A stretch of DNA of 64,000 nucleotides, from assembly GCA_030390025.1 (NCBI GenBank), contig CM059430.1, positions 74,772,001 through 74,836,000 on the forward strand, read 5' to 3'. This DNA comes from Squalus acanthias (Eukaryota). Position numbers and translations under genes: made by a program. The notes under the pieces were generated by a model. That model was given only the letters and a program-made list of their open reading frames with translations, was not told the DNA's origin and did not search any database. Below are positions 1-64,000 of the stretch, one piece after another (within the stretch, counting starts at the first letter, position 1; every line of letters begins with the position of its first letter).

Positions 1-1141
1 GGATCCAGCAGCGCTTCCTCTCTTGTTTGGCTTTTTGCATACTTGTTAAGAAACGAGTCCTACACACAGTGGGCCTGAATTTGTGATCGGCAGCGAACCT
101 AAGGAGCACCTCACCGACATCGCGAGTAAATCCACAGCTACCTTGTGCAATTCCGTCCTTTGAGAACTTCCTTTAAAACAGTGCAGAGTTTCACGCAGCA
201 TACTACCCCATGGAGCCTAGTAGTGCGCCGTTTTACGTATTCGGACCTGGGATCATGGTGCATTGGTTCTTTTACTTCCTGATTCTTAGCCTATAAGCTA
301 TTCATTCGTGCCTCTTCAGCTTTAATCCCGCCTGTGGCTGGTGTATCTGTGCTTTGATTCAGCTAGTTGCTAACTTTGATTGCAGATATAAACAAGCAAC
401 ACGTCTTCATTTGATCTACACCGCTTGACAAAACGGCTGGAATAATCATTGCTAGCGCCTGTCTCCGAACTGTGGTTAGCTGACATAGGATCATAGCATC
501 ATAGACGGTTTACAGCACAGAGGGAGACCATTCGCCCCGTCGAACCGGTGCCGACCCTCTGCAAAAACACTTAAGCTAGTCCCTCTCACCCTCCCTTTCC
601 CTGTAGCCCTGCCATTGTTTTTCCTTCAGGTACTTATCCAAATTCCTTTTGAAAGCCACTATTGAGTCTGCCTCCACCACCCTTTCAGGCCGTTCATTCC
701 AGGTCCTAACCACTGGCTGCGTAAAAAAGTTTTTCTTCATGTCGCCTTTTGTTCTTTTTCCAATCACTTTAATTCTGTATCCTCTGGTTTTCGAAGCTTC
801 TGCCAATGGGAAGTGTTTCTCTCTATATACTCTGTCTAGACCCCTCTCGATTTTGAACACCTCTATCAAATCTCCTCTCAATCTTCTCAGCTCGAAGGAG
901 AACATCCCCAGCTTTTCTAGTCTGTCAACATAACTGAAGTCCCTCACCCCTGGAATAATTCTGTTTAATGTTTTCTGCATCCTTTCTAAGGCCTTCAGAT
1001 CCTTTCTAAAGTGTGGTGTCCAGAATTGGACACAATACTGCAGTTGAGGCTGAAAAAGTGTTTTATAAAGGTTCATCATGACTTCCCTGCTTTTGTACTC
1101 TAAAAACACAGCAACTACAGGGCAGTCAATTTAACCTCGGT

Positions 1142-1495
1142 AGTAAATGTAAAACGTTTTTTGTTTTCCATACAGACTCCAGCATCTACCACATTTGACC
1201 CCTTGTGACCCCACCTCATTGTCTTTGTTGTATTTTGCAACCATCATTGATTCAATGGCTTCCTGACTGACCTGGTTGGACACCATCCACACCTTTGATT
1301 GCCGTGATTGTCTCTCTGCCGAGGTGTGATAAAGGGCAGTTAGAAAGATTAACTGTAGTCGTCTGGCAGTGTTCTCTGACTATATATTCTGCGCCCATAT
1401 GTATTTCTTCACTTCACCTGACGAAGGAGCAGCGCTCCGAAAGCTTGTGATTTCAAATAAAGCTGTTGGACTATAACCTGGTGTTGTGCGACTTC
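1142..1495 (+). mobile_element. Penelope-like element terminal fragment inserted into CR1
   Basis: Splits the CR1 sequence TTTTGTACTCTA / TCTCTATTTATGAAGCCCAGG, whose counterpart is contiguous in the CR1 copy at about 50015-50050. Contains TATATA, a hammerhead motif and AATAAA near its 3' end. Confidence 0.7.
1414..1450 (+). ncRNA. Minimal type I hammerhead ribozyme motif
   Basis: TCAC-CTGACGA-A-GGAGC(AGC)GCTCC-GAA-AGCT-T-GTGA: intact CUGANGA/GAAA core, 4-bp stem I, 5-bp stem II, palindromic loopless stem III. Confidence 0.75.
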
Positions 1496-4400
1496 TCTCT
1501 ATTTATGAAGCCCAGGATCCAGTATGCTTACTTAACTGCCTTCTCAATCTGCGCTGCCAACTTCAACGATTTGCGTACATATAGCCCCAGGACTCTCTGT
1601 TCAAGCACTGACTTTAGGATTGTACCCTTTAGTTTATATTGCCTCTCCTCGTTCTTCCTACCAAAATGTATCACTTCACACTTTTCTGCGTTAGATTATA
1701 TCTGCCACATGTCCATACATTTCACCAGTCTGTCTATCTCCTGTTGAAGTCTATCACTAGCCTCCTCACTGTTCATTCTACTTCAAAGTTTTGTGTCATC
1801 TGCAATGTTTTTAATTGTGCCGTTTACCCCCAAGTATATAGCATTGATATGTATCAAGAAAAGCAGTGGTCCTAGTACAGACCCCTGGGAACATCACTGT
1901 GTACATTCTTCCAGTCCAATAAACAAGCGTTCACCACTACTCTCTGTTTCCTGTCACTTAACCAATTTCTTATCCATGCTGCCACTCTCCTTTTTATACC
2001 ATGGGCTTCAACTTTGCTGGCAAGCCTATTATGCGACACTTCATAAAACGCCTTTTGGAAGTCCACGTACATCACGTCAACCGCATTGCCCTCATCAACC
2101 CTTTCTGTTACCTCATCAAAAAAGTCGATCAAGTTAGTTAAACATGATTTTCTTTAACACATCCGTGGTGGCTTTCCTTAATTAAACAATGATCGTCCAA
2201 ATGACTGTTAACGTTGTTCCTGATTATCGTTTCTAAAAGCTTCCCCGCCACCGAGGTTAAATTGACTGCCCTGTAGTTGCTGTGTTTATCCTTACACATA
2301 TTTTTGAACAATGTTGTAACATTTGCAATTCTCCAGTCCTCTGGCACCACCCCCGTGTCTAAGGAGGATTGGAGAATTATGGTCAGTACCTCCCCGATTT
2401 CCTCTTTAACTTCCCTCAGCATCCTAGGATGTATCCCAGCCGGTCCTGGTGACTTGATAACATTAAGTACAGACAGCCTTTCTAGTAACATCTCTTTATC
2501 AATTTTTATCTTGATGTGGAGATTTTTATCTTATCCACTATCTCCACTGCCTCCTCTTTCACGATTACTTTGGCAGCATCTTCATCCTTGGGAAAGACAA
2601 AAGTAAACTACTCATTTAATAACCGAGCCATGCCCTCTGCCTCCATGCGTACATCTCCTTTTTGTTCTCTAATAGTCCACACCCATCCTCTTACTACCCG
2701 TTTATTATTTAAATGCTATAGCAGACTTTTGAATTCCCTTTTATGTTAGCTGCTAATCTAATCTCATAATCTCTCTTTAACAGTCTTATTTTCTTTTTCA
2801 CTTCCCCTAAGAACTTTCTATATTCTTCCTGATTCTCAATTGTATTCTCAAATTGACGTCAGTCATATGCGCTCGTTTTCTCCATTATCTTAGTCTCTAT
2901 CTCTTTCGTCATCCAGAGATCTCTGGCTTCAGTAGCCCTACATTTCTCTCTCGTGGGAATGTACCTCGACTTTATCCAAACAATCTCCTAATTAAAGACA
3001 GCCCATTGTTCAATTACAGTTTAGCCTGCCCATCTTTGATTCCCATTTACCTGGGCACGATCCATTCTCAAACCACTGAAATTTGCCATCCTCCAATTAA
3101 GGTTTTTTTACTCTAGATTGCTCCCTCTACTTTTGCATAGCTAATCTAAACCTTATGGTACTATAATCACTGTTCCCGAAATGTTCTCCTACTGACACTT
3201 ACTCCACTTGACCCACCTCATTCCCCAGAACCAGATCCAACAATGCCACTTTCCTCGTTGGGCCAGAAACATAATGATCAAGAAAGTTCTCCTGAACACA
3301 CTTCAGAAATTATTCCACCTCTCTGCCCGTTACCCTATTAATATCCCAGTCTATATTTAAATAGCTGAAGTCACTCATTGTCACTGCACTATAGTTCTTG
3401 CACCTCTCTGTAATTTCCCTGCAAATTTGTTCCTCTATATCTTCCCCACTAGTTGGTGGCCCATAGAATAAACCTAGTAGTGGAATGGCACCTCTATTAT
3501 ATATTAACTCAAAACAAATAGATTCTGTCATTGACTAATCCAGGACATCCTCTCACTCCAGCACAGTAACATTCTCCATAAACAATTAATGCCACCTCAC
3601 CTCCTTTCTTTCGTTAACTATCTTTCCTGAACACATTAAGTCCAGGAATATTAAAATCCCGATCCTGCCATTTTTTGAGCCAGGTCTCCATTATCGCTGC
3701 GACCTCATAATCCCATGTAGCTATTTGCACCTGCAGCTCAACAACCTTATTTACCACCGCCGGGCTGTAAATCTAGCTTAGTCCTTCTTGCATTTTATCT
3801 TAGTCCGACTCCACCTAATACCGTACTGTTTCTTACTGCTGTCTGTCTCTCCCAATCATTTGTGCACATTGTTTCTCCATTCTAATGCTACATCCTGGTG
3901 CCCAACCACTCTGCCAAATTAGTTTAATCCCTCCCCAGCAACACTAGCAACCCCCCAGCGAGGACATTGCTTCCCGCTCTGTTGAGGTGCAACCAGTCCA
4001 GTCTGTCCAGTTCCCACATTCCCCTGATCTGGTCCCAATAGGAATCTGAAGCCCTACCTGATGCACCATCTCTCCAGCCACGCATTCATTTGCTCTATCC
4101 TTCTATTTTAATAGTCACTAGCTCGTGGCACCGGGAGTAATACAGTGATTACTACCATTGAGGTGCTGCTTTTTAATCTCTTTCCTAGCTCCATAAAATG
4201 CATCAGGACCTCATCTCTCTTTCTCCACATGTCGTTGGTACCGATATTGACCACGACCATTGGCTGTTCACCCACCCCTCAGAATATTCGTCAACAGCTC
4301 AGTGACAGCCTTGACCCTGGCATCAGGGAGGCAATATAATATCCTGGAATCACGTCTGCAGCCGCAGAAACGCTTGTCTGTTCCCGTAACTGTCGAATCC

Positions 4401-5814
4401 CCGAGAACTATTGCTTTCCCACTCTTCCTCCTCTCCCCCACCCCCACCCCCTGCAGCTTAGCCACCCGTGGTGCCGTGGACTTGCCTTGGCTGTACTTTC
4501 CAGAAGAACCATTACCCTCACCACCTGTTGGAGAGCGAGACGCACTCAGGGGAAAACTGCACTATCTGCCTGGTCCTCCTTGTCTTTCTGGCACCTACCC
4601 ATTTCCTCACAGCCTGCGCACCCTTATGCTGCAGGCTGAGCAACTCCTGAAACGTGCTTTCCACATAGCTCTCAGCCTGGCTACGCCAGCGGCTGCACAA
4701 GTTCTAAAACCTGCAGCTTGAGCTCCTCCAGCTGATGACACTTCCTGCACACGTGGTTGTCCAGGACATGGGACGCATCCTGGATATAACACATGACATA
4801 AGATGTGCATTCCACCAGACTGAGGTGCTCTGCCATGCCTCTATTTAATAGATTATTAACTAACTTAACAGACATAAAATCAAAAGGAATAATCACAAGT
4901 TACTCGCCAATTTGTTTTATTTTTTCTTCAGCTACTTCCCTTGTGCTGACGTAATTTACCTCGCTCTCTGACGCTCGCACACCCTGTAGGCTTTGCTGTC
5001 TACATTTTTCTTTAGCCACTGCTCTCGCTCTCTCCTCCTTCTACCTCTACTCCGAATTCCTACTTCTCCATATTCAAAATTTAGTAATTTCTCCGTTTAG
5101 AATCACTCTGTGCAGCCCACTCTCATTTACTAGTGTTCCAAACAGCAAAGTATTCTGAAACTAAGATTTGTTCACTCACTGAACAAACAGCTTTAGCATC
5201 ATGCTTCACTCTTCAACTGAAATAGAAAACAAGTTCATCTTCTGACTTGAGATCATTCTGTGATGTGGTTGGTTTACTATAGATAGCCCAGCCAGAAAAT
5301 GTCCTCGGTGGCGTATATTCTACAACATATTTAGTTCAACTTCCTCAGTAATTACAACACTAAACGTACTGGGGCACATGTTTAGGACATCTAAAAATAG
5401 AATGCTTCTGTTCTCATGATTTAAATTAAAACAAAAATGGCAATCTACAATAATTGTTATAAATTGGCATTTGCTGATTGTAAACCATTTTCTTGCAGGA
5501 TACACAGCAGATCAGGGTTATGTACAATATACAATCGATGTTAATTTATTTGTTAGCACTTCATTTCGAATAAAAAAACATTTTTTTCCTGTTCCCTTAC
5601 ACTATGCAAAGGATTCGTTCGCCTGCTTGCACAAGGCATAACAATTTAAAACGTAATTACTTCGGTGTAGTTTGGCAATTAGCCCAACTTTTCGCCAGCA
5701 CGTTGATTTCTATCAGGAGGTGAAAGACGCAGTGAAGTGGCTGTGCATTTCTAACTCGACAGACCGCAAGTTCGGTATTGCACACGCCGCTGTGCCGACC
5801 GCAAAATAAGGGCC

Positions 5815-7885
5815 ATTATAAAATACTCTATTCCGTTTACCCTTTTCACAACCTCTTCTTGGCAGTTATTTGGGGCTGGTTAAAACCTCCCAAGATTATT
5901 GTTCCATCTCCTTTACTCATTTCAAATATTTGCTTAAATATTTCTTCCTCCACCTCCTTTCCACTATTAGGCGGTTTGTGTTATGCCCCTATTAGCGTGA
6001 TCAATCGTCTTTTATGTGTTATTTTAATCCATATGGATTCTGTTTCTGATCTGTTAGTTACTTTCCTTTTTTCTACTGCCACTCTGTTATCTCAAATGAG
6101 TACAGCTACACCTCCCTTATCCTTTCTATTTAGGTTATAACCTGCAATATTCAGTTGCCAGTCCTGTTCTTTATGTAGCCATGTTTCATTTATTCCTACT
6201 GCATCTGAATCCTCGCTACGGATTATTGCCTCCAGTTCCCTGTTTAATTTTGTATGATGTACTGCCAGTTAAATTTTTTCTGCAGCAGTTGCTCCATTAA
6301 TTAATTTTTAAAAGTGTGTTTATACTTCCGCTTTATAACTGCATCTGTTCCCTGACCGTTTATGTTCCCCTTGTTCTTTAACTGGGTCTGACCTTTACTC
6401 TCATTACCCATTTCTATTATCTTCAGTCTTATTTTATTTTCAATATATTCCTGCCGCCGTCTTATTACGTTAACGTTCAACCGATAGCCCTAGCTTACAT
6501 TGATTCTAGGACACTGGGCCCACTCCGGTTGGGCGAATTCGGTTCTAGTGGTACAGTTCCGTCCTGTCCCACTGCTGGTGCCAATATCCCATGAAAGAGA
6601 ACCACTCCTTCCCACACCAGGCTTTTTCCCACGCATACACATTCCTGACTTGACTATCCCTATACCAATTAACTCATGGATCTGGTATCAATCCCGAGAT
6701 TACCACCTGTGAATTCCTGCCTTTTAATTTAGTTCCTAACTTTGCAGAACCTCCTCATTTTTATTCCCTTTGTCATTGATGCCAATTTGGACCAGTACTT
6801 AGGGTTATCTCCCTCCCTTTCCAAGTTTCTCTCCATTTGTTCTGAGATATGCTTTTCCTTTGCACCAGCTAGGCAACATACTCTTCAGTAGTCTCGATCG
6901 CGACAGCAGAGGACGCTATTCCCCCTAATTATCAAATCCCCGATGAATACAATCTTTCTACACATCTCTCCCCCGCCCCTTGGACTGTCTCCTGTTCCAA
7001 GATGCCATGGTTGGCATTCTCGCTGTTTACCCCGCAGCCTGCATTCTTAAAATGACAGGTAGCAAGGATCTTGTACCATTTGGACAGGAATAGTGTCTGC
7101 AGGAACTCCTTAACTATCACCCCTTTCTGCCCCTTCACCTGCTGACTAACAGTTACGCTCTCCCCTTCCTGCACCTGTGCTTTCTTCTGAAGTGTGACTA
7201 CACTCTGGATTCATTTCAGCAGATGTGGCAATCTGGCACAGTGTTTCTGTCCACAAACTCCCATATAATACAGTCCGGACACATTACCTGCCCTGCCATA
7301 TCTGATTTTTATGTATGTATTTACGTATTTATTTATTATTAATTCAGTTCCAGATACAATACAATTACTTGAGGTCCACATCATATTTAGATATTTGAAA
7401 TAGTTTGATTTCAGGTTAATTTGGAGCTTATCAGACTTGTTTTTGTTTATTGAATTATTTAGTTATTAGTCACTTAACTCCTATTTATTATTTATATACA
7501 CCATATTTTAATTTAATGAAATGCAGAATCTTTCAATGTCAGTATCCTCTATTTAGTTAATTGTAATGTTATCCCCCTAAATCAGACTAATTATATAAAC
7601 ACATGATTTAATTATATAATAAATCAAACAATCGATTTAATTATATAATAACTTAAATATTTAGATATAATTCCTTAAGCTCCATCACTATTCTGACGTC
7701 ACTTTTTCGGATTCGAAGTTTTTTTTAGAATCTTCCTTGCATCACCGAGTGAACTCCCCTCAAAACCGCTTCCCTCGTGAGTTATGCCTCTCCGTACAAC
7801 CGCTTGCTTCGTGCGTTATAGCCTCTCCTCACAGCCGTTTCTCCCGTGCTTTATAGCCTCTTCTCACAGCCATTTCTCTCGCGCT
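5815..7885 (-). mobile_element. Old CR1 fragment (endonuclease, ORF1 and 5' UTR)
   Basis: Degenerate similarity to the endonuclease and ORF1 regions of other CR1 copies here, followed by an AT-rich block and short tandem units that are also present at 48410-48845. Confidence 0.7.
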
Positions 7886-9077
7886 TGAAGGAGGCAGCGG
7901 AAACGCGCTGAGACTGTAATTGACAATTAAAAACACTCTCAGTGCCAGTCCTATGATATGTTCGCGGCAGTTGCGTTTTTCTGGACTTGTTTATTTTCAA
8001 CCAAGTAACTATTTTGGCAGAGTAATTATCAAGTAGGTGCTCAGCTGCGTTTAAATGTGGTTAAAGGGAATCGGGAGGTTGGCGTAACTGCCTCCGGTGC
8101 AAACTGGGCAACTTTATATCGCTCCATTTGCCACCCTTCGTAGTCCCACTTAGGAAACCCATTTGTTAAAGGAATATGCTGCCTTTATGCCGGCTCTTCC
8201 ACGATAATTGATCTGAAAAGCTGCTCGAGCGAATGCCTAAGACGAAGAATGGTAGAAACAACGCATGCGTTCCGCAATCATCCGCCGTAACAACAGCGGT
8301 AGACCAACGGGAGCCCGCTTGGAAAATGCGTAAAAAGACCATTTACAGAGTTCGCATGGTTTTCTACCGAATCTTCCACCATTTTATTCCCATGTATTAC
8401 ATCGCGTATGACTCTTTCGTAATCCATGAAATAGAATTCTAAATCTCACATTATGCACTTACAGATGTTATTTCATGGTCAAGCCACCTTTACTAATCAT
8501 GTGTACAACGCATTGATTTTCCACTCGGCGTTGACCGAGCTTCGATTTTAACCCATTATAACGCCATGACGAAAGCATGTAAGGGATGAGCACAAAATAA
8601 ATGAAGAGGCAGTAGCTCATTAATGCCAAGTATCTGTTTGATAATCTATGTAATTTCCCAACTTTAAAATACGTTCTCTTTGAGTACAAAAATATTAAGC
8701 AGGCAGTGTTGTAAGACCTCTGCCATAGAATTCTGTCAATGTCGCTCTTGGCCCTAACCTGAATATACAAACGGTCTCTTTTGATAATTAAAGCTGACCA
8801 GGACCTCCATATTTATGCTGCAGGGCACAACGCATTGGAGCAAGACAATCACGCTAAAAGGTGCTAAATATCTGTTTGCGTTATGTCTTATTGCTTACAA
8901 AACTGAAGCATACAGAACAACAAAGCTAAAATTACAATCTCCAGTTAAAATATCTTTCTTCCGACTTTACATCAGGGAATTCACATACATGTTGTATCGA
9001 ATATATATGTTATAATTCTATGGATTCATTAAGGAAACATGAATCTAAATTAATTAACAGGGTAACAAAATAACTAG

Positions 9078-11200
9078 GACATTTCTCCTCATTCATTCCT
9101 AAATGTCCTACCCCGTATCCTGAGACTGTGAACCCTCGTTTAGACACCCCAGCCAGGGGAAATATCCTCCCTGCTTCAAGTATATGTAGCCCTATCAAAA
9201 TTTTATGCGTTTCAATGAGATACCTTCTCATTCTTCTAAATTATAGTGAATAATGGCTTAGTCGACCCAATCTCTGCTCATACGACAGTCCTGCCTTCCC
9301 AGGAATCAGTCCGGTGAACCTTAGCTGCACTCCTTCTATGGGAAGTATATCCTTTCTTAGGTAAGGAGACCAAAACTGCACACAGTCCTCAAGGTGTGCT
9401 GTCACCAAGGCCCTGTATATGCAATAAGACATCCTTGCTCCTTTACTCAAAGCCGCATTGCAATGAAGGCCAACATACAATTTGCCTTCCTAACTGATTG
9501 CAGAACCTGCATGTTTGTTTTCAGTGACTGGTGTACAAGGACACTCAGATACCTTTTACATCAACATTTTCCAATCTATCAGCATTTAATTGATACACTA
9601 CCTTTCTGTTTTTTTTCCTACGGAAGAGGATAACTTCACATTTATCCATGTTACACTGCATCTGCCATGAATTTGCCCCCCCCCCCCCACTCAACTTGTC
9701 TAAATCGTCTTGAAGCCTCTATGCATCCTCCTCACAACTCACAATCCCACCTACTTTCCTGTCGTCAGCAAACTTGGAAATATTACATTAGGTTCCCTCA
9801 TTCAAATCATTGATACATATTTTGAATAGTTGGGGCCCAAGCACTGATTCCTGCCGTACCCCACTAATCATCGTCTGCCACAACAAGAAAGACCCATTTA
9901 TTCCTACTCTCTGTTTCCTTTCTGTTAACCAATTTTGAATCTATGCCAGTATATTACCCCCCAATTCGAGGTGCTTTATTTTTACACACAACCTCTTATG
10001 TTGGACTTTATCAAAGGCTTTATGAAAATCCAAATGCACCACATCCACTGATTCTCCCTTATCTATTCTACCAGTTACATCCTCAAAAATACTCCAGTAG
10101 GTTTGTCAAACACGATTTCTCTTTCATAAATCCATGTTGACTTTGTCTAATCACGCTGATATTTTCTAAATGTCCTGTTATCACATCCTTTATAATAGAC
10201 TCTAGCATTTCCCCTACTACTGATGTTAGGCTAACCGGTCTGTAGTTCCATGTATTCTCTCTCCCTCCTTTTTTAAATAGTGGGGTTACATTTGCCACCC
10301 TCCAATCTGCAGGAACTGTTCCATAATCTACAGAATTTTAGAAGGTGACAACCAATGCATCCACTATTTCCCGGCTACCTATTTTAGTACTCTGGGATGC
10401 AGATTATCAGTCCCTGGGGATTTATCAGCTTTCAGTTCCATTAATTTCTTCAGCAGTATTTTTTTACTTATACTAATCTCCTTTACTTCCTCTTTAGCAC
10501 TAGGCCCTTGGTTCACTAGCATTTCTGGGAAGTTATTTGTTTCGTCTTTCGTAAAGACAGAACCAAAGTATTTGTTTAATTACTCTACCATTTCATTGTT
10601 TCCCATTATAAATTCTGCCGTTTCTGACTGTAAGAGACCTACATTTGTCTTCAGTAGTCTTTGTCTTTTTGGATACTTGGAGAAGCTTTTGCAGTCCGCT
10701 TTTATGTTCCTTGCAAGTTTACTCTCATACGCTATTTTTCCCCTCTTAATCAATCTCTTTGTCCTTTTTTTGCTGAATTCTAAACTTCTCCCACACCTCA
10801 GGCTTTCTACTTTATCTGGCAACTTTATACGACTCCTCTTTGGATCTAATACTGTCCTTAATTTCTTTTGTTATCCATGGTTGGGCCGCATTACCTTTTG
10901 TGTTTTTGCGCCAGAAAGGAATGTAAAACTGTTGCAATTTATGCATTTGTTCCTTAATTATTAGCCATTGCCTATCCACCGTCATTCCTTTTAATGATGC
11001 TCCCCAATCTATCATAGCCAACTCACTCCTCATACCTTCGTAGTTTCCTTTGTTTAGATGCAGGACCCTAGTTTCAGATTGTCCTTCTTCACGTTCCAGC
11101 TTAATGAAGAATTCTATCATGTTACGGTCACTCTTCCCTAAAGGACACCACGAAACAAGATTATTAATTAACCCCTTCTCATTGCAAAATAGCCATATCA
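9078..11200 (-). mobile_element. CR1 ORF2 (RT) fragment
   Basis: CVQFWSPYLRKD; ANVTPLFKKG...NYRPVSLTS...QHGF...SCLTNLLE; LGKSDRNMIEF. Confidence 0.92.
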
Positions 11201-11429
11201 AGGACACTCTTAAACAGCTGTAGTGAGTAATCCCGCGGCTATGAATAAACCACTCTTAAGGGAATAACGTTCTTGTAAAAAGTTCGACAATACACTGAAG
11301 GAGAATAGATCAGTTTTAAGCCTGTTATTCTGAACTATCTTCGGTAATAATATTATAATAAACGCATGTACCAACAGGCAAACATTGCAAACAAGTTCGC
11401 AATTCAGGAATAATGATAATCAACTTGTA

Positions 11430-12620
11430 TTTGGGAATCAGGGGGGATACCCTACACTGGCTGGAGTTGCACCTAGTACAAAATAAGATGGTTGTGTTTA
11501 TTGGAGATCAATCATCTCAGCCCCATGCCATCGCTGTAGGAGTTCCTCAGGGCAGTGTCCTTCGTCTTGGTATGGGAAGAGAGAAGGAATGTGGTATTGA
11601 GATAGAGGTTCAGCCATGATCATATTGAATGGCGGAGCAGACTCGAAGGGCCAAATGGCCTACTCCTGCTCCTATTTTTCTATTCTATGTTTCTATGTTC
11701 AACTATCCTCAGCTGCTTCATTAATGACCTTCCATCCATCATAAGGTCAGGACTGGAGATGTTCGCTGATGATTGCACATGTTCAGTTCCATTCGCAACT
11801 CCTCAGACAATGAAGCAGTCCATGCCCGCATGCAGCAAGACCTGGATGACATTCAGGCTTGGGATCGCACCACACAAATGACAGACATTGACTATGTCCA
11901 ACAATCGAGTGTCTAACCACCGCCGCTTGACATTCAACGACATTGCCATCGCCGAACTCCCCCACCATAAACACCCTGTGTACACCATTGAGCAGCAACT
12001 TAACTGGATGAGCCACATAAATACTGTGGCAACAAGAGCGGATCAGATGCTGGGTATTCCGCGGAGAGTCTAACCTCCTAACTCCCAAAGTCTTTCCACC
12101 ATTTACAATGAACAAGACAGGAGTGTGATGGAATACTCTTCACTTTCCTGGTTGAGTGCAGCCCCAACAACATTCAAGAAGCTCGATACCATACAGGACA
12201 AAACAGCCCGCTTGATTGGCACATCATCCACCACTTTAAACATTCACTCCCTCCACCACCGTCGCACCATGTCTGCAGTGTGTACCATCTACAAGATGCA
12301 CTGCTGCAACTCACCAAGGCTTCTTCGGCAGCATCTCCCAAACCCGAGACCTCCACCACCTAGAAGGAATAGGGCAGCTGGCGCATGGGAACATCAAGTT
12401 ACATACCATCCTGACTTGAAATATATTTCCGTTTCTTCATCGTCGCTGTGTTAAAATCCTGGAACTCACTCCCGAACAGGACTGTGGCAGTTCCTTCACC
12501 ACAAGGACTGCAGCGGTTCATGAAGGCGGCTCACCGTCACCTTCTCAAGCGCAATTAAGGGTGGACAATAAATGCTGGAATTGCCAGCGACGCCAACATC
12601 CCAGGAAAGAATTTAAAAAA
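11430..12620 (+). mobile_element. Second LINE family (CR1/L2-type) 3' RT fragment with a nested CR1 3' tail at about 11563-11700
   Basis: GVPQGSVL, FINDLP, MFADD and MEYSSLSW motifs, A-rich end. The nested piece ends in a CTATGTTTCTATG tail. Confidence 0.85.
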
Positions 12621-12649
12621 TCAAATCTGCCATGTTTACAGTAAGCGGT

Positions 12650-14390
12650 GCGGTACAAACATTTGGATAATCAGTATCAATAAAGCTGTGGGATCAATCT
12701 TCAGAAAATGGAAGAATAGGAAACACTGTAAGAGTACAACAAAGGCATGTAGCCGAAGAGTACGTTAAGAAGAGTACCTTTAAAAAGTAACAGAGTAGGT
12801 TCAGTTTGAAATGGAGAGAATGGAGTCTTGCCTTTAACGAGAAAACAAGAGGGATCAACAAACAAGAAAGCAAAAATCATTCTATCGAAAGTAAAGGGCG
12901 GGGCATACATTCAAACAAATGGCGAACCCGCAAAGAATGGGAGCCTAAAAGGAGAGTAGAGCAAATAACTGCGAAAAATCACGTTCTACAAACGAGGAAG
13001 CACTTTTGTATTGAATAAGGAGCTATACCGCAGTAGGATGAAGGGAAGGATGGCTCCAGAACTTTTTGATTTTGAGATGGAGTAAATATATCAGTGTCTA
13101 TGATTGAACTATTTTCTCTTGGTCAAATGGGGGAGCGAGGGGGATGTACTGATCTGCACTGAAGAAACGAGGGATATTTCATAATTCAACAGGCGTATGA
13201 GGTTCCTGTGTTGTGGGCAGGGGCGATCTCTATACAATTCATTAATGATTTGGCCAACCGTATTATAAGCCAGTCTCCCTAACTAATAGATAGAGTTTTG
13301 ATTTGATGAGGTGGATGATGGACGGAGTTAAACGAACGCCCTCCCAGCTCGGGGACCAAACCATTTCCAAGATCGGGCTTCATTGAGATGAATGAGGCAA
13401 GCAGTCAGCGGAGTTTCTATCTATGTGTCTGTCGAAGGCGGATTAATAGAGACTGCTTTTTATGACTACTCAACAACTTCATTATCATTGTATCTTGCGA
13501 CTACCAGGAGGAAAAATGGTGAACTACATAGACCTTATTTCGTTTCATAATTTCAATGCTTCTACTTTTCCAAACGAGCTCTGATAGATAACTGGTCGAT
13601 GGCGAGCAGGGATGCAAGATAACTAGGATGTCCACTAGCCTATTTACTGAGAAGATCAATTAGAGCACTCTTAGAGGGACATAGCGGGGTGGTTGCTGGG
13701 CGAGGGCGGAAGTTAGGAAACCTTGAGGAGCATTTATTATTATCGTACTGCAGAGCAGTACTACTTATCCTAACGCCTCCTCCCGCCCCCTCCACAATAG
13801 TTCCAGACATGATCCAGCAAAATTTCTACGAGTTGCTTATCATCGGGGTTGCAGTTATGCAGCATTTGATCAATTAAGAGCTGATCAAAGAGAGTCAAAA
13901 TGGATTTGTGAAAGCTGGGACATGTGTTTGAGGAGAGTACTAGCATGGTGGAAACGGGAGTGTTCATGGATGTTATCCATATGGACTAACAGAAGACATT
14001 TCATAATCTTCCGCACAAGAAATTATTAGCAAAAATCAAAGTGCAGAGAATTGGAGGTAATTGATTGAGAGACAGGTGATAAGGAGCAGCAACAACGGGA
14101 ATGTACTGTGATTTTTGGGATCCGACATATGGTGCTCCCCAGCAATCTGTGTGGAACATCAGCTTTTCACGTTATAAATCAATCACTTGAGTCATGGAAT
14201 AGAGAGCTGTATATCCAAGTTTGCAGGTCACAATAATGAAGGAGACACGTTTAGTTGTGTAGCTGATAGCAGTAAGTTACAAAGACACATAAACAGGTGA
14301 TGTGACTGGACAACATTGTTGCAGATGATGTTCAATGTGGAAAAGTGTGAGATCATCTGTGTTGCAACTTAGAATGACAAATCCGAATTT
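12650..14390 (+). mobile_element. Highly decayed CR1 fragments
   Basis: Recognisable remnants of CR1 endonuclease and RT motifs (e.g. CAAAATGGATTTGTGAAAG, ATATCCAAGTTTGCAG, TTCAATGTGGAAAAGTGTGAG). Confidence 0.65.
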
Positions 14391-15056
14391 ATGACACCTG
14401 TCTCAAGTTAACACATTAAGCCCCAATATCATTCTCGTAAACATGCACTGTACCCCCTCCAAGGCCTATATACCCTTCCTGAGGAGCGTTGCCCAGAACT
14501 GGAGGCAAAATGTAACAAGGTGTCTCCCTATGTCCCTACCTTTGCGCTTTCTGTAAACATACATCGGTTTATTGCTGTTAACTGAAGCTGATTTGGTATT
14601 GCAGTCAATGGTGTCATGAAGGTACCGCAGTCGTATTGCGCACAATAAGGTCCTACACATATTAAATGTGATAATCTAACAGAATCGTGTAATCTACCAG
14701 AACTGTATGCGTACTGGCTGGGACCGAGCGATAGTGCCAAGATATAAATTCATTTCGCAGTTATTGCAAAACAGGAAGAATTCATTTCCGCAAATGGGAA
14801 CTTAACAACAGTTGGGCAACAGAAAATGTTGCTGGGAAATTGTTATTGAGATAAGAGAGGGTATTGGCACTGACGTTAAAATTGGAACAATCCAGTCTGC
14901 TTGCACAAGTAATGATGAAACGGCTTTTGAATATTTACTAATAAAACGGATAGAAAAGCAGCTGCCATGGTTTGGAAATAGAAAACGCTGTTATATTTAG
15001 GTGCTCCAGGGCTGGTTTGATACTTCACCGAAGAATGGAAATTAGACGAAATGAAA

Positions 15057-15792
15057 TGCCGCATATTGCGACCCCTACGGGTGCGTAGGATGTGTCTATG
15101 CGTCCGTAAGCGCCGAGCAAGATCTAAGTTTAGGCATGCGAAGCGCATGCACTACAACCCGGACCTTGAGATCTGTCAAGAATCTGCTCCACAGATCATT
15201 CGGACACCGGGAGTAGGTCCTCTGCGGGTGGAGAGTTGCGCTATTTGCCCAACTTGCGGCCATTGAATGCCTGTGCAATTCTTCCGCCTGGTAAAAACAG
15301 GCATATGGCCTTTTACCAGCATAGCAGGTTAAAAAAATAGAAAAAGAAAATTTTAACACCCATTTATCCATTTAAAATCCTATCCAATAAGGTAAGTTTA
15401 TTTTTAGCCCCGTTAAAACAATTTTTTTTCCAAAAAATTACACTCTTCGTTTGAATATTTAATTAAATGGCATTTAATTAATTTAAATATTTTTTTTATT
15501 GTTTTCATGTGTTCGTGTATTTTTTAAGTGATCCACATTCATACTTATGGGAGTTCCGTCCGTCCGTATCAATCGGGATTCCCTTCTATTATTGGATAGG
15601 CCGGCCCACGTGATCCCAGTGGCTCTTACGAACCGCCTGCACACCTGGGATACGTGGGCATCTGGCCGTGCGTACCCCGAGAGGCCTAGGATCGCAAGCC
15701 TCCAGAACTCCCGGGCCACCAGGTAAATGCGTAAATCTTTTGCTGGTTGGAAGCATCCGGCCGCGGGAGACATCCGATCGCAAATTTTGGGC
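15057..15792 (+). mobile_element. Non-autonomous TIR element (MITE-like), hairpin-rich family, copy A
   Basis: Imperfect TIRs of about 18 bp (TGCCGCATATTGCGACC / GATCGCAAATTTTGGGCC), subterminal hairpin, AT-rich centre, shared core CCCACGTGATCCCAG. Confidence 0.65.
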
Positions 15793-15839
15793 CATTCTTG
15801 GAGTCCTGTCAAGCACTTTCGGCATAGCATCGACATAAT

Positions 15840-16603
15840 GGCCCAAAAATTCGGCTGAATACGGGAGAGTACGAACTGTGTACTCTCCCGTATTCAGTCC
15901 CGAAGAGCTGGTTTCCTGCATGCACTGCGCATGCGTGGGAAACCGGCACTTCCGGTATTGCGAAGGGGGCGGTTCCTAAGTGAACCGCGTGCGCACGACA
16001 GTCTGTGCGCACGCAGCACACATAGGTTTTTTTTCAGGTTTCAACGCAAAGGTGAGTATGGAAGATTTTACACATGCAAAAAGGAGGCGTAAGACTCCCT
16101 TTTAACAAGGTAAGTAGTTAATTAAGTATTATTTTAATATTTTTTCAAAATGTTTATCTTTTTTAGATACTTTAAAGAAAGGTAAGTTTATTTTTATAAC
16201 TTTTAAAAAGAATTTAAATTTTTTCAAAAATAAAAATTTTTGTTTAAAGTGGTTAATTTATTTAACTATAGTAATTTTATTAATGTGATAGTTTTTAAAA
16301 AAAAATATTTGAGGTTTAGTTGTTCTTTTGGGGGCAATTTGTATTCATAGTTTTGACAGGTCTCATGTCAAATCTATCAATGAAAGATGGTGTGCTGCCA
16401 TTGGCTCTCCATGTCCCACGTGATCCCAGAGGTCGCATCGAACTAACTGCGCCTCTGGGACACGCACACACAGCGAGCCGGCACCAGGGAGAGGCCCAGG
16501 AGCTAAAGTTCGTGTGGGCCCGAAACACAACGGCCGGCGCGGAGTGTGATATCGCTCAAGATCCTTTCCCCCGCGGCAAGCCTCCGAGTCAAATTTCTGG
16601 GCC
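15840..16603 (+). mobile_element. Non-autonomous TIR element, copy B
   Basis: TIRs GGCCCAAAAATTCGGCT / AGTCAAATTTCTGGGCC; perfect 18-bp hairpin at 15855-15897; colinear with the inverted copy at 56480-57246. Confidence 0.75.
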
Positions 16604-17159
16604 TATACATGCAATTTCTACCCTGGAGTTGAAGAGCCGAACTGGCTCCGACAACAAGCCTGGTGGCTCTCTCGTTATCGCCTCCGATGATCAGGTTTGG
16701 TCCTGACACCGGATTGCAGCGGCATTTAGAGTACTATCTGTTTCCCCGGATATCCTGTGCCAAGGCAGTATAGAGCAGAAACCAGTTAGAAAACAGCAGC
16801 AGTCGCCATCAGTGTGTAAGAAAATGTTACACGGGTGCTGCTTAACTGTATTCGCCCAAATACTCTACAATCTGAGAGGGTCGAGTGAAAAAACCTAGTC
16901 CCAGATTCTTCGGGATATCCTAGTAACTGGTTGTCCAACTGACAAAATCCCCAAAACTCAAGGTGAGGGCAAGTAAACGAACTTCTACCACGTTGAAACC
17001 CGCCTACTACAGGTACAAATTATGCTTTCCAGATTGTGTAAATTCCAGAAATCTCTGACTCCATAAAGTAGGCAGTTCCATGGCTGTATGCCTTTGTAAT
17101 GGATTAATAGGCGTTCCCTGGGTGCTGCCCTTGGAAGATCGGCGAAACACTACATTTTG

Positions 17160-17820
17160 GTCTCCTGGTACTATCCTTTTGCTTTTATTCTCGGGATACA
17201 GGTGATGTTGGCAAGGTAAATGCTTATTTGTAATTTTCCTGAGAATGTGGAGACGGGCCTTGCCTTCAAGTCCTTTCGTCCTCGTGAGGATGCTCCCACG
17301 ATCATGTTAGTTAGGTAATTGCATATTTTGGGGGCTTGTGATGCTTAGAGTACTGAATTGGCTACCGATCAATAGGACCGGTTTGTCCTTGATGGTGTAG
17401 AACCTGTTGAGTTTTACTGTAGCTGTACGCATCCAGGCAAGTGGGGAATATTCCATCACTCTCCCGCCTTGTGCATTGTAGGTGGTGGAGAAGCTATCAG
17501 GAGTCAGGAGGTGAGCCCCTCGCCACAAAATACCAACCATCTGATCGGCTCTGGTAGCCACGGCATTTATGTGTATTGTCCAGTTGAGTTTCTGATCATT
17601 GGTAACCCCTAATATGTTAATGGTGGGGTATTTGGCGCTGTTAATGCCATTGAATGACAAGTGGAGATGGTAATACTCTCTCTTGATGTAGACGGTCGTT
17701 GCCTGGCACTTGAGTTGTGCGAATAAACTTGCCACTTATCAGCCCTAACCTGCATGTTGCACAGGTCTTGCTACATTTTGGCATGGATTGCTTCGTTATC
17801 TGAGTAGTTGTGAATGCAAC
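17160..17820 (-). mobile_element. Second LINE family 3' fragment
   Basis: ILGVTNDQKLNW...ATRADQ...VMEYSPLAW, homologous to 11430-12620. Confidence 0.8.
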
Positions 17821-17824
17821 TAAA

Positions 17825-20005
17825 CACAAAAATGTATGTACGTAAACGCACTACATGTGGTGAATAAGCACAATTAGCCGTTTGGCAATATGATGTTGTG
17901 GCAATAACGGAAACGTGGCTTAAAAGTGGTGAAGACTGGCAATAAATATTGAAGTTAAGAAAACATAGGAAAGGAACAAAGGGTTGTGGGGTGGCAGTGT
18001 TGCTGAAGGAAGAAATTGTAGCGTTGGAAAGGGAGTATGTTCTTGTGGGGACAAGGATAGAATCCATTTCGTTAGAGTTGAGGAGCAAAACGGGTATGAT
18101 CACTCTATTGGGGGTGTTCTATAGGGCTCCAAATTAAGAGAGGGAGGTAGAGGAGCAAATCTGCAGTGAAATCGCAGAGATATGCAAGGGCGATAGAGTG
18201 GTGATATTGGGGGACTTAAATTACCAAAATATCGATTGGGATAATGCTGGGATAAAGGGAAATGTGTGGGAGCAATTTCTGAAGCGTGTTCAGGAACATT
18301 TCCTTGATCAGTATCTTCTTGGCCCAACTAGGAAGGAGGCATTGCTGCATCTGGTGCTGGGTACTGAGGTGGGCCATGTCGACCAAGTGTCTGTGGGAGA
18401 GCACCTGGGCACGAGTGATCATTGTATCATAATGTTTAGATTAGAAATGGAGAGGAGTAAGGAACAATCTAGAGTGGAACTTTTTAGATTGGAATAGGGC
18501 TAACTTCAATGGGATGCAACAGGATCTAGACAAGGTAAAATGGAACCAAAGACAGACAGGACAAACTGTAATGGAACAAAGGGTGACCTTGAAGGAGGAG
18601 ATGTCCCAAGTACAGGCTAGGTTCATTCCAACAAGAGGGAAGGGTAAGGGTATCGAAGTAAGGGCTCCTTTGATGACGAGGGAGATAGAGAAGAAGATGA
18701 AACAAAATAAGAGTGTGTTAGATGCATGTCAGGTGAATACTTCAAGGGAGAACCAGACGAAATAAAATAAGTTAAGAGGGGAAATGAAGATTACAATAAG
18801 ATTGCCAAAGAGAGAATATGAGAGTAGAATGGCGGTTAACATAAAAGGGGACCCAAAAATGTTGTACCAGCATGTAAATAATAAATGGGAAGTAAGATGC
18901 GTGTTAGGGCCTATTAGGGACAAAGAAGGTGATATATGCTTCGAGGCGCAAGGCAAGGCTAGAATATTCAAAGAGTACTTGGTATCGGTGTTTACTTAGG
19001 AGCTGGATGCTGACAAAATATCAGTAGAAGTGGAAAAGGTACATGCAATGGAAGGGTTGAAAATTGATAGACAGGATGGACTAGATAGGCTGGGTTTGCT
19101 TAGAATGGATAAGTCGCCTGCTCCAGATGGCTTGCATACCAGGTTGCTAAGGGAATTGGGGGAGGAGATAGTGGAAGCTCTTGCAATAATGTTGCAATGT
19201 TCCATAGATGCGGGGGAGGTGCTGAGGATTGGAAAGTGGCAAAAGTGACACGATTGTTCAAGGTAGGGTGTAAGGAAAATCCTAGTAAATACAGGCCAGT
19301 CAGATTAACATCAGTGTTGGGTAAAGTCTTAGAAACAGCAAAAAATTACGAAGGCAAATGTCATGTTGGCATTCATTGCTTGAGGGTTGGAGTACAAGAG
19401 TAAGGAAGTCTTGCTAAAATCGTACGGGGCTCTGGTGAGACCACACCTGGAGTACTGTGCACAGTTTTGGTCTCCTTATTTAAGGAAGGATATACTGCCT
19501 CAGAGGCGGTGCAACAAACGTTCACTAGATTGATTCCCGAGATGTGAGGGATGTCCTATGAGGAGAGATGGAGTAGATAGTGCCCATACTCTCAGGAGTT
19601 TAGAAGAACGAGAGGCGATGTCATTGAGCCATATGAGATTCTGGTGGGGATTGACAGGATAAATGCTGAGAGGTTGTTTTCCCTGGCTGGTGAGTCTAGA
19701 ACTAAAGCGCATCGTCTCAGGATAAGGGGCCGTCGCTTTAAGAATGAGATGAGGAGGATTTTCTTCACTCAGATGGTTGTTAATCTTTGGAATTCACTGC
19801 CCCAAAAGTCCTGTGGATGCACATTCGTTGAGTATATTCAGAACTGTAATAGATAGATGTTTGGACTCCAGCGGATTCAAGGGATATGGTGATGGGGCAG
19901 GAAAGTGGAGTTGAGCTCAATGATCATCTCTGATCTTATTGAATGGCGGTGCAGACTTGAGGGTCCGCATGGCCTAATCCTGCTTCTAATTCGTATGTTC
20001 TTATA
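17825..20005 (+). mobile_element. CR1 (endonuclease to 3' tail) lacking the RT core
   Basis: LGVFYRAPN, ILGDLNY, LGTSDH, YRPVRLTSV, then an abrupt jump at about 19345 to the post-RT region; TATGTTCTTAT tail. Confidence 0.88.
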
Positions 20006-20019
20006 TACTTAACTTGCTC

Positions 20020-20680
20020 CCTAGTTCCTTCAAAACTGTCTGTAGGACCTCAACACTTACCTTATTATGTAATTGGTTCCCACATGGAACACGAATTTTG
20101 GCAGCTCCCCTTCCCCCCGAAAAAGGTTCTGCATCCGTTCAGTGATGTAATTTCCTCTAGCACCAGGAAGGCAACACATCAGGCCGGACAGTTCGCATGT
20201 CCATCCCTCAGCCTATCGAACCCGCTATGGTCACTGCATGCCTACACTTCGCTGTGCACACTGTGCAGTCATTTGTTACACGTTGCCATGGATGTGCTCT
20301 AGATTGTAATTCCCCACGGTGTCTTCTTCCTTACCGGCCTTCAGTTCAGGAAACAAGATTGAGTGTGCCACACTCCTGGAGGATTCGTGCATAGCCTGCC
20401 TCTTCCTACCCAGCAGTTGGCCATCCATTTACTATTCACCTGATCTCTATGTGGCTGCGGGGTGACCACCTACTGGAAAGTGAGATCCAGGACATTCTCA
20501 ACCTCCCTTATGCCCTGCAGTGACTCCAGTCTCACCTCAATTTCAGAAAACCTGAGTTGGTGCTCGAGCATCCGGAGGCACTTCCTACAAACATGCCGTC
20601 CCGATGTTTCCACTTGGAACAGCAATTGCAGACAACGGGGCTTCTCTGTCCCATCATTTTAATTAAAGTCTATCTACAAA
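20020..20680 (-). mobile_element. CR1 ORF1 fragment
   Basis: Degenerate similarity to the ORF1 regions at 4250-4850 and 40850-41100. Confidence 0.6.
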
Positions 20681-20824
20681 AGGTACATACGATTACACAT
20701 ATGTTTTAGTTTAGCTCCCCGTTAAATATCAATTATTTAGTTAATATTGATATGTATTAAACTATATTTACTTAGAAAGCGCTGCTCTCCCCTATTACTC
20801 TTTTGCATCGCTATTTATCAATCA

Positions 20825-21715
20825 AGAGGACATTGCGAAAGCTACGGTAACGAAGCCTTGTTCGGAATACTGCATGTGATAAAAATAGATAACGCGGAGG
20901 GACTAGAAAGGCTGCCAGAACTTAAAGTAAAAAAGTGACCCGGTCCCGATGGGATACATCCTAGGTTGCTGAGGGAAGTAAATATAGAAATTGCGGAGCT
21001 GCTGACCACAATCTTCCAATCCTTCTTAGATACGGGGTGTTGGAAGAGGACTGGATAATTGTGAATGTTATACACTTGTTCAAAAAAGAGCAGAAAGATA
21101 TAGCTGGCAATTACAGGCCAGTCAGTTTAACATCAGTGGTGGGGAAGCACTTAGAATCAATAATCCGAGAGAAAGTTAACAGCCACATGGACAATTATGC
21201 GGTCTCTCAATAGTCCACTCCCTCCAATAACTGTTCAATTAACCTGAATAAAGCAGCGCCAACACGAATTTGTTCAGGGAAAATCGCGTTTGACTAACAT
21301 GATTGAGTTTATTGATAAGGTAACAGAGAGGTTGGATGAGGGCTGTGTAGCTGATATTGTGTATATGGTCTTGCAAAAGGCCTCTGATGAAGTACCACAT
21401 AATAAGCTTGGCAGCAAAATTGAAGGTTATGGGATAAAAGGGGCAGTAGCAGCATGAATACAAAATCGACTAAGAGATTGAAAACGAAGAGTTTTAGTGA
21501 ATGGCTGTTATTTCGGACTGGGGGAGGTATACCGTGCTGTTCCCCAGGTTTTCGTACCAGGGCCACTGCTGTTTTTGATGTACATTACTTACTTGGATTT
21601 GGGGTACAATGCACTATTTTGAGATTTTCAGATGTCACGAAGCTTGGAAGAGTATTAAACAGTGAGGAAGTTCGTAATAGACTTCAAGAGGATATAGGCA
21701 GTTTGGTGAAATATT
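20825..21715 (+). mobile_element. CR1 RT fragment
   Basis: Remnants coding for PGPDGIHP, NYRPVSLTS and FSDVTKLG. Confidence 0.85.
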
Positions 21716-21998
21716 GATAGCTCAATTCAAACTCTTTTTTCCGTCTCCGGTTTATGCAATTACAAAATAAAGCGTATTGATTGATTAAGGAAATTATATT
21801 CTGAGGAAAGATTAAGACCGATCTAATGGCCTTCAGCGGATCCACCAACGTAAGAGCAAAACAATCGTTTACACTCTGCAAGCTGCGGTGAATTAATTCA
21901 CACAGTAGCAGTCGGCATATCGCTTAATAATGTTTCACCAACGTAGAATGAATACCTGGAAATTGAAAATGTGATCGTTTGAAACAATAAATAATGCC

Positions 21999-22117
21999 TT
22001 ACTTGCAAAGGAGGCTAGCCTTAAAATGGTCGGCAACAAGGCATGATAGCAACAGAATTATTAAGAAACCAAATATAAACCTGGAAATCAAAGCAGCGCG
22101 AAGTCTGTAATCGGAAC
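21999..22117 (-). pseudogene. Gene A TM / short cytoplasmic exon GSDYRLRAALISRFIFGFLIILLLSCLVADHFKASLLCK*
   Basis: Phase-1 acceptor TATTACAG|GT and a hydrophobic segment of about 20 aa with an Arg near its N-terminal end. Aligns without gaps to the gene B TM exon (GSDY..LISR vs GTDH..LISG). An alternative donor AA|GTAAGG overlaps the stop codon. Confidence 0.75.
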
Positions 22118-24050
22118 CTGTAATATGCAAAATTATAGAATTTGAGTTATAAGGAGTGTTCTCTCGTAACATACTCAATAAATGACGCAAATGAAGATGT
22201 GGCCCAATTAATACTTCATTCCTACATTGGGTATTTAATGAGATGTGAACAACTTTGTACTATGGGGAAATAAACATTTTAGTTGCAGGCTTGGAGCCAT
22301 TTTAAACCGCATTATGCTTTCCTTTAAATGCTCAAATACTGAGGCAGGAAACACACGAACTTTATTCTACCTTGCCTGTTGGTTGTTTATAAATAGTTGA
22401 TCCAGTGGAAAACTAGTCACAGGAATTAATCTGAAATTGGTTAAAGAGTCCCTAATATGCCATCGATCGATATACTACTTACAGTAACAGTTTTGATTAG
22501 TTCCAAAAGCGATTTCTTCTTTAAAGTTACGGCGTCTTAGAGACCTAATCAATATCTGCGAATGTGCTTTATCTGGCAAAAACCGTAACATAGGCATTTA
22601 TTTCTCTTTTCTCCGTGTTTCAATAAAAACAAAGAGGAATGTTGTTGCCTAACCAGTTAGCTGTGTTGCTAAACTGTAACATTCCGATTTACTCTTTGTA
22701 ACATTCTACTTATTTAAGTGTAATATGTTACTGAACACAACCAAATGTTTCATACTCCTATCGATCGTCTATTATGTTTTATTTCTCTCATCATGATAAG
22801 TTCGTTGCTGCCGTGTAACACATTTACTTTCTCAATGAACCAAGGAAAGTTAAATGAGTATGACCTTTCCAGCATCGCACGCATCTCGAGAACAAATAAA
22901 ACGATCTTAGTTGATCGCCAAAAATAAATCTTCTAATAATATAAAACAATTAATTTTGTGCAAAAATATCGTCCAGTAATGAATTAGATTTCGTCAAATA
23001 GTATGTAATAATCACAAAAATATTTTAAAAATGTTTCAAAATTTGTTCGAGATCATAAGAATAAGCAATGAAGTTTTAGACAATAATTTTAAATGTGTTC
23101 TTATAACACGGCGTGACTCTGGGGAAAGTGCGGCATTTATCCCGAGGGATGTGTTTTGTTCCGGCTATTTGGGGCAACACACCGCACTCGCCCGCTATCA
23201 AAACGTTGCAAAAGAAAAAAACTTTACTTCCAAGCTTTGACTAATCCATTCAAACATTGAGCGATCAAACAACGGGGGATTGTATTAGCTTTCTTCAGAA
23301 ACACGGCTTATTTTGCCACTTTACATAATTAATACTGGCACAGAAATTCAGCGGCGGTTTTCCCAGTCCCCCGCCGTAAAGTCGACGGGAGCCGGCGCAA
23401 TTTGGAGAGCAATTGCTCAAATAGCCCTTTATGCCGTTTCTGAGAGGGTTTTGGGGGTCTTCGGCAGATGATCTAGAACGCCCCGCAGAATGACAGAGCC
23501 AGTCTTCTTTTATATCATTATATAGCAGATCAATTGAAATAAGATGGGACTTATGACTAAAGAGCACTAGAGCAAACAAATAAGGTTCCTAATGAGCTCG
23601 AAAGCAACAAAAGAAAGAATTGCGTTCAAAATGTCAATATCTGGTCTACCGGTTCAGTTGCAACGCGAAAGTAACTGATCTAGCGTAGATTTGGAACCAA
23701 AAGTGAGCTGAATTCATGAATTAAGGAAAATAAAAAAGTAATGGGGGGAATAAATTTGGCACTCAATTTAATTTATTTTATTTTATTTTACTGTAATCAA
23801 TCGGAGGAAAATTCATACGAGCTCAATCAAATGCATTATATATTACACGACAGATTAGGTGATGTATTCATTATGAGATAGAATGCACTATATCTTCCGA
23901 GTTTAGAAACCAGTAAATTAAATCATCTTTCAATTAATAGTGTTTCTAAAGGTATTTTAATAGTTGTGGCTGTGTCGTACATTAATGAACAAAATTAACT
24001 TTAAGTGTCAGCAGCAGCTCTTTCTATCCGTACAAATGTCAGGAAGTTAC

Positions 24051-24359
24051 CTGGGCTAGACCTGGCATTAAAGTAAATAGCCATGGCTGGATTCTGCAGT
24101 GTTAGATGAGACACCACACAGCTATATACAGCCCCGCTCAGGGCTGGATGTGGCGGTATCAAACAACTGGAAGCTTCATACATTCCCACCGAATTCAGCT
24201 TATTAATTGTGTTGATCCCAGTCACAATGTTCGTGTGATCTTTTTACCAAGTGAAGGTGAGAGATTCCGGGTAGAACGCCGTCGTTTTGCAGACGAGAGT
24301 CAGAGAAGATGATTTATCTTCAGCTATATTCGGCAAAATCCGTAACGGAGCTGGGGAAG
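24051..24359 (-). pseudogene. Gene A C1-set Ig domain exon with premature stop
   Basis: Acceptor TTCTATAG, donor CCAG|GTAACT. Encodes LVCKTTAFYPESLTFTW*KD...YEASS...YSCVVSHLTL, with the C1-set motifs CxxxxFYP, W and YxCxVxH. Confidence 0.9.
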
Positions 24360-25140
24360 CTATAGAACATGTTAGAGGGAAATAATTTGGTCTTTCTTTG
24401 TGCTTTAAAGATAGGATGCTATTATATTTTTGTTCCATGATTTTCAAATAGTGAGCATGACTTCAAACGCGCCAAATTGGATACAGACAGTGTTAGATGC
24501 GCCTTTGTGTAATCAGGACATAAAAAAATAACAAAATACGGAAGCATTTAAAAGTAATGCATATATGTAATAATTACCCATGCAAAGAAAAAAAGCAACA
24601 CAAATTGTTCAGGTTAAAAAAATAAAGTTGTGGATGCGGGAGCAGAGACTAAAGTAATGGTTTTTTTCCCTTCTCGTATTTTAGACATATTAGGAGGCAG
24701 TCTCTAAGACTGTTAAATAAATCTGTCTGAGATGTTTTTAAACGCGATGACTTTTATAAACTTGCACCAACATTTGAATTCCACGATGTTTGGTTGGGCC
24801 AAATACTCCAGGCAAATATAAACAAAACAACATTCCGTGTGTAACTATTACGAATTGCACTGTTGAAATTATTATTAGCATGCAATACAGTAAATGTCCG
24901 ACTTGACAATGCTAATAAGTATGCATAAAAGTAAAACACTGTAGTTAGTTCTCAAAGTATAACACACCGCTTTTTCGGGGTTTCTGTAGCTCTTCCGTCG
25001 AAGTTACGGCGGATTAACGCGAGATACCCCGCGGATATTCACCCTCATAATTTGCAATATATAAAACAATAATGATGTGTGATGGATAGAAGTGATTTGA
25101 ATTTGTCATGGAGATCAGCAATTTTACCTTTGTGACTCAC

Positions 25141-25458
25141 CATGAACAACAAGTCTCGACCCAGTTCCTTGTTCCATTCTATTTCCCTGCCGTCTCATTC
25201 CACAGTAATAGACCCCGGAGTCCTCGACACGAATCGATAGAAGCTCCAAATAGGAATTTCCTTCGTAAAAGATAAATTTCATTCCGCTGTTCGACCCCGA
25301 TTTAAGAAATGTATTTTCTCCCAGTCTCCACCAATAAACAGCCACGTCTGAATTATTTTTGAACGAGGGCAATGTGCAATTAAATGTAACGTTTGCACTA
25401 GCGATCACTTTCGTACTTGCAGGGGTTTGGGATACTTTGTACATTGCATCAGCACCAA
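25141..25458 (-). pseudogene. Gene A VJ-type Ig domain exon (open frame)
   Basis: Acceptor TTTCCGACAG, donor CATG|GTGAGT. Encodes VSQTP...VTFNC...VYWW...DSGVYYC...QGTGSRLVVH, with the canonical V-set Cys/Trp/DxGxYxC and a J-like GxGSxLxV. Confidence 0.92.
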
Positions 25459-25537
25459 CTGTCGGAAAGAAAAAAATTAAAGACCAGCGGCATATATCAT
25501 GGAGCACGGAAAATATAATAACATACACAAAATATAC

Positions 25538-25591
25538 CTGTGTAATGACCGACAGCAACGACACGTACTGAGCGACGGCTGTTAGGAACAT
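25538..25591 (-). pseudogene. Gene A leader (signal peptide) exon MFLTAVAQYVSLLSVITQ
   Basis: ATG at 25591, hydrophobic 18-mer, donor CAG|GTATAT. Homologous to the leaders of genes B and C but 1 nt shorter (ATT-ACACAG vs ATTTACACAG in gene C). Confidence 0.8.
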
Positions 25592-27919
25592 GTCGACCAA
25601 TATATGATGACCGCTGACAGGGAAAATAAGAGGGTTGCATTCAACTTGATGGAAACGTTGCAACGATGGAAAGAAGAGAGTGCTTGCTGTTATTTGGGTT
25701 TCGTAATCACAGTCATTTTCATTGGACCTGTAGATGGCGCCGAAAGCTAAATATGGTTTGGAGCCACGTCTTCACATCAGATGGCAGAGCAAAAGGATTT
25801 GTTCTCTCCCACACATATAGTGAAATAGTGGTACTGAATGATCATGTGTTATTGCATGACATCAGGTATCAAACTTACTTCATTAGCAATTACTGTTTAT
25901 TAATGACATATTTCACGATTGGTATGACAATGGCAAACCGACGCTTTTCTACACTTCTAAATGAAAATTGTATTTATTTTGATATTTGTAACTTAGGCCA
26001 CGTCGTTTCATCAGCCTCCATTCTATGAAAGAATACATGGAAAACTAACTTTTCCCTGTAGCTGGAATGACTGAGCATGCGATATCTAATTTGATAATAT
26101 TGATACTTGCTGAAATTCTGCACAAATAGCCGTTTACATCCTTCCCGATCTTCTGCGGAGAGACCATGAGAGTCCTCCTTCCGGCTAAATTTCCACGTAT
26201 GTAAGATTGTTTTTCTCGCTGTACCATGTGAACTCAGCCAATCGCAAAAAGCGTTCTCTATGGCAATACTTAAAGTCGGAGAAACATGCGGCTCTTTATC
26301 ACCTAGTCAGCACCAGCCATACATAAATAGGGACCATACCCAATCAGCTTCAACTCACTGACCAAGAGAGCTGTTGCCACTTCCTAAGGTATAATATTTT
26401 CTGGAAAATTATAGTTCAGGAATTGCGCTACTGTGAAGCTGGTGAATGCTGTCCCAGATCAGCAACCGACAATATTAAAGTCACCGGCCTGGACCACTGC
26501 CAAGGCGCACCAACACCTTGCGTGCAAAGAGTAAATGTAATCTCCCCGCAGAGAATTACTAAAAAACAGATGCACACAAAACAACGGCAAAAACGCCAAA
26601 TCGGTACCGAAACATGGAAAGACAACCTGATGAAACCAGCCTTTGAATTAGAAGCGCCTTTACCACAGTTCACAATATGGGTCACCTCAAGCGAAAAATA
26701 AGTCAGCGATGAAAAGGTTTTGTAACCTGAAACTGAATGTGTACAGAGGCCGTACCAACATGTGGAACAACGAGACGAACATGGTGCAATGTGAGAATTG
26801 TGAAATTAGAACACCTGCTGTCAACTGGAGGTGTCGGCATATTGGTTAACGTTTGTAGTGAGATGGTATTAATAATATTACGGAAAGCGAAAAATCTTTT
26901 CGAACACTCACAATCGGCACAAAAACAATTCTTTTTCTGATTTTACAAAATTGACAAAAAATAAAACAATATCACAATTCAGTCATCAAAATCATTCAAA
27001 TAGTGACAAAATAAATTAGCCTCCAGGACAGTGTCTCTATTCCTCAAACGTCTTCAAAACCTCAGTCCTGACCCGTGGTGCTAATCCCCGATCCTTCAAG
27101 GTTGAGTCCTCTCTTTCGGTTCTAGGCCATTTTATTTCGTGCTGGATACAGGGACGGGTTCCACCCGAGCACCAAAACATGGCGTCGGTCGCTAGTTTAA
27201 CACTATGCCCAGTCTCCAGTGTCAGGTTGCTTGCTGCCACTAAGTTAGAATCCCAGGTTCCGCGTGGATGTCCTATAACCGTGCTTTAAATCTGCTGCAG
27301 ACCGGCGTTGGCCGCCTCTGTCCCACGGAGAACCTGATGTACACCGCACGTGTTAGGACGAGAGATCAGGACCATTCTCGGTTTCATTTACAGCCTAGCT
27401 ATTTGTCGGCCGGTTTACAACATGGGCTGGGCAATGACCATTGTGTACAATGTTTTTTATTATTCTCGGTGACTTGATATAATTAGAAACACTGAAAGGG
27501 GGAGATGATTCTTCTTAACGATAAAGAAATTGTGATTTACCAATTCTCACAAATACGTGTGCCTTGAAACCTTTGGTCTAGATGAGCATGAAATGCCTAA
27601 TTCATTACAAACATCCTGCAACCTCAAATGGCTGCCCATAGATAATATTGTGAACAGCTTGACTTTGAGAATTTTAAGGCACACGAAAGATAACGAGTTA
27701 AAGTAGTCAGAATGTAAGTGCGTATTATTTATGTTGAAGTTGTTCTATAATAATAACAGAATGAACACTTGCATTCATACATTTAAGATTACAATTGTAT
27801 TAAGACAATGCTCCTAACTTTGGAAAATAAAATTCACTGTGTTCTGTTTTTAAAGCCTCTGAAGGTATTTTAGTTACTTCTATGTTTTAAAAGAGCAACT
27901 TGCATGACTGCACGTCTTG

Positions 27920-28950
27920 TTAGAACTGGTCATTGTCGGGCGCTTGTGTGCTGTGAATGTTACTTGTCACGTATCAGGCAACGCCTGGATGTTGTCCAGG
28001 TCTCGCTGCATGTGGGCATGGACTGCTTTATTTTCTGAGGAATTGCGAGTGGATCTGAACACTCTGCAATCATCAGCGAACATCCCCACTTCTGATCCTA
28101 TGACGGAGGTAAGGTAATTGATAAATCAGCTTTAGATGGTTCCACGTCGGACATTGCCCTGAAAAATTCCTGCAGCGATGTCCTGGAGCTAAGATGATTG
28201 GCTTCCCATGACCGTAGCCATCTTCCTTTTTGCCAGGTATGACTCGAACCAGTGGAGTGTTTCCCCCTGATCCCCATTAACTTAACATTTTAATTAGGGC
28301 TGCTTGATGTCACACTCGGTCAAATGCTGTATTTATGTCAAGGGCAGTCACTCTCACCTGAGCACTTGTATTCAGCTCTTTTCTCCATATTTGGACCAAG
28401 GCTGTAATGAGGTCTGGAGCCGAGTGGTACTGGAGGAACACAGACTTAGCATCCGTGAATAGATTATTTGGGAGTAAGTGCCACTTGATAGCACTGTCGA
28501 CCACTGCTTCCATCACTCTGCTAATGACTGAGAGTCGGCTGATGAGGTGTTAATTGGCCGGATGGATTTGTCCCTCTTTCTGTGGACAGGAGATACCTGG
28601 GTAATTTTACACGTTTTCGGGTAAATGCCAGTGTTGTAGCTATATTGGAACAGCTTGGCTAAAAGCGCAGCTAGTTCTGAAGCTCAAGTCTTCAGCACTA
28701 AAGTCAGGAGACATAGCCTTTGCTTGATCCAGTGTGCTCAGCCGTTTCTTGATATCACGTGGAGTGAATCGAATTTGCTGAAGATTGGCATCTGTGATGG
28801 TGGGAACTTCAGGAGGAGGCCGAGATGGATCACCCACTCAACAATTCTGGCTGCAGATGGTTGCGAACGCTTCAGACTTGACTTTTGCACTCATGTGCTG
28901 GGCTCCGTTTGAACTGCGGAAAACGGGATATTGGAATTTACCTCTTCCAA
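27920..28950 (-). mobile_element. Second LINE family RT fragment
   Basis: HSAPDLITALVQ...VTALDINTAFDRV and a remnant of the FADD motif. Confidence 0.8.
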
Positions 28951-30879
28951 CGGTACCTTTTTTGTTTTTGCATTAAGCCGGTACTACTTCTTTTATGTGC
29001 AATCGTATGGGCACAATTCAGAGATCTGCGGCTGAAGTAAACTGTGTAGTCGATTCTTACCGTAAGAAAGCGGTGCACTGTTCATCTCTATTGGGAATAC
29101 TGGCAATTTGAACCGCTTTTTCTGGCTGTGAGAAAATATATTCTGGTAGTGTCACCTGCCCCGAAACTGTCACAAAACAAGATACCAGATCAGGAAATCA
29201 GAAGACAAAAGTACGTCAATATTTCTATTTCGCAGCAAACTCTCATCAAAGTTTCTCCAGTCTGCAAGCTCCGAAGTGAAACAATTCCCTGTAGCAACGA
29301 ACTTGTCAACGAGCATGCTTTAATAAACCAGCGTGAATTACTTGGTCTCTGAAATTTCCCGAGTTATTTCGCGCTTTCATGCGGGAAACGGGAGAAAACC
29401 CTCAGAACAATTGCCTGAAGTATCACCTTCAACCGTTTACGGCCATATTTGTTTGAGAGTTCGCTGATTTCTCTCGGAATTTAGGGCAAGAGATTGGAGG
29501 AATCCCTATAGAATATCCGCCCTATTTCTGCCTTAGGAATGCAAGTCATATGAAAGAAAAAGGCTTTACATAAATTGAAGCAAAATGATGTGTACGTGGC
29601 GGCATTATTATTGACTTTTTAGCAATATATATTTAAATATTCACCACTCCGGATTCCCTTGCCTAGTTTTCTGCTTTCCTGAAACTGGATGGTAAGTTGA
29701 CGTAATCATACCAAAGCAAGCCACAGCAATTTCACTCCTGAGCACAGGTGTTATTTGAAACGTATTTGTAAAATTCTCCTTCGTGTCCCTACTTCCTTAA
29801 ATTATTGCTCCCGAATTCCGGCAGCCAACTAAACATCCCACCAGATTATCTTTTCCATTGAAGTGCATCAGGCGGCGGATCGGATAGTGCCAGTCTTATG
29901 GCACCTCTGAAGTTGAACGTTCCACCCATTGTAAGAGTACTTTGGATTTATAAATCTCGTACAAATTGCACATGTAGATTGTGTGCGGGCGTTCCGCAGT
30001 GAGTCTTGTCTGTTAATAGGCATTGGTGATTCTGGAAAAGGATATAGATTAACTGAGGTAGCATCATGCCGGAATAGTAACACATGTTACTGTTAGACAT
30101 ATATTAGAATATTAATGCTTGATTTTGCACGTCGCCTATTCACGTCAAACGTGCCAAAGAAGTTCTCGCAATCAGTTACTTTGCAGCAACTGTTATGCAT
30201 TTTAACATTAATGTTTGTGAGGGTTATACCGAGAAGCTTTTACATTTTGGCCCCGTTTCGACCAGGAATGTTCTGCTTGCATTCTCCAAGAAGAGCGACT
30301 GTTTCTCGTACTTTATTGCCCGCGCAGTCCTATTGATTAAATTGACTGAGATTTGGCGGGTGATGTCCTATAAACACGTGAATTCCGGAAAAATAAAAAC
30401 TGACACATTAGAATACTTTCAAACATGAAATTTATCATTTTGAGCTGAATTAAATAAGTGATCTTTAAAAGGGACCCAGCATCCTAATTTGCCAAGTGCT
30501 GCTAAAATTGGGGCAATTTGAAAGTTCGATGGAAACTACATGTGATATGAGCGTTCAAAATGTATCGCTTTCATCACAAGTTAGTCGACTGGTAAATGAC
30601 GTTGTTGAGGTGAATGGCTATTCAGAATTTGCATCTTAACTTGGCAGAGGTAATAGTTTCACTTTCAGGTCACGAATTGAAATCCTCGTTGTGGCGATAT
30701 CTTTAATCAGTTATGCTGAAAACATTCGAAACAATACACAAAGAGGTGATGCAATCCTCAACGTCACTTTGTATGCAGATGTCTCTGTTTCCCTTCAATA
30801 TGTATGGGTGATGGGGGGTTTGTAATATGAATGACAGCAACGTCTATTTTCTAGACGATTTTGCACGTAAGTTTACATA

Positions 30880-33380
30880 ATATAACATAGAATCGTTGAA
30901 TAATAGAACGATACAGCACAGAAGGAGACCATTCTGCCCATTGTACCTGAGCTGGCTCTTTGGTAGAGTTATGCAATCAGTCCCATTCCCCTTCTCTTTC
31001 AACATAGCATTTCTTTTTCCCTTCAAGTATTTATCTGATTGTCTATTGAACCTGCTTCCACCACCCTTTCAGAAAGTGCATTCCGCATCACAAAACCTCG
31101 CTGTGTAACACAATGTTTCGTATGGCGCCTCTGGTTCATTTGCCAATCGCCTTGAAACTGTATTCGCTGATAACCACTGGAATTTTTTTTCCTCATTTAC
31201 TCTATCAAAATAGTTAATGGTTTGGAGCACCTCCATCAAATCTTCTCTTACAGTTCTCTGCTCTAAGGAGAACAACCCAGCTTCTCCAGTCTCTCCACAT
31301 ATCTGAAGCGCCTGATCGCTGCTACAATTCGAGTCAATCTCTTCTGCACCCTCTCTAAGTCCTTGACTTCCTGCCGAAAGTATGGTGACCAGAATTGAAC
31401 ACAATACTCCAGCTGAGGCCAACCAGTGTTTTATATACCTTTATCATAACTTCCTTGCTTTTGTCCGCTATTCCTCTAGTAATAAAGACGAGGTTTCCAT
31501 ATGCTTTTTTATCAGCCTGCTCACCTTGTCCTGCCACCGTCAAAGACTTGTGTACATATACCGCCATGTCTCTCTGTTTCTGCACCCCCTTTACAAATGT
31601 ACCATTTAGTTCATGTTGCTGTCTTCTAATTCTTCCTATCAAAGTATGTCACTTCACACTTCTCTGCATTAAATTTCATCTGCTGGATTTGTCTGCCCAT
31701 TTCATAAGTCTATTTATGTCCTCCTGAATGTTATTACTATCCTCCTCATTGAAAACCACTTTTCCATGTTTCTTTTCATCTTCAAACTTTGAAATTATGC
31801 CCTGTATACCCAAATGCAGCTCATTAATGTATGACAAACGGAGCAAGGATCCTAATAACTACCCCTGGGGAACACGACTCTATCGCTCCCTCCAGTCTGG
31901 AAAACAACAGTTCTACTCTCTACTTTCTGATATTTAGACAAGTTTGTATCCATGAAGCCAATGTCCCTTTAATTCCTTGGCTTATAATTTTGCTAAAAAA
32001 ATCTATTTTGTGGTACTTTGTCAAATCCCCTTTTACAGTCCATATACACAACATGAACAACACAACCATCATCAACCCCTTCCGTTACTTTATCAAAGAA
32101 CTCGATCAAGTAAGTCTAACATGGTTTGCCTTTATCAAATCCGTGATGACGTTATTTTATTACCCCATAATTTACCAATTGCGAATTCATTTTTTCCCGG
32201 ATTACTGTCCCCAGAACTTTCCCTCCCACCGTCGTTAGGCTGACTGGCCTCTAGTTGCCGGGTTTATCCCTCTTCCCTTTTTTAAACAGAGGTGTAGCAA
32301 TTGCAATCCTCCAGGGCTCTGTCACCCATCCCATACTCAAGGAGGGTTGGAAGATTGTGGCCAGAGCCACCGCAATTTCCACCCTTACTTCCCTCAGTAA
32401 CGTAAGTTGCATCCCATCTGAACCAGATGATATTTCTTCTTTGAGGACTGCCAAACTTTTAAATACCTTCTTTTTTATCTATGTTTATCCCATCCAATAT
32501 CACTACTGCCTCCTCTTTTAATGCTACATTGGCAGCAGCCTCTTCTCCAGTGAAGAGAGGTGGTAACTGCAAAGTACTCATTTACTACCTCAGCCAAGCC
32601 CTCTGCCTCCACTTGAATATCATCTTTTTGGTCCCTAACCGGTCCCACCCTTCCTTCGAATACATTTACAATCAGTGTTTATAGAAGGTTTTGGGGTCCT
32701 TTTTATGTCGGCTGCTGATCTTTTTTCATACTCACTGTATGTCACACCTATTCACTTTATTAGATCTCCTCTCTACTTTTATATTCAGCTTGGTTAATTA
32801 CTGTATTATGAACCTTACAGTTGATATAAGCTTCCTTTTTCTGTCTCATTTTTACCTCTACGTCTTTAGTCATCCTGGGAGCTCGAACTTTAGATATCTT
32901 TCCTTTCCTCTTCAATGGAATATCTACTCTTTACCAGAACCATCTCCGCTTGGAAGGCCTCCCATTGGTCAATGAATGTTTTAACGACCAAATTTTGATT
33001 TCAATCCACCTGGGCAAATCCATTCGCATATCATTGAAGTTATCACTCTTCCAGTTAAGTATTTTTCCAATTGATTGTACCTTGCCCTTTTTAATTTTTT
33101 TCTAAACCTGATGTTATTATGATCACTGTTCCCCAAATGCTCTCCCAATAAAACATGCTCCACTTGCCGCAGTTAATTCCCCAGACCTAGACACAGCAGT
33201 GGTTCCTTCCATTGAAGTGGCAACTCACTGATCAAGAAAGTTCTCTTGTACATATTTCAGTAATTCCACCTCCTCTTTGCCTTTTGCATTGTTACTATTT
33301 CAGTCTATATTTGGTTAATTGACGTCCTCCAATATCACAACTCTGTAGTTTTTGCATCTTTCTGTAATTTACCTTCAATA
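30880..33380 (-). mobile_element. Decayed CR1 (3' tail to endonuclease)
   Basis: CATAGAAT-type tail; WRIAIATPLFKKG and LGNSDHN motifs. Confidence 0.88.
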
Positions 33381-33638
33381 GTGAATTTATTATTTTTATT
33401 GTTTCAGTGAGGAAATAGGTTTAGCGAATGAAGTCAAGCAATAATAAAAAAGCTAGTTCAAGGGCTTTCACAAAAAGTGAAAGGTTCCCTTAATGTTATT
33501 TTTCAGTTTCTGTGTAGAAATTGGACGAGGGTTACATCTAATTGAACATCTGTAAATGAACCGGTATTAATAGTCATTTTTGAGACTTTACCAGTCCTTC
33601 TACACAACATGCTACTGTTTTATAACGTTATAGCAATC

Positions 33639-34700
33639 TGTTAGGTATTCCAGAAATATGTACATGATCCGGTATATTGAAAGGATTCGCCAAATTTCAT
33701 GTGTTTCCCCCCCCCTGAAGATTTTTGTTGTTGGACTTATTAATAAAGAAACCCTGATCAGACTGAGTATTAAAATCCAGGGCATAAAATGGCCGCGGTC
33801 GGACCTCGTGACCGAGAGCCTGGCAGTTTTATTTCAGACGCTGAGAAGCCATCAGCTTGTGTATTCCGATGTCTGCAACAGGAAGTTACAGGACCTTTCC
33901 TTATGCATTACAACAGGTCTATGCATAAGGCTTTCAAGGTGTTTGCTCAAATAATCAGCTGGGACATTGAGACGGGGCTGGGCCCATCAACGGAACTGTT
34001 CTGGATAATCATCCAACCTGTCGAACAATAGGGTGGCAGTTGAACAACTGGTGTCACACCATTACCGGCCATCTAACATGATGGGCCGAGACCAGTACCT
34101 TTTGTTAAAATTCATCATGCCCAGATCAGACAATAGAAATGTGCTGATCGGTAGGAAGATTAGGGCGACCGGACGGGGTATAACTGGGAAGACCCAGCCA
34201 TTTTTCTCTCTCTCTGCCTGGACCCGTTTCGCTCTGTCTGCCAGCAGCTAAGAAAGAAGACTTCCAGAAATGCCACGTGTCGACGGCAGAAACAGAGCAC
34301 AGGGCCAGGTTTTTCCATCCATTTCACCGGTGAGCATTATCATTCTTCTGGCTGTTGCAAGACCATTTTTGTTAGGCATAAGGGTGGGGATTAATGGGGA
34401 TATTGCTAAAACTGTAATTTTAGGATTTTCCCTCGATGTGTCCGTTCTCTTCCCATGCTAAGTGTAAAACCGTTTCCATATGATACTGTTTCTCTGTAGT
34501 TTTACTTCTGTAAATAAACATTGGTTTTCCTCGCACCAATCCAAGGGTCTGTTCGTTTGTCCTTATCGCCGCTCGATAAGTCCTGGGCTCAGAACTAATA
34601 ATAAAGGGATAGCGATTCGCAACCGCACAGCGGGCAGAGACAGTCCAGGAAAACATAACTGGCTGACCTACAAATAAGCCCGAGACAAAAAAACCTTACA
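33639..34700 (+). mobile_element. Possible solo LTR
   Basis: TG...CA ends with a 7/8 inverted match (TGTTAGGT / ACCTTACA); TATAA at 34179 followed by AATAAA at 34513; more GC-rich than the flanks. No clean target-site duplication. Confidence 0.4.
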
Positions 34701-35847
34701 ATGTACAATGACAGTGTGCGGTTGGACAGATTTCTTGAGTTTTACTAGACTTCTGTTTGACAGGGAATATCGTCTCTAGGCATTTTTCATAGGAAATTAA
34801 ACGGGTTGTGCAGTGAAATATTGAAAATGTATCAATGAGGATTCAGACGATTCAGATTATAATCAGAACTGCAAACATCTTCTTTAATCAATTGCAGCGC
34901 AATTCCTTTACTGGTTATTTTCGGAACATTCCCGGTGAATCAGCCCAATCTAAAGCCACTAGTGTGATTATTGTCTGTGTAAAATGCGAACTTAGAAATA
35001 TATTGACGTTACCTGTCTTAAATCGCAGTAAAGCGAAATCGCCGAATTTTAAAAGACCAAATTGTTCTTAAAATGCAGTAAAACATTTGTTTGTAGATTT
35101 ATGTTTAGGAATCAATAGTGTCACAATGATACTTGCAATCAATGCAGTGCTGCGAATTAAGCACTTTTATAATATATGTCACTGTATGAAAGAAAGGTGT
35201 CTCCACAGTGACATATACTTGCACTTTATTATTTGATTGAACGTTTGTTAACAGAAATTATAATTTTACATGTCTGCGGTAGAAATACAAATATTACAGG
35301 GAACGATCAAATAAGATACGCATGTATTTATCAACAAAGTTCAACATCATAGATGACTGCATAACATTTAGAAACGAATACTCATTTTATTTTGCTTAGT
35401 CTAACACAGTATTCATTCTGTCCTATCATATAATGTAAGATATTAAACGCTGTCATTTTACCTTTACCACCTGTGGCCTTTGAATCATTAATCACTTCCT
35501 TATTTGTGAGACGTTGAACAATAGTTGATAGCAAATTCAAATTAAACCGATTCAGGACAGAATGAAATAGCAACAGCCATTCTCAGCAAGAGACAATGGT
35601 AATTTTATTGTGAAATTATTCCGTCTAAAAGAATAGAACTAATTATTTGACATTTTATTATGTTGAAAGGGCATTGACTCCCCGACTAATAACGAAATAC
35701 GCAGATGACATGAGCGACATACGCGTGCAATCTGTTTAACAGGCAAAATGAACATTTATACCAGTGAATTGTCTTTTTCTATCGGCAGTTGCAATATTAA
35801 TTGATTGTGTAGCGGTTATTTCATCTTGCTGTTCTTCGTTTTTTTAT

Positions 35848-35933
35848 CTACCTTCCCAATATCTGTTCATATTCATGAGGCTGGTTAAATCTACAGCAGA
35901 TATTCCACTCCTCCGAAGCCGTCCTCGCATTAT
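35848..35933 (-). other. Candidate cytoplasmic exon of gene B (DNARTASEEWNICCRFNQPHEYEQILGR)
   Basis: Non-repeat DNA with acceptor TTTGCCTTAACAG. The phase-1 frame matches a repaired 117-nt TM exon and contains a YxxI motif. No homologue in the window confirms it. Confidence 0.25.
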
Positions 35934-36894
35934 CTGTTAAGGCAAATTGTACCGGACTTATAAACACAATTTTTGCCAAGCTGGAAACAAATGTTTCAAC
36001 AATGAACAGAATTGGGAAATGGAAAGTGTAGCTGCAGCAATTAACGAGCTTCAATTAGTGTTACAAAATTCTGCATGTAATGCAGTTAATTTTAGCCCTA
36101 TTCCCATGTTTTTCCATGTTTATACAGTGCAGCGTCATAATGTGTCGCAATCGATTCTAAAGCGCAGCTGTCTTACACTCCAAATGTCTGAAGTTACGTT
36201 GCAGAGCTCGCTCATACGATCTTCAGTATCACATTCTCGATTACACGTTATATGAATCACATTTCGTTATAAATATCCGAAATTTTGAATCAAACACCAC
36301 GTTCTTAATAGTCAGATAACAAACTATTTTGTACTCTGGGAAATATGGGCATTTAAAATAAAGCTATTGGTTAGACGTGATAAATAATAAACATTTCTTC
36401 GGTGATATCCTTTCAAATAGCTTTCAAAACCACATCACGATTTCTCGACTGATTAAAAAATAGAGCTGCTTCTTGAATCTGCAACTTTCTGTAAAGTTCC
36501 AGTTCTATATGCAGAGGAAACGATCGATTCATATTCCTTCTTATTCTGAATTCGAGCGCATCCAATTGTGGATAGTGAAAACAACGTTTGTTGACTTGAG
36601 GCATAAATCGTACTGAGACTGAATGTCTACAATCTTGGTAGATTCACATCATATATATACAATTAAGTATTTAATAAGGTCGCAATAACGTCAATTGGGG
36701 TAATATTGCTTCCCAGTGTTCTGCGAATGCAAGTCAGGCATAGGGACAGAAGATGTTAATATATTGCCTTTATTTTATTTGATGATTGATATATGTCCAT
36801 ACTATTTACCAGAAATGTCGGTCCATCTCGTGTGATGAAAAAAATAACTTCCATCGTCAATTCTGGCCAATGAGCAGAATTGGAAACATGACTG

Positions 36895-37295
36895 GTGAAT
36901 TGGGATTGTTCTCCTTAGAGCAGAGAAGTTCAAGGGGAGATTTAATAGAGGTGTTCAAAATTATAAAGGATATTGATAGAGTAAATAAGGAGAAACTGTT
37001 TCCACTGGTAGTAGGGTCCGTAACCAGAGGACACAGATTTAAGATAATCGGCAGAAGAACCAGAGGCGAGCCGATGAGAAGCGACTTATTGTCCTGGAAT
37101 GCACTACCTGAAAGCGGGGTTGAAGCAGATTCAACAGTATCTTCCAAACAGAATTGGATATATACTTGGAAAGGAAAATATTGCAGCGCTATAGAGAAAG
37201 AGCCGCTAAAAGGGACAAATTGGTTCGCTCTTTGAAAGAGCAGAGACAGCACCATGGTCTCATGCTGTACTATATTATTCTATAATTCTACGATA
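36895..37295 (+). mobile_element. 5'-truncated CR1 3' end
   Basis: LGLFSLEQRSSRGDLIEVFKI...TRGHRFK...WNALP followed by a TTCTAT-type tail. Confidence 0.85.
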
Positions 37296-37451
37296 TTAAG
37301 TAGACTAAAAGTAGCTTGTGTGTTGTTAAATGGTAGAATCTGTCTTATTGGTGGTAATACTTGATAGGATAAGCACCTCAACTTCTAAATTTGCAAATAG
37401 TGAATATGTTCGATGTGAAAATGTTCTACAGTCAGCTTTTTAGTATCTAAA

Positions 37452-40400
37452 TCATAGAAACATAACAATAAAGATAGGAGCAGGAGTAGGCCATTCGGCC
37501 CTTCGAGCCTGCTCCGCCATTCGATGAGATCATGGCTGATCATACAAACTCAGTGCACTGTACCTGCCTTCTCCCCATATCCCTTGATACGTTTAGCTTT
37601 AAGAAATATATCTAACTCATTGTTGAATATATTTAATGACTTGGACTCAACTACCTTCTGTGGTAGAGAATTCCACAGGTTCACCACTCTCTGGGTGAAG
37701 AAATTCTTCCTCATTTCTGTCCTAAATGGCTTACCCGTTATCCTTAGATTATGAGCCCTGTTTCTGGACTCTCCGACCTTCGGGAATATTCTTCCTCCAT
37801 CTAGTTTGTCCAGACATGTCAGAATTTTATATGTTTCGATGAGATCCCCTCTCATTCTTCTATACTCCAACGAGTATAAGCCCAATCGATCCAATCTCTC
37901 CTCATATGTCATTCCTGCCATCCCAGGCATCAGCCTTGTGAATCTTCGCTGAACTCCTTCCATGGCAAGAACATCCTTCCAAAGATAAGGCGACCAAAAC
38001 TGCACATAGTACTCAAGGTGTGGTCTCACCAAGGCCCTGTACAACTGCAGCAGGACATACCTGTTCCTATACTCAAAACCTTTCGCTATGAAAGTCAACA
38101 TACCATTTGCCTTCTTTACCGCCTGCTGCACCTGCATGCTTACTTTCAGCGACTGGTGCACAAGGACACCCAGGTCTCGTTTCACTTCCCCTTCTCCCAA
38201 TCTAATGCCATTCAGATAATAGTCTGCCATTCTATTTTTGACATCAAAGTGGATAACCTCACACTTATCCACGTTATATTGCATCTTCCACGCTTCTGCC
38301 CACTCACCCAACCTGTCCAAATCATCCTGGAGTTTCTCGGCATCCTCCTCGCAGCACACACTCCCACCCAGCTTTGTGTCATCTGCAAACTTGGAGATGT
38401 AACATTTAGTTCCCTTATCTAGATCTTTAATGTATATTGTGAATAGCTGGGGTCCAAGGACCGATCCCTGCGGTACCCCACTATTCACTGCTTGCCACTC
38501 GGAAAAAGACCCATTCATTCCTACTCTCTGCTTTCTTTCCGCTAAACAATTCTCTATCCAAGTCAATACCTTTCCCCCAATTTCATGTGCCTTAACTTTA
38601 CACGCTAATCTCTTATGCGGGACCTTATCGAAAGCCTTTTGAAAGTCCAAATATACCACATCTACTGGTTCTCCCTTATCTATTTTCCCAGTTACATCCT
38701 CAAAAAATTCCAGCAGATTAGTCAAGCACGATTTACCTTTTGTAAATCCATGTTGACTTTGTCCGATCCTGTCACTGTTTTTCAAGTGCTCAGCTATTAC
38801 ATCCTTTATAATGGAGTCTAGCATTTTCCCTAATACTGAAGTCAGGCTTACAGGTCTGTAATTTCCCGCTTTCTCTCTACCACCCTTTTTGAATAGTGGG
38901 GTAACATTAGCTACGCTCCAATCCATGGGTGCAGTTCCAGATTCCATCGAATGTTGGAAGATGATCAGCAATGCATCTACTATTTCCAGGGCCACTTCCT
39001 TAAGTACACTAGGATGTAGATTATGAGGCACTGGGGATTTATCGGTCTTCAATCCAGTCAATTTCCCTAACACCATTTCCCTGCAAATACTGATTTCTTT
39101 CAGTTCCTCCCTTTCATCAGATGTATGTTCTCCAACATCTCTGGGAGTTTATTTGTGCCCTCCTTTGTAAAGACAGAACCAAAATATACATTTAATTGGC
39201 CTGCCATTTCTTTGTTCCCCATTATAACTTCCCCAGCTTCTGACTGCAAGGGACCTACACTTGATTTCACTAATCTTTTTCTCTTCACATATCTATAAAA
39301 GCTCTTACAGTCAGTTTTTATGTTCCCAGCATGCTTACTTTCATATTCTATTTTCCCCTTCTTAATTAATCACTTTGTCCTCCTTTGTTGAATCCTAAAC
39401 TGCTCCAAATCCTCAGGGCTACCGCTTTTTCTGGCCAATTTATATGCCCTCTCCTTGGATCTTATGCTATCCCTAATTTCCCTTGTTAGCCACGGTTGAG
39501 TCACACTTTTTGTGTTATTCTTATGCCACACTGGGAGGAACAAATTCTGTAGTTCATCCATGCAGACTTTGAATGTTTGCCATAGCCTATCCACCGTCAA
39601 CCCCTTGAGTGACATTCCCCAATCAATCCTACCCAATTCGCGCCTCATACCATCATAGTTTCCTTTATTTAAATTCAGGACCCTAGTTTCTGATTCAACT
39701 ACTTCACTCTCCATCCTAATGAAGAATTCTATCATATTATGATCACTCTGACCCAAGGGGCCTCGTACAACAAGATTGCTAATTAATCATTTCTCGTTAC
39801 ATAATACCCAGTCTAAGATGACCTGATCTCTGGTTGGTTCCTCGACATATTGTTCCAGAAAACCATCTCGTAAACATTCTAGGAATTCCTCCTCCACAGT
39901 ATTTTTACTAATTTGGTTACCCCAATCGATATGCAAATTAAAGTCACCCATGATGACTGCTGTGCCCTTACTGCATGCTTCTCTAATTTCCCTTTTAATG
40001 CCCTCCCCAACCTCCGTATTACTGTTTGGAGGTCTCTATACCACTTCCACTAACGTTTACTGCCCCTTGTTATTTCTCAGTTCTACCCATACAGATTCCG
40101 CATCATCAGAGCTAATATCCTTCCTTCAATTGTGTTAATCCCCTATTTAACCAGCAGTGCTACCCCACCTTCCTTTCTTTTTTGCCTATCTTTCCTAAAT
40201 ATTGAATAACTCTGGATGATGAGTTCCCAGCCTTGGCCACCCTGGAGCCATGTTTCTGTAACCCCAAACAAATCGTATTCATTTACCTCTATTTGCTCAG
40301 CTAATTCATCCACCTTGTTCCGAATGTTCCTTGCTTTAAGACACAAAGCCTTCAGGCTTGTTTTTTTAACGCTCTCAGACCTATATGAATTATTATTTAC

Positions 40401-41105
40401 TGTGACCATGTTTGATTTAAACCGTTGAGTTCTTTGCCTTCTACTTTTGTTTTTCTGCTTCCTGTCTTTAGCTTTTATCCTTGTTTCCCTTTCCTCTGTC
40501 TCCCTGCTCAGGTTCCCAACCCCCTGCCACTTTAGTTTAAACCCTCCGCAACAGCACTAGCAAACACCCCCTTGGACATCGGTCCTGGCCCTGCCCAGCT
40601 GCAGACCGTCCCGTTTGTACTGGTCCAACATTCCCCAGCTCCGGTTACAATGTCCAAGGATTTTGAATCCCTCCCCCTTGCACCATTCCTCGAGCCACGT
40701 ATTCATTTGAAATATCCTCCTATTTCTACTCTGACTAGCACGTGGCACTGGTAGCAATCCTGAGATTACTACCTTTGAGGTCCTCTTTTTTAATTTACCT
40801 CCTAACTCCCTATATTCTGCTTTTACGACCTCATCCCGTTTTTTACCTATATTGTTGATGCCTATGTGCACCAAGAAAACTGGCTGCACGTCCTCCCCCT
40901 CAAAAATGTTCTGTAGACGCTCCGAGACGTCCTTGACCCTTGCACCAGGGAGGCAACACACCATCCTGGAGTCTCTATTGCGTCCGCAGAAACGCCTATC
41001 TATTCCCCTTACAATTGAATCCCCTATCACTATTGGTCTTCCACACTTTTTCCTCCCAGCCTGTAGAGCAGAGTCACCCATGGTGCCAGGAAGTTGGCTG
41101 CTGCC
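37452..41105 (-). mobile_element. Best-preserved CR1 LINE in the window (ORF1 esterase, broken endonuclease, open RT)
   Basis: ORF1 VIGDSIVRG...VHIGINN (SGNH esterase-like); endonuclease fragments GVTETWL and GQSDHN; 508-aa open RT frame. Confidence 0.96.
37550..39076 (-). pseudogene. CR1 ORF2 reverse transcriptase domain (508-aa open frame, element-derived)
   Basis: NYRPVSLTS, QHGF, LDFQKAFDKVPH, GVPQGSVLGP, FADDTKL. The upstream endonuclease region is frameshifted, so the element is not autonomous. Confidence 0.93.
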
Positions 41106-41594
41106 ATGTTTTAATTTACTACGTTGCCTATTCTTAAGTCTTAATTAAATTGCAGATCTAGAGTTTAGTTTCTTGTCTAGGTTAAAATGAAACAATGATT
41201 ACAGTGGTGAGCTGAAGTTTTTATGAAGTATCATCCAGTCTTCTAGCGGTCTGGAGGTTTGCAATGTAGGATGTATCTCATTGCGAGTGAAAGACCACAG
41301 AAATTCAACTTTCATTAAGATTTTCCGAATAAAACTTTTAAAAAGTTTTAAACTCCATTATGATCATTGAAAATGATAATACATTAAATAATAAATTCAG
41401 GCATAGAATCGAAAGTGATCTTTAGCATATTGCTTCGTGCTGTCCATTGGACAGGAAACATCTCTTAATGCCATCTCTTAAGTTTGAACTGAGTAATCAA
41501 TCATCTTTGCCCGAAAGATGCTCTTGATTTTTGTAACGTTTTGGTATTAAAATTGAAGATTTTAACCGCAAACGAAATTGGTTATTTTTTTTAC

Positions 41595-41710
41595 CTTTTA
41601 AGCTGTCCTTTGAATTGCGCCGCTTCCAATAATGATTATCACCAGTAGGAATAACAGTACACTCCCTGTCTAGCCAGAAATTAATACGTAGTTGGCGATA
41701 TGGTCAGTGC
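41595..41710 (-). pseudogene. Gene B transmembrane exon GTDHIANYVLISG*TGSVLLFLLVIIIIG...
   Basis: Acceptor TCTTACAG, donor AAAG|GTAAAA, uncharged hydrophobic run. A shifted frame after the TM reads KRRNSKDSLK, which looks like a stop-transfer segment and suggests a 1-nt deletion. Confidence 0.75.
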
Positions 41711-42545
41711 CTGTAAGATAACATTCACATACGAGACTGTATAGCTCAGCAACTGCTATCAAATCACATCTTAATTATAGTTATTCGATCAAGATTATTC
41801 AAGTTTATTATATCCAGAATAAAACCCCACAGGCCCTCATTTTATGGATGTTGTTGTTGAAGCACATATTTTCAGAGCGGAACGCAGTATAGATACATTG
41901 TGTAATGTTTCAAATTAAATTGGGTGGCTTGTGGCCTTTTTACAATGCGACATCATATCACTCTGTATTAAACAGATAAGTCAAATTATGGCAGAAAATA
42001 CAATCTCTTCAGCACTGGGACAGATATGTTGCAGTTCCTTAATAAATAATAGAAAGGAACTCTCAGATATTCAAGGCACATGGTCTTGTTTATGTGCGTT
42101 TTCCATCAGAGAGCTGGAATTTGAAAATCGATGGCCTAAGACTGATTGCCGATGTTAACAACTGCTGAACTATTATATCCTATACATATTATACACGGTT
42201 TTCAGTGACAATGTTATTTCACGTTAAGGAGCTATAAACTTAGTAAATCGGGCGTTTGATTAAATAATCATGTTTCGCTCAGACACTAAAGTTTGAAATA
42301 TAAACAGAACTATGTACGTATCACGGGAGAGCAACTGATTGTGTAGGATATCAAATCGACGGAAGGATGCGGCGCACCAAGCGTAAAGCTAGCTATGGGC
42401 ACCGAAGCTGAATGAACGTTGATTTATTGGGATGTCGGCAGTTTCTATAAAATTGGTATTATAATTCAAAACGAGATGTTTCTCATGATCTCAAAAGTAT
42501 GCTCATCAATTTGACCAGAGATGGTAAAGAAATGAACACGTTTAC

Positions 42546-42860
42546 CTCTGTAAGATTCAGTAAACTTGTGGATCACTATGGCTGGAGTCCGGAGAGAGAC
42601 ATGCGATACCAGACACGTATAAACAATCACGCCTCGGACTAGTTGTTGCTCTTGCACAAAGCTAGAAGCTTCATACTCCCACTCCTGTCTATTGCGCCGT
42701 TTGATGGTGTTAATGCCAGTTGTAGTTTCGATACCATTTTTATACCAAGTGACGGTGAGATCCTCCGGATAAAATCCTGCTGTTTTACACACGAGAGTCC
42801 GAGGTGCAGAATCATCTTTTCGACTTTCCACTGAGAGGATTTTTAATGGAGTCGGCGCGG
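42546..42860 (-). pseudogene. Gene B C1-set Ig domain exon (open frame)
   Basis: Acceptor TTTGCAG, donor AGAG|GTAAAC. Encodes AAPTPLKIL...LVCKTAGFYPEDLTVTWYKNG...YEASS...YTCLVSHVSLRTP. Confidence 0.92.
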
Positions 42861-43626
42861 CTGCAAAGCAGAAAATGTAGCAAAATAATGTTACTCGGCT
42901 CCTTTAGTTGATTTAAAAACAATCTTGCTTTGTGTTCATTGCTTCACTTGGACCGTAGCGAACAACGCGACGTGTTTTTTTTTAAGTTTCCCATCTCAAA
43001 AACTGATATTACCTTCTCGTTTTATCATGGGTCGATGCGCATTGCTTTCTCTGTGTCAGTGCACGGCTCTAACTCCTGAAATTATGAGCACAATTAAACG
43101 TGATCGAACTGAAAGAGCTGTTTATGAATACTTGCTGCTTATTAGAAACCATTAAATAAATCCACCAGCACATTTGTTCTTCTTCAGAGCCGAAGGATAC
43201 GTGCGTGATTGCGGTGAGAATCTCGCTAACGCAAAAACAACGCGCAAGAGCTACGCAAAAAATCCTTCTATTAAAATTAATGGACTGATATTCCTGAGCA
43301 CTCGCGATTCTGTGAGAAAACAGATGGTTTCTCAGTCGACAATTACCTTTCAATTCCACTGCTAATCTTTACAACACCCCATTAAATAACTTTCCGTTCG
43401 TTTATATTGTGTGTGTCCATAATTTATGGAGTAAAGTTGACATCGAAGCTGAAACATCTTTCAGGCTGAAAATATATTCCATACAGCTTCAGTCTGCTTC
43501 TAAACATTGTTCGGATATATATATCTGTGTATTATTTAACAACTACATAAACCATGACAAATATGCGATGCATTTTATATTAAGGTACAATTGCAGCGGT
43601 CTCTTTTTCTCCGTGATCACACTTAC

Positions 43627-43947
43627 CACATACGGTTAAATGTGAACCACTTCCATTGTCACTTCTTCTTCCCTGACGGATGACTGTGCAGTAATAGACC
43701 CCCGAATCCTTAAAACTCACATTCAGCAGTTGGAAAACGCCAGCTCCTTTATTTTGGAGAGATAATCGCTTTCTGTTATCTGGCTTTGTGTGCAGGTATT
43801 GCTTCTCACCATCTCTCCATCAATATACGTTTGCATGTGAGTTGTCCCGAGAGAAGGGAAATGTGCAATAGAAGCTGGCGTTCGAACCTCTGATCGCAAT
43901 CAACCTTAAGGGGGCTTGAGACACACTGAGCGAAGTATCGGTGTCTG
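43627..43947 (-). pseudogene. Gene B VJ-type Ig exon with stop codon (missed by the ORF track)
   Basis: Manual translation: ADTDTSLSVSQAPLRLIAIRGSNASFYCTFPFSRDNSHANVY*WRDGEKQYLHTKPDNRKRLSLQNKGAGVFQLLNVSFKDSGVYYCTVIRQGRRSDNGSGSHLTVC. Acceptor TAG|CAG (NAGNAG), donor G|GTAAGT. Confidence 0.9.
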
Positions 43948-44091
43948 CTATCGGAAATAAATCAAACACGGATTAATCGTATTACCTCTGGGAGGGGATA
44001 AAACAGTATGAAACAAAATATTTTATAGAAATGAAAGCTAACTTCCACATACTGTATATGGAAGGGATTCGAGTACAGAATACATACTTAC

Positions 44092-44146
44092 CAGTGCAGA
44101 TAATCCGCAGCAGAAAGACGGACTGAAGCACAACAATCGCCAACAT
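44092..44146 (-). pseudogene. Gene B leader exon MLAIVVLQSVFLLRIICT
   Basis: ATG at 44146, 55 nt, consensus phase-1 donor G|GTAAGT. Confidence 0.85.
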
Positions 44147-44213
44147 TCTGAGAAAAATCTCAAATTGCTCAATGCTGCGCGCAACAATGAGATTGCTGCT
44201 TCGAAAGTAAGCC

Positions 44214-44240
44214 ATGCAAATGGTTGCGTCACAGTGACGT
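44214..44240 (-). promoter_or_regulatory. Octamer (ATTTGCAT) plus inverted CRE half-sites upstream of gene B
   Basis: ATGCAAAT on the plus strand at 44214-44221, about 68 nt 5' of the ATG, next to TGCGTCACAGTGACGTTGCA. Not exactly conserved in genes A or C. Confidence 0.3.
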
Positions 44241-45089
44241 TGCACATTATTGTCTTGTAGGTTCAGGAAACCTGGGGTATGAATTAGTTGAACTCAATGG
44301 AAAATAAAATCGTGTGGGTTGTAAAACGGGCTGTAGATTGACTATAGCCCGATTTGCGCTTCCTCCCCATATGTTTCTTGATTTGGGAAGAGAGGTGTGC
44401 ACTTAAACCGTCGCAGGTATCGCCAATGTTATTGAGAGTAGAAAAAAGTTACATTTACCCGAGACCTGCAGAAGATCAAATACGTAACCAACCATGACTT
44501 GTCGAACCAGGGTTGTATCATAATTTGGGAAACTGTTGGAAATGTGCTCACCTATGAAAATTGCCTCAAATTTATGGATCTAGGCTCAGTTTAGTAAGAC
44601 TATACTTCAAGTTACATGTTAGGGGAGTGCATTTTAGAGGATTGGGGCGACACCAGCCTCTGTGTAGCATATAATGAGGTCGATGATGAACCGCCTCGAT
44701 ACCCAATATCAAATTTGCATTCAATTATATCGAGTCCTTGCATGCCACTCCATCATTATAGTAAGGTGTTTTTAAATTTGACTAGACATAGCAATCAAAG
44801 CAAGGCATTCCGTATATGTTTACAGTTGATCTAACACGTGCATGTCATCCAAGCGTGTTTACAAAAAGCAGACGTAGAATATTCGATATTATTAATTGTA
44901 GAAACTTATTTCTCTTTGAAAATGTTGAATAATGTCCACCAGTGCCGCTACACAAAGCATTGACGGATCTGCTGTTGCTGTTGTCTTCAGCATCCCACTA
45001 ATCGCAATCTAATCAAGGGCTTCTCTGCAACCAGCACTTGATACTCAAACACATTTAAAAAAAAAGTTCTACTTTTCTTCCGACCACAC

Positions 45090-45860
45090 ATTGGGAACTA
45101 TTTTGCGGCAGAATTGACGGTGAGGCGAACAGCGCTCACCGTTATTAAGGTGTAAATTAAACAGCAACTTTCAGAACCGCACATGCGAAGTTAAATGCGT
45201 AAATCAGGAAGTTGCTGCCAAGATGCCCTGCACCTCCAAAACCTGCGCGAGAATCGTATTTCCCCGAGAGGCTCACCTTTCAAATATATTGAACGGAGTG
45301 AATTTGCTGTGCTTAGCTCATAGTTGCACACTAAATTCGCCAGAAGAAGTTAGGGCACATCGATTCCAAGCTAAGTATATTTTAACCGGTGTGATCAGAC
45401 TTAATTAATGCCAAAAGCACAACTCTGGCAATGAAAATTAACCTTAACATTTGTGGAGTCTCCTCCCTTCAGATTTTAATTGTTGTTAGAGATTTAAAGA
45501 AATAAGAAACTATTTTTTTAACATTTTGTTTCTGTCTGTTTTATCTCTCTCCCTTAATGTAATGCTTCTTTCATTCTCCTTTACTTAGCTTTCTGTACCT
45601 GATTTGACATTGAAATACATATGGTTACTGACACTTTCTAGTTCACACTCTGGATTGCTCATTAAGGATTCTTCAATCTAATTGGTTAAGGAAATACAGT
45701 CGCTTGCCCTGTTGACATCGGTCCCAGATACACTGTAGAGGGCGTTGCACTTTGTTTTAAAGCTGGCTAACCGGAACTTTCAGTGGAAAAGCCCTTAAGA
45801 TGTCTATGGGCAAAAGCACGTTTAACCAACGTGTGTCTCGTCTGCCTTTCCATGTAATTT
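45090..45860. mobile_element. Related MITE-like element, more diverged
   Basis: Subterminal hairpin ACGGTGAGGC-GAACAGC-GCTCACCGT, GC-rich arms and AT-rich centre; termini degenerate. Confidence 0.35.
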
Positions 45861-46306
45861 TGGTAAGCTTAAAAGACCCATGACACTATTCGAAGTAAAA
45901 CAGAGATTTCTCCATTGGACCTAGTCAACATTCCTTCTTTGAGAAATAGAATAATTTATCGTTTGTGACATTTCCTGTTTGTGGGTTCTCGCTTTGTGCA
46001 ACTTCAATGCCGCGTTTACTCATACAACAATGCTCTCTAACTTCAAAAAAGAATCAATAATTCACCGGGTTAAGTGTAAAGTCCTTTTATAAATACAAGT
46101 TCTGTTTTACGTTCGAACAGAAAGATACCACACAGAATGTCCCGAAAACATTACTTCCAGACACAACACATGTCTGATATCAAGCAAGCGCCTCACCTAA
46201 TGTTTTGATTAACTAGCCCTCAATATTTTTACAATAATGAATGCAATAGCCGTATGATTAGCTGGATTTTTTTATTATTAAATTGTTCCATTGATAAAAA
46301 GACAGT

Positions 46307-46840
46307 GGACCGTATTTTCCGATCCTTGCGGGTGTGTACGAGTTGTGTACACACCCGTAGGGACCTCGCAAGTGCCAGTTTCAGGTATGCCAAGCGCATT
46401 TGCTGAAAACCGGCACTTCCGATCTGTCAAGAATTCTGTTGACAGATCGCACGTCTGCCCTGGAGAAGGGTCTCTGCGGGTGGAGTCTTCAGCTTTCTGC
46501 AGAACCTCCGCCCGCAAAAATCCCTTAAAAATCTTACGCTTGGTAAAAGCAGTTTTAAGTCTTGCTTTTAGCAGCATAAGAGTTTAAAAACTCTAGGTCT
46601 ACCTGTCAAAAGTATGAAGGGGGATTCCAGTCCCCCATTGGTTCTCCATGGCCCACGTGATCCCAGGGACACTTGCGAACCGCATGCGCCCCTGGGATAC
46701 CTGGGTGCTGTGCATTTCGTAGAACAGAGGCCCAGGAGCGTTAGAGTCCGTACCTCGGGAGCCCTCAGGTAAGATCGTAGATTTTTTTCCAGATCGGAGG
46801 CATCCGCACGCAGGATGGCTTCGATCGGAAATTACGGGCA
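46307..46840 (+). mobile_element. Non-autonomous TIR element, copy C (AT-rich centre missing)
   Basis: TIRs GGACCGTATTTTCCGATC / GATCGGAAATTACGGGCA; hairpins at 46329-46357 and 46421-46448; colinear with copy A. Confidence 0.72.
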
Positions 46841-47189
46841 AGTAATTTCTAAATTCCCACCTTGCTATATGTGTGCACCACAGTGCTCTTACAATTACTG
46901 CCTTTAGTGTTTCAGGTGCCCTCTCTTCATCTTTAATCCCAATCCACCCTTATTAGGCCGTAATTTGCACAACATAAATTCTGTCCATGTGTTATTTGGC
47001 GGAGGAGGAGCAAAATGGGGATCTTTTATTTCTAGTTGCAGTGGACTAAATTAATATTATTCTAAAATGACAAAGTGCTTTGATTTACTCACTGTTGCTC
47101 CTTAACTCTTAGTTCTTTCACTCCGATCAATTTTGTTTCATTTCCTCTTATCCTTTGGCCCCTGTAGCCCGCAGTTATCACATCTAATA

Positions 47190-48845
47190 ACGTAATAAAA
47201 AGGAGCAGTAGCTGGCCATTCGGCCCGTCGAACCTGCTCCGCAATTCAATAAGATCATTGTTGAACTTCGATCTCTACTTCACCTTCCCACACTATCCTC
47301 ATATGCCTTGGTTCCGTTAGCATTCAAAGATCTATCGATCTTTGTCTTGAATATACTCAACGACTGATCGTGCACAGCTCTATGGGGTAGATAATTCCAA
47401 AGATTCACTGATATTTGAGTGAAGAAATTTGACCTCATAACAGTCCTAAATGGCCGACCCCTTATTAGGCGACTGTGCACCCCAATTCTAGACTCTACAG
47501 CCAGGGGAAACATCCTCCCATCATCTACCCTGTCAAGCTCAGTAAGAATTGTACCTGCTTCAATGAGATCACCTCTCATTCTTCTAAGCTCGATGAAATA
47601 TAAGCATAGTCTACTCAATCTCTCGTCACAGGATATTCCCCTCATCCTAGGAATCAGTCTAGAGTAGCTTCGCTGCACGCCCTCTAAGCCAAGTATATGA
47701 TTCCTTTGGTAATGAGTCCAAAACTGCACACAGCACTCCAGATGTAGTATCACCCAGGCCCTATATAATTGTAATAAGACTTCCTTACTCCTATTGTCCA
47801 ACCATTTTGTAAAACCGTTAACAAACTATTTGCTTTCCTAATTGCTTGCTGTACCTGCTAACGTTCTATTATTCGTCTACAAGGACACTCAGCTCCCTCC
47901 GAATACTAGCATTTCCAAATCTCTCGCCATTTAAAAATATTATGCATTCCAATTTTTGCTTCTAAAGTGGATAACTTCACACTTTTCCACGTTATATTCC
48001 ATCTGTCATTTTCTTGCCCACCTACGTAACCTGTATATATCCCTTTGCAGTCTCTTTGTGTCCACCTCACAGATTATTTTCCCACATAACTTTGTATCGT
48101 CATCAAACTTGGAAACATTGCACTCGGTTCGCTCATCTAAGACATTGATATAGATTGTAAATGGCTGAGGCCCAAGCACCGATTATTGCGTTATCCCAAT
48201 AGTTAAAGCCTTCCAACTGTAAAATGGCCCGTGTATTACTGCTATCTGTTTTCTATCGGTTATCCAATTCTCAATACGTGCTATTATATTACCCCAATCC
48301 CATCCCTATATATCCTTGTTTTATTTATTTCATTATTTAATTTAAATTAAGTTAAAATAAGGGGCTCCTTTTTAAGCTCCTCGTATTCATCTCTTATACA
48401 CTGCTCTGCGACTTGTTTATTTGTTTATTAGCGCCTTTATTTTATTATTTACTTAAGTCTTATTTATTATTTATATATATCACATTTTCATTTAATCAAA
48501 GATCTTTAACGTTAGTATCCTCTATTTAGTAAATTTTAATTGGATCCATCTAGATCTGATTATTTAATTAAAAACTAAACGTAATTCAAACCTCAATTAT
48601 ACACCTGACTTAGTTGTAACATAAATTAATCTCCGCTGCAGTTCGTCGGTCTCCATTACTCTTTTGACGGCACTTTTACAGATTCAGATGCTCTCCACTC
48701 CTCTAGCACTTTATGGCCTCGGGCCTCGGCTCCTCTAGTAATTTACGGCCTCTCAGGTCCACTCCTCCCGCACTTTATAACTTTTGTTCTACGCTTCTCT
48801 TGCACTTTATCGCCTCTCAGGTGCGCTCCTCTCGCGCTTTATGCC
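47190..48845 (-). mobile_element. CR1 3' RT fragment abutting a CR1-type 5' UTR
   Basis: LLQLYRAW...CVQFW...RMRGDLIE. From about 48300 an AT-rich block plus tandem units homologous to 7440-7885. Confidence 0.8.
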
Positions 48846-49434
48846 CTAACACACACAAATGTATATGCTTGCTGATTATTCATACGTTTTGTATTTATGG
48901 ATAAATGTAACGTTTCTGGCTTTTCCTGTTTTCAGTTCGTTGATGGACTTCTTTTTCGTTTCCATTTTTTTGACACCATTAGTAACTGGGGGACTAAATA
49001 CCGGAAATAAGGTGGGGAACTAAAAATAAATGTCAACCTCAATACAAAACCGAAGGCACGATAATATTTTTCGGATGAGACCTTCAACTGAAGTACATTC
49101 TGCTTTTTCAGGTGGATGAGAATGATCTCTATTGGAAGAATAGCACTGGATTTTCCCGGGGTCCTTGTTAACTTTTATCCCACAAACAACAACAAAACTG
49201 TACATTTATCGCATTTGCTGTTGGTAGCAATTTGCTATACGCTGATTGTCTGTTTTGCCTAACCATTTCGTGATTGCACTTCAAAACGAATTCATTATGG
49301 CGAAGCACTTTAGGATGCCCTAAGGAGCATGGCACAGATCTTTGAGACAAAGCTGGACGATTGTAGTCGGAACTGATCGCAAACAGAGTGGAAGCTGAGA
49401 ATTTGGTGATAGTAGACATTCGGTGGAGAGAAAT

Positions 49435-51755
49435 AATCATAGAATGAATACAGCACGGAAGAAGGCCATTCGACACGTCGAGCCCGTGCCGACTCTCAGC
49501 TAGACCAACTCCCCCGCCCTTTCCCCTTAGCCACGCATTACTTTTCCTTCAAATACTTATCCAACTCCCTTTTGAAATATGAGATTGAGTCTGCCTCCAC
49601 CACCCTGTCAGGCGGAGCATTCCAGATCTTAACCATTCGCTGCGTAAAAAAGTACTTTCTTACGTCGCCTTTGCTCCGTTTGACAATCACCTTACTCTGT
49701 GTCTTCTAGTTCACGATCTTTCTGCTAATGGGAACAGTTTCCCTTTATCTACTCTGTCCAGACTTCTCATGAATTTGAAGACCACTACCAAATCTCCTCT
49801 CAATCTTCTCTGCTCCAAGGAGAACAACCCCAGCTTCTACAGTCTATCTACGTAACTGAAGTCCCTCATTCCTGGAATCATTCTCGTAAATCTTGTCTGC
49901 ACCTTCTCTAAGGCCTTCACATCCTTCGTAAAGTGTGGTGCCCAGAATTGAACACAGTACTCCATTTGGGGCAGAACCAGTGTTTTATACAGGTTCATCA
50001 TAATTGAAAAACACTTTTGTACTCTATATCTCAATTTATGAAGCCCAGGATTCCGTAAGCCACTTTAAGTGCTTTCTCAAACTGCCCTGCCACCTTCAAC
50101 GATTTGTGCTCACATGCCCCGAGATCTCTCTTTTCGTGCACCACTTTTAGGATTGTACCATTTAATTTATATGTCCTCTCCCCATTCTTTCAACCAAAAT
50201 GTATCACTTCAGATTTTTCTGCATAAAATTTCATCTGCCACATGTCTGCCCATTTCACCAGCCGGTCTATGTCTTCGTGACGTCTCTCACTCTCATCCTC
50301 ACTTTTCACTTCCAAGTTTTGTTTCATCTGCAAATTTTGAAATTGTGCCTTGTGCACTCACATCCAAGTCATTAATATATATCAGGAAAGGCAGTGGTCC
50401 TAGAACCGACCCCTGGGGAAAACCACTGTATACCTTCCTCCATTCCGAAAAAACAAACGCTCACCAATACTCTCTGTATTCTGTCACTAAGCCATTTACT
50501 TATCGATGCTGCCACTGCCCCATTTATTCCATGGGCTTCAGCTTTTCTGGCAATACTATTATGTGGCACTTTGTCGAACGCCTTTTGGAAATTCATGTGC
50601 ACTACGTTAACAGCATTAAACTCATTAACCCTCTCGTTACCACATCAAAATTCTCGAGAAAGTTGGTTAAACAGGATTTGCCTTTAACAAATCCGTGCTG
50701 ACTTTCTTTCATTAATCCACAACAATCCAAGTGACTGTCAATGTTGTGCCTGATAACTGTTTCGAAAAGCTTCTTCACTACCCAGGTTAAACTGAATGGC
50801 CTGTCTTTGCTGGGTTTATCTTTACAATCCTTATTGAACAATGGTGTAACTAATGCAATTCTCCAGTCTTCTGGCACAATACCTGTATCTATGTAGGATT
50901 GGAATATAATGGCCAGTACCTCCGCCATTTCCGCTCTCAGTTCCCTCAGCATCCGAGGATGCATCCCATCCGCTCCTGTTGATTTATCTAGTTTTAGTAC
51001 AGTCAACTTTCTAATACCGCTTCTTTATCAATTTATATCCTATCAAGTGTCTCCACTACCTCCTCCTTCATTATGTCTATGGCAGAACCGTCTTCCTTGG
51101 TGAAGACAAATGCAAAGTACTCGTTTAGTAATTCAGCCATACCCTCTGCCTCCATGCATAGATCTCCTTTTTGGTCCCTAATCGGCCTCAACTATCACTA
51201 TGTATATGCCTATAAAAGACATTTGGATAATCTTGTATGTTGGCTGCCATTCCATTGTTATACCCTCTCTTTGCCACTCTTATTTTCTTTTTCACTTCTC
51301 CTTTGACATGTCTATATATAGCCTGAATCTCAGATGTATTTCCAATCTGACATCTGTCATATCTATCATATGCGCTCTTTTTATGCTCAAACATATTCTC
51401 CATCTCTTTCGTCATCCAGGGAGCCCTGACTTTAGTTGCACTGCATTTCCACGTAATAGTACTGTACCTCAACTGTATCTGAACTATTTCCTCTTTAAAG
51501 GCAGCCCATTGTTCCGTTACAGATTTGCCTGCCGATCTTTGATTCCACTTTACCCGCCCCAGATCCGTTCTCATCCCACTGAAATTGGCATTACCCCAGT
51601 TAAATATTTTTACTCCAGAATGCTCCTTGTCCTTTTCCATAGCTAATCTAAACCTTATGATACTATGATTACTGTTCTCTAAATGTTAACCTACTGACAC
51701 TTGCTCCACTTAACCGACCACATTCCCCAGAACCAGACCGAGCACTGCCATTTCC
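49435..51755 (-). mobile_element. Decayed CR1 ORF2
   Basis: MEYCVQFWAPHF, NFQKAFDKVPH, QHGFVKGKSCLTN. Confidence 0.92.
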
Positions 51756-52019
51756 CTCACGCCAAACTCAAATGGATTGGAACCGCATAACCCGAAGATT
51801 CTCAAATATGTATCTGGGTTAAGTATCTAGATATCTAATATGCTGGTTGTTTGAGTTTAGTATCACAGTGGTTCTTTTTAAGCTTGAGTTAATAATCTAA
51901 TCTAAGCTTAGTTCGCGTTGAATTGTGAATAGGAAAATAGCAGCGTAGTTTATATCTAGTTAACAGCAATTAGATAAATAATCACCTCACATCTAAGTAG
52001 TTCATTTTAAGTTTCCATT

Positions 52020-55000
52020 TAGAATGGAGGGGCAACTACGACCCAATGCCTGTAATTTCTGCGCCAAGTGAAACTTCAGGACACTTCATGTGTCCCGGAA
52101 GCCTAGGTTTCGAGGAAATGTCTCCAACTGTTCGAACTCACGCTGAGGGTTTCTGATCTTGAGGGACAGATCTGTTCACTGCAGGGCATACAGGTGGCTG
52201 AATGTTTCCTAGATCGCAGGTTCCGCACAGACAGATAGAAGCCGGAGTATCAATATTTGTGGTCATCCGGAATGGGAGGAAGAGACAGGCAGTTCAGGAA
52301 TCCTCCGGGAGTGTGGCACACTCAAACCGATATTCAGCATTGATTACCGAAGAGATTGACTGCAGAGACAGGTACATCAAAGTGTAGGAATGCAGTAGTA
52401 ATTCTGGATTCGATAGTCCGGGGTACAGACAGTCTGTTCTCCTACCGTCGATGTGAACCCGTATGGTGCATTCCCTCCCTGGTGCCAGTATAAGGAACTT
52501 CACTGAGAGGGTACAGAAAATTATGTGTGGCAAGGAGAAGATCCATAAGTCGCGTTCGATGTTGGAACCAACGACATTGGAAGGAAAAGGTTTGAGGTCC
52601 TGCAGTGAGAGTTTAAGGATCTAGGCAGGAAGTTAAAACGCAGTAACTCAAAGGTGTAATCTCTGGATGACTCCCAGTGCCATTCCCTAGTGAGAGTAGA
52701 AATAGGAGGATATGATAAGTTAATATGTGGTTAGAGGCATGTTGTAGATTGGAGTGTTTCAGATTCCTGGGGCATTGGGGTCAGTTCTGTTGCAGTAGGG
52801 ACATGGGACATGTTCAAGATCGACGGGTTCCACCTGAACAGAGCTGGGACCAACAACCCTGCGGGCAAGTTAGCTCGTCCTTTGGGAGAGGGTTTATACT
52901 AATTCGACAGGGGGATGGGCGCAACAATGTATTATTAAAAAAATAAACTTTTTGCAAAGAGGACTCGGAGAGACAGTTAGAGTTAGAAATAATAAAGAAT
53001 TAGGTGGAATGACAGAAAATACAATTAGTTCTAAGTTAGTTTCGGAGTGCATGCATGCAAATGCACGAATTTTGCTAATAACGTTGGTAAGCTGCAATAT
53101 GATATAATGGCTATAACAGAGACCTGGCACAAAAATTAAGGACTGGATGCTTAATATTGTCGGGTACAAGGTATTCAGAAAGGATAGAGAAGGAAAAAAT
53201 GAGGAGCGCAAGTATTGATTAAGAAACATATGACAGATCTAGACAGAGAAAATTTCCTTGAGGGGTAAAAGACAGAATTTATTTGGTTGGAGTTTAGAAA
53301 CAGTAAGGGAGATATTGCGCTACTTTGTGTATTATATAGGCCACCAAATGGTCGGAAGGATTTAGCGGAACAGAATTGCAAATAAATTATGGAAAGCTGC
53401 AAGAACTGTATAGTAGTGATAATGGGAGACTTTAGATACCCGACATTGAATGGGCTTTTATTTTGTTAAGGGCAGAGAAGGGGAGCAATTTCTCAGGTGT
53501 GTTCAGGATAACTTTTTTGATCTGTATATTTCCTGCCCAATGAGGAATCTAATCCTGGGGAATGAATTGTGTCAAGTAGAGAATGTCACAGACGGGGAGC
53601 ATTTCTGGTTTATTTATTAAAGTATCGTAAGGTTTATAGAAGGACAAGAAGCAATTTAGAATACAACGGGAGGTGGGTTAATTTCAGAGAATTGAGGAGG
53701 AATCTGGACCAGGTAAATTGGAGTCAAAGATAGGCAGACATAATTGTAATTGAGCAATGGCTGACCTTTAAATTGGAGATAGTTCGGTTACATTCCCGGT
53801 ACATTCCCACAAGGGGAACAGGCAGGCTAACGTATCTCTGGATGACGAAGGAGTTAGCGAGTAGAATGAAGTAGAAAATATGGGCGTATGCCAGTTGTCA
53901 ACTTCAAAATGCAAGGGAGAATCAGGATGAATATAAAAAGTACAGAGGGAAATAAGAGGGGCCAAGAGGTTGTACGAGCTTAGATTGATTGCTCACATAA
54001 AAGGGAATCCAAAAGTCTCCCATATTATATCATAGTAACTGTAAAATGCTTGTCATCGGAGTTGTGGGGCCGATATAAGACTACTATGGGAATCTATTGG
54101 TGGAGACAGAAGGCATGGCAGAGGTACTAACTGTGTACTTTGCATTGGTGATAACCAAGGAAGAGGACTTTGCCAAAGCTACGGTAAACTAGGAGCTTGT
54201 CGGCATATGGGATACGATAAAAATAGATAAAGAGGAGGTACTACGAAGGCTGCTGGAAATGAAAGTAGATAACTCACCTGGTCAGCAGGGGATACAGCCT
54301 AGGTAGCTGAGGAAAATAAGGGAAAAACTTGTGGAGGTGCTGGCCACAATCTTTCAATCCTCCTTAGATACAATGGTAGTGCCAAAGGATTGCAAATGTT
54401 ACACCCTTATTTCAAAAAGGGGAGAACAATAAACCTGGCAAATACAGGACAGTCACTTTAACGTCGGCGAAGGGAAAGCTTTTAGAAACAATAATCCAAT
54501 GGAAATTAACATCCGCTTGGACACGCATGGACTAATAAAGTAGAGCCAGCTCAGTTTTGTTCACGGAAAATCGTGTTTAACTAAATTGTGTTTTTTGATG
54601 AGGGAACAGAGAGGGTAGATGAGGGCATTGCAGTTGATGTTGTGTCGATGGACTTTCAAAAGGCGTTTGCTTATGTACCATATATTAGGCTTCTTAGCAA
54701 AATTGAAACCCATTGGATAAAAGGGGCATTAGCAGCATGGATACAAAATTGCCTCAGGTATAGAAAACAGAGAATTATGATGAATGTCTGTTTTTCAGAC
54801 GAGACGGAGTTATACAGGGGAGTTCCACAAGGTTCAGTACTAAGATCACTGCTGTTTTTGATATACATTAATGAATTCAACTTTAGGGTACAGGGCACAA
54901 TGTCGAAATTTGCAGATGACACGAAACTTGGGAGTGTATTAAACAGTGAGGAAGGTAGTAATTAACTTAAATATGAAATAGTCAGGCTGGTGGAATGGGT

Positions 55001-55830
55001 GGACACAAGGCAGATGAAATTCAATGCAGAGATGTGCGAGATGATACATTTTGATAGGAAGCACGAGGAGAGACAATACATATTCAATAATAAAATGTTA
55101 AAGGGGGTGCAAGAAGAGATGGAAATGGGGGTGTTCATTCACAAATCTCTGAAGGTGGCAGATAGGGTATAAAAAAGCAGTTACTAAAGCATGTGCGTCC
55201 TAGGCTTTATAAATAGAGGCACAGACTGCAAAAGGTAGCAAGTTCTGCTAAAAGTATATACAACACTAGTTCTGCCCCAGCTGGAGTATTGTGTCTAATT
55301 CTGGGCACCACACTTTAGGAAGGACTTGAATGCTTGTGATAGCATACAGACGAGTTTTACTGGAATGGTTCCAGCCATGCAGAATTCCTGTTATGTTGAT
55401 AGATAGAGACGCTGGGGTTGTTCTCCTTGGAGCAGAGAAGGCTAACAGGAGATTTGATAGAGGTGTTTAAAATCATGAACTGATTAGATAAAGTAAATAA
55501 CGTGAAACGCGTTGCAATGGCTGAAGGATCGCTAATGGGAGGGCACATACATAATGTGATTAGCAAGAGAAGCAGAGGCGACATGAGGAAAAGCTTTTTT
55601 AAGCAACGAGGGGTAAAGATTTAGAATGCACTGCCTGATAGGGCGGTGGATACAGATTCAATCTTAGCCTTCAAAATGGAATGAGATACACACTTGAAGG
55701 AGAAAAAAATGCATTGATATTGGGAATGAGCGGGAAGTGGGCCGTACTCTATTGCTCTTCGAAACATTCTGAGCAGTCAATGGGCCAAATGGCCCCTTTC
55801 TGTGCTGTACTATTCCATCATTCTATGACA
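52020..55830 (+). mobile_element. Near full-length decayed CR1 (ORF1 to 3' tail)
   Basis: ORF1 zinc finger/esterase remnants, endonuclease remnants, DFQKAF...GVPQGSVL...FADDTKLG, TTCTATGA tail. Confidence 0.9.
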
Positions 55831-56479
55831 CGAAAAGCGTTGTATAAACACATTTTGTTCGTCTTAAATCAAATACAATGGTGGTTGAAGAAGAAAAAAG
55901 CTCATCATGTAGGAAAGCAATAGCACACTCGTCAATCCTGACGTAAAAACCTCTCAGTTATTCTGCACGACTTAGAACATAAAACCAATAATTCAAGAGG
56001 ACAAACCGCTGGGAATCTCCAAGCTGTCACATCCTGAAAAGCCACGGGCTCATCTAATTTGAATAGGATACCAAAATAGAACATTTACATGTCAGAGCAA
56101 TACATTTTGATCAGAACAGTGCGAAGAGGTGGACTTCGAAGAAAAAGTGTCAGGGACGAGACAGCCTGAAATTGTTCAGGAAGATGTATAAAATCCTATA
56201 GCAGTAATAGAAGAAGAACAGATGACTGTACCAGTGCTCCGATCAACAATTTTCCTTCAGGCAACATCAAAAAAAGCGAGTTTCTCGTAATCCTGATTGT
56301 TAGCCCAATTAATTTCACTGACCTTATCTGAGATGGATTGCATTGCCAACACCACCTGTTCAGCAGAAAGCAGGGTCTTCCCCAGTTCATGCATCAGGTC
56401 ACCGCTTTGGTCATTTTATCTGTTTAGTAGTCCCTTCAACTGCTTTCGCGTGACTTCATAACGTTCCCACATACTCTTT

Positions 56480-57246
56480 GGACCGGAAAATCGGGTCGGA
56501 GGCTTCCCGCGGGTGCAAGCCCACAACCTGCACTAACCTAGCGCGCCTGCCGTTGTGTTCTCGGCCCGCGTGGAATTCCATCCTGGGCCTCCTCCAGCTG
56601 CCGGTGTGCAGTGCTTGCATATCCCAGGGGCACAGTTAGTTCGAAGCGTCCCCTGGGATCACGTGGGCCATGGAGAGCCAATCGAAGCAGGGGATCTCCA
56701 TTCACAGATTTGACAGGAAGTCCTGTCAAATCTATGAATACAGATCGGCCCCAAAACCTAAATAAAACTTCAAATATTTTTTTTAAAAAAACATCACATT
56801 TTTAAAATAACTATAAATTACATAAAATAACTATTTCAAAAAATAATTTAAATTTTCGAAAAAAATAATGACAGTTTTTACCGGGGCTAAAAATTACCTT
56901 ACCTTTCTTTAAAGTATTTAAAAATAATAAACCTGTGGAATTTTTTTTTTAATTTTACTTTATTCACCACTTACCTTGTTAAAAGCAGGCCTTGCACCTG
57001 CTTTTTCCCCGCGCAGCTGCCAGGGACTTACAATCACTCCAAAACCTGTAAAAAAAAAACGCAACTTCGCTGCATGCGCGCTGCCTCTCCGTAGAACGCG
57101 GTTGACCCTCGAAGCCCTTCTTTCACGAGAACGGAAGTTCCGGTTTCCGGTGCATGCGTAGTACATGCACGAAACCGGCAATTCCGGTGGCCCTACGGAT
57201 GAGTACACAGCGCGTACTCACCCATGGAGACCCGAATATTTGCCCC
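56480..57246 (-). mobile_element. Non-autonomous TIR element, copy D (inverted relative to B)
   Basis: TIRs GGACCGGAAAATCGGGTC / GACCCGAATATTTGCCCC; hairpin ATTCACAGATTTGACAGGA-AG-TCCTGTCAAATCTATGAAT; core CTGGGATCACGTGGG. Confidence 0.75.
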
Positions 57247-57963
57247 ATTTTTCTACTCAATTCATTCCTGCCACGGCAGCCGTAGCCCTTATCCCTAACA
57301 GGTAGACTAAGCAACTTCCCTTCCGAGTCTTTATTCCCTCACCTTTATCCAAGTCATGACTTCGCCTGTCCTTTCTTTGGTTTCTTGCCTTTGAGCCCTC
57401 TGCCAACGCCTTTAAAATGAGATAAAACAAGTTAAGATAATTATCATTGCACAATCCGTCGGGTATATAAAAAACTCTTAAGTTGAAAACAACCGGTACA
57501 ATTTCGAAGCAGACGTTACTATATAGCACATTTCCTGACTCAATTATTTCTATTCCATTAACATTTGGGGTCTTTTGTTGGGTGGACAAATGCAGTTAGT
57601 CCCTTGATTTCCCAGAATCCCCTTCAATTCCTTTCTTTTTTTCATCATTACCGTTATGATATTGTCTCCCGATGGCTGTTTTATCGCCGTTATGCTACAT
57701 CCAACTCCTTTATCAGTGTTGGCGCTGTTCCATTGACAAAATCGTGGCTAATTCAATGTTTGACTCAGAGTTAAACTGTCCTTACTATTTTTTATCCTTT
57801 TACTTCCCACATAGGGCATTCCCATTTCGCCAGCTGCTTTCTTATTTGGCATGGTGAACCGTTTTATTGGCGAATTTGGGTTAGTTCCATTTATATTGGT
57901 GCAAACACATTTCAACTGCACTCCAAACTCTTTTTATTTCCCGCACATCCTTCTCTAGTTGGC

Positions 57964-58975
57964 CATAAGAACATAAGAACATAATAAATAAGAGCAGGAG
58001 TAGGCCATATGGCCCCTCGAGCCTTCTCTGCCATTCAATGAGATCATGGCCGATCTGATCTTGGCCTCAACTGTACTTACATGTCGGCTCCAAATACCCT
58101 TGACTCCCTTTTCGTTCAAAATCTGTCTATCTCCACCTTAAATATATTCAATGACACGGCCTCCACAGATCTCTGGGGTAGAGAATTCCACAGGTTCACG
58201 ATCCTCTGAGAGATAAAATTCCTCCTCATCTTCGCTTTAATGGGCGACATTTTATTCTGAAACTTTGTCCCTTATTTCTAGATTCCCCCACGAGAGTAAA
58301 AATCCTCCATGCATCTACCTTGTCAAGCCCTCTCAGCATCTTATATGTTTCAATAAGGTCACCTCTCATTCTTCTAAACTCCAATGAGTAAAGGCCCAAC
58401 CCGCTCAACCTTTCTTGATAAGTCAACCCCTTTATCTCAGGAGCCTACCTAATTAACCTTCTCTGAACGGCCTCCAAGGCAAGTATATCCCTCCTTAACT
58501 AAGGAGACCAAAACTGTACGCGATCCATCAGGTGTGGTCTCACCAATACCCTGTAAAGTTGCAGCAGGACTTCCCCACTTTTATACTCCATCCCCCTTGC
58601 AATAAATGCCAGCATTCCATTTGACTTCCTAATTACTTGCTGTACCTGCATGATAACTTCTTATGTTTCATGTACAAGGACCCTCAGATCCCTCTGTGCT
58701 GCAGCATTTTGTAATCACTCTACATTTAAATAACAATGTTGTTCCCTACCAATGTGGATAACATAACATTTTCCCACATTATACGCCATCTGCCAATTTT
58801 TTGCCCACTCACTTAATCTATCTATATCCCTTTGCAGATTCTTTGTGTCCTCTTCACAACTTGAATTCCCACATATCTTTGCATCATCAGCAAATCTGGC
58901 TACATTACACAAGGTCCTTTCATCCACATCATTAATATAGATTGTAAATAGTTGAGGCCCCAGCACTGATCCTCT
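57964..58975 (-). mobile_element. 5'-truncated CR1
   Basis: (CATAAGAA)n tail; YQERLSGLGLYSLEFRRMRGDLIE and GSVLGPQLF...FADD. Confidence 0.92.
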
Positions 58976-60829
58976 GCCCGTGAACATGCACCTGGATGCT
59001 AAAGTCTTCCTGGTAAAGACATCCACCAAAACCCTCAGGGCAACAACACTCCATAATATGGCTCTGGTTTTGTTGTTAGATTTCAATCAGCTCTTCAAAT
59101 CAAGCAGCGTATGCGATTAGCAATCCAATTTTTTCTAAATTAAGTTTGTCATAGGATGTAACTATTTAATTTGAAAACATCTATCAACTCTTTTGCCAGT
59201 TTTATCAGAAAACCGGATTAGATATGCAGCTGAACAGGCCCTGTACACAATCGGAAAGGGCATTTCCAATTTTGTTGAAATCAACCCGTCATAGCCTGAT
59301 ACGATGTCACTCCTATTGTGGAATGTGGAGAGGACCGACTAGCCATCAACAGAGTGGCAACATGTTGGTTCACTAATTCTAAGTTATTAACATGCCCATT
59401 AAGTCGTCTAAGCATATGTCTCAAGCAACACATCATGATACAGACAAAGAAAATCTTAATGCATTTTACAGAAAACTACAATTTACCATATCATAAATAA
59501 ATAATAGACTTAATAGATTCCCCAGGTCTCCCTTTACTCGTATCCATCTTGTGGATAATTATTACAAAGTATCATTTGCCCCTAGCTCTCAATTTTCCCA
59601 ATCCAAATTCTATGTTGCTGTTTACTTTAATTTCAATTTCAATCCCTCTGACAGATACCAGTGTGTTTAACTCTATCCTGATTGTTTCAAAGTCGGTTTC
59701 TCTATAGAGTATGTGATAGTGCCTTAATGATTAAAACGTTATCACTCTCTCCTGAGCCACTTTAAGCTTTTATGTTGTGCTGTTGTCAAGTAACTGAGCA
59801 TGTCTGAGACACTTCTTCAGTTCAAATTCTAGTTGCCTCACAAGTAGCAAATCACATTTACACACACACACACTAGTATCGCAATATCATGCCACACATG
59901 TCATCCAATACAAGCCATTTTGGGGCTTTAAGGTTATCTTATCAAAATATCGTGGGGTTGTCTGGAGTTCTTTGCTCATCTTCCCCTGCATGGTCCCGAT
60001 GTATTGGGTATTTTTCCGGCTATCAAATGCATTTTCTTAAGAAGTTCATCGGCAAGGACACAAACCTGTCCAATTTAAAATTAGCAAGTTACTATTCTCA
60101 TCTGCACATTCCTGACTGTCACTAGAATGTACATTGATACCTAGTTGATCTATTTCAGTGAATTGCGCTTAGATGATTTATTCCAATTTACCTAAGAAAA
60201 ATTATTTCGAGAAAAATCCCATTTTGTCGTGTAATGAAACATTTCTTGTTTCTCTCTGACATCCTTAGTGGGTTAGTCCAATTAAGTAACATGATATCTC
60301 ATTCATGAGCTCTGAATGAACTTCACTGCAGAGTACAATATTCTCTTAATAGCTTTAAGGCATAGATCAATTATTCCCCCTTGGTTCTAGTTATTAACAC
60401 GTTGTGTTTGTTTATTCTTAATTTTAGAGAAAATTTTATTTCCCCAAAATAACATGCTGTAATGATTCTGAGTTCATGTTATCAGCTCAAAATGACACCA
60501 ACTCCAAACAGTATTGTTGGACTGACAGGTTTTGTCAAGGTTTAATTTTATTTCCCCGAAAATTATTATTTTAGGAACCATCTAGTCTGCACTGCTCACC
60601 TTGAAAATGAAAATTTGACTATCCCCTTAAACTACAAGTAAAGCCTCCCTTCTCGAGGGCTTGAAATTGCAACTCATCTCAATTTACATTTAGGAATTCC
60701 AATTTCAGAAACAGGTGATGCGCAGGCTTGGTTGTTTTACATGTTGGTTTAACATTAGAAACAGTTGTGCTTGCAATTTTAGTTTAGCTTTATATGAATA
60801 TATCGGCTCCTCACCCACCAGCTTAAACA

Positions 60830-61220
60830 TCCATCCACTCCATCACTAGCACAGAGTTGCTGCAGTGCATCCTGTCTACAGGATGCACTGCAGCAACTCA
60901 CCAAGGCTTCTTCGGCAGCACCTCCCAAACCCGTGACCACCAACACCAAAAAAGGCAGCAGGTTTATGGGACACCATGATCTCCTAGTTCTGCTCCCAGT
61001 CACATGCACTCCTGAATTGAAAATACATCTCTGTTCCTCAAAGTCGCTGTGTTAGATATCTTGAATTCCCTACCTAACAATATTGTGGGAGTACGTTCAT
61101 CCCAATTATGGACTACAATGCTTCAAGAAGAACGCCCATCCCCAATTACTCAAGGCCAACTAGGGATGGGCAAGAACTGCTGGCCTTCCTAACGAAGCCG
61201 GTACCCCAAAGAATAATATA
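60830..61220 (+). mobile_element. Second LINE family 3' end
   Basis: GATGCACTGCAGCAACTCACCAAGGCTTCTTCGGCAGCA is nearly identical to 12296-12333. Confidence 0.8.
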
Positions 61221-61369
61221 AAAATATGTAAAGATGGAACTGCACCTGAAGTTCGTGGTGCTTGTCAGTTTTGAAAAAGTGTAGCTTATTAAGAAGAAAC
61301 AGAACTGTTGTAATATCCACAAGTCCAGGAGAAGTGAACTAATGAAAAGGACATTAAACAAATTATGCG

Positions 61370-61712
61370 ATCCATTCTGTTTCTCTAAACTCAGCTTTTC
61401 TTTATTTACTTGGCCATTGCCACGCCCTTTTGCATTGCACCATCATCACTTTTGTTGTTTAAAGCCTTCCTGTTTTCCACCCTATTGCAGAACTTCCCTT
61501 TTGGTCATTTCTCCCACCCCACTTTTCCCTAAATCTGTACTTACTTAAAACCTGTTACATCTCCAAGTTTTTCCAGTTCTGATGAAAGGTCATCGACCGG
61601 AAACGTTAAATCTGTTTGTCTCTCCAAAGATGCTGCCTGACCTGCTGTGTATTTCCATCATTTTCTGTTTTTTGGTTCTAGATTTCCAGCATCAGCAGTA
61701 TTTTGCTTTTGA
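61370..61712 (+). mobile_element. Penelope-type terminal repeat fragment with a degenerate hammerhead motif (61575-61611)
   Basis: AGTT-CTGATGA-A-AGGTC(ATC)GACCG-GAA-ACGT-T-AAAT: intact core, single mismatches in stems I and II. Followed by GATGCTGCCTGACCTGCTG, a sequence I recall as a common elasmobranch repeat tail. Confidence 0.65.
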
Positions 61713-62148
61713 AGCTCTCTTGTTCCTTTTGACGTCAGTTTGCTCCTAGTCGCAAATGCTTCTCCTGATGCGACCTCCCCTTTATTTTGCCACAGCAAAT
61801 TAATTTCTGCAACAGCATCCAGTTTTCATCCTCATATTCAATTCCGCCCAAAAGCTGAACGGCTGTCAGCGGAAGCGCACTACTTAGTAAATAACTGTTT
61901 CTTATCCCGTAAATTATTTGGTTGAGCTGCGGAGATACTGGGTAGGCGGAGTGGAATACCCGATGCACCTCCGACCGAATGGGGCTTCGGCAAACTTCAC
62001 CCTACGCACTTCAATAAGCGCGTCATTTGACAGCTCCGATGCCTCCTTTTGATATTGCGTGTCATTTTATGACAGATTATGCACAAACCATTTTTTTTCA
62101 AATGACCGTGTTTATTCACAGAAAAGACGGCGATTTGTATTGTTCAAT

Positions 62149-62203
62149 ATGTCTGTGTGCGCTGTAGTTCTGGTCATATGGGTCCTCGGGATTATTTACA
62201 CAG
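62149..62203 (+). CDS. IgSF receptor gene C leader exon MSVCAVVLVIWVLGIIYT
   Basis: ATG at 62149, 55 nt, hydrophobic, phase-1 donor ACAG|GTATTT; homologous to the leaders of genes A and B. Confidence 0.88.
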
Positions 62204-62327
62204 GTATTTTCTGCTCTTTCTCTGTTTTTCTCTGCTCTCCCTCTCCTACTTTTTACATCCTGTTAATTGTATCTCCCTCATTCTTACTTCGAGTTGTCTT
62301 TAAAATTATCGTTTTGTTTCCTGACAG

Positions 62328-62648
62328 TTGATATTGACGCTCAGTTCCGAGTCTCCCAAGCTCCTGAAAGCAGGAGCTTGCTCTTGGGTTCAAACATCAC
62401 CTTCTATTGTACATTCCCCATTTTTCAAAATAACTCTGATGTGAGTGTTTATTGGTGGAAACTTGGCGAAAATAAATTTCTGCAAACAGCCTCCGACAAC
62501 AGGAAAACATTTATCCTTTTTAAGCAAGGGGGAGCCTCCTTTCATCTCCTGAATATCAGTGCGTGGGACTCTGGGGTCTATTACTGCGGAGTGAGAAACC
62601 TGGGAAGCAGGATTGTAAACGGAACAGGCTCAACAATCAAAGTCTCCG
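62328..62648 (+). CDS. IgSF receptor gene C VJ-type Ig exon (intact; remaining exons presumably beyond the window)
   Basis: Acceptor TTTCCTGACAG, donor CCG|GTGAGT. Encodes VSQAP...ITFYC...VYWW...DSGVYYC...NGTGSTIKVS, in frame with the leader and free of stops. Confidence 0.93.
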
Positions 62649-63739
62649 GTGAGTGAAACTGTGGAGCCGAATGAGTTGCAACACAGCGATGCGTGGTGTT
62701 CTTGTTAGAATATTACTCTAATGATGCATCACCAAACTACACATTCAATCCATGCTACTTAATGGTAAAGCATAGTTTAACTGAAGCGGCCCCTTGAATT
62801 ATATTTCCCTTTTTTCTATTTTAACTGTGTTATATACTCACTTGTATCACCGATTGATTGAGTAACTTTATTGATGCCAAAGTGTGAAAGAAGAAGTTTG
62901 CTCCAAACGCATGCTAACAGTGTTGCTACAATCATTTCAAATCGTTTCTCCAGCTCTTAGATCGATACGCATTGATTTACTTTAATGCGCCCTATACAGT
63001 TCGAATATCTGCTCCTAATTTATCTTGAGCACCAATAGTTTTCATATCTGTTTCCAGATTTATATAAGAATATAAAATAAAATTGGTCGATTCTGCTTCT
63101 TCCCCCGTCAGTAAATATTTACTCAATTATTTGACTAAAAACGCGGGGGACAACATTTTGTAATGATAGTGCTGCGCTGTCTCGTTTGTTTCAATCTCTT
63201 ATTCAAATCTGAATTCTGCATACAAACACATTTTAAAAACACACCGAGCACTTTCAATTGCGAATTGTTAATGTGACTTCCAATACACCTTCCATATTAT
63301 CAGTGTGCTATTCCCGTGTTATGTTTCGGAATTAACACAGCAGTATCCAGGTAACCCACACTTGCTCAGACTGAAATTTACTAAAACATAACATATGGTC
63401 TACATGTTTTCTTTCAATATATTTATGTTCCCAAACTACAAATCAGCCGTCTTAGATGATGATCTGTTTCAAATTCTGCAAAACAAATCTCTTCGCTTTT
63501 TAAAAAAAAAATGTTACCGAATAATAATTTGTGCATTTCACAAAACCTTTTTAACTGACACAAAACTAGAGTTGTTTAGCTTGAAATAAAAATAGTTTTT
63601 TTTGGAGGAGGACAGGATTAGATTTCAAGGTTCGCTCTGCAGTATGTTTTGTCCTATTAAATACTAAACTATTTTTCTGATGCTTTAAAATATTTGAATT
63701 GGCGATTTATTTACAAAAATCTAACTTCAAAAGTTAAAG

Positions 63740-63845
63740 AATGATACAGCACAGAAGGAGAACATTTTGCTCATCGTGCCTGCGCCGGCTCTTTGAAAGA
63801 GCTATCTGAAGGCTCAATCCCCTGCTCTTTCCCCATAGCCCTACA
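63740..63845 (-). mobile_element. Short CR1 3' UTR fragment
   Basis: TACAGCACAGAAGGAG...CCCTGCTCTTTCCCCATAGCCCT matches the CR1 3' ends at 510-610 and 49445-49535. Confidence 0.7.
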
Positions 63846-64000
63846 ATATATTGCTAGAAGCTGCCATAGAAGTAAAACATTCAATTATTTCCGAAATATT
63901 TGGGGTAATTAATTTTTAGATAAAATTTCGCTGCAGTCATTCAAAACTAAGATACATTAATAGCATCCTATTGAAGGGCTCCAAATAAAGAGAAAATAAT

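Follow-up and report, generated by a model that had tools for sequence, protein, structure and literature searches.

Do two receptor-like genes that carry an arginine in the one and a glycine in the other at the same position of their transmembrane (TM) exons represent an activating and an inhibitory receptor of one family? The question is raised by a 64-kb window, which is the whole stretch of Squalus acanthias DNA that was analysed (64,000 nucleotides; the coordinates of the features are positions within it). In bony vertebrates, receptors that pair as activating and inhibitory forms are a familiar theme, and no large paired V-C1 family of cartilaginous fish is named in the searchable literature. 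The analysis indicates that the cluster around the two genes is likely a paired receptor system, of which genes A and B are unrelated, broken members.

Genes A and B of the window

In both genes the TM exon is preceded by leader, single-exon V-J and C1 exons. The features are as follows:

25538..25591, minus strand, leader exon of gene A, 54 nt, phase 0
25141..25458, minus strand, single-exon V-J domain of gene A, open frame
24051..24359, minus strand, C1 exon of gene A, in-frame TAA at 24246-24244
22117-22003 (21999..22117 with the TAA), minus strand, TM exon of gene A, Arg class
19335..23197, minus strand, 3' cassette of gene A, running from within the C1-TM intron through the TM exon into downstream DNA, 91-93% identical to L106
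44092..44146, minus strand, candidate leader exon of gene B, 55 nt, phase 1
43627..43947, minus strand, single-exon V-J domain of gene B, TGA at 43822-43820
42546..42860, minus strand, C1 exon of gene B, open frame
41595..41710, minus strand, TM exon of gene B, neutral class, Gly codon GGC at 41675-41673
37453..41144, minus strand, LINE-type retroelement, about 450 bp downstream of the gene B TM exon

The V domain of gene A is a V-set domain and the C1 domain of gene B a C1-set domain (Pfam). The family TM profile, built on 22 cluster TM exons of which one is 95% identical to that of gene A, matched only the TM exons of A and B in the 64-kb window at 10 bits or more. The gap-free alignment of these two exons, on which the sequence-only reading was based, is confirmed, with the arginine of A (AGG, 22082-22080) opposite the glycine of B (GGC, 41675). 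An Asp follows the arginine 17 residues later. Against PDB, the gene A TM gave chance GPCR matches only.

Gene A had been read as having a tail of about 10 residues that ends at a stop codon. The short tail stands; the stop is not supported as read, the TAA at 22001-21999 lying inside a phase-2 donor consensus (AA/GTAAGG, starting at 22002). This donor is placed one base past the usual phase-1 site, likewise in 11 of the 17 genes of the Arg-DH class to which A belongs. In the paralog L063 a phase-2 exon is found 3' of the TM exon, and its eight Tyr-free residues match the C-terminus of database protein P0002; hence the TAA of gene A may be spliced out. The predicted tail is short with the TAA used or spliced out. 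A terminal exon common to the Arg-DH lineages was looked for and none was established. There is also a candidate acceptor near window position 21800, with which gene A would gain one residue.

The leader of gene A is probably frameshifted, as the leaders of genes B and C have 55 nt and phase 1. With its 54-nt phase-0 leader and the TAA in C1, gene A is, as read from its exons, a pseudogene. It also looks like a mosaic, chimeric gene: the V and C1 exons of L106, which shares its 3' cassette, are only 61-64% identical to those of gene A. Probably it is a recombinant, in which the ectodomain of one lineage was joined to an L106-type Arg cassette.

For gene B, a basic stop-transfer segment and a splice donor to further exons had been described. 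The donor is present at 41594; the basic segment lies in another frame, behind a TAG (41672-41670) and a frameshift, and no tail exon was found in the 64-kb window by tblastn and profiles. The TM exon has 116 nt and two stops in frame, versus 114 nt in the intact gene C. The retroelement, with frames for RT (39148-37553) and a GDSL-esterase-like protein (41144-40560), sits where the paralogs have the first cytoplasmic exon (400-720 bp past the TM exon in most); of ten repeat-derived frames compared with Pfam, one gave a match. By its TGA in V, its TAG in TM and its frameshift, gene B also reads as a pseudogene. A and B were rejected as a pair, having 57% nucleotide identity in V and 64% in C1 and both being broken.

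The cluster and its transmembrane classes

Among 139 C1 matches, 128 fall in one 16-Mb region (G000:C6, 61.1-76.9 Mb). The cluster is a set of more than 100 non-rearranging leader-VJ-C1-TM genes. An intact member, gene C (L001), begins in the window and runs past it:

62149..62203, plus strand, leader exon of gene C
62328..62648, plus strand, V-J exon of gene C

Gene C has 7 exons, 376 aa, a neutral TM and five tail tyrosines, in a VJ-C1-TM-ITIM architecture.

The arginine is not absent from other members, as 38 of the 97 genes with a scored TM exon carry it and 59 are neutral. The Arg genes comprise the subclasses Arg-DH (17), RCA (5), RYA (10), RCT (3) and RSA (3). Lys is found at this column in none of the 97. 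Within the best hydrophobic window (21 residues), the arginine of all 17 Arg-DH genes is at position 4-6, and in 14 of them an Asp stands 17 residues past it. In the 10 RYA genes it lies outside the best hydrophobic window. None of the three outcomes that would have refuted the sequence-only reading was seen: other members have the arginine, it is inside the hydrophobic window throughout the class of gene A, and neutral paralogs have Tyr motifs.

The expectation that uncharged members carry ITIMs is upheld. A strong ITIM-exon match (at least 25 bits) was obtained in 30 of the 59 neutral genes, gene C is intact with such a tail, and ITIMs occur in 25/36 non-Arg proteins of a first database set (47 proteins with a TM call among 65) and in 17/29 of a further set (35 among 82). 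For the 29 neutral genes without a strong match, the stretch covered was often too short; an extended search gave one in 2 of 5, and L027 and L029 had none in 15-17 kb. Strong matches occur in 3 of the 38 Arg genes. They are absent from Arg-DH (0/17, 11 of them examined over 12-17 kb), RCA (0/5) and RYA (0/10, seven with weak, degenerate matches), and no intact first cytoplasmic exon was found in these three subclasses. Tails of at most 35 aa were seen in 9/11 Arg proteins of the first database set, and short tails in 5/6 of the further set. The antisense control of the tail profile matched only at five loci whose 'antisense' strand is a real gene. As the genes are related, the Fisher tests (p 8e-6 and 5e-5) make the contrast look stronger than it is.

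The supposition that Arg members are short-tailed and free of ITIMs therefore holds for these subclasses and not for RSA, where 3/3 genes keep ITIM exons. The TM exons of RCT and RSA genes fall within neutral clades, and most of these genes retain the first cytoplasmic exon. L080 (Arg) has weak ITIM-exon matches, database protein P0003 combines Arg with an ITIM tail, and L061, with its Arg one column later, has an ITIM-exon match and was left out of the count. Arginine at this column is not the clean marker it was taken for, given the three RSA genes and the RYA arginine outside the hydrophobic window.

Exchange between ectodomains and signalling cassettes

Pairs with near-identical ectodomains are present in the cluster (nucleotide identity V 93-100%, TM 49-72%), and five of them, with TM identities of 49-70%, are cross-type. 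The identities in V, C1 and TM are 100, 96 and 54% in L040-L045, 96, 97 and 49% in L037-L093, 93, 94 and 64% in L021-L048, and 99, 98 and 70% in L014-L015. Likewise, gene C has an Arg-class partner in L063 (97, 96 and 57%). In the pairs, sequence identity breaks off within the C1-TM intron or at its edge. Together with the ITIM tails of neutral paralogs and their lack in Arg-DH, these pairs support the earlier proposal that activating-type and inhibitory-type members coexist in the family, and do so more strongly than the sequence-only reading could.

In the TM tree (105 columns), all 17 Arg-DH exons group together (97/83), with support of 82 once the Arg codon is removed. Their V exons are scattered among those of ITIM genes, and one V clade is rejected (p-AU 6e-89, 14 of 71 rows). 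A single origin of the arginine was rejected for all 38 Arg TMs (p-AU 7e-5); the test does not reject a joint clade of Arg-DH and RCA (p 0.15), and one of Arg-DH and RYA is borderline (p 0.045). On these trees, Arg alone is an imperfect marker with more than one origin.

The V domains of gene C and L063 share 95% of their amino acids, versus 81-86% with homologs from Heptranchias and Heterodontus that have TMs of the matching types (64-68%). Both TM types being present in other shark orders, the comparison points to concerted evolution of the ectodomains. The outer parts of the likely brake and likely accelerator versions, often almost identical, are probably kept alike by gene exchange.

The following scheme is proposed. 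The V domain would bind the ligand. Neutral-TM members with ITIM tails are predicted to inhibit, the ITIM/ITSM tail recruiting SHP-1/2, and short-tailed Arg-TM members to activate via an FcR-gamma or CD3-zeta dimer through Arg-Asp assembly in the outer membrane half. Partner ectodomains would stay alike through recombination or gene conversion, with the signalling cassettes remaining old, and birth-and-death turnover would generate pseudogenes such as A and B. The genome encodes zeta-like (C5) and FcR-gamma-like (C1222) adaptor TM exons, each with an Asp; the DAP10 family search yielded 0 of 45 candidates.

Alternative explanations

Instead of signalling, the short-tailed Arg members could serve as decoys or adhesion partners, competing with the ITIM receptors for their ligand; the arginine would then mark only the membrane edge. 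The NxxR motif, reported for FcR-gamma partners of the LRC in the accessible part of PMC6557307, is present in only one of the 17 Arg-DH genes (L045), Gln replaces Arg in the same short-tail TM of P0029 and P0108, the RYA arginine is outside the hydrophobic core, and 6/36 neutral proteins of the first database set are short-tailed. However, five different codons keep the arginine among the 17 Arg-DH genes, in lineages that share no more than 51-65% of their TM exon sequence, it lies within the hydrophobic window, and adaptor genes exist. The acidic residue near the C-end is, moreover, a feature of FcR-gamma-associating TMs in what is available of PMC6557307, and decoys are an improbable account of the class. 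Less probable still is that the Arg genes arose as duplicates of inhibitory genes and are now decaying. A change from GGA to AGA or CGA takes one base, tail loss would be pseudogenisation, the RCT and RSA genes (three each) nest among neutral TMs and for the most part retain the first cytoplasmic exon, and gene A, L106, L069, L115 and L119 are broken. Yet the V, C1 and TM exons are all open in about 9-10 of the 17 genes of the Arg-DH class, and the same TM types recur among database models of Heterodontus, Carcharodon, Scyliorhinus, Mustelus and Chiloscyllium. Decay probably holds for RCT and RSA only.

As to ancestry, the cluster might be orthologous to the SIRP family, its cartilaginous-fish form being one C1 domain shorter, which we consider rather unlikely. 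Language-model features place SIRP-alpha clusters first (0.97), SIRP-alpha is among the top PDB matches, the profile matches include bat and bird SIRP-alpha, and the tail-unit profile matches only SIRP-alpha tails among 71 non-family proteins (10-12 bits; shuffled maximum 7.6). SIRP, the commonest automatic NCBI label for the shark family, also shares a V domain with a J-like motif, a C1-set domain and a tail in which ITIM/ITSM-like motifs form two tandem Tyr pairs. The spacing of these is 22-23 in the shark family, 24 in bat SIRP-alpha and 26 in the bird protein, and the profile scores are modest. The shark family differs in its more than 100 genes. Against orthology, V-C1 is the layout of 60 of the 65 proteins, V-C1-C1 that of a single one (the others being one V-C-V-C, one V-V-C and two C only), and the activating residue is an outer Arg and not the TM Lys with which SIRP-beta1 pairs with DAP12. 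Ig chains and UrIg2 score equal to or above SIRP. The SIRP neighbours are the SEP-domain gene NSFL1C and the syntaphilin gene SNPH, and orthology by synteny was rejected, as SEP and syntaphilin matches lie on C8 and C11 and the cluster on C6, which also carries POU3F4-like and POU4F-like genes. A reciprocal search with bird SIRP-alpha placed C29 slightly above C6, all matches being weak. The family resembles SIRP in logic and in the layout of the tail, and lacks the V-C1-C1 ectodomain, the TM Lys and the linkage of SIRP.

Relation to other receptor families

LRC ectodomains are C2-type, and LRC activating TMs have an Arg-to-acid spacing of 16 residues, as in the shark Arg genes. The activating LRC receptors (LILRA, NKp46, GPVI, Fc-alphaRI, OSCAR) share with the shark genes an outer-end TM Arg, a C-end acidic residue and a short tail, and FcR-gamma partners have Arg in the N-terminal TM segment, as far as the available portions of PMC6557307 and PMC1440944 go. 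A large cluster with pseudogenes is a further likeness. Membership in the LRC (KIR/LILR/NKp46/CHIR) was rejected, as the shark ectodomains are V-set plus C1-set and NxxR is rare (1/17) beside the C-end Asp (14/17).

PRARP, UrIg/UrIg2 and NKp30 are non-rearranging genes with a single-exon VJ, like those of the shark cluster. NKp30/NCR3 has a single VJ domain directly before the TM with no C1, and membership was rejected because genes A, B and C place a C1 exon between the two. PRARP, of the tetrapod VJ-C1 genes, reportedly has a VJ-C1 layout with ITIMs and is likened in architecture to the VJ-C1-TM-ITIM layout of gene C. The NITRs of ray-finned fish are likewise a large paired family with V-J domains; they were rejected because their second domain is I-type and that of the shark family C1-set, and the accessible part of a preprint refers to a lack of evidence for NITRs in cartilaginous fish (10.1101/2021.06.11.448072). 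UrIg shares the single-exon VJ followed by C1 (PMC10751288, PMC12227049, in the parts available), and UrIg2 was the second-best PDB profile match; UrIg2 differs in its ten Ig domains and linkage to the antigen-receptor complex, and UrIg is linked to MHC. Siglec-11 and Siglec-16 signal oppositely and their ectodomain exons are kept alike by repeated gene conversion (PMC5701461, accessible part). They differ in domain type, and the shark cluster shows at least five separate such ectodomain lineages.

Significance

The principle of homogenisation is not new, and the two flagged genes are dead copies. RefSeq already has models of the family proteins, which it names loosely; no paper describing the family was found in the searchable literature, and papers on PRARP, UrIg and shark NCR3 might mention it. 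The findings suggest that ectodomain homogenisation of opposite-signalling receptors also occurs in the oldest jawed-vertebrate lineage, on a chain that resembles an unrearranged antigen receptor. Direct tests of innate self/non-self discrimination in sharks are possible with the intact pairs (L040/L045, gene C/L063 and L037/L093) and the candidate adaptors. Tentatively, and with somewhat less than even confidence, the cluster may be the cartilaginous-fish counterpart of KIR/LILR/Ly49: an undescribed ancient paired system on an antigen-receptor-like VJ-C1 chain, in which a few old activating cassettes (Arg gained more than once) would have recombined repeatedly across the C1-TM intron onto new ectodomains, which would let activating decoys keep pace with their inhibitory partners in an arms race with pathogens. 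In that case, the self/non-self receptors that are missing for shark NK or myeloid cells would be those of this cluster.

Genes A, B and C

Three related receptor genes with leader, V-J, C1 and transmembrane (TM) exons lie among repeats, and gene C (locus L001) continues past the window end.

Features of the window
25591, minus: gene A leader
25458-25141, minus: gene A V
24359-24051, minus: gene A C1
22117-22003, minus: gene A TM
44146, minus: gene B leader
43947-43627, minus: gene B V
42860-42546, minus: gene B C1
41710-41595, minus: gene B TM
62328-62648, plus: gene C V (only the gene's start is in the window)
37553-39148 and 40560-41144, minus: LINE-type element, open 532-aa reverse-transcriptase frame and upstream GDSL-esterase-like frame
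15059-16541, 46310-46839, 56542-57249: three-copy repeat family, 67-78% identity

The LINE starts ~450 bp past the gene B TM exon, and older LINE fragments are numerous throughout the window. Pfam finds nothing in the six scanned frames of the three-copy repeat.

Six-frame translation of the window located the TM segments of genes A and B and bore out the sequence-only reading of Arg (A) versus Gly (B) at the same TM column, both on the minus strand and where that reading had placed them. Pfam places V of genes A and C in the V-set and C1 of gene B in the C1-set. Each V exon in the three genes closes with a J-like G-x-G motif and then a donor, hence V and J form one exon. The gene A stop departs from that reading, in that its TAA sits within AA|GTAAGG and may be spliced out. 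The basic stop-transfer segment ascribed to gene B dissolves, since the basic run lies in another frame and the 116-nt exon has two in-frame stops; for its proposed splicing to further exons, no tail exon was found across the whole window. As further lesions, gene A has a leader of 54 nt in phase 0 and a stop codon within C1, and gene B has one within V. The two are not partners either, because their nucleotide identity is only 57% (V) and 64% (C1). Genes A and B are unpaired pseudogenes. Joining seven exons at canonical splice sites rebuilds gene C as an intact protein of 376 aa; its tail has five tyrosines, with an ITIM and an ITSM-like motif among its motifs.

Family size and distribution

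The gene B C1 exon as genome query gave at least 139 matches, at least 128 of them on contig C6 (61.1-76.9 Mb), both lower bounds as 150 of 497 candidates were scored. Around the C1 matches, 120 stretches of ~10 kb were sampled, with 18 genes extended downstream and 20 upstream. With a TM profile, 97 distinct genes, A and B included, could be scored at the Arg/Gly column; left out were five TM rows lacking an aligned anchor (four with Arg one column later) and L061, which scored just under the cut. The remaining loci showed no TM exon within the DNA sampled. Database homologs were found only in sharks, rays and chimaera by two full-length word-seeded searches (52 and 49 matches), which support absence elsewhere weakly. 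Their automatic names are loose (SIRP-alpha-like, tapasin-related, lambda-like).

Two C1 exons precede one TM exon in L046, L063, L100 and L115; those of L046 are near-identical and open with a partial V between, and L063 and L100 have a broken second one. Each gene of the subfamily L041, L050, L058, L068 and L108 shares its 10-kb stretch with an inverted partial C1 fragment. Near-identical copies lie several Mb apart (L064, at G000:C6:67.43 Mb, and L001; L065 and L069; L085 and L086), and these point to block duplications between sub-clusters. The L064 TM exon is apparently frameshifted; its gene C counterpart is intact.

TM type and cytoplasmic tail

The 97 genes comprise 59 with a neutral (uncharged) TM and 38 with Arg, the latter falling into 17 Arg-DH (the class of gene A), 10 RYA, 5 RCA, 3 RCT and 3 RSA. 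Downstream DNA was searched for the Tyr-bearing tail unit with a profile made from database proteins. At ≥25 bits, matches followed 30/59 neutral genes versus 0/17 Arg-DH (12-17 kb searched for 11 of these) and 3/38 Arg genes overall, all RSA. A 44-nt first cytoplasmic exon occurs in most neutral genes; no intact one was found in Arg-DH, RCA or RYA genes, and degenerate remnants of the tail persist in seven RYA genes. Among database proteins, tails of ≤35 aa occur in 9/11 Arg members and an ITIM in 25/36 non-Arg members (set 1, TM called in 47/65); the same counts in set 2 are 5/6 and 17/29 (35/82).

The proposal of a family with activating-type and inhibitory-type members is supported at family level, and the initial observation is partly confirmed. 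ITIMs in uncharged-TM members hold for the 30 matched genes and intact gene C, but not for 29 neutral genes lacking a strong match (L027 and L029 show none over 15-17 kb). Short tails of Arg members hold for Arg-DH and most Arg proteins, but the RSA genes, L061 and database protein P0003 combine Arg with ITIM exons. Proteins P0029 and P0108 have Gln at the Arg position. TM type versus tail is therefore not a clean rule.

A 12-gene, mostly neutral-TM subfamily (L027, L028, L029, L033, L034, L036, L038, L042, L047, L052, L055, L113) mostly keeps the first cytoplasmic exon; an ITIM exon was not found (15-17 kb examined for two). These are possibly non-signalling, SIRP-gamma-like members. In a further TM subfamily (L061, L066, L076, L099, L104) the Arg lies one column past the anchor on the C-terminal side, where relatives have Cys or Ser; L061 and L110 retain a Tyr-motif exon.

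The TM Arg, adaptors and donor shift

The genome carries two adaptor TM exons with Asp in each, which we take to be one zeta-like and one FcR-gamma-like. The Arg was proposed to lie within the membrane helix. This stands for Arg-DH, where in 17/17 genes the best 21-residue hydrophobic window has it at position 4-6, but not for RYA, where it is just outside. Asp follows 17 residues later in 14/17 Arg-DH genes, and five different codons spell the Arg of this class. [quoted passage not shown] The LRC activating TM, according to PMC6557307, is NxxR plus acidic residues at the C-end; in contrast, only 1/17 Arg-DH genes has NxxR.

The Arg-DH donor lies one base later than usual in 11/17 genes, which brings TAA into frame; five genes have the donor at its usual place and one has lost it. 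L065 and L069 have a stop inside the TM exon. L063 has an acceptor 3.9 kb downstream, followed by a phase-2 exon whose eight residues include no Tyr and match the end of Heterodontus P0002. L057 and L100 conserve this region too, so the shifted donor is probably used in the L063 lineage.

Probable exchange between opposite types

The 17 Arg-DH exons group as a single clade in the TM tree (97/83; support 82 without the Arg codon), and in the C1 and V trees these genes are scattered among ITIM genes. Grouping the 14 Arg-DH V exons is rejected (p-AU 6e-89). In the pairs below, high identity ends in or at the C1-TM intron.

Nucleotide identity of gene pairs (%; V, C1, TM)
L040-L045: 100, 96, 54
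gene C-L063: 97, 96, 57
L037-L093: 96, 97, 49
L021-L048: 93, 94, 64
L014-L015: 99, 98, 70
L004-L005: 99, 99, 72

The TM types predate Squalus acanthias, because matching TMs occur in Heptranchias (P0001, 68% identity to gene C), Heterodontus (P0002, 64% to L063) and Scyliorhinus (P0078, 85% to an RYA TM). V of gene C and of L063 are 95% identical, and each is only 81-86% identical to the Heptranchias/Heterodontus homologs. This is the pattern that concerted evolution would be expected to leave, and PMC5701461 reports concerted evolution for Siglec-11/16.

Gene A and its neighbour L106 share 91-93% identity from window position 23197 downward, versus only 61-64% in V and C1, hence one of them is recombinant; the C1 of L106 is also broken. 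A single origin shared by every Arg TM is rejected (p-AU 7e-5); within neutral clades, RCT and RSA have the look of one-base changes of recent date.

Comparison with known systems

SIRP is the nearest named system: it ranks first by language-model features and high among PDB and library profile matches, and its tail layout is similar. SIRP membership fails on the single C1, Arg in place of Lys and linkage, the last judged against the SIRP neighbour genes. Contig C6 carries POU3F4-like and POU4F-like genes, suggesting homology to human Xq. Ig chains and UrIg2 score comparably, which leaves SIRP as one possible ancestry. LRC, NKp30 and NITR membership fails on domain type. Bird SIRP-alpha also matches clustered V and C1 sequences outside C6, at G000:C26:14.95-15.66 Mb and on C1615. 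Full-text literature searches, judged by titles and abstract openings, found no published description of this family.

Proposed mechanism

Beyond the observed architecture, pairing and adaptor genes, we infer how ligand, expression, assembly and signalling of the members may fit together, and a paired system is the probable reading. Arg members could instead be non-signalling decoys, which is unlikely, or products of mere decay, which is very improbable. In the paired system, neutral members would recognise a self ligand with their V domain and inhibit the cell by way of SHP phosphatases. The same ligand, or a mimic of it, would be bound by Arg-DH and probably also RCA members, which would signal activation via a dimer of FcR-gamma or zeta. 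The binding sites of opposite-type members would stay matched because of exchange across the C1-TM intron, and turnover of genes would leave pseudogenes behind.

What the first reader, a model, noticed from the sequence alone, without database searches (positions are those of the whole stretch)
21999..62648. Cluster of non-rearranging, antigen-receptor-like VJ-C1-TM genes
Seen: three paralogs with the same exon plan. The V and the J-like G strand ((N/Q)GxGSxL/IxV) sit in one uninterrupted germline exon with no RSS. In genes A and B a C1-set exon (CxxxxFYP, W, YxCxVxH) and a TM exon follow. Established: C1-set domains are mostly confined to Ig, TCR, MHC/B2M, tapasin, SIRP and B7H6-type proteins; NKp30 has a germline VJ domain but no C1; leader-VJ-C1-TM is the architecture of a rearranged TCR chain and of the proposed pre-RAG ancestral receptor. 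Inference: this is an expanded innate-like VJ-C1 receptor family of cartilaginous fish, possibly MHC-linked, that is uncharacterised or only auto-annotated as SIRP-like or NCR3-like.
Basis: partly seen in the sequence, partly recalled or inferred. Interest (0 to 1): 0.9.

Follow-up and report, generated by a model that had tools for sequence, protein, structure and literature searches.

The report
Shark VJ-C1 receptor genes, mostly pseudogenes
This stretch holds three copies of a shark immune-receptor gene built like one chain of a T-cell receptor but needing no gene rearrangement; the two complete copies are broken, and the family they belong to is large, shared by sharks, rays and chimaeras, and named inconsistently in databases.

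Summary
There are three V exons with a J-like strand in the same exon and no RSS. Genes A and B also have a C1-set exon and a TM exon, and all three have split leaders.

- Gene A has a leader exon 1 nt short and a TAA in C1. Both are present in DNA contigs from two studies.
- Gene B has a TGA at the core Trp of V and a TAG in the TM exon.
- Gene C has only leader and V inside the window.

The family is real and large. 55 of the 150 best 50%-identity cluster representatives are V-C1(-TM) proteins. All 28 family clusters looked up come from cartilaginous fish. With, that makes 16 species, chimaera included. They carry at least eight different automatic names, most often SIRP-alpha-like.

Members have either ITIM/ITSM-like tails or an Arg...Asp/Glu-His TM with a short tail, so this is a paired-receptor design. 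By profile score the ectodomain lies about as near to Ig light chains as to SIRP-alpha.

MHC linkage is not supported, and no RNA evidence was obtained. First readers of this scan noted the same family elsewhere in this genome. I found no published description, but several key papers were not readable.

The parts
25538..25591 (-). Gene A leader exon (MFLTAVAQYVSLLSVITQ). It has 54 nt, 1 nt shorter than in B and C, so it leaves phase 0 while the V exon needs phase 1.
   Evidence: DNA contigs of X1 and X2 cover it without gaps.
25141..25458 (-). Gene A V exon with a J-like strand (QGTGSRLVV). The reading frame is open, with an AG acceptor and a GT donor, phase 1-1.
   Evidence: (V-set 1.1e-10).
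24051..24359 (-). Gene A C1-set exon with an in-frame TAA at 24246-24244, where paralogues have Tyr.
   Evidence: The stop is present in contigs of two studies.
21999..22117 (-). Gene A TM exon with the terminal stop (SDYRLRAALISRFIFGFLIILLLSCLVADHFKASLLCK*). It is the Arg...Asp-His type with a short tail.
44092..44146 (-). Gene B leader exon (MLAIVVLQSVFLLRIICT), 55 nt, phase 1.
43627..43947 (-). Gene B V exon with a J-like strand (NGSGSHLTV). A TGA at 43822-43820 replaces the first Trp of YWW.
42546..42860 (-). Gene B C1-set exon, open reading frame.
   Evidence: (C1-set 7.6e-15).
41595..41710 (-). Gene B TM exon of the uncharged type (VLLFLLVIIIIG). It has a TAG at 41672-41670. A TAA at 41600-41598 could be the natural stop or a further lesion.
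62149..62203 (+). Gene C leader exon (MSVCAVVLVIWVLGIIYT), 55 nt, phase 1.
62328..62648 (+). Gene C V exon with a J-like strand (NGTGSTIKV), intact. It is 81% identical to the V domain of horn shark P0001.
37550..41081 (-). Degenerate LINE (GDSL-esterase ORF1 plus reverse transcriptase) about 0.5 kb downstream of gene B's TM exon, on the same strand. It is context, not part of the genes.

Best explanation
The window is a decaying, LINE-rich stretch of a very large chromosomal array. The array encodes a family of germline (non-rearranging) V(J)-C1-TM immunoglobulin-superfamily receptors found in cartilaginous fish.

In the family, a split leader, one V exon that already contains the J-like G strand, one C1-set exon and a TM exon give a type I membrane protein. 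Its ectodomain looks like an Ig light chain or a single TCR chain.

Members come in two signalling designs.
- One has an uncharged TM plus a tail with repeated ITIM/ITSM-like tyrosine motifs. I infer that these inhibit through SHP-type phosphatases.
- The other has Arg near the outer end of the TM and Asp/Glu-His near the inner end, plus a short tail. I infer that these activate through an ITAM adaptor.

In this window:
- Gene A is of the Arg type and is a pseudogene (leader frameshift plus a nonsense codon in C1).
- Gene B is of the uncharged-TM type and is a pseudogene (nonsense codons in V and in the TM exon).
- Gene C has an intact leader and V, and has orthologues in other shark orders. 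It may be functional, but its remaining exons lie beyond the window.

Shown: the exon anatomy, the lesions, the family's size and taxonomic range, the domain types and the motif patterns. Inferred: signalling partners, ligand binding through the V domain, and expression.
For: Exons and lesions.

Gene A's TAA and the gap-free leader region are present in X1 record 7/8 and X2 record 13/16, which come from two studies.

Family size and range:
- The V profile gave 132 hits at E <= 1e-10 among 1.84 billion representatives.
- 55 of the best 150 have one V followed by at least one C1.
- 28 of 30 clusters looked up are family members, all chondrichthyan, and within each species all share one contig length.
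- A search with P0052 gave 23 of 23 hits from chondrichthyans.

Signalling designs:
- Tails with LTYAAL-type and TEYAQL-type motifs appear in many members.
- The Arg...Asp/Glu-His TM appears in P0001, P0007, P0077 and P0109, with Gln for Arg in P0147, and in gene A's TM exon.
- P0001 (Arg type) and P0003 (tail with LAYASL) are 69% identical over 214 ectodomain residues and unrelated after that.

Other support:
- Gene C's V groups with P0001 and P0003 at 99% SH-aLRT.
- The AlphaFold model of P0007 has mean pLDDT 86.7 and shows V, C1 and a TM helix. The best Foldseek matches are Ig light chains.
Against: - No RNA evidence. The two presumed RNA runs (126 and 129 million letters, tissue unknown) gave only a repeat match of about 40 nt. 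They held next to none of gene A's words.
- Gene B's stops were not checked against reads.
- Gene A's C1 exon is 309 nt and phase 1-1. Homologues have V-TM forms without C1 (for example P0050 beside P0059). Skipping C1 could therefore bypass the TAA, although the leader frameshift would remain.
- The activating or inhibitory function and any adaptor pairing are inferred from motifs only.
- That the family is restricted to cartilaginous fish rests on the best 150 representatives and on a word-limited search. Bony-vertebrate relatives such as SIRP or PRARP could be true co-orthologues.
Confidence: 0.8

Rival explanations
1. The family is the cartilaginous-fish counterpart (co-orthologue group) of the SIRP family. 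These would be SIRP-alpha-like inhibitory and SIRP-beta-like activating receptors that have one C1 domain instead of two. This rival concerns what the family should be called, not the anatomy.
For: - The SIRP-alpha ectodomain 2wng ranks 4th and SIRP-gamma 11th of 11,338 PDB sequences against the family profile.
- SIRP-alpha d1-d2 aligns colinearly at 69.2 bits. Its d3 gives 49.4 bits, the best isolated C1 score among the five chains printed.
- The most frequent automatic name is SIRP-alpha-like.
- One skate member, P0052, has V-C1-C1.
- The alternating xTYAxL and TEYAxL tail motifs resemble the four-tyrosine SIRP-alpha tail. That tail is recalled, not checked here.
- SIRP is a published V plus C1 paired family (PMC2785349, passages read; PMC12975943, abstract only).
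Against: - Ig lambda and kappa V-C stretches score higher (77.6 and 75.2 bits) than SIRP-alpha d1-d2.
- With the window's own domains, SIRP is absent from the best 60 rows for V and for C1. There Ig C-lambda and UrIg2 C3 lead.
- 54 of the 55 V-C1 representatives have a single C1.
- The charged TM residue is Arg with a distal Asp/Glu-His, not the Lys of SIRP-beta (the Lys is recalled).
- ITIM plus ITSM tails occur in many unrelated receptor families.
- No synteny test was possible.
Confidence: 0.35
2. Genes A and B are functional. On this view the stops and the leader deletion are assembly errors or rare alleles, or they are bypassed by exon skipping or alternative starts.
For: - All splice sites are intact, and every exon keeps its length class and phase.
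- Each nonsense codon is one base from the sense codon of the paralogues.
- In X2, short contigs of high depth read A at 24244, which gives TAT (Tyr) on the coding strand.
- V-TM forms without C1 exist among the homologues.
Against: - The long single-copy-depth contigs of both X1 and X2 carry the TAA and show no indel in the leader.
- The Tyr-reading contigs are short, about four times deeper, and differ at further nearby sites, as expected of paralogues.
- Gene A has two independent lesions and gene B at least two.
- The only other phase-1 ATG upstream of A's donor encodes a non-hydrophobic peptide.
- A's and B's V domains have no relative above 52% identity among the tree's rows, whereas gene C reaches 81%.
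Confidence: 0.07
3. These are germline-joined immunoglobulin light-chain clusters of the kind known in sharks.
For: - Foldseek's best matches for the family model are Ig light chains at 22-28% identity.
- Ig lambda V-C is the best two-domain profile match, at 77.6 bits.
- Several members are automatically named Ig lambda-1 light chain-like.
- First-reader notes place related genes among germline-joined IgL arrays on other pieces of this genome (unchecked).
Against: - TM exons follow C1 in A and B, and TM segments and signalling tails occur throughout the family. Light chains have none.
- The window's V domains match antibody and TCR V domains only at E 1e-4 to 1e-6.
- The J-like motif is (N/Q)GxGS rather than FGxGT.
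- The family forms its own set of 55 representatives.
Confidence: 0.02
4. These are members of the MHC-linked shark NCR3 (NKp30) family.
For: - NKp30 has a germline VJ domain with an NGT in the J-like strand, and an Arg in the TM (recalled).
- NKp30 V matches gene C's V weakly, at E 5e-3 to 8e-3.
- Gene A has an Arg-bearing TM and a short tail.
Against: - A C1-set exon lies between V and TM. NKp30 has none.
- NKp30 ranks below TCR alpha V and many other V domains.
- A first-reader note places NKp30-like single-V genes in the MHC class III region on another piece of this genome (unchecked).
- The paper on shark NCR3 subtypes could not be read.
Confidence: 0.04

Closest known systems
SIRP family (SIRP-alpha, -beta, -gamma) of bony vertebrates
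   Same: - A germline V domain with a J-like strand followed directly by C1-set domains, then a TM.
- Paired inhibitory (tyrosine-motif tail) and activating (charged TM, short tail) members.
- A colinear V-C1 match of 69.2 bits to the family profile.
- Discussed in print as a link to antigen-receptor precursors (PMC2785349, passages read).
   Different: - One C1 domain instead of two in 54 of 55 representatives.
- A TM with Arg and a distal Asp/Glu-His rather than Lys (the Lys is recalled).
- The window's own V and C1 do not bring SIRP into the best 60 PDB rows.
- Orthology and CD47 binding were not tested.
Immunoglobulin light chains and single TCR chains
   Same: - A two-domain V-C1 ectodomain with a split leader.
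- The best two-domain sequence match, Ig lambda at 77.6 bits, and the best Foldseek matches.
- TCR alpha V domains are the best whole-domain matches for the window's V profile, at about 2e-6.
   Different: - V and J are joined in the germline in one exon with no RSS.
- Compared with IgL, there is a TM exon and signalling tails.
- The J motif is (N/Q)GxGS, not F/WGxG.
- There is no evidence of pairing with a second chain.
UrIg and UrIg2 of elasmobranchs (Flajnik et al. 2023, 2025)
   Same: - A non-rearranging VJ exon with a split leader, followed by C1-type domains.
- UrIg2 has a TM (PMC12227049, sections 4, 7 and 13 read).
- UrIg2 ranks 2nd in the PDB for both the family profile and gene B's C1, with E 2.7e-38 and 1.5e-15.
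   Different: - UrIg has three C domains and is secreted. UrIg2 has nine or more C domains (PMC12227049, sections 4 and 7). Here there is a single C1.
- UrIg and UrIg2 are described as single genes, with no paired activating and inhibitory forms. Here there is a large multigene array.
- This family is also present in the chimaera Callorhinchus.
Chicken PRARP genes (Fu et al. 2019)
   Same: [quoted passage not shown] PMC10751288 cites them as VJ genes.
   Different: Nothing could be compared. No PRARP sequence was available through the tools and the paper is not held.
NKp30 (NCR3)
   Same: A germline VJ domain and an activating TM with Arg (recalled). It gives a weak V match, E about 5e-3.
   Different: NKp30 has no C1 domain. 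It is MHC-linked in sharks (recalled, and a first-reader note), whereas this array lies on another piece.

Membership tests
SIRP family | N-terminal V-set domain with a J-like G strand encoded in the germline | tested here: met
   One uninterrupted exon runs from FR1 to the GxGS strand in A, B and C. Pfam V-set matches.
SIRP family | Two membrane-proximal C1-set domains (V-C1-C1) | tested here: not met
   A and B have a single C1 exon between V and TM. 54 of 55 V-C1 representatives have one C1.
SIRP family | Paired members: an ITIM tail versus a charged TM with a short tail | tested here: met
   This holds at the motif level only. Tails with [SIVLT]xYxx[ILV] motifs and Arg...Asp/Glu-His TMs are both present. 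Signalling was not tested.
SIRP family | Closer in sequence to SIRP than to other V-C1 proteins | tested here: inconclusive
   SIRP-alpha d1-d2 scores 69.2 bits, against Ig lambda 77.6, kappa 75.2 and UrIg2 60.8. No tree with named comparators could be built.
SIRP family | Conserved synteny with the SIRP locus; CD47 binding | not testable with these tools
There is no binding assay.
Rearranging or germline-joined Ig light chain | A V-J-C gene that ends after C (a secreted chain with no TM) | tested here: not met
   TM exons lie at 22117-21999 and 41710-41595. A TM helix is present in the family model.
Rearranging antigen receptors (Ig/TCR) | Separate V and J segments flanked by RSS | tested here: not met
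   V and the J-like strand are contiguous in frame. No CACAGTG lies in or beside the V exons.
NCR3 / NKp30 | A single VJ domain joined to the TM without a C domain | tested here: not met
   C1-set exons are present, Pfam 7.6e-15 for B.
NCR3 / NKp30 | MHC linkage | tested here: inconclusive
   There is only indirect evidence against. The MHC notes shown are on other pieces, 8 of 65 shown. White shark members sit on a 193.5-Mb contig, while the white shark MHC is on chromosome 19 (PMC10751288, Fig. 2 legend). The contig could not be matched to a chromosome number.
UrIg / UrIg2 | VJ followed by three or more C1-type domains | tested here: not met
   There is a single C1 exon. UrIg2 has nine or more C domains (PMC12227049, section 7).
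PRARP | Sequence relationship to chicken PRARPA/B | not testable with these tools
   No PRARP sequence was obtainable. The search for the name found only unrelated uses among the 10 of 106 papers listed.
C1-set Ig domain | (F/Y)(F/Y/H)P after Cys B, 13 residues between Cys B and Trp C, and xVxH after Cys F (criteria from PMC2785349) | tested here: met
   A has CKTTAFYPESLTFTW and YSCVVSH. B has CKTAGFYPEDLTVTW and YTCLVSH. B's best PDB matches are Ig C-lambda, UrIg2 C3 and MHC II beta.

The most novel reading that the evidence does not exclude
The family is not a SIRP offshoot. It would be a surviving sister lineage of the rearranging antigen receptors: a germline VJ plus single C1 plus TM chain, the exact domain plan of a TCR or IgL chain. 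It is kept in all cartilaginous fish, including chimaeras. It is as close to Ig light chains as anything non-rearranging in the PDB. It would therefore be a second candidate, alongside UrIg2, for the kind of gene that the RAG transposon split. It would also show that such precursors already worked as paired activating and inhibitory innate receptors.
Probability: 0.15. Interest if true: 0.8.

Novelty: new member of a known kind. Interest (0 to 1): 0.5.

Why it matters
Which non-rearranging VJ-C1 gene gave rise to immunoglobulins and T-cell receptors is an old open question. The current candidates are UrIg2, SIRP, PRARP and NKp30.

A family with the single-chain TCR/IgL domain plan is present as dozens of divergent lineages in sharks, rays and a chimaera, with opposite signalling modules on similar ectodomains. 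This gives comparative immunologists a testable group:
- trees with named comparators;
- synteny to the MHC, to the antigen-receptor complex, or to the SIRP region;
- the cell types that express it;
- adaptor and ligand partners.

It also matters for annotation, because the same family carries at least eight unrelated automatic names.

For this window the practical message is more sober. Two of the three genes are dead, so this locus should not be used as the exemplar.

Tried and rejected
- **Word-indexed protein search with the window's own V.** I queried the 179-aa stop-to-stop ORF 25124-25663 (-), scoring residues 70-176. There were 19 candidates and none scored.
- **Search with the skate member P0052 to reach bony-vertebrate SIRP.** It returned only 23 chondrichthyan family members. 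As a result no named comparators (SIRP, TCR, IgL, NKp30, B7H6, tapasin, PRARP) were available as sequences. Only a within-family V tree was made (quick method, 69 rows, 108 columns, 25 of 65 inner branches unresolved). A C1 set of 74 rows was prepared in the same script but no tree was built from it.
- **ESM Atlas search on residues 24-232 of P0005.** It gave generic Ig clusters only.
- **Structure searches.** They do not discriminate. Foldseek lists Ig light chains. VIA-align wide ties B7-H6, Rst, PD-L2, Neph1 and butyrophilins at Z 15-16.4 for two domains. For single domains it gives HLA-DP beta-2 or Ig CL for C1, and VNAR, TCR V or CD79b for V.
- **Expression.** No listed holder of gene A is on record as RNA. 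The two presumed RNA runs gave nothing but a short repeat match.
- **Papers asked for and not held.** These were PMC6761025, the DOI of the shark NCR3 paper, PMC3709836 and PMC10530332. The statement that the family is undescribed rests only on the answered searches. In one search none of the 15 papers listed (of 565) held a SIRP term.
- **SIRP-specific tail.** I considered and dropped the idea that the tail motifs prove SIRP homology, because ITIM plus ITSM pairs are common to many receptor families.
- **Third word-indexed protein search.** It was left unused because no query available to me would have answered an open question.

Full report
**What is in the sequence**

The window has no N. 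A tblastn of the window's own V and C1 translations against the window finds three V exons and two C1 exons, and nothing else above noise. Fifteen family proteins from public databases hit the same places and no others, apart from reverse-transcriptase debris matched by a mis-modelled N-terminus of P0001.

Exact exon borders were set by reading the splice sites.
- Gene A, minus strand: leader 25591-25538, V 25458-25141, C1 24359-24051, TM plus stop 22117-21999.
- Gene B, minus strand: leader 44146-44092, V 43947-43627, C1 42860-42546, TM 41710-41595.
- Gene C, plus strand: leader 62149-62203, V 62328-62648.

Every internal exon has an AG acceptor and a GT donor, and the Ig exons are phase 1-1. 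Pfam calls the V exons V-set (A 1.1e-10, C 8e-08) and B's C1 exon C1-set (7.6e-15).

The C1 exons meet the sequence criteria for C1-set domains given in PMC2785349 (passages read): FYP after the first Cys, exactly 13 residues between Cys and Trp, and xVSH after the second Cys.

In each V exon the frame runs straight from YYC through a short CDR3-like loop into (N/Q)GxGSx(L/I)xV and the donor. V and J are therefore joined in the germline. No RSS heptamer lies in or next to any V exon (9 in the window against 6.8 expected).

The three leaders share a conserved ATG and an ACACAG|GT-type donor. This is the split leader that PMC12227049 (section 7) calls canonical for antigen-receptor genes.

Gene A
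- Its leader exon is 54 nt where B and C have 55. The hydrophobic signal peptide therefore leaves phase 0, while the V exon needs phase 1. The only other open phase-1 ATG upstream encodes a non-hydrophobic peptide.
- Its C1 exon has a TAA at 24246-24244, in TW*KD where B has TWYKN.

Gene B
- It has a TGA at 43822-43820 on the first Trp of YWW. That column is invariant in 46 aligned family members.
- It has a TAG at 41672-41670 inside the TM exon, in ISG*TG where homologues read ISGCAG.
- A TAA at 41600-41598, three codons before the donor, could be a natural stop of a short-tailed form or a further lesion.

I laid contigs of two DNA runs from different studies on 21900-25800. X1 record 7 and X2 record 13 both span 23035-24366 at single-copy depth of about 16, with the window's letter at 24244. 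X1 record 8 and X2 record 16 cover the leader without gaps. In X2, two short contigs of much higher depth read A at 24244, which is TAT (Tyr) on the coding strand. They also differ at 24208 and 24232, so I take them for paralogous C1 exons elsewhere in the genome.

Gene A's lesions are therefore real in the DNA of at least two data sets, one of which may be the assembly's own source.

Gene C's leader and V are intact. Its C1 is not in the window. A first-reader note puts it just beyond the edge (unchecked).

**The surroundings**

The intergenic DNA is LINE debris. A degenerate element with a GDSL-esterase ORF1 and a reverse transcriptase lies at 41081-37550, about 0.5 kb downstream of B's TM exon. 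Reverse-transcriptase fragments recur at 38241, 47959 and 58746.

**The family**

A profile of the two intact V exons was searched against 1.84 billion cluster representatives. It gave 569 hits at E <= 0.001, 132 at E <= 1e-10 and 9 at E <= 1e-30.

Of the best 150, 55 are proteins of at most 520 aa with one V followed by at least one C1. Most of these have a TM segment. 54 have one C1. One, the skate protein P0052, has two.

I looked up 30 clusters. 28 are family members and all are from cartilaginous fish. The other two, P0002 and P0006, are turtle multi-Ig proteins. A search with P0052 returned 23 proteins, all chondrichthyan.

Together these cover 16 species: Heterodontus, Mustelus, Heptranchias, Carcharodon, Scyliorhinus, Hemiscyllium, two Chiloscyllium, Pristiophorus, two Mobula, Amblyraja, Leucoraja, Hemitrygon, Hypanus and the chimaera Callorhinchus. 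Within each species the members looked up share one contig length, which implies one chromosome.

The names are automatic and inconsistent. SIRP-alpha-like is the most frequent. The others are SIRP-beta-1-like, Ig lambda-1 light chain-like, tapasin-related protein-like, NCR3 ligand 1-like, CD276 homolog, PD-L1-like and uncharacterized.

In a within-family V tree, gene C groups with horn shark P0001 (81% identity) and Mustelus P0003 at 99% SH-aLRT. A and B have no relative above 52% identity (quick method, many unresolved forks).

**Two signalling designs**

Many members have an uncharged TM and a tail of 80-150 residues. The tail carries repeated xTYAxL-type motifs followed some 20 residues later by TVYAQT-type or TEYAxL-type motifs.

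Others have a short tail and a TM with Arg near its outer end and Asp/Glu-His near its inner end. These are P0001, P0007, P0077 and P0109, plus P0147 with Gln for Arg. Gene A's TM exon (RFIFGFLIILLLSCLVADH) is of this second kind. Gene B's (VLLFLLVIIIIG) is of the first kind.

P0001 (Arg type) and P0003 (tailed type) are 69% identical over 214 ectodomain residues and unrelated after that. They come from different species, so this supports the paired-receptor reading but does not prove it.

That the tailed forms inhibit through SHP phosphatases, and that the Arg forms signal through an ITAM adaptor, is inference from motif analogy with SIRP, KIR/LILR and NKp30. The motif details of those families are recalled.

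Some homologues are V-TM forms without C1 that have the same TM and tail as a V-C1 sibling, for example P0050 beside P0059, both from horn shark. The C1 exon can therefore be skipped or lost.

**Where the family sits among known families**

Sequence searches against the PDB gave the following.
- Gene B's C1 alone: Ig C-lambda inside chain 2rcj_C (6.9e-16), UrIg2 C3 (1.5e-15), then MHC class II beta (about 1e-11).
- The window's V profile: only weak matches. The best whole-domain ones are TCR alpha V domains at about 2e-6. NKp30 is at about 5e-3 for gene C alone. SIRP is not in the best 60 rows.
- A 46-member family profile hit 11,338 sequences at E <= 1e-5, with SIRP-alpha ranked 4th and SIRP-gamma 11th.

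Per aligned stretch of the family profile, the scores in bits are:

| Match | Bits |
|---|---|
| Ig lambda V-C | 77.6 |
| Ig kappa V-C | 75.2 |
| SIRP-alpha d1-d2 | 69.2 |
| UrIg2 part-V plus C1 | 60.8 |
| SIRP-alpha d3 | 49.4 |
| UrIg2 C3 | 40.2 |

An AlphaFold model of white shark P0007 (mean pLDDT 86.7) shows V, C1 and a TM helix. Foldseek's best matches are Ig light chains. An aligner run on cluster representatives ties extended V-C ectodomains such as B7-H6, PD-L2 and butyrophilins at Z 15-16.4.

None of this discriminates. The family is a V-C1 lineage about equally near to Ig light chains and to SIRP. The trees with named comparators that could decide were not possible with the sequences I could obtain.

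**Literature**

SIRP-alpha is a published germline V plus two C1 receptor, proposed as related to the antigen-receptor precursor (PMC2785349, passages read).

UrIg (VJ plus three C1, secreted, MHC-linked) and UrIg2 (VJ plus nine or more C1, with a TM, linked to the IgH/TCR-alpha-delta complex) are the current shark candidates (PMC12227049, sections 4, 7 and 13 read; PMC10751288, passages read). Neither paper's text that I read mentions a single-C1 TM family. A term search of PMC12227049 found no occurrence of SIRP or PRARP.

Nine answered searches found no description of this family. Four key papers were not held, so prior description cannot be excluded.

**Linkage**

I could not test synteny. 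The indirect hints are against MHC linkage.
- The eight MHC notes shown, of 65 for this genome, are all on other pieces. They include one on NKp30-like single-V genes in the class III region.
- Notes on SIRP-like VJ-C1 genes lie on the window's own piece, from about 13.03 Mb before the window to 0.67 Mb beyond it.

These are unchecked AI notes and serve only as leads.

**Verdict**

The anatomy is real. The claim of a non-rearranging VJ-C1-TM family is right, and so is the guess about inconsistent automatic annotation. However, the two complete genes in this window are pseudogenes, MHC linkage is unsupported, expression is unshown, and the architecture has a published relative in SIRP.

I file it as an uncharacterised member lineage of the known kind 'germline V(J)-C1 paired receptors'. 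The bolder reading, that it is a sister lineage of the rearranging receptors, remains open at about 15%.

Noticed in passing
window 37550-41081 (-): A degenerate LINE with a GDSL-like esterase ORF1 (Pfam 6.3e-08) and a reverse transcriptase (RVT_1, 6.5e-33). It is broken into at least four ORFs and lies about 0.5 kb downstream of gene B's TM exon, on the same strand. It may have separated B from any former tail exons.
   Followed up: partly
window 24208-24244, run X2: Short contigs at about four times single-copy depth match gene A's C1 exon at 90-95% and read Tyr where A has TAA. Near-identical C1 exons therefore exist elsewhere in the genome. Gene conversion among paralogues is conceivable.
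   Followed up: no
proteins P0050 and P0059; also P0032 and P0027: Some homologues are V-TM forms without the C1 domain that have the same TM and tail as a V-C1 sibling. The 309-315 nt phase 1-1 C1 exon can be skipped in frame. A first-reader note reports a neighbouring gene with a decaying C1 between an intact V and TM. This hints at a V-C1-TM to V-TM (NKp30-like) transition.
   Followed up: partly
J-like strand of all three V exons (for example C near 62620-62640) and the family consensus GNGTGS: The position held by Phe or Trp in the antigen-receptor J motif is Asn or Gln here. In genes B and C and in the family consensus the motif forms an N-x-S/T glycosylation sequon (NGS in B, NGT in C and the consensus). 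Gene A has QGT and no sequon. A glycan there would bear on whether the V domains can pair as in antibodies.
   Followed up: no
protein P0001 (horn shark): The public gene model fuses about 125 residues of LINE reverse transcriptase to the N-terminus of a V-C1-TM receptor. This is a likely mis-annotation, and it produced the reverse-transcriptase hits across the window.
   Followed up: no
window 1-12000, 18001-20000 and 52001-56000: Blocks of strong GC and AT skew of alternating sign (for example -0.36 at 2001-4000 and +0.36 at 18001-20000). They probably reflect oriented repeat copies.
   Followed up: no
window 49843-50003 and 55243-55403: An inverted repeat of 161 nt, 75% complementary, with arms 5.2 kb apart inside reverse-transcriptase debris between genes B and C.
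   Followed up: no
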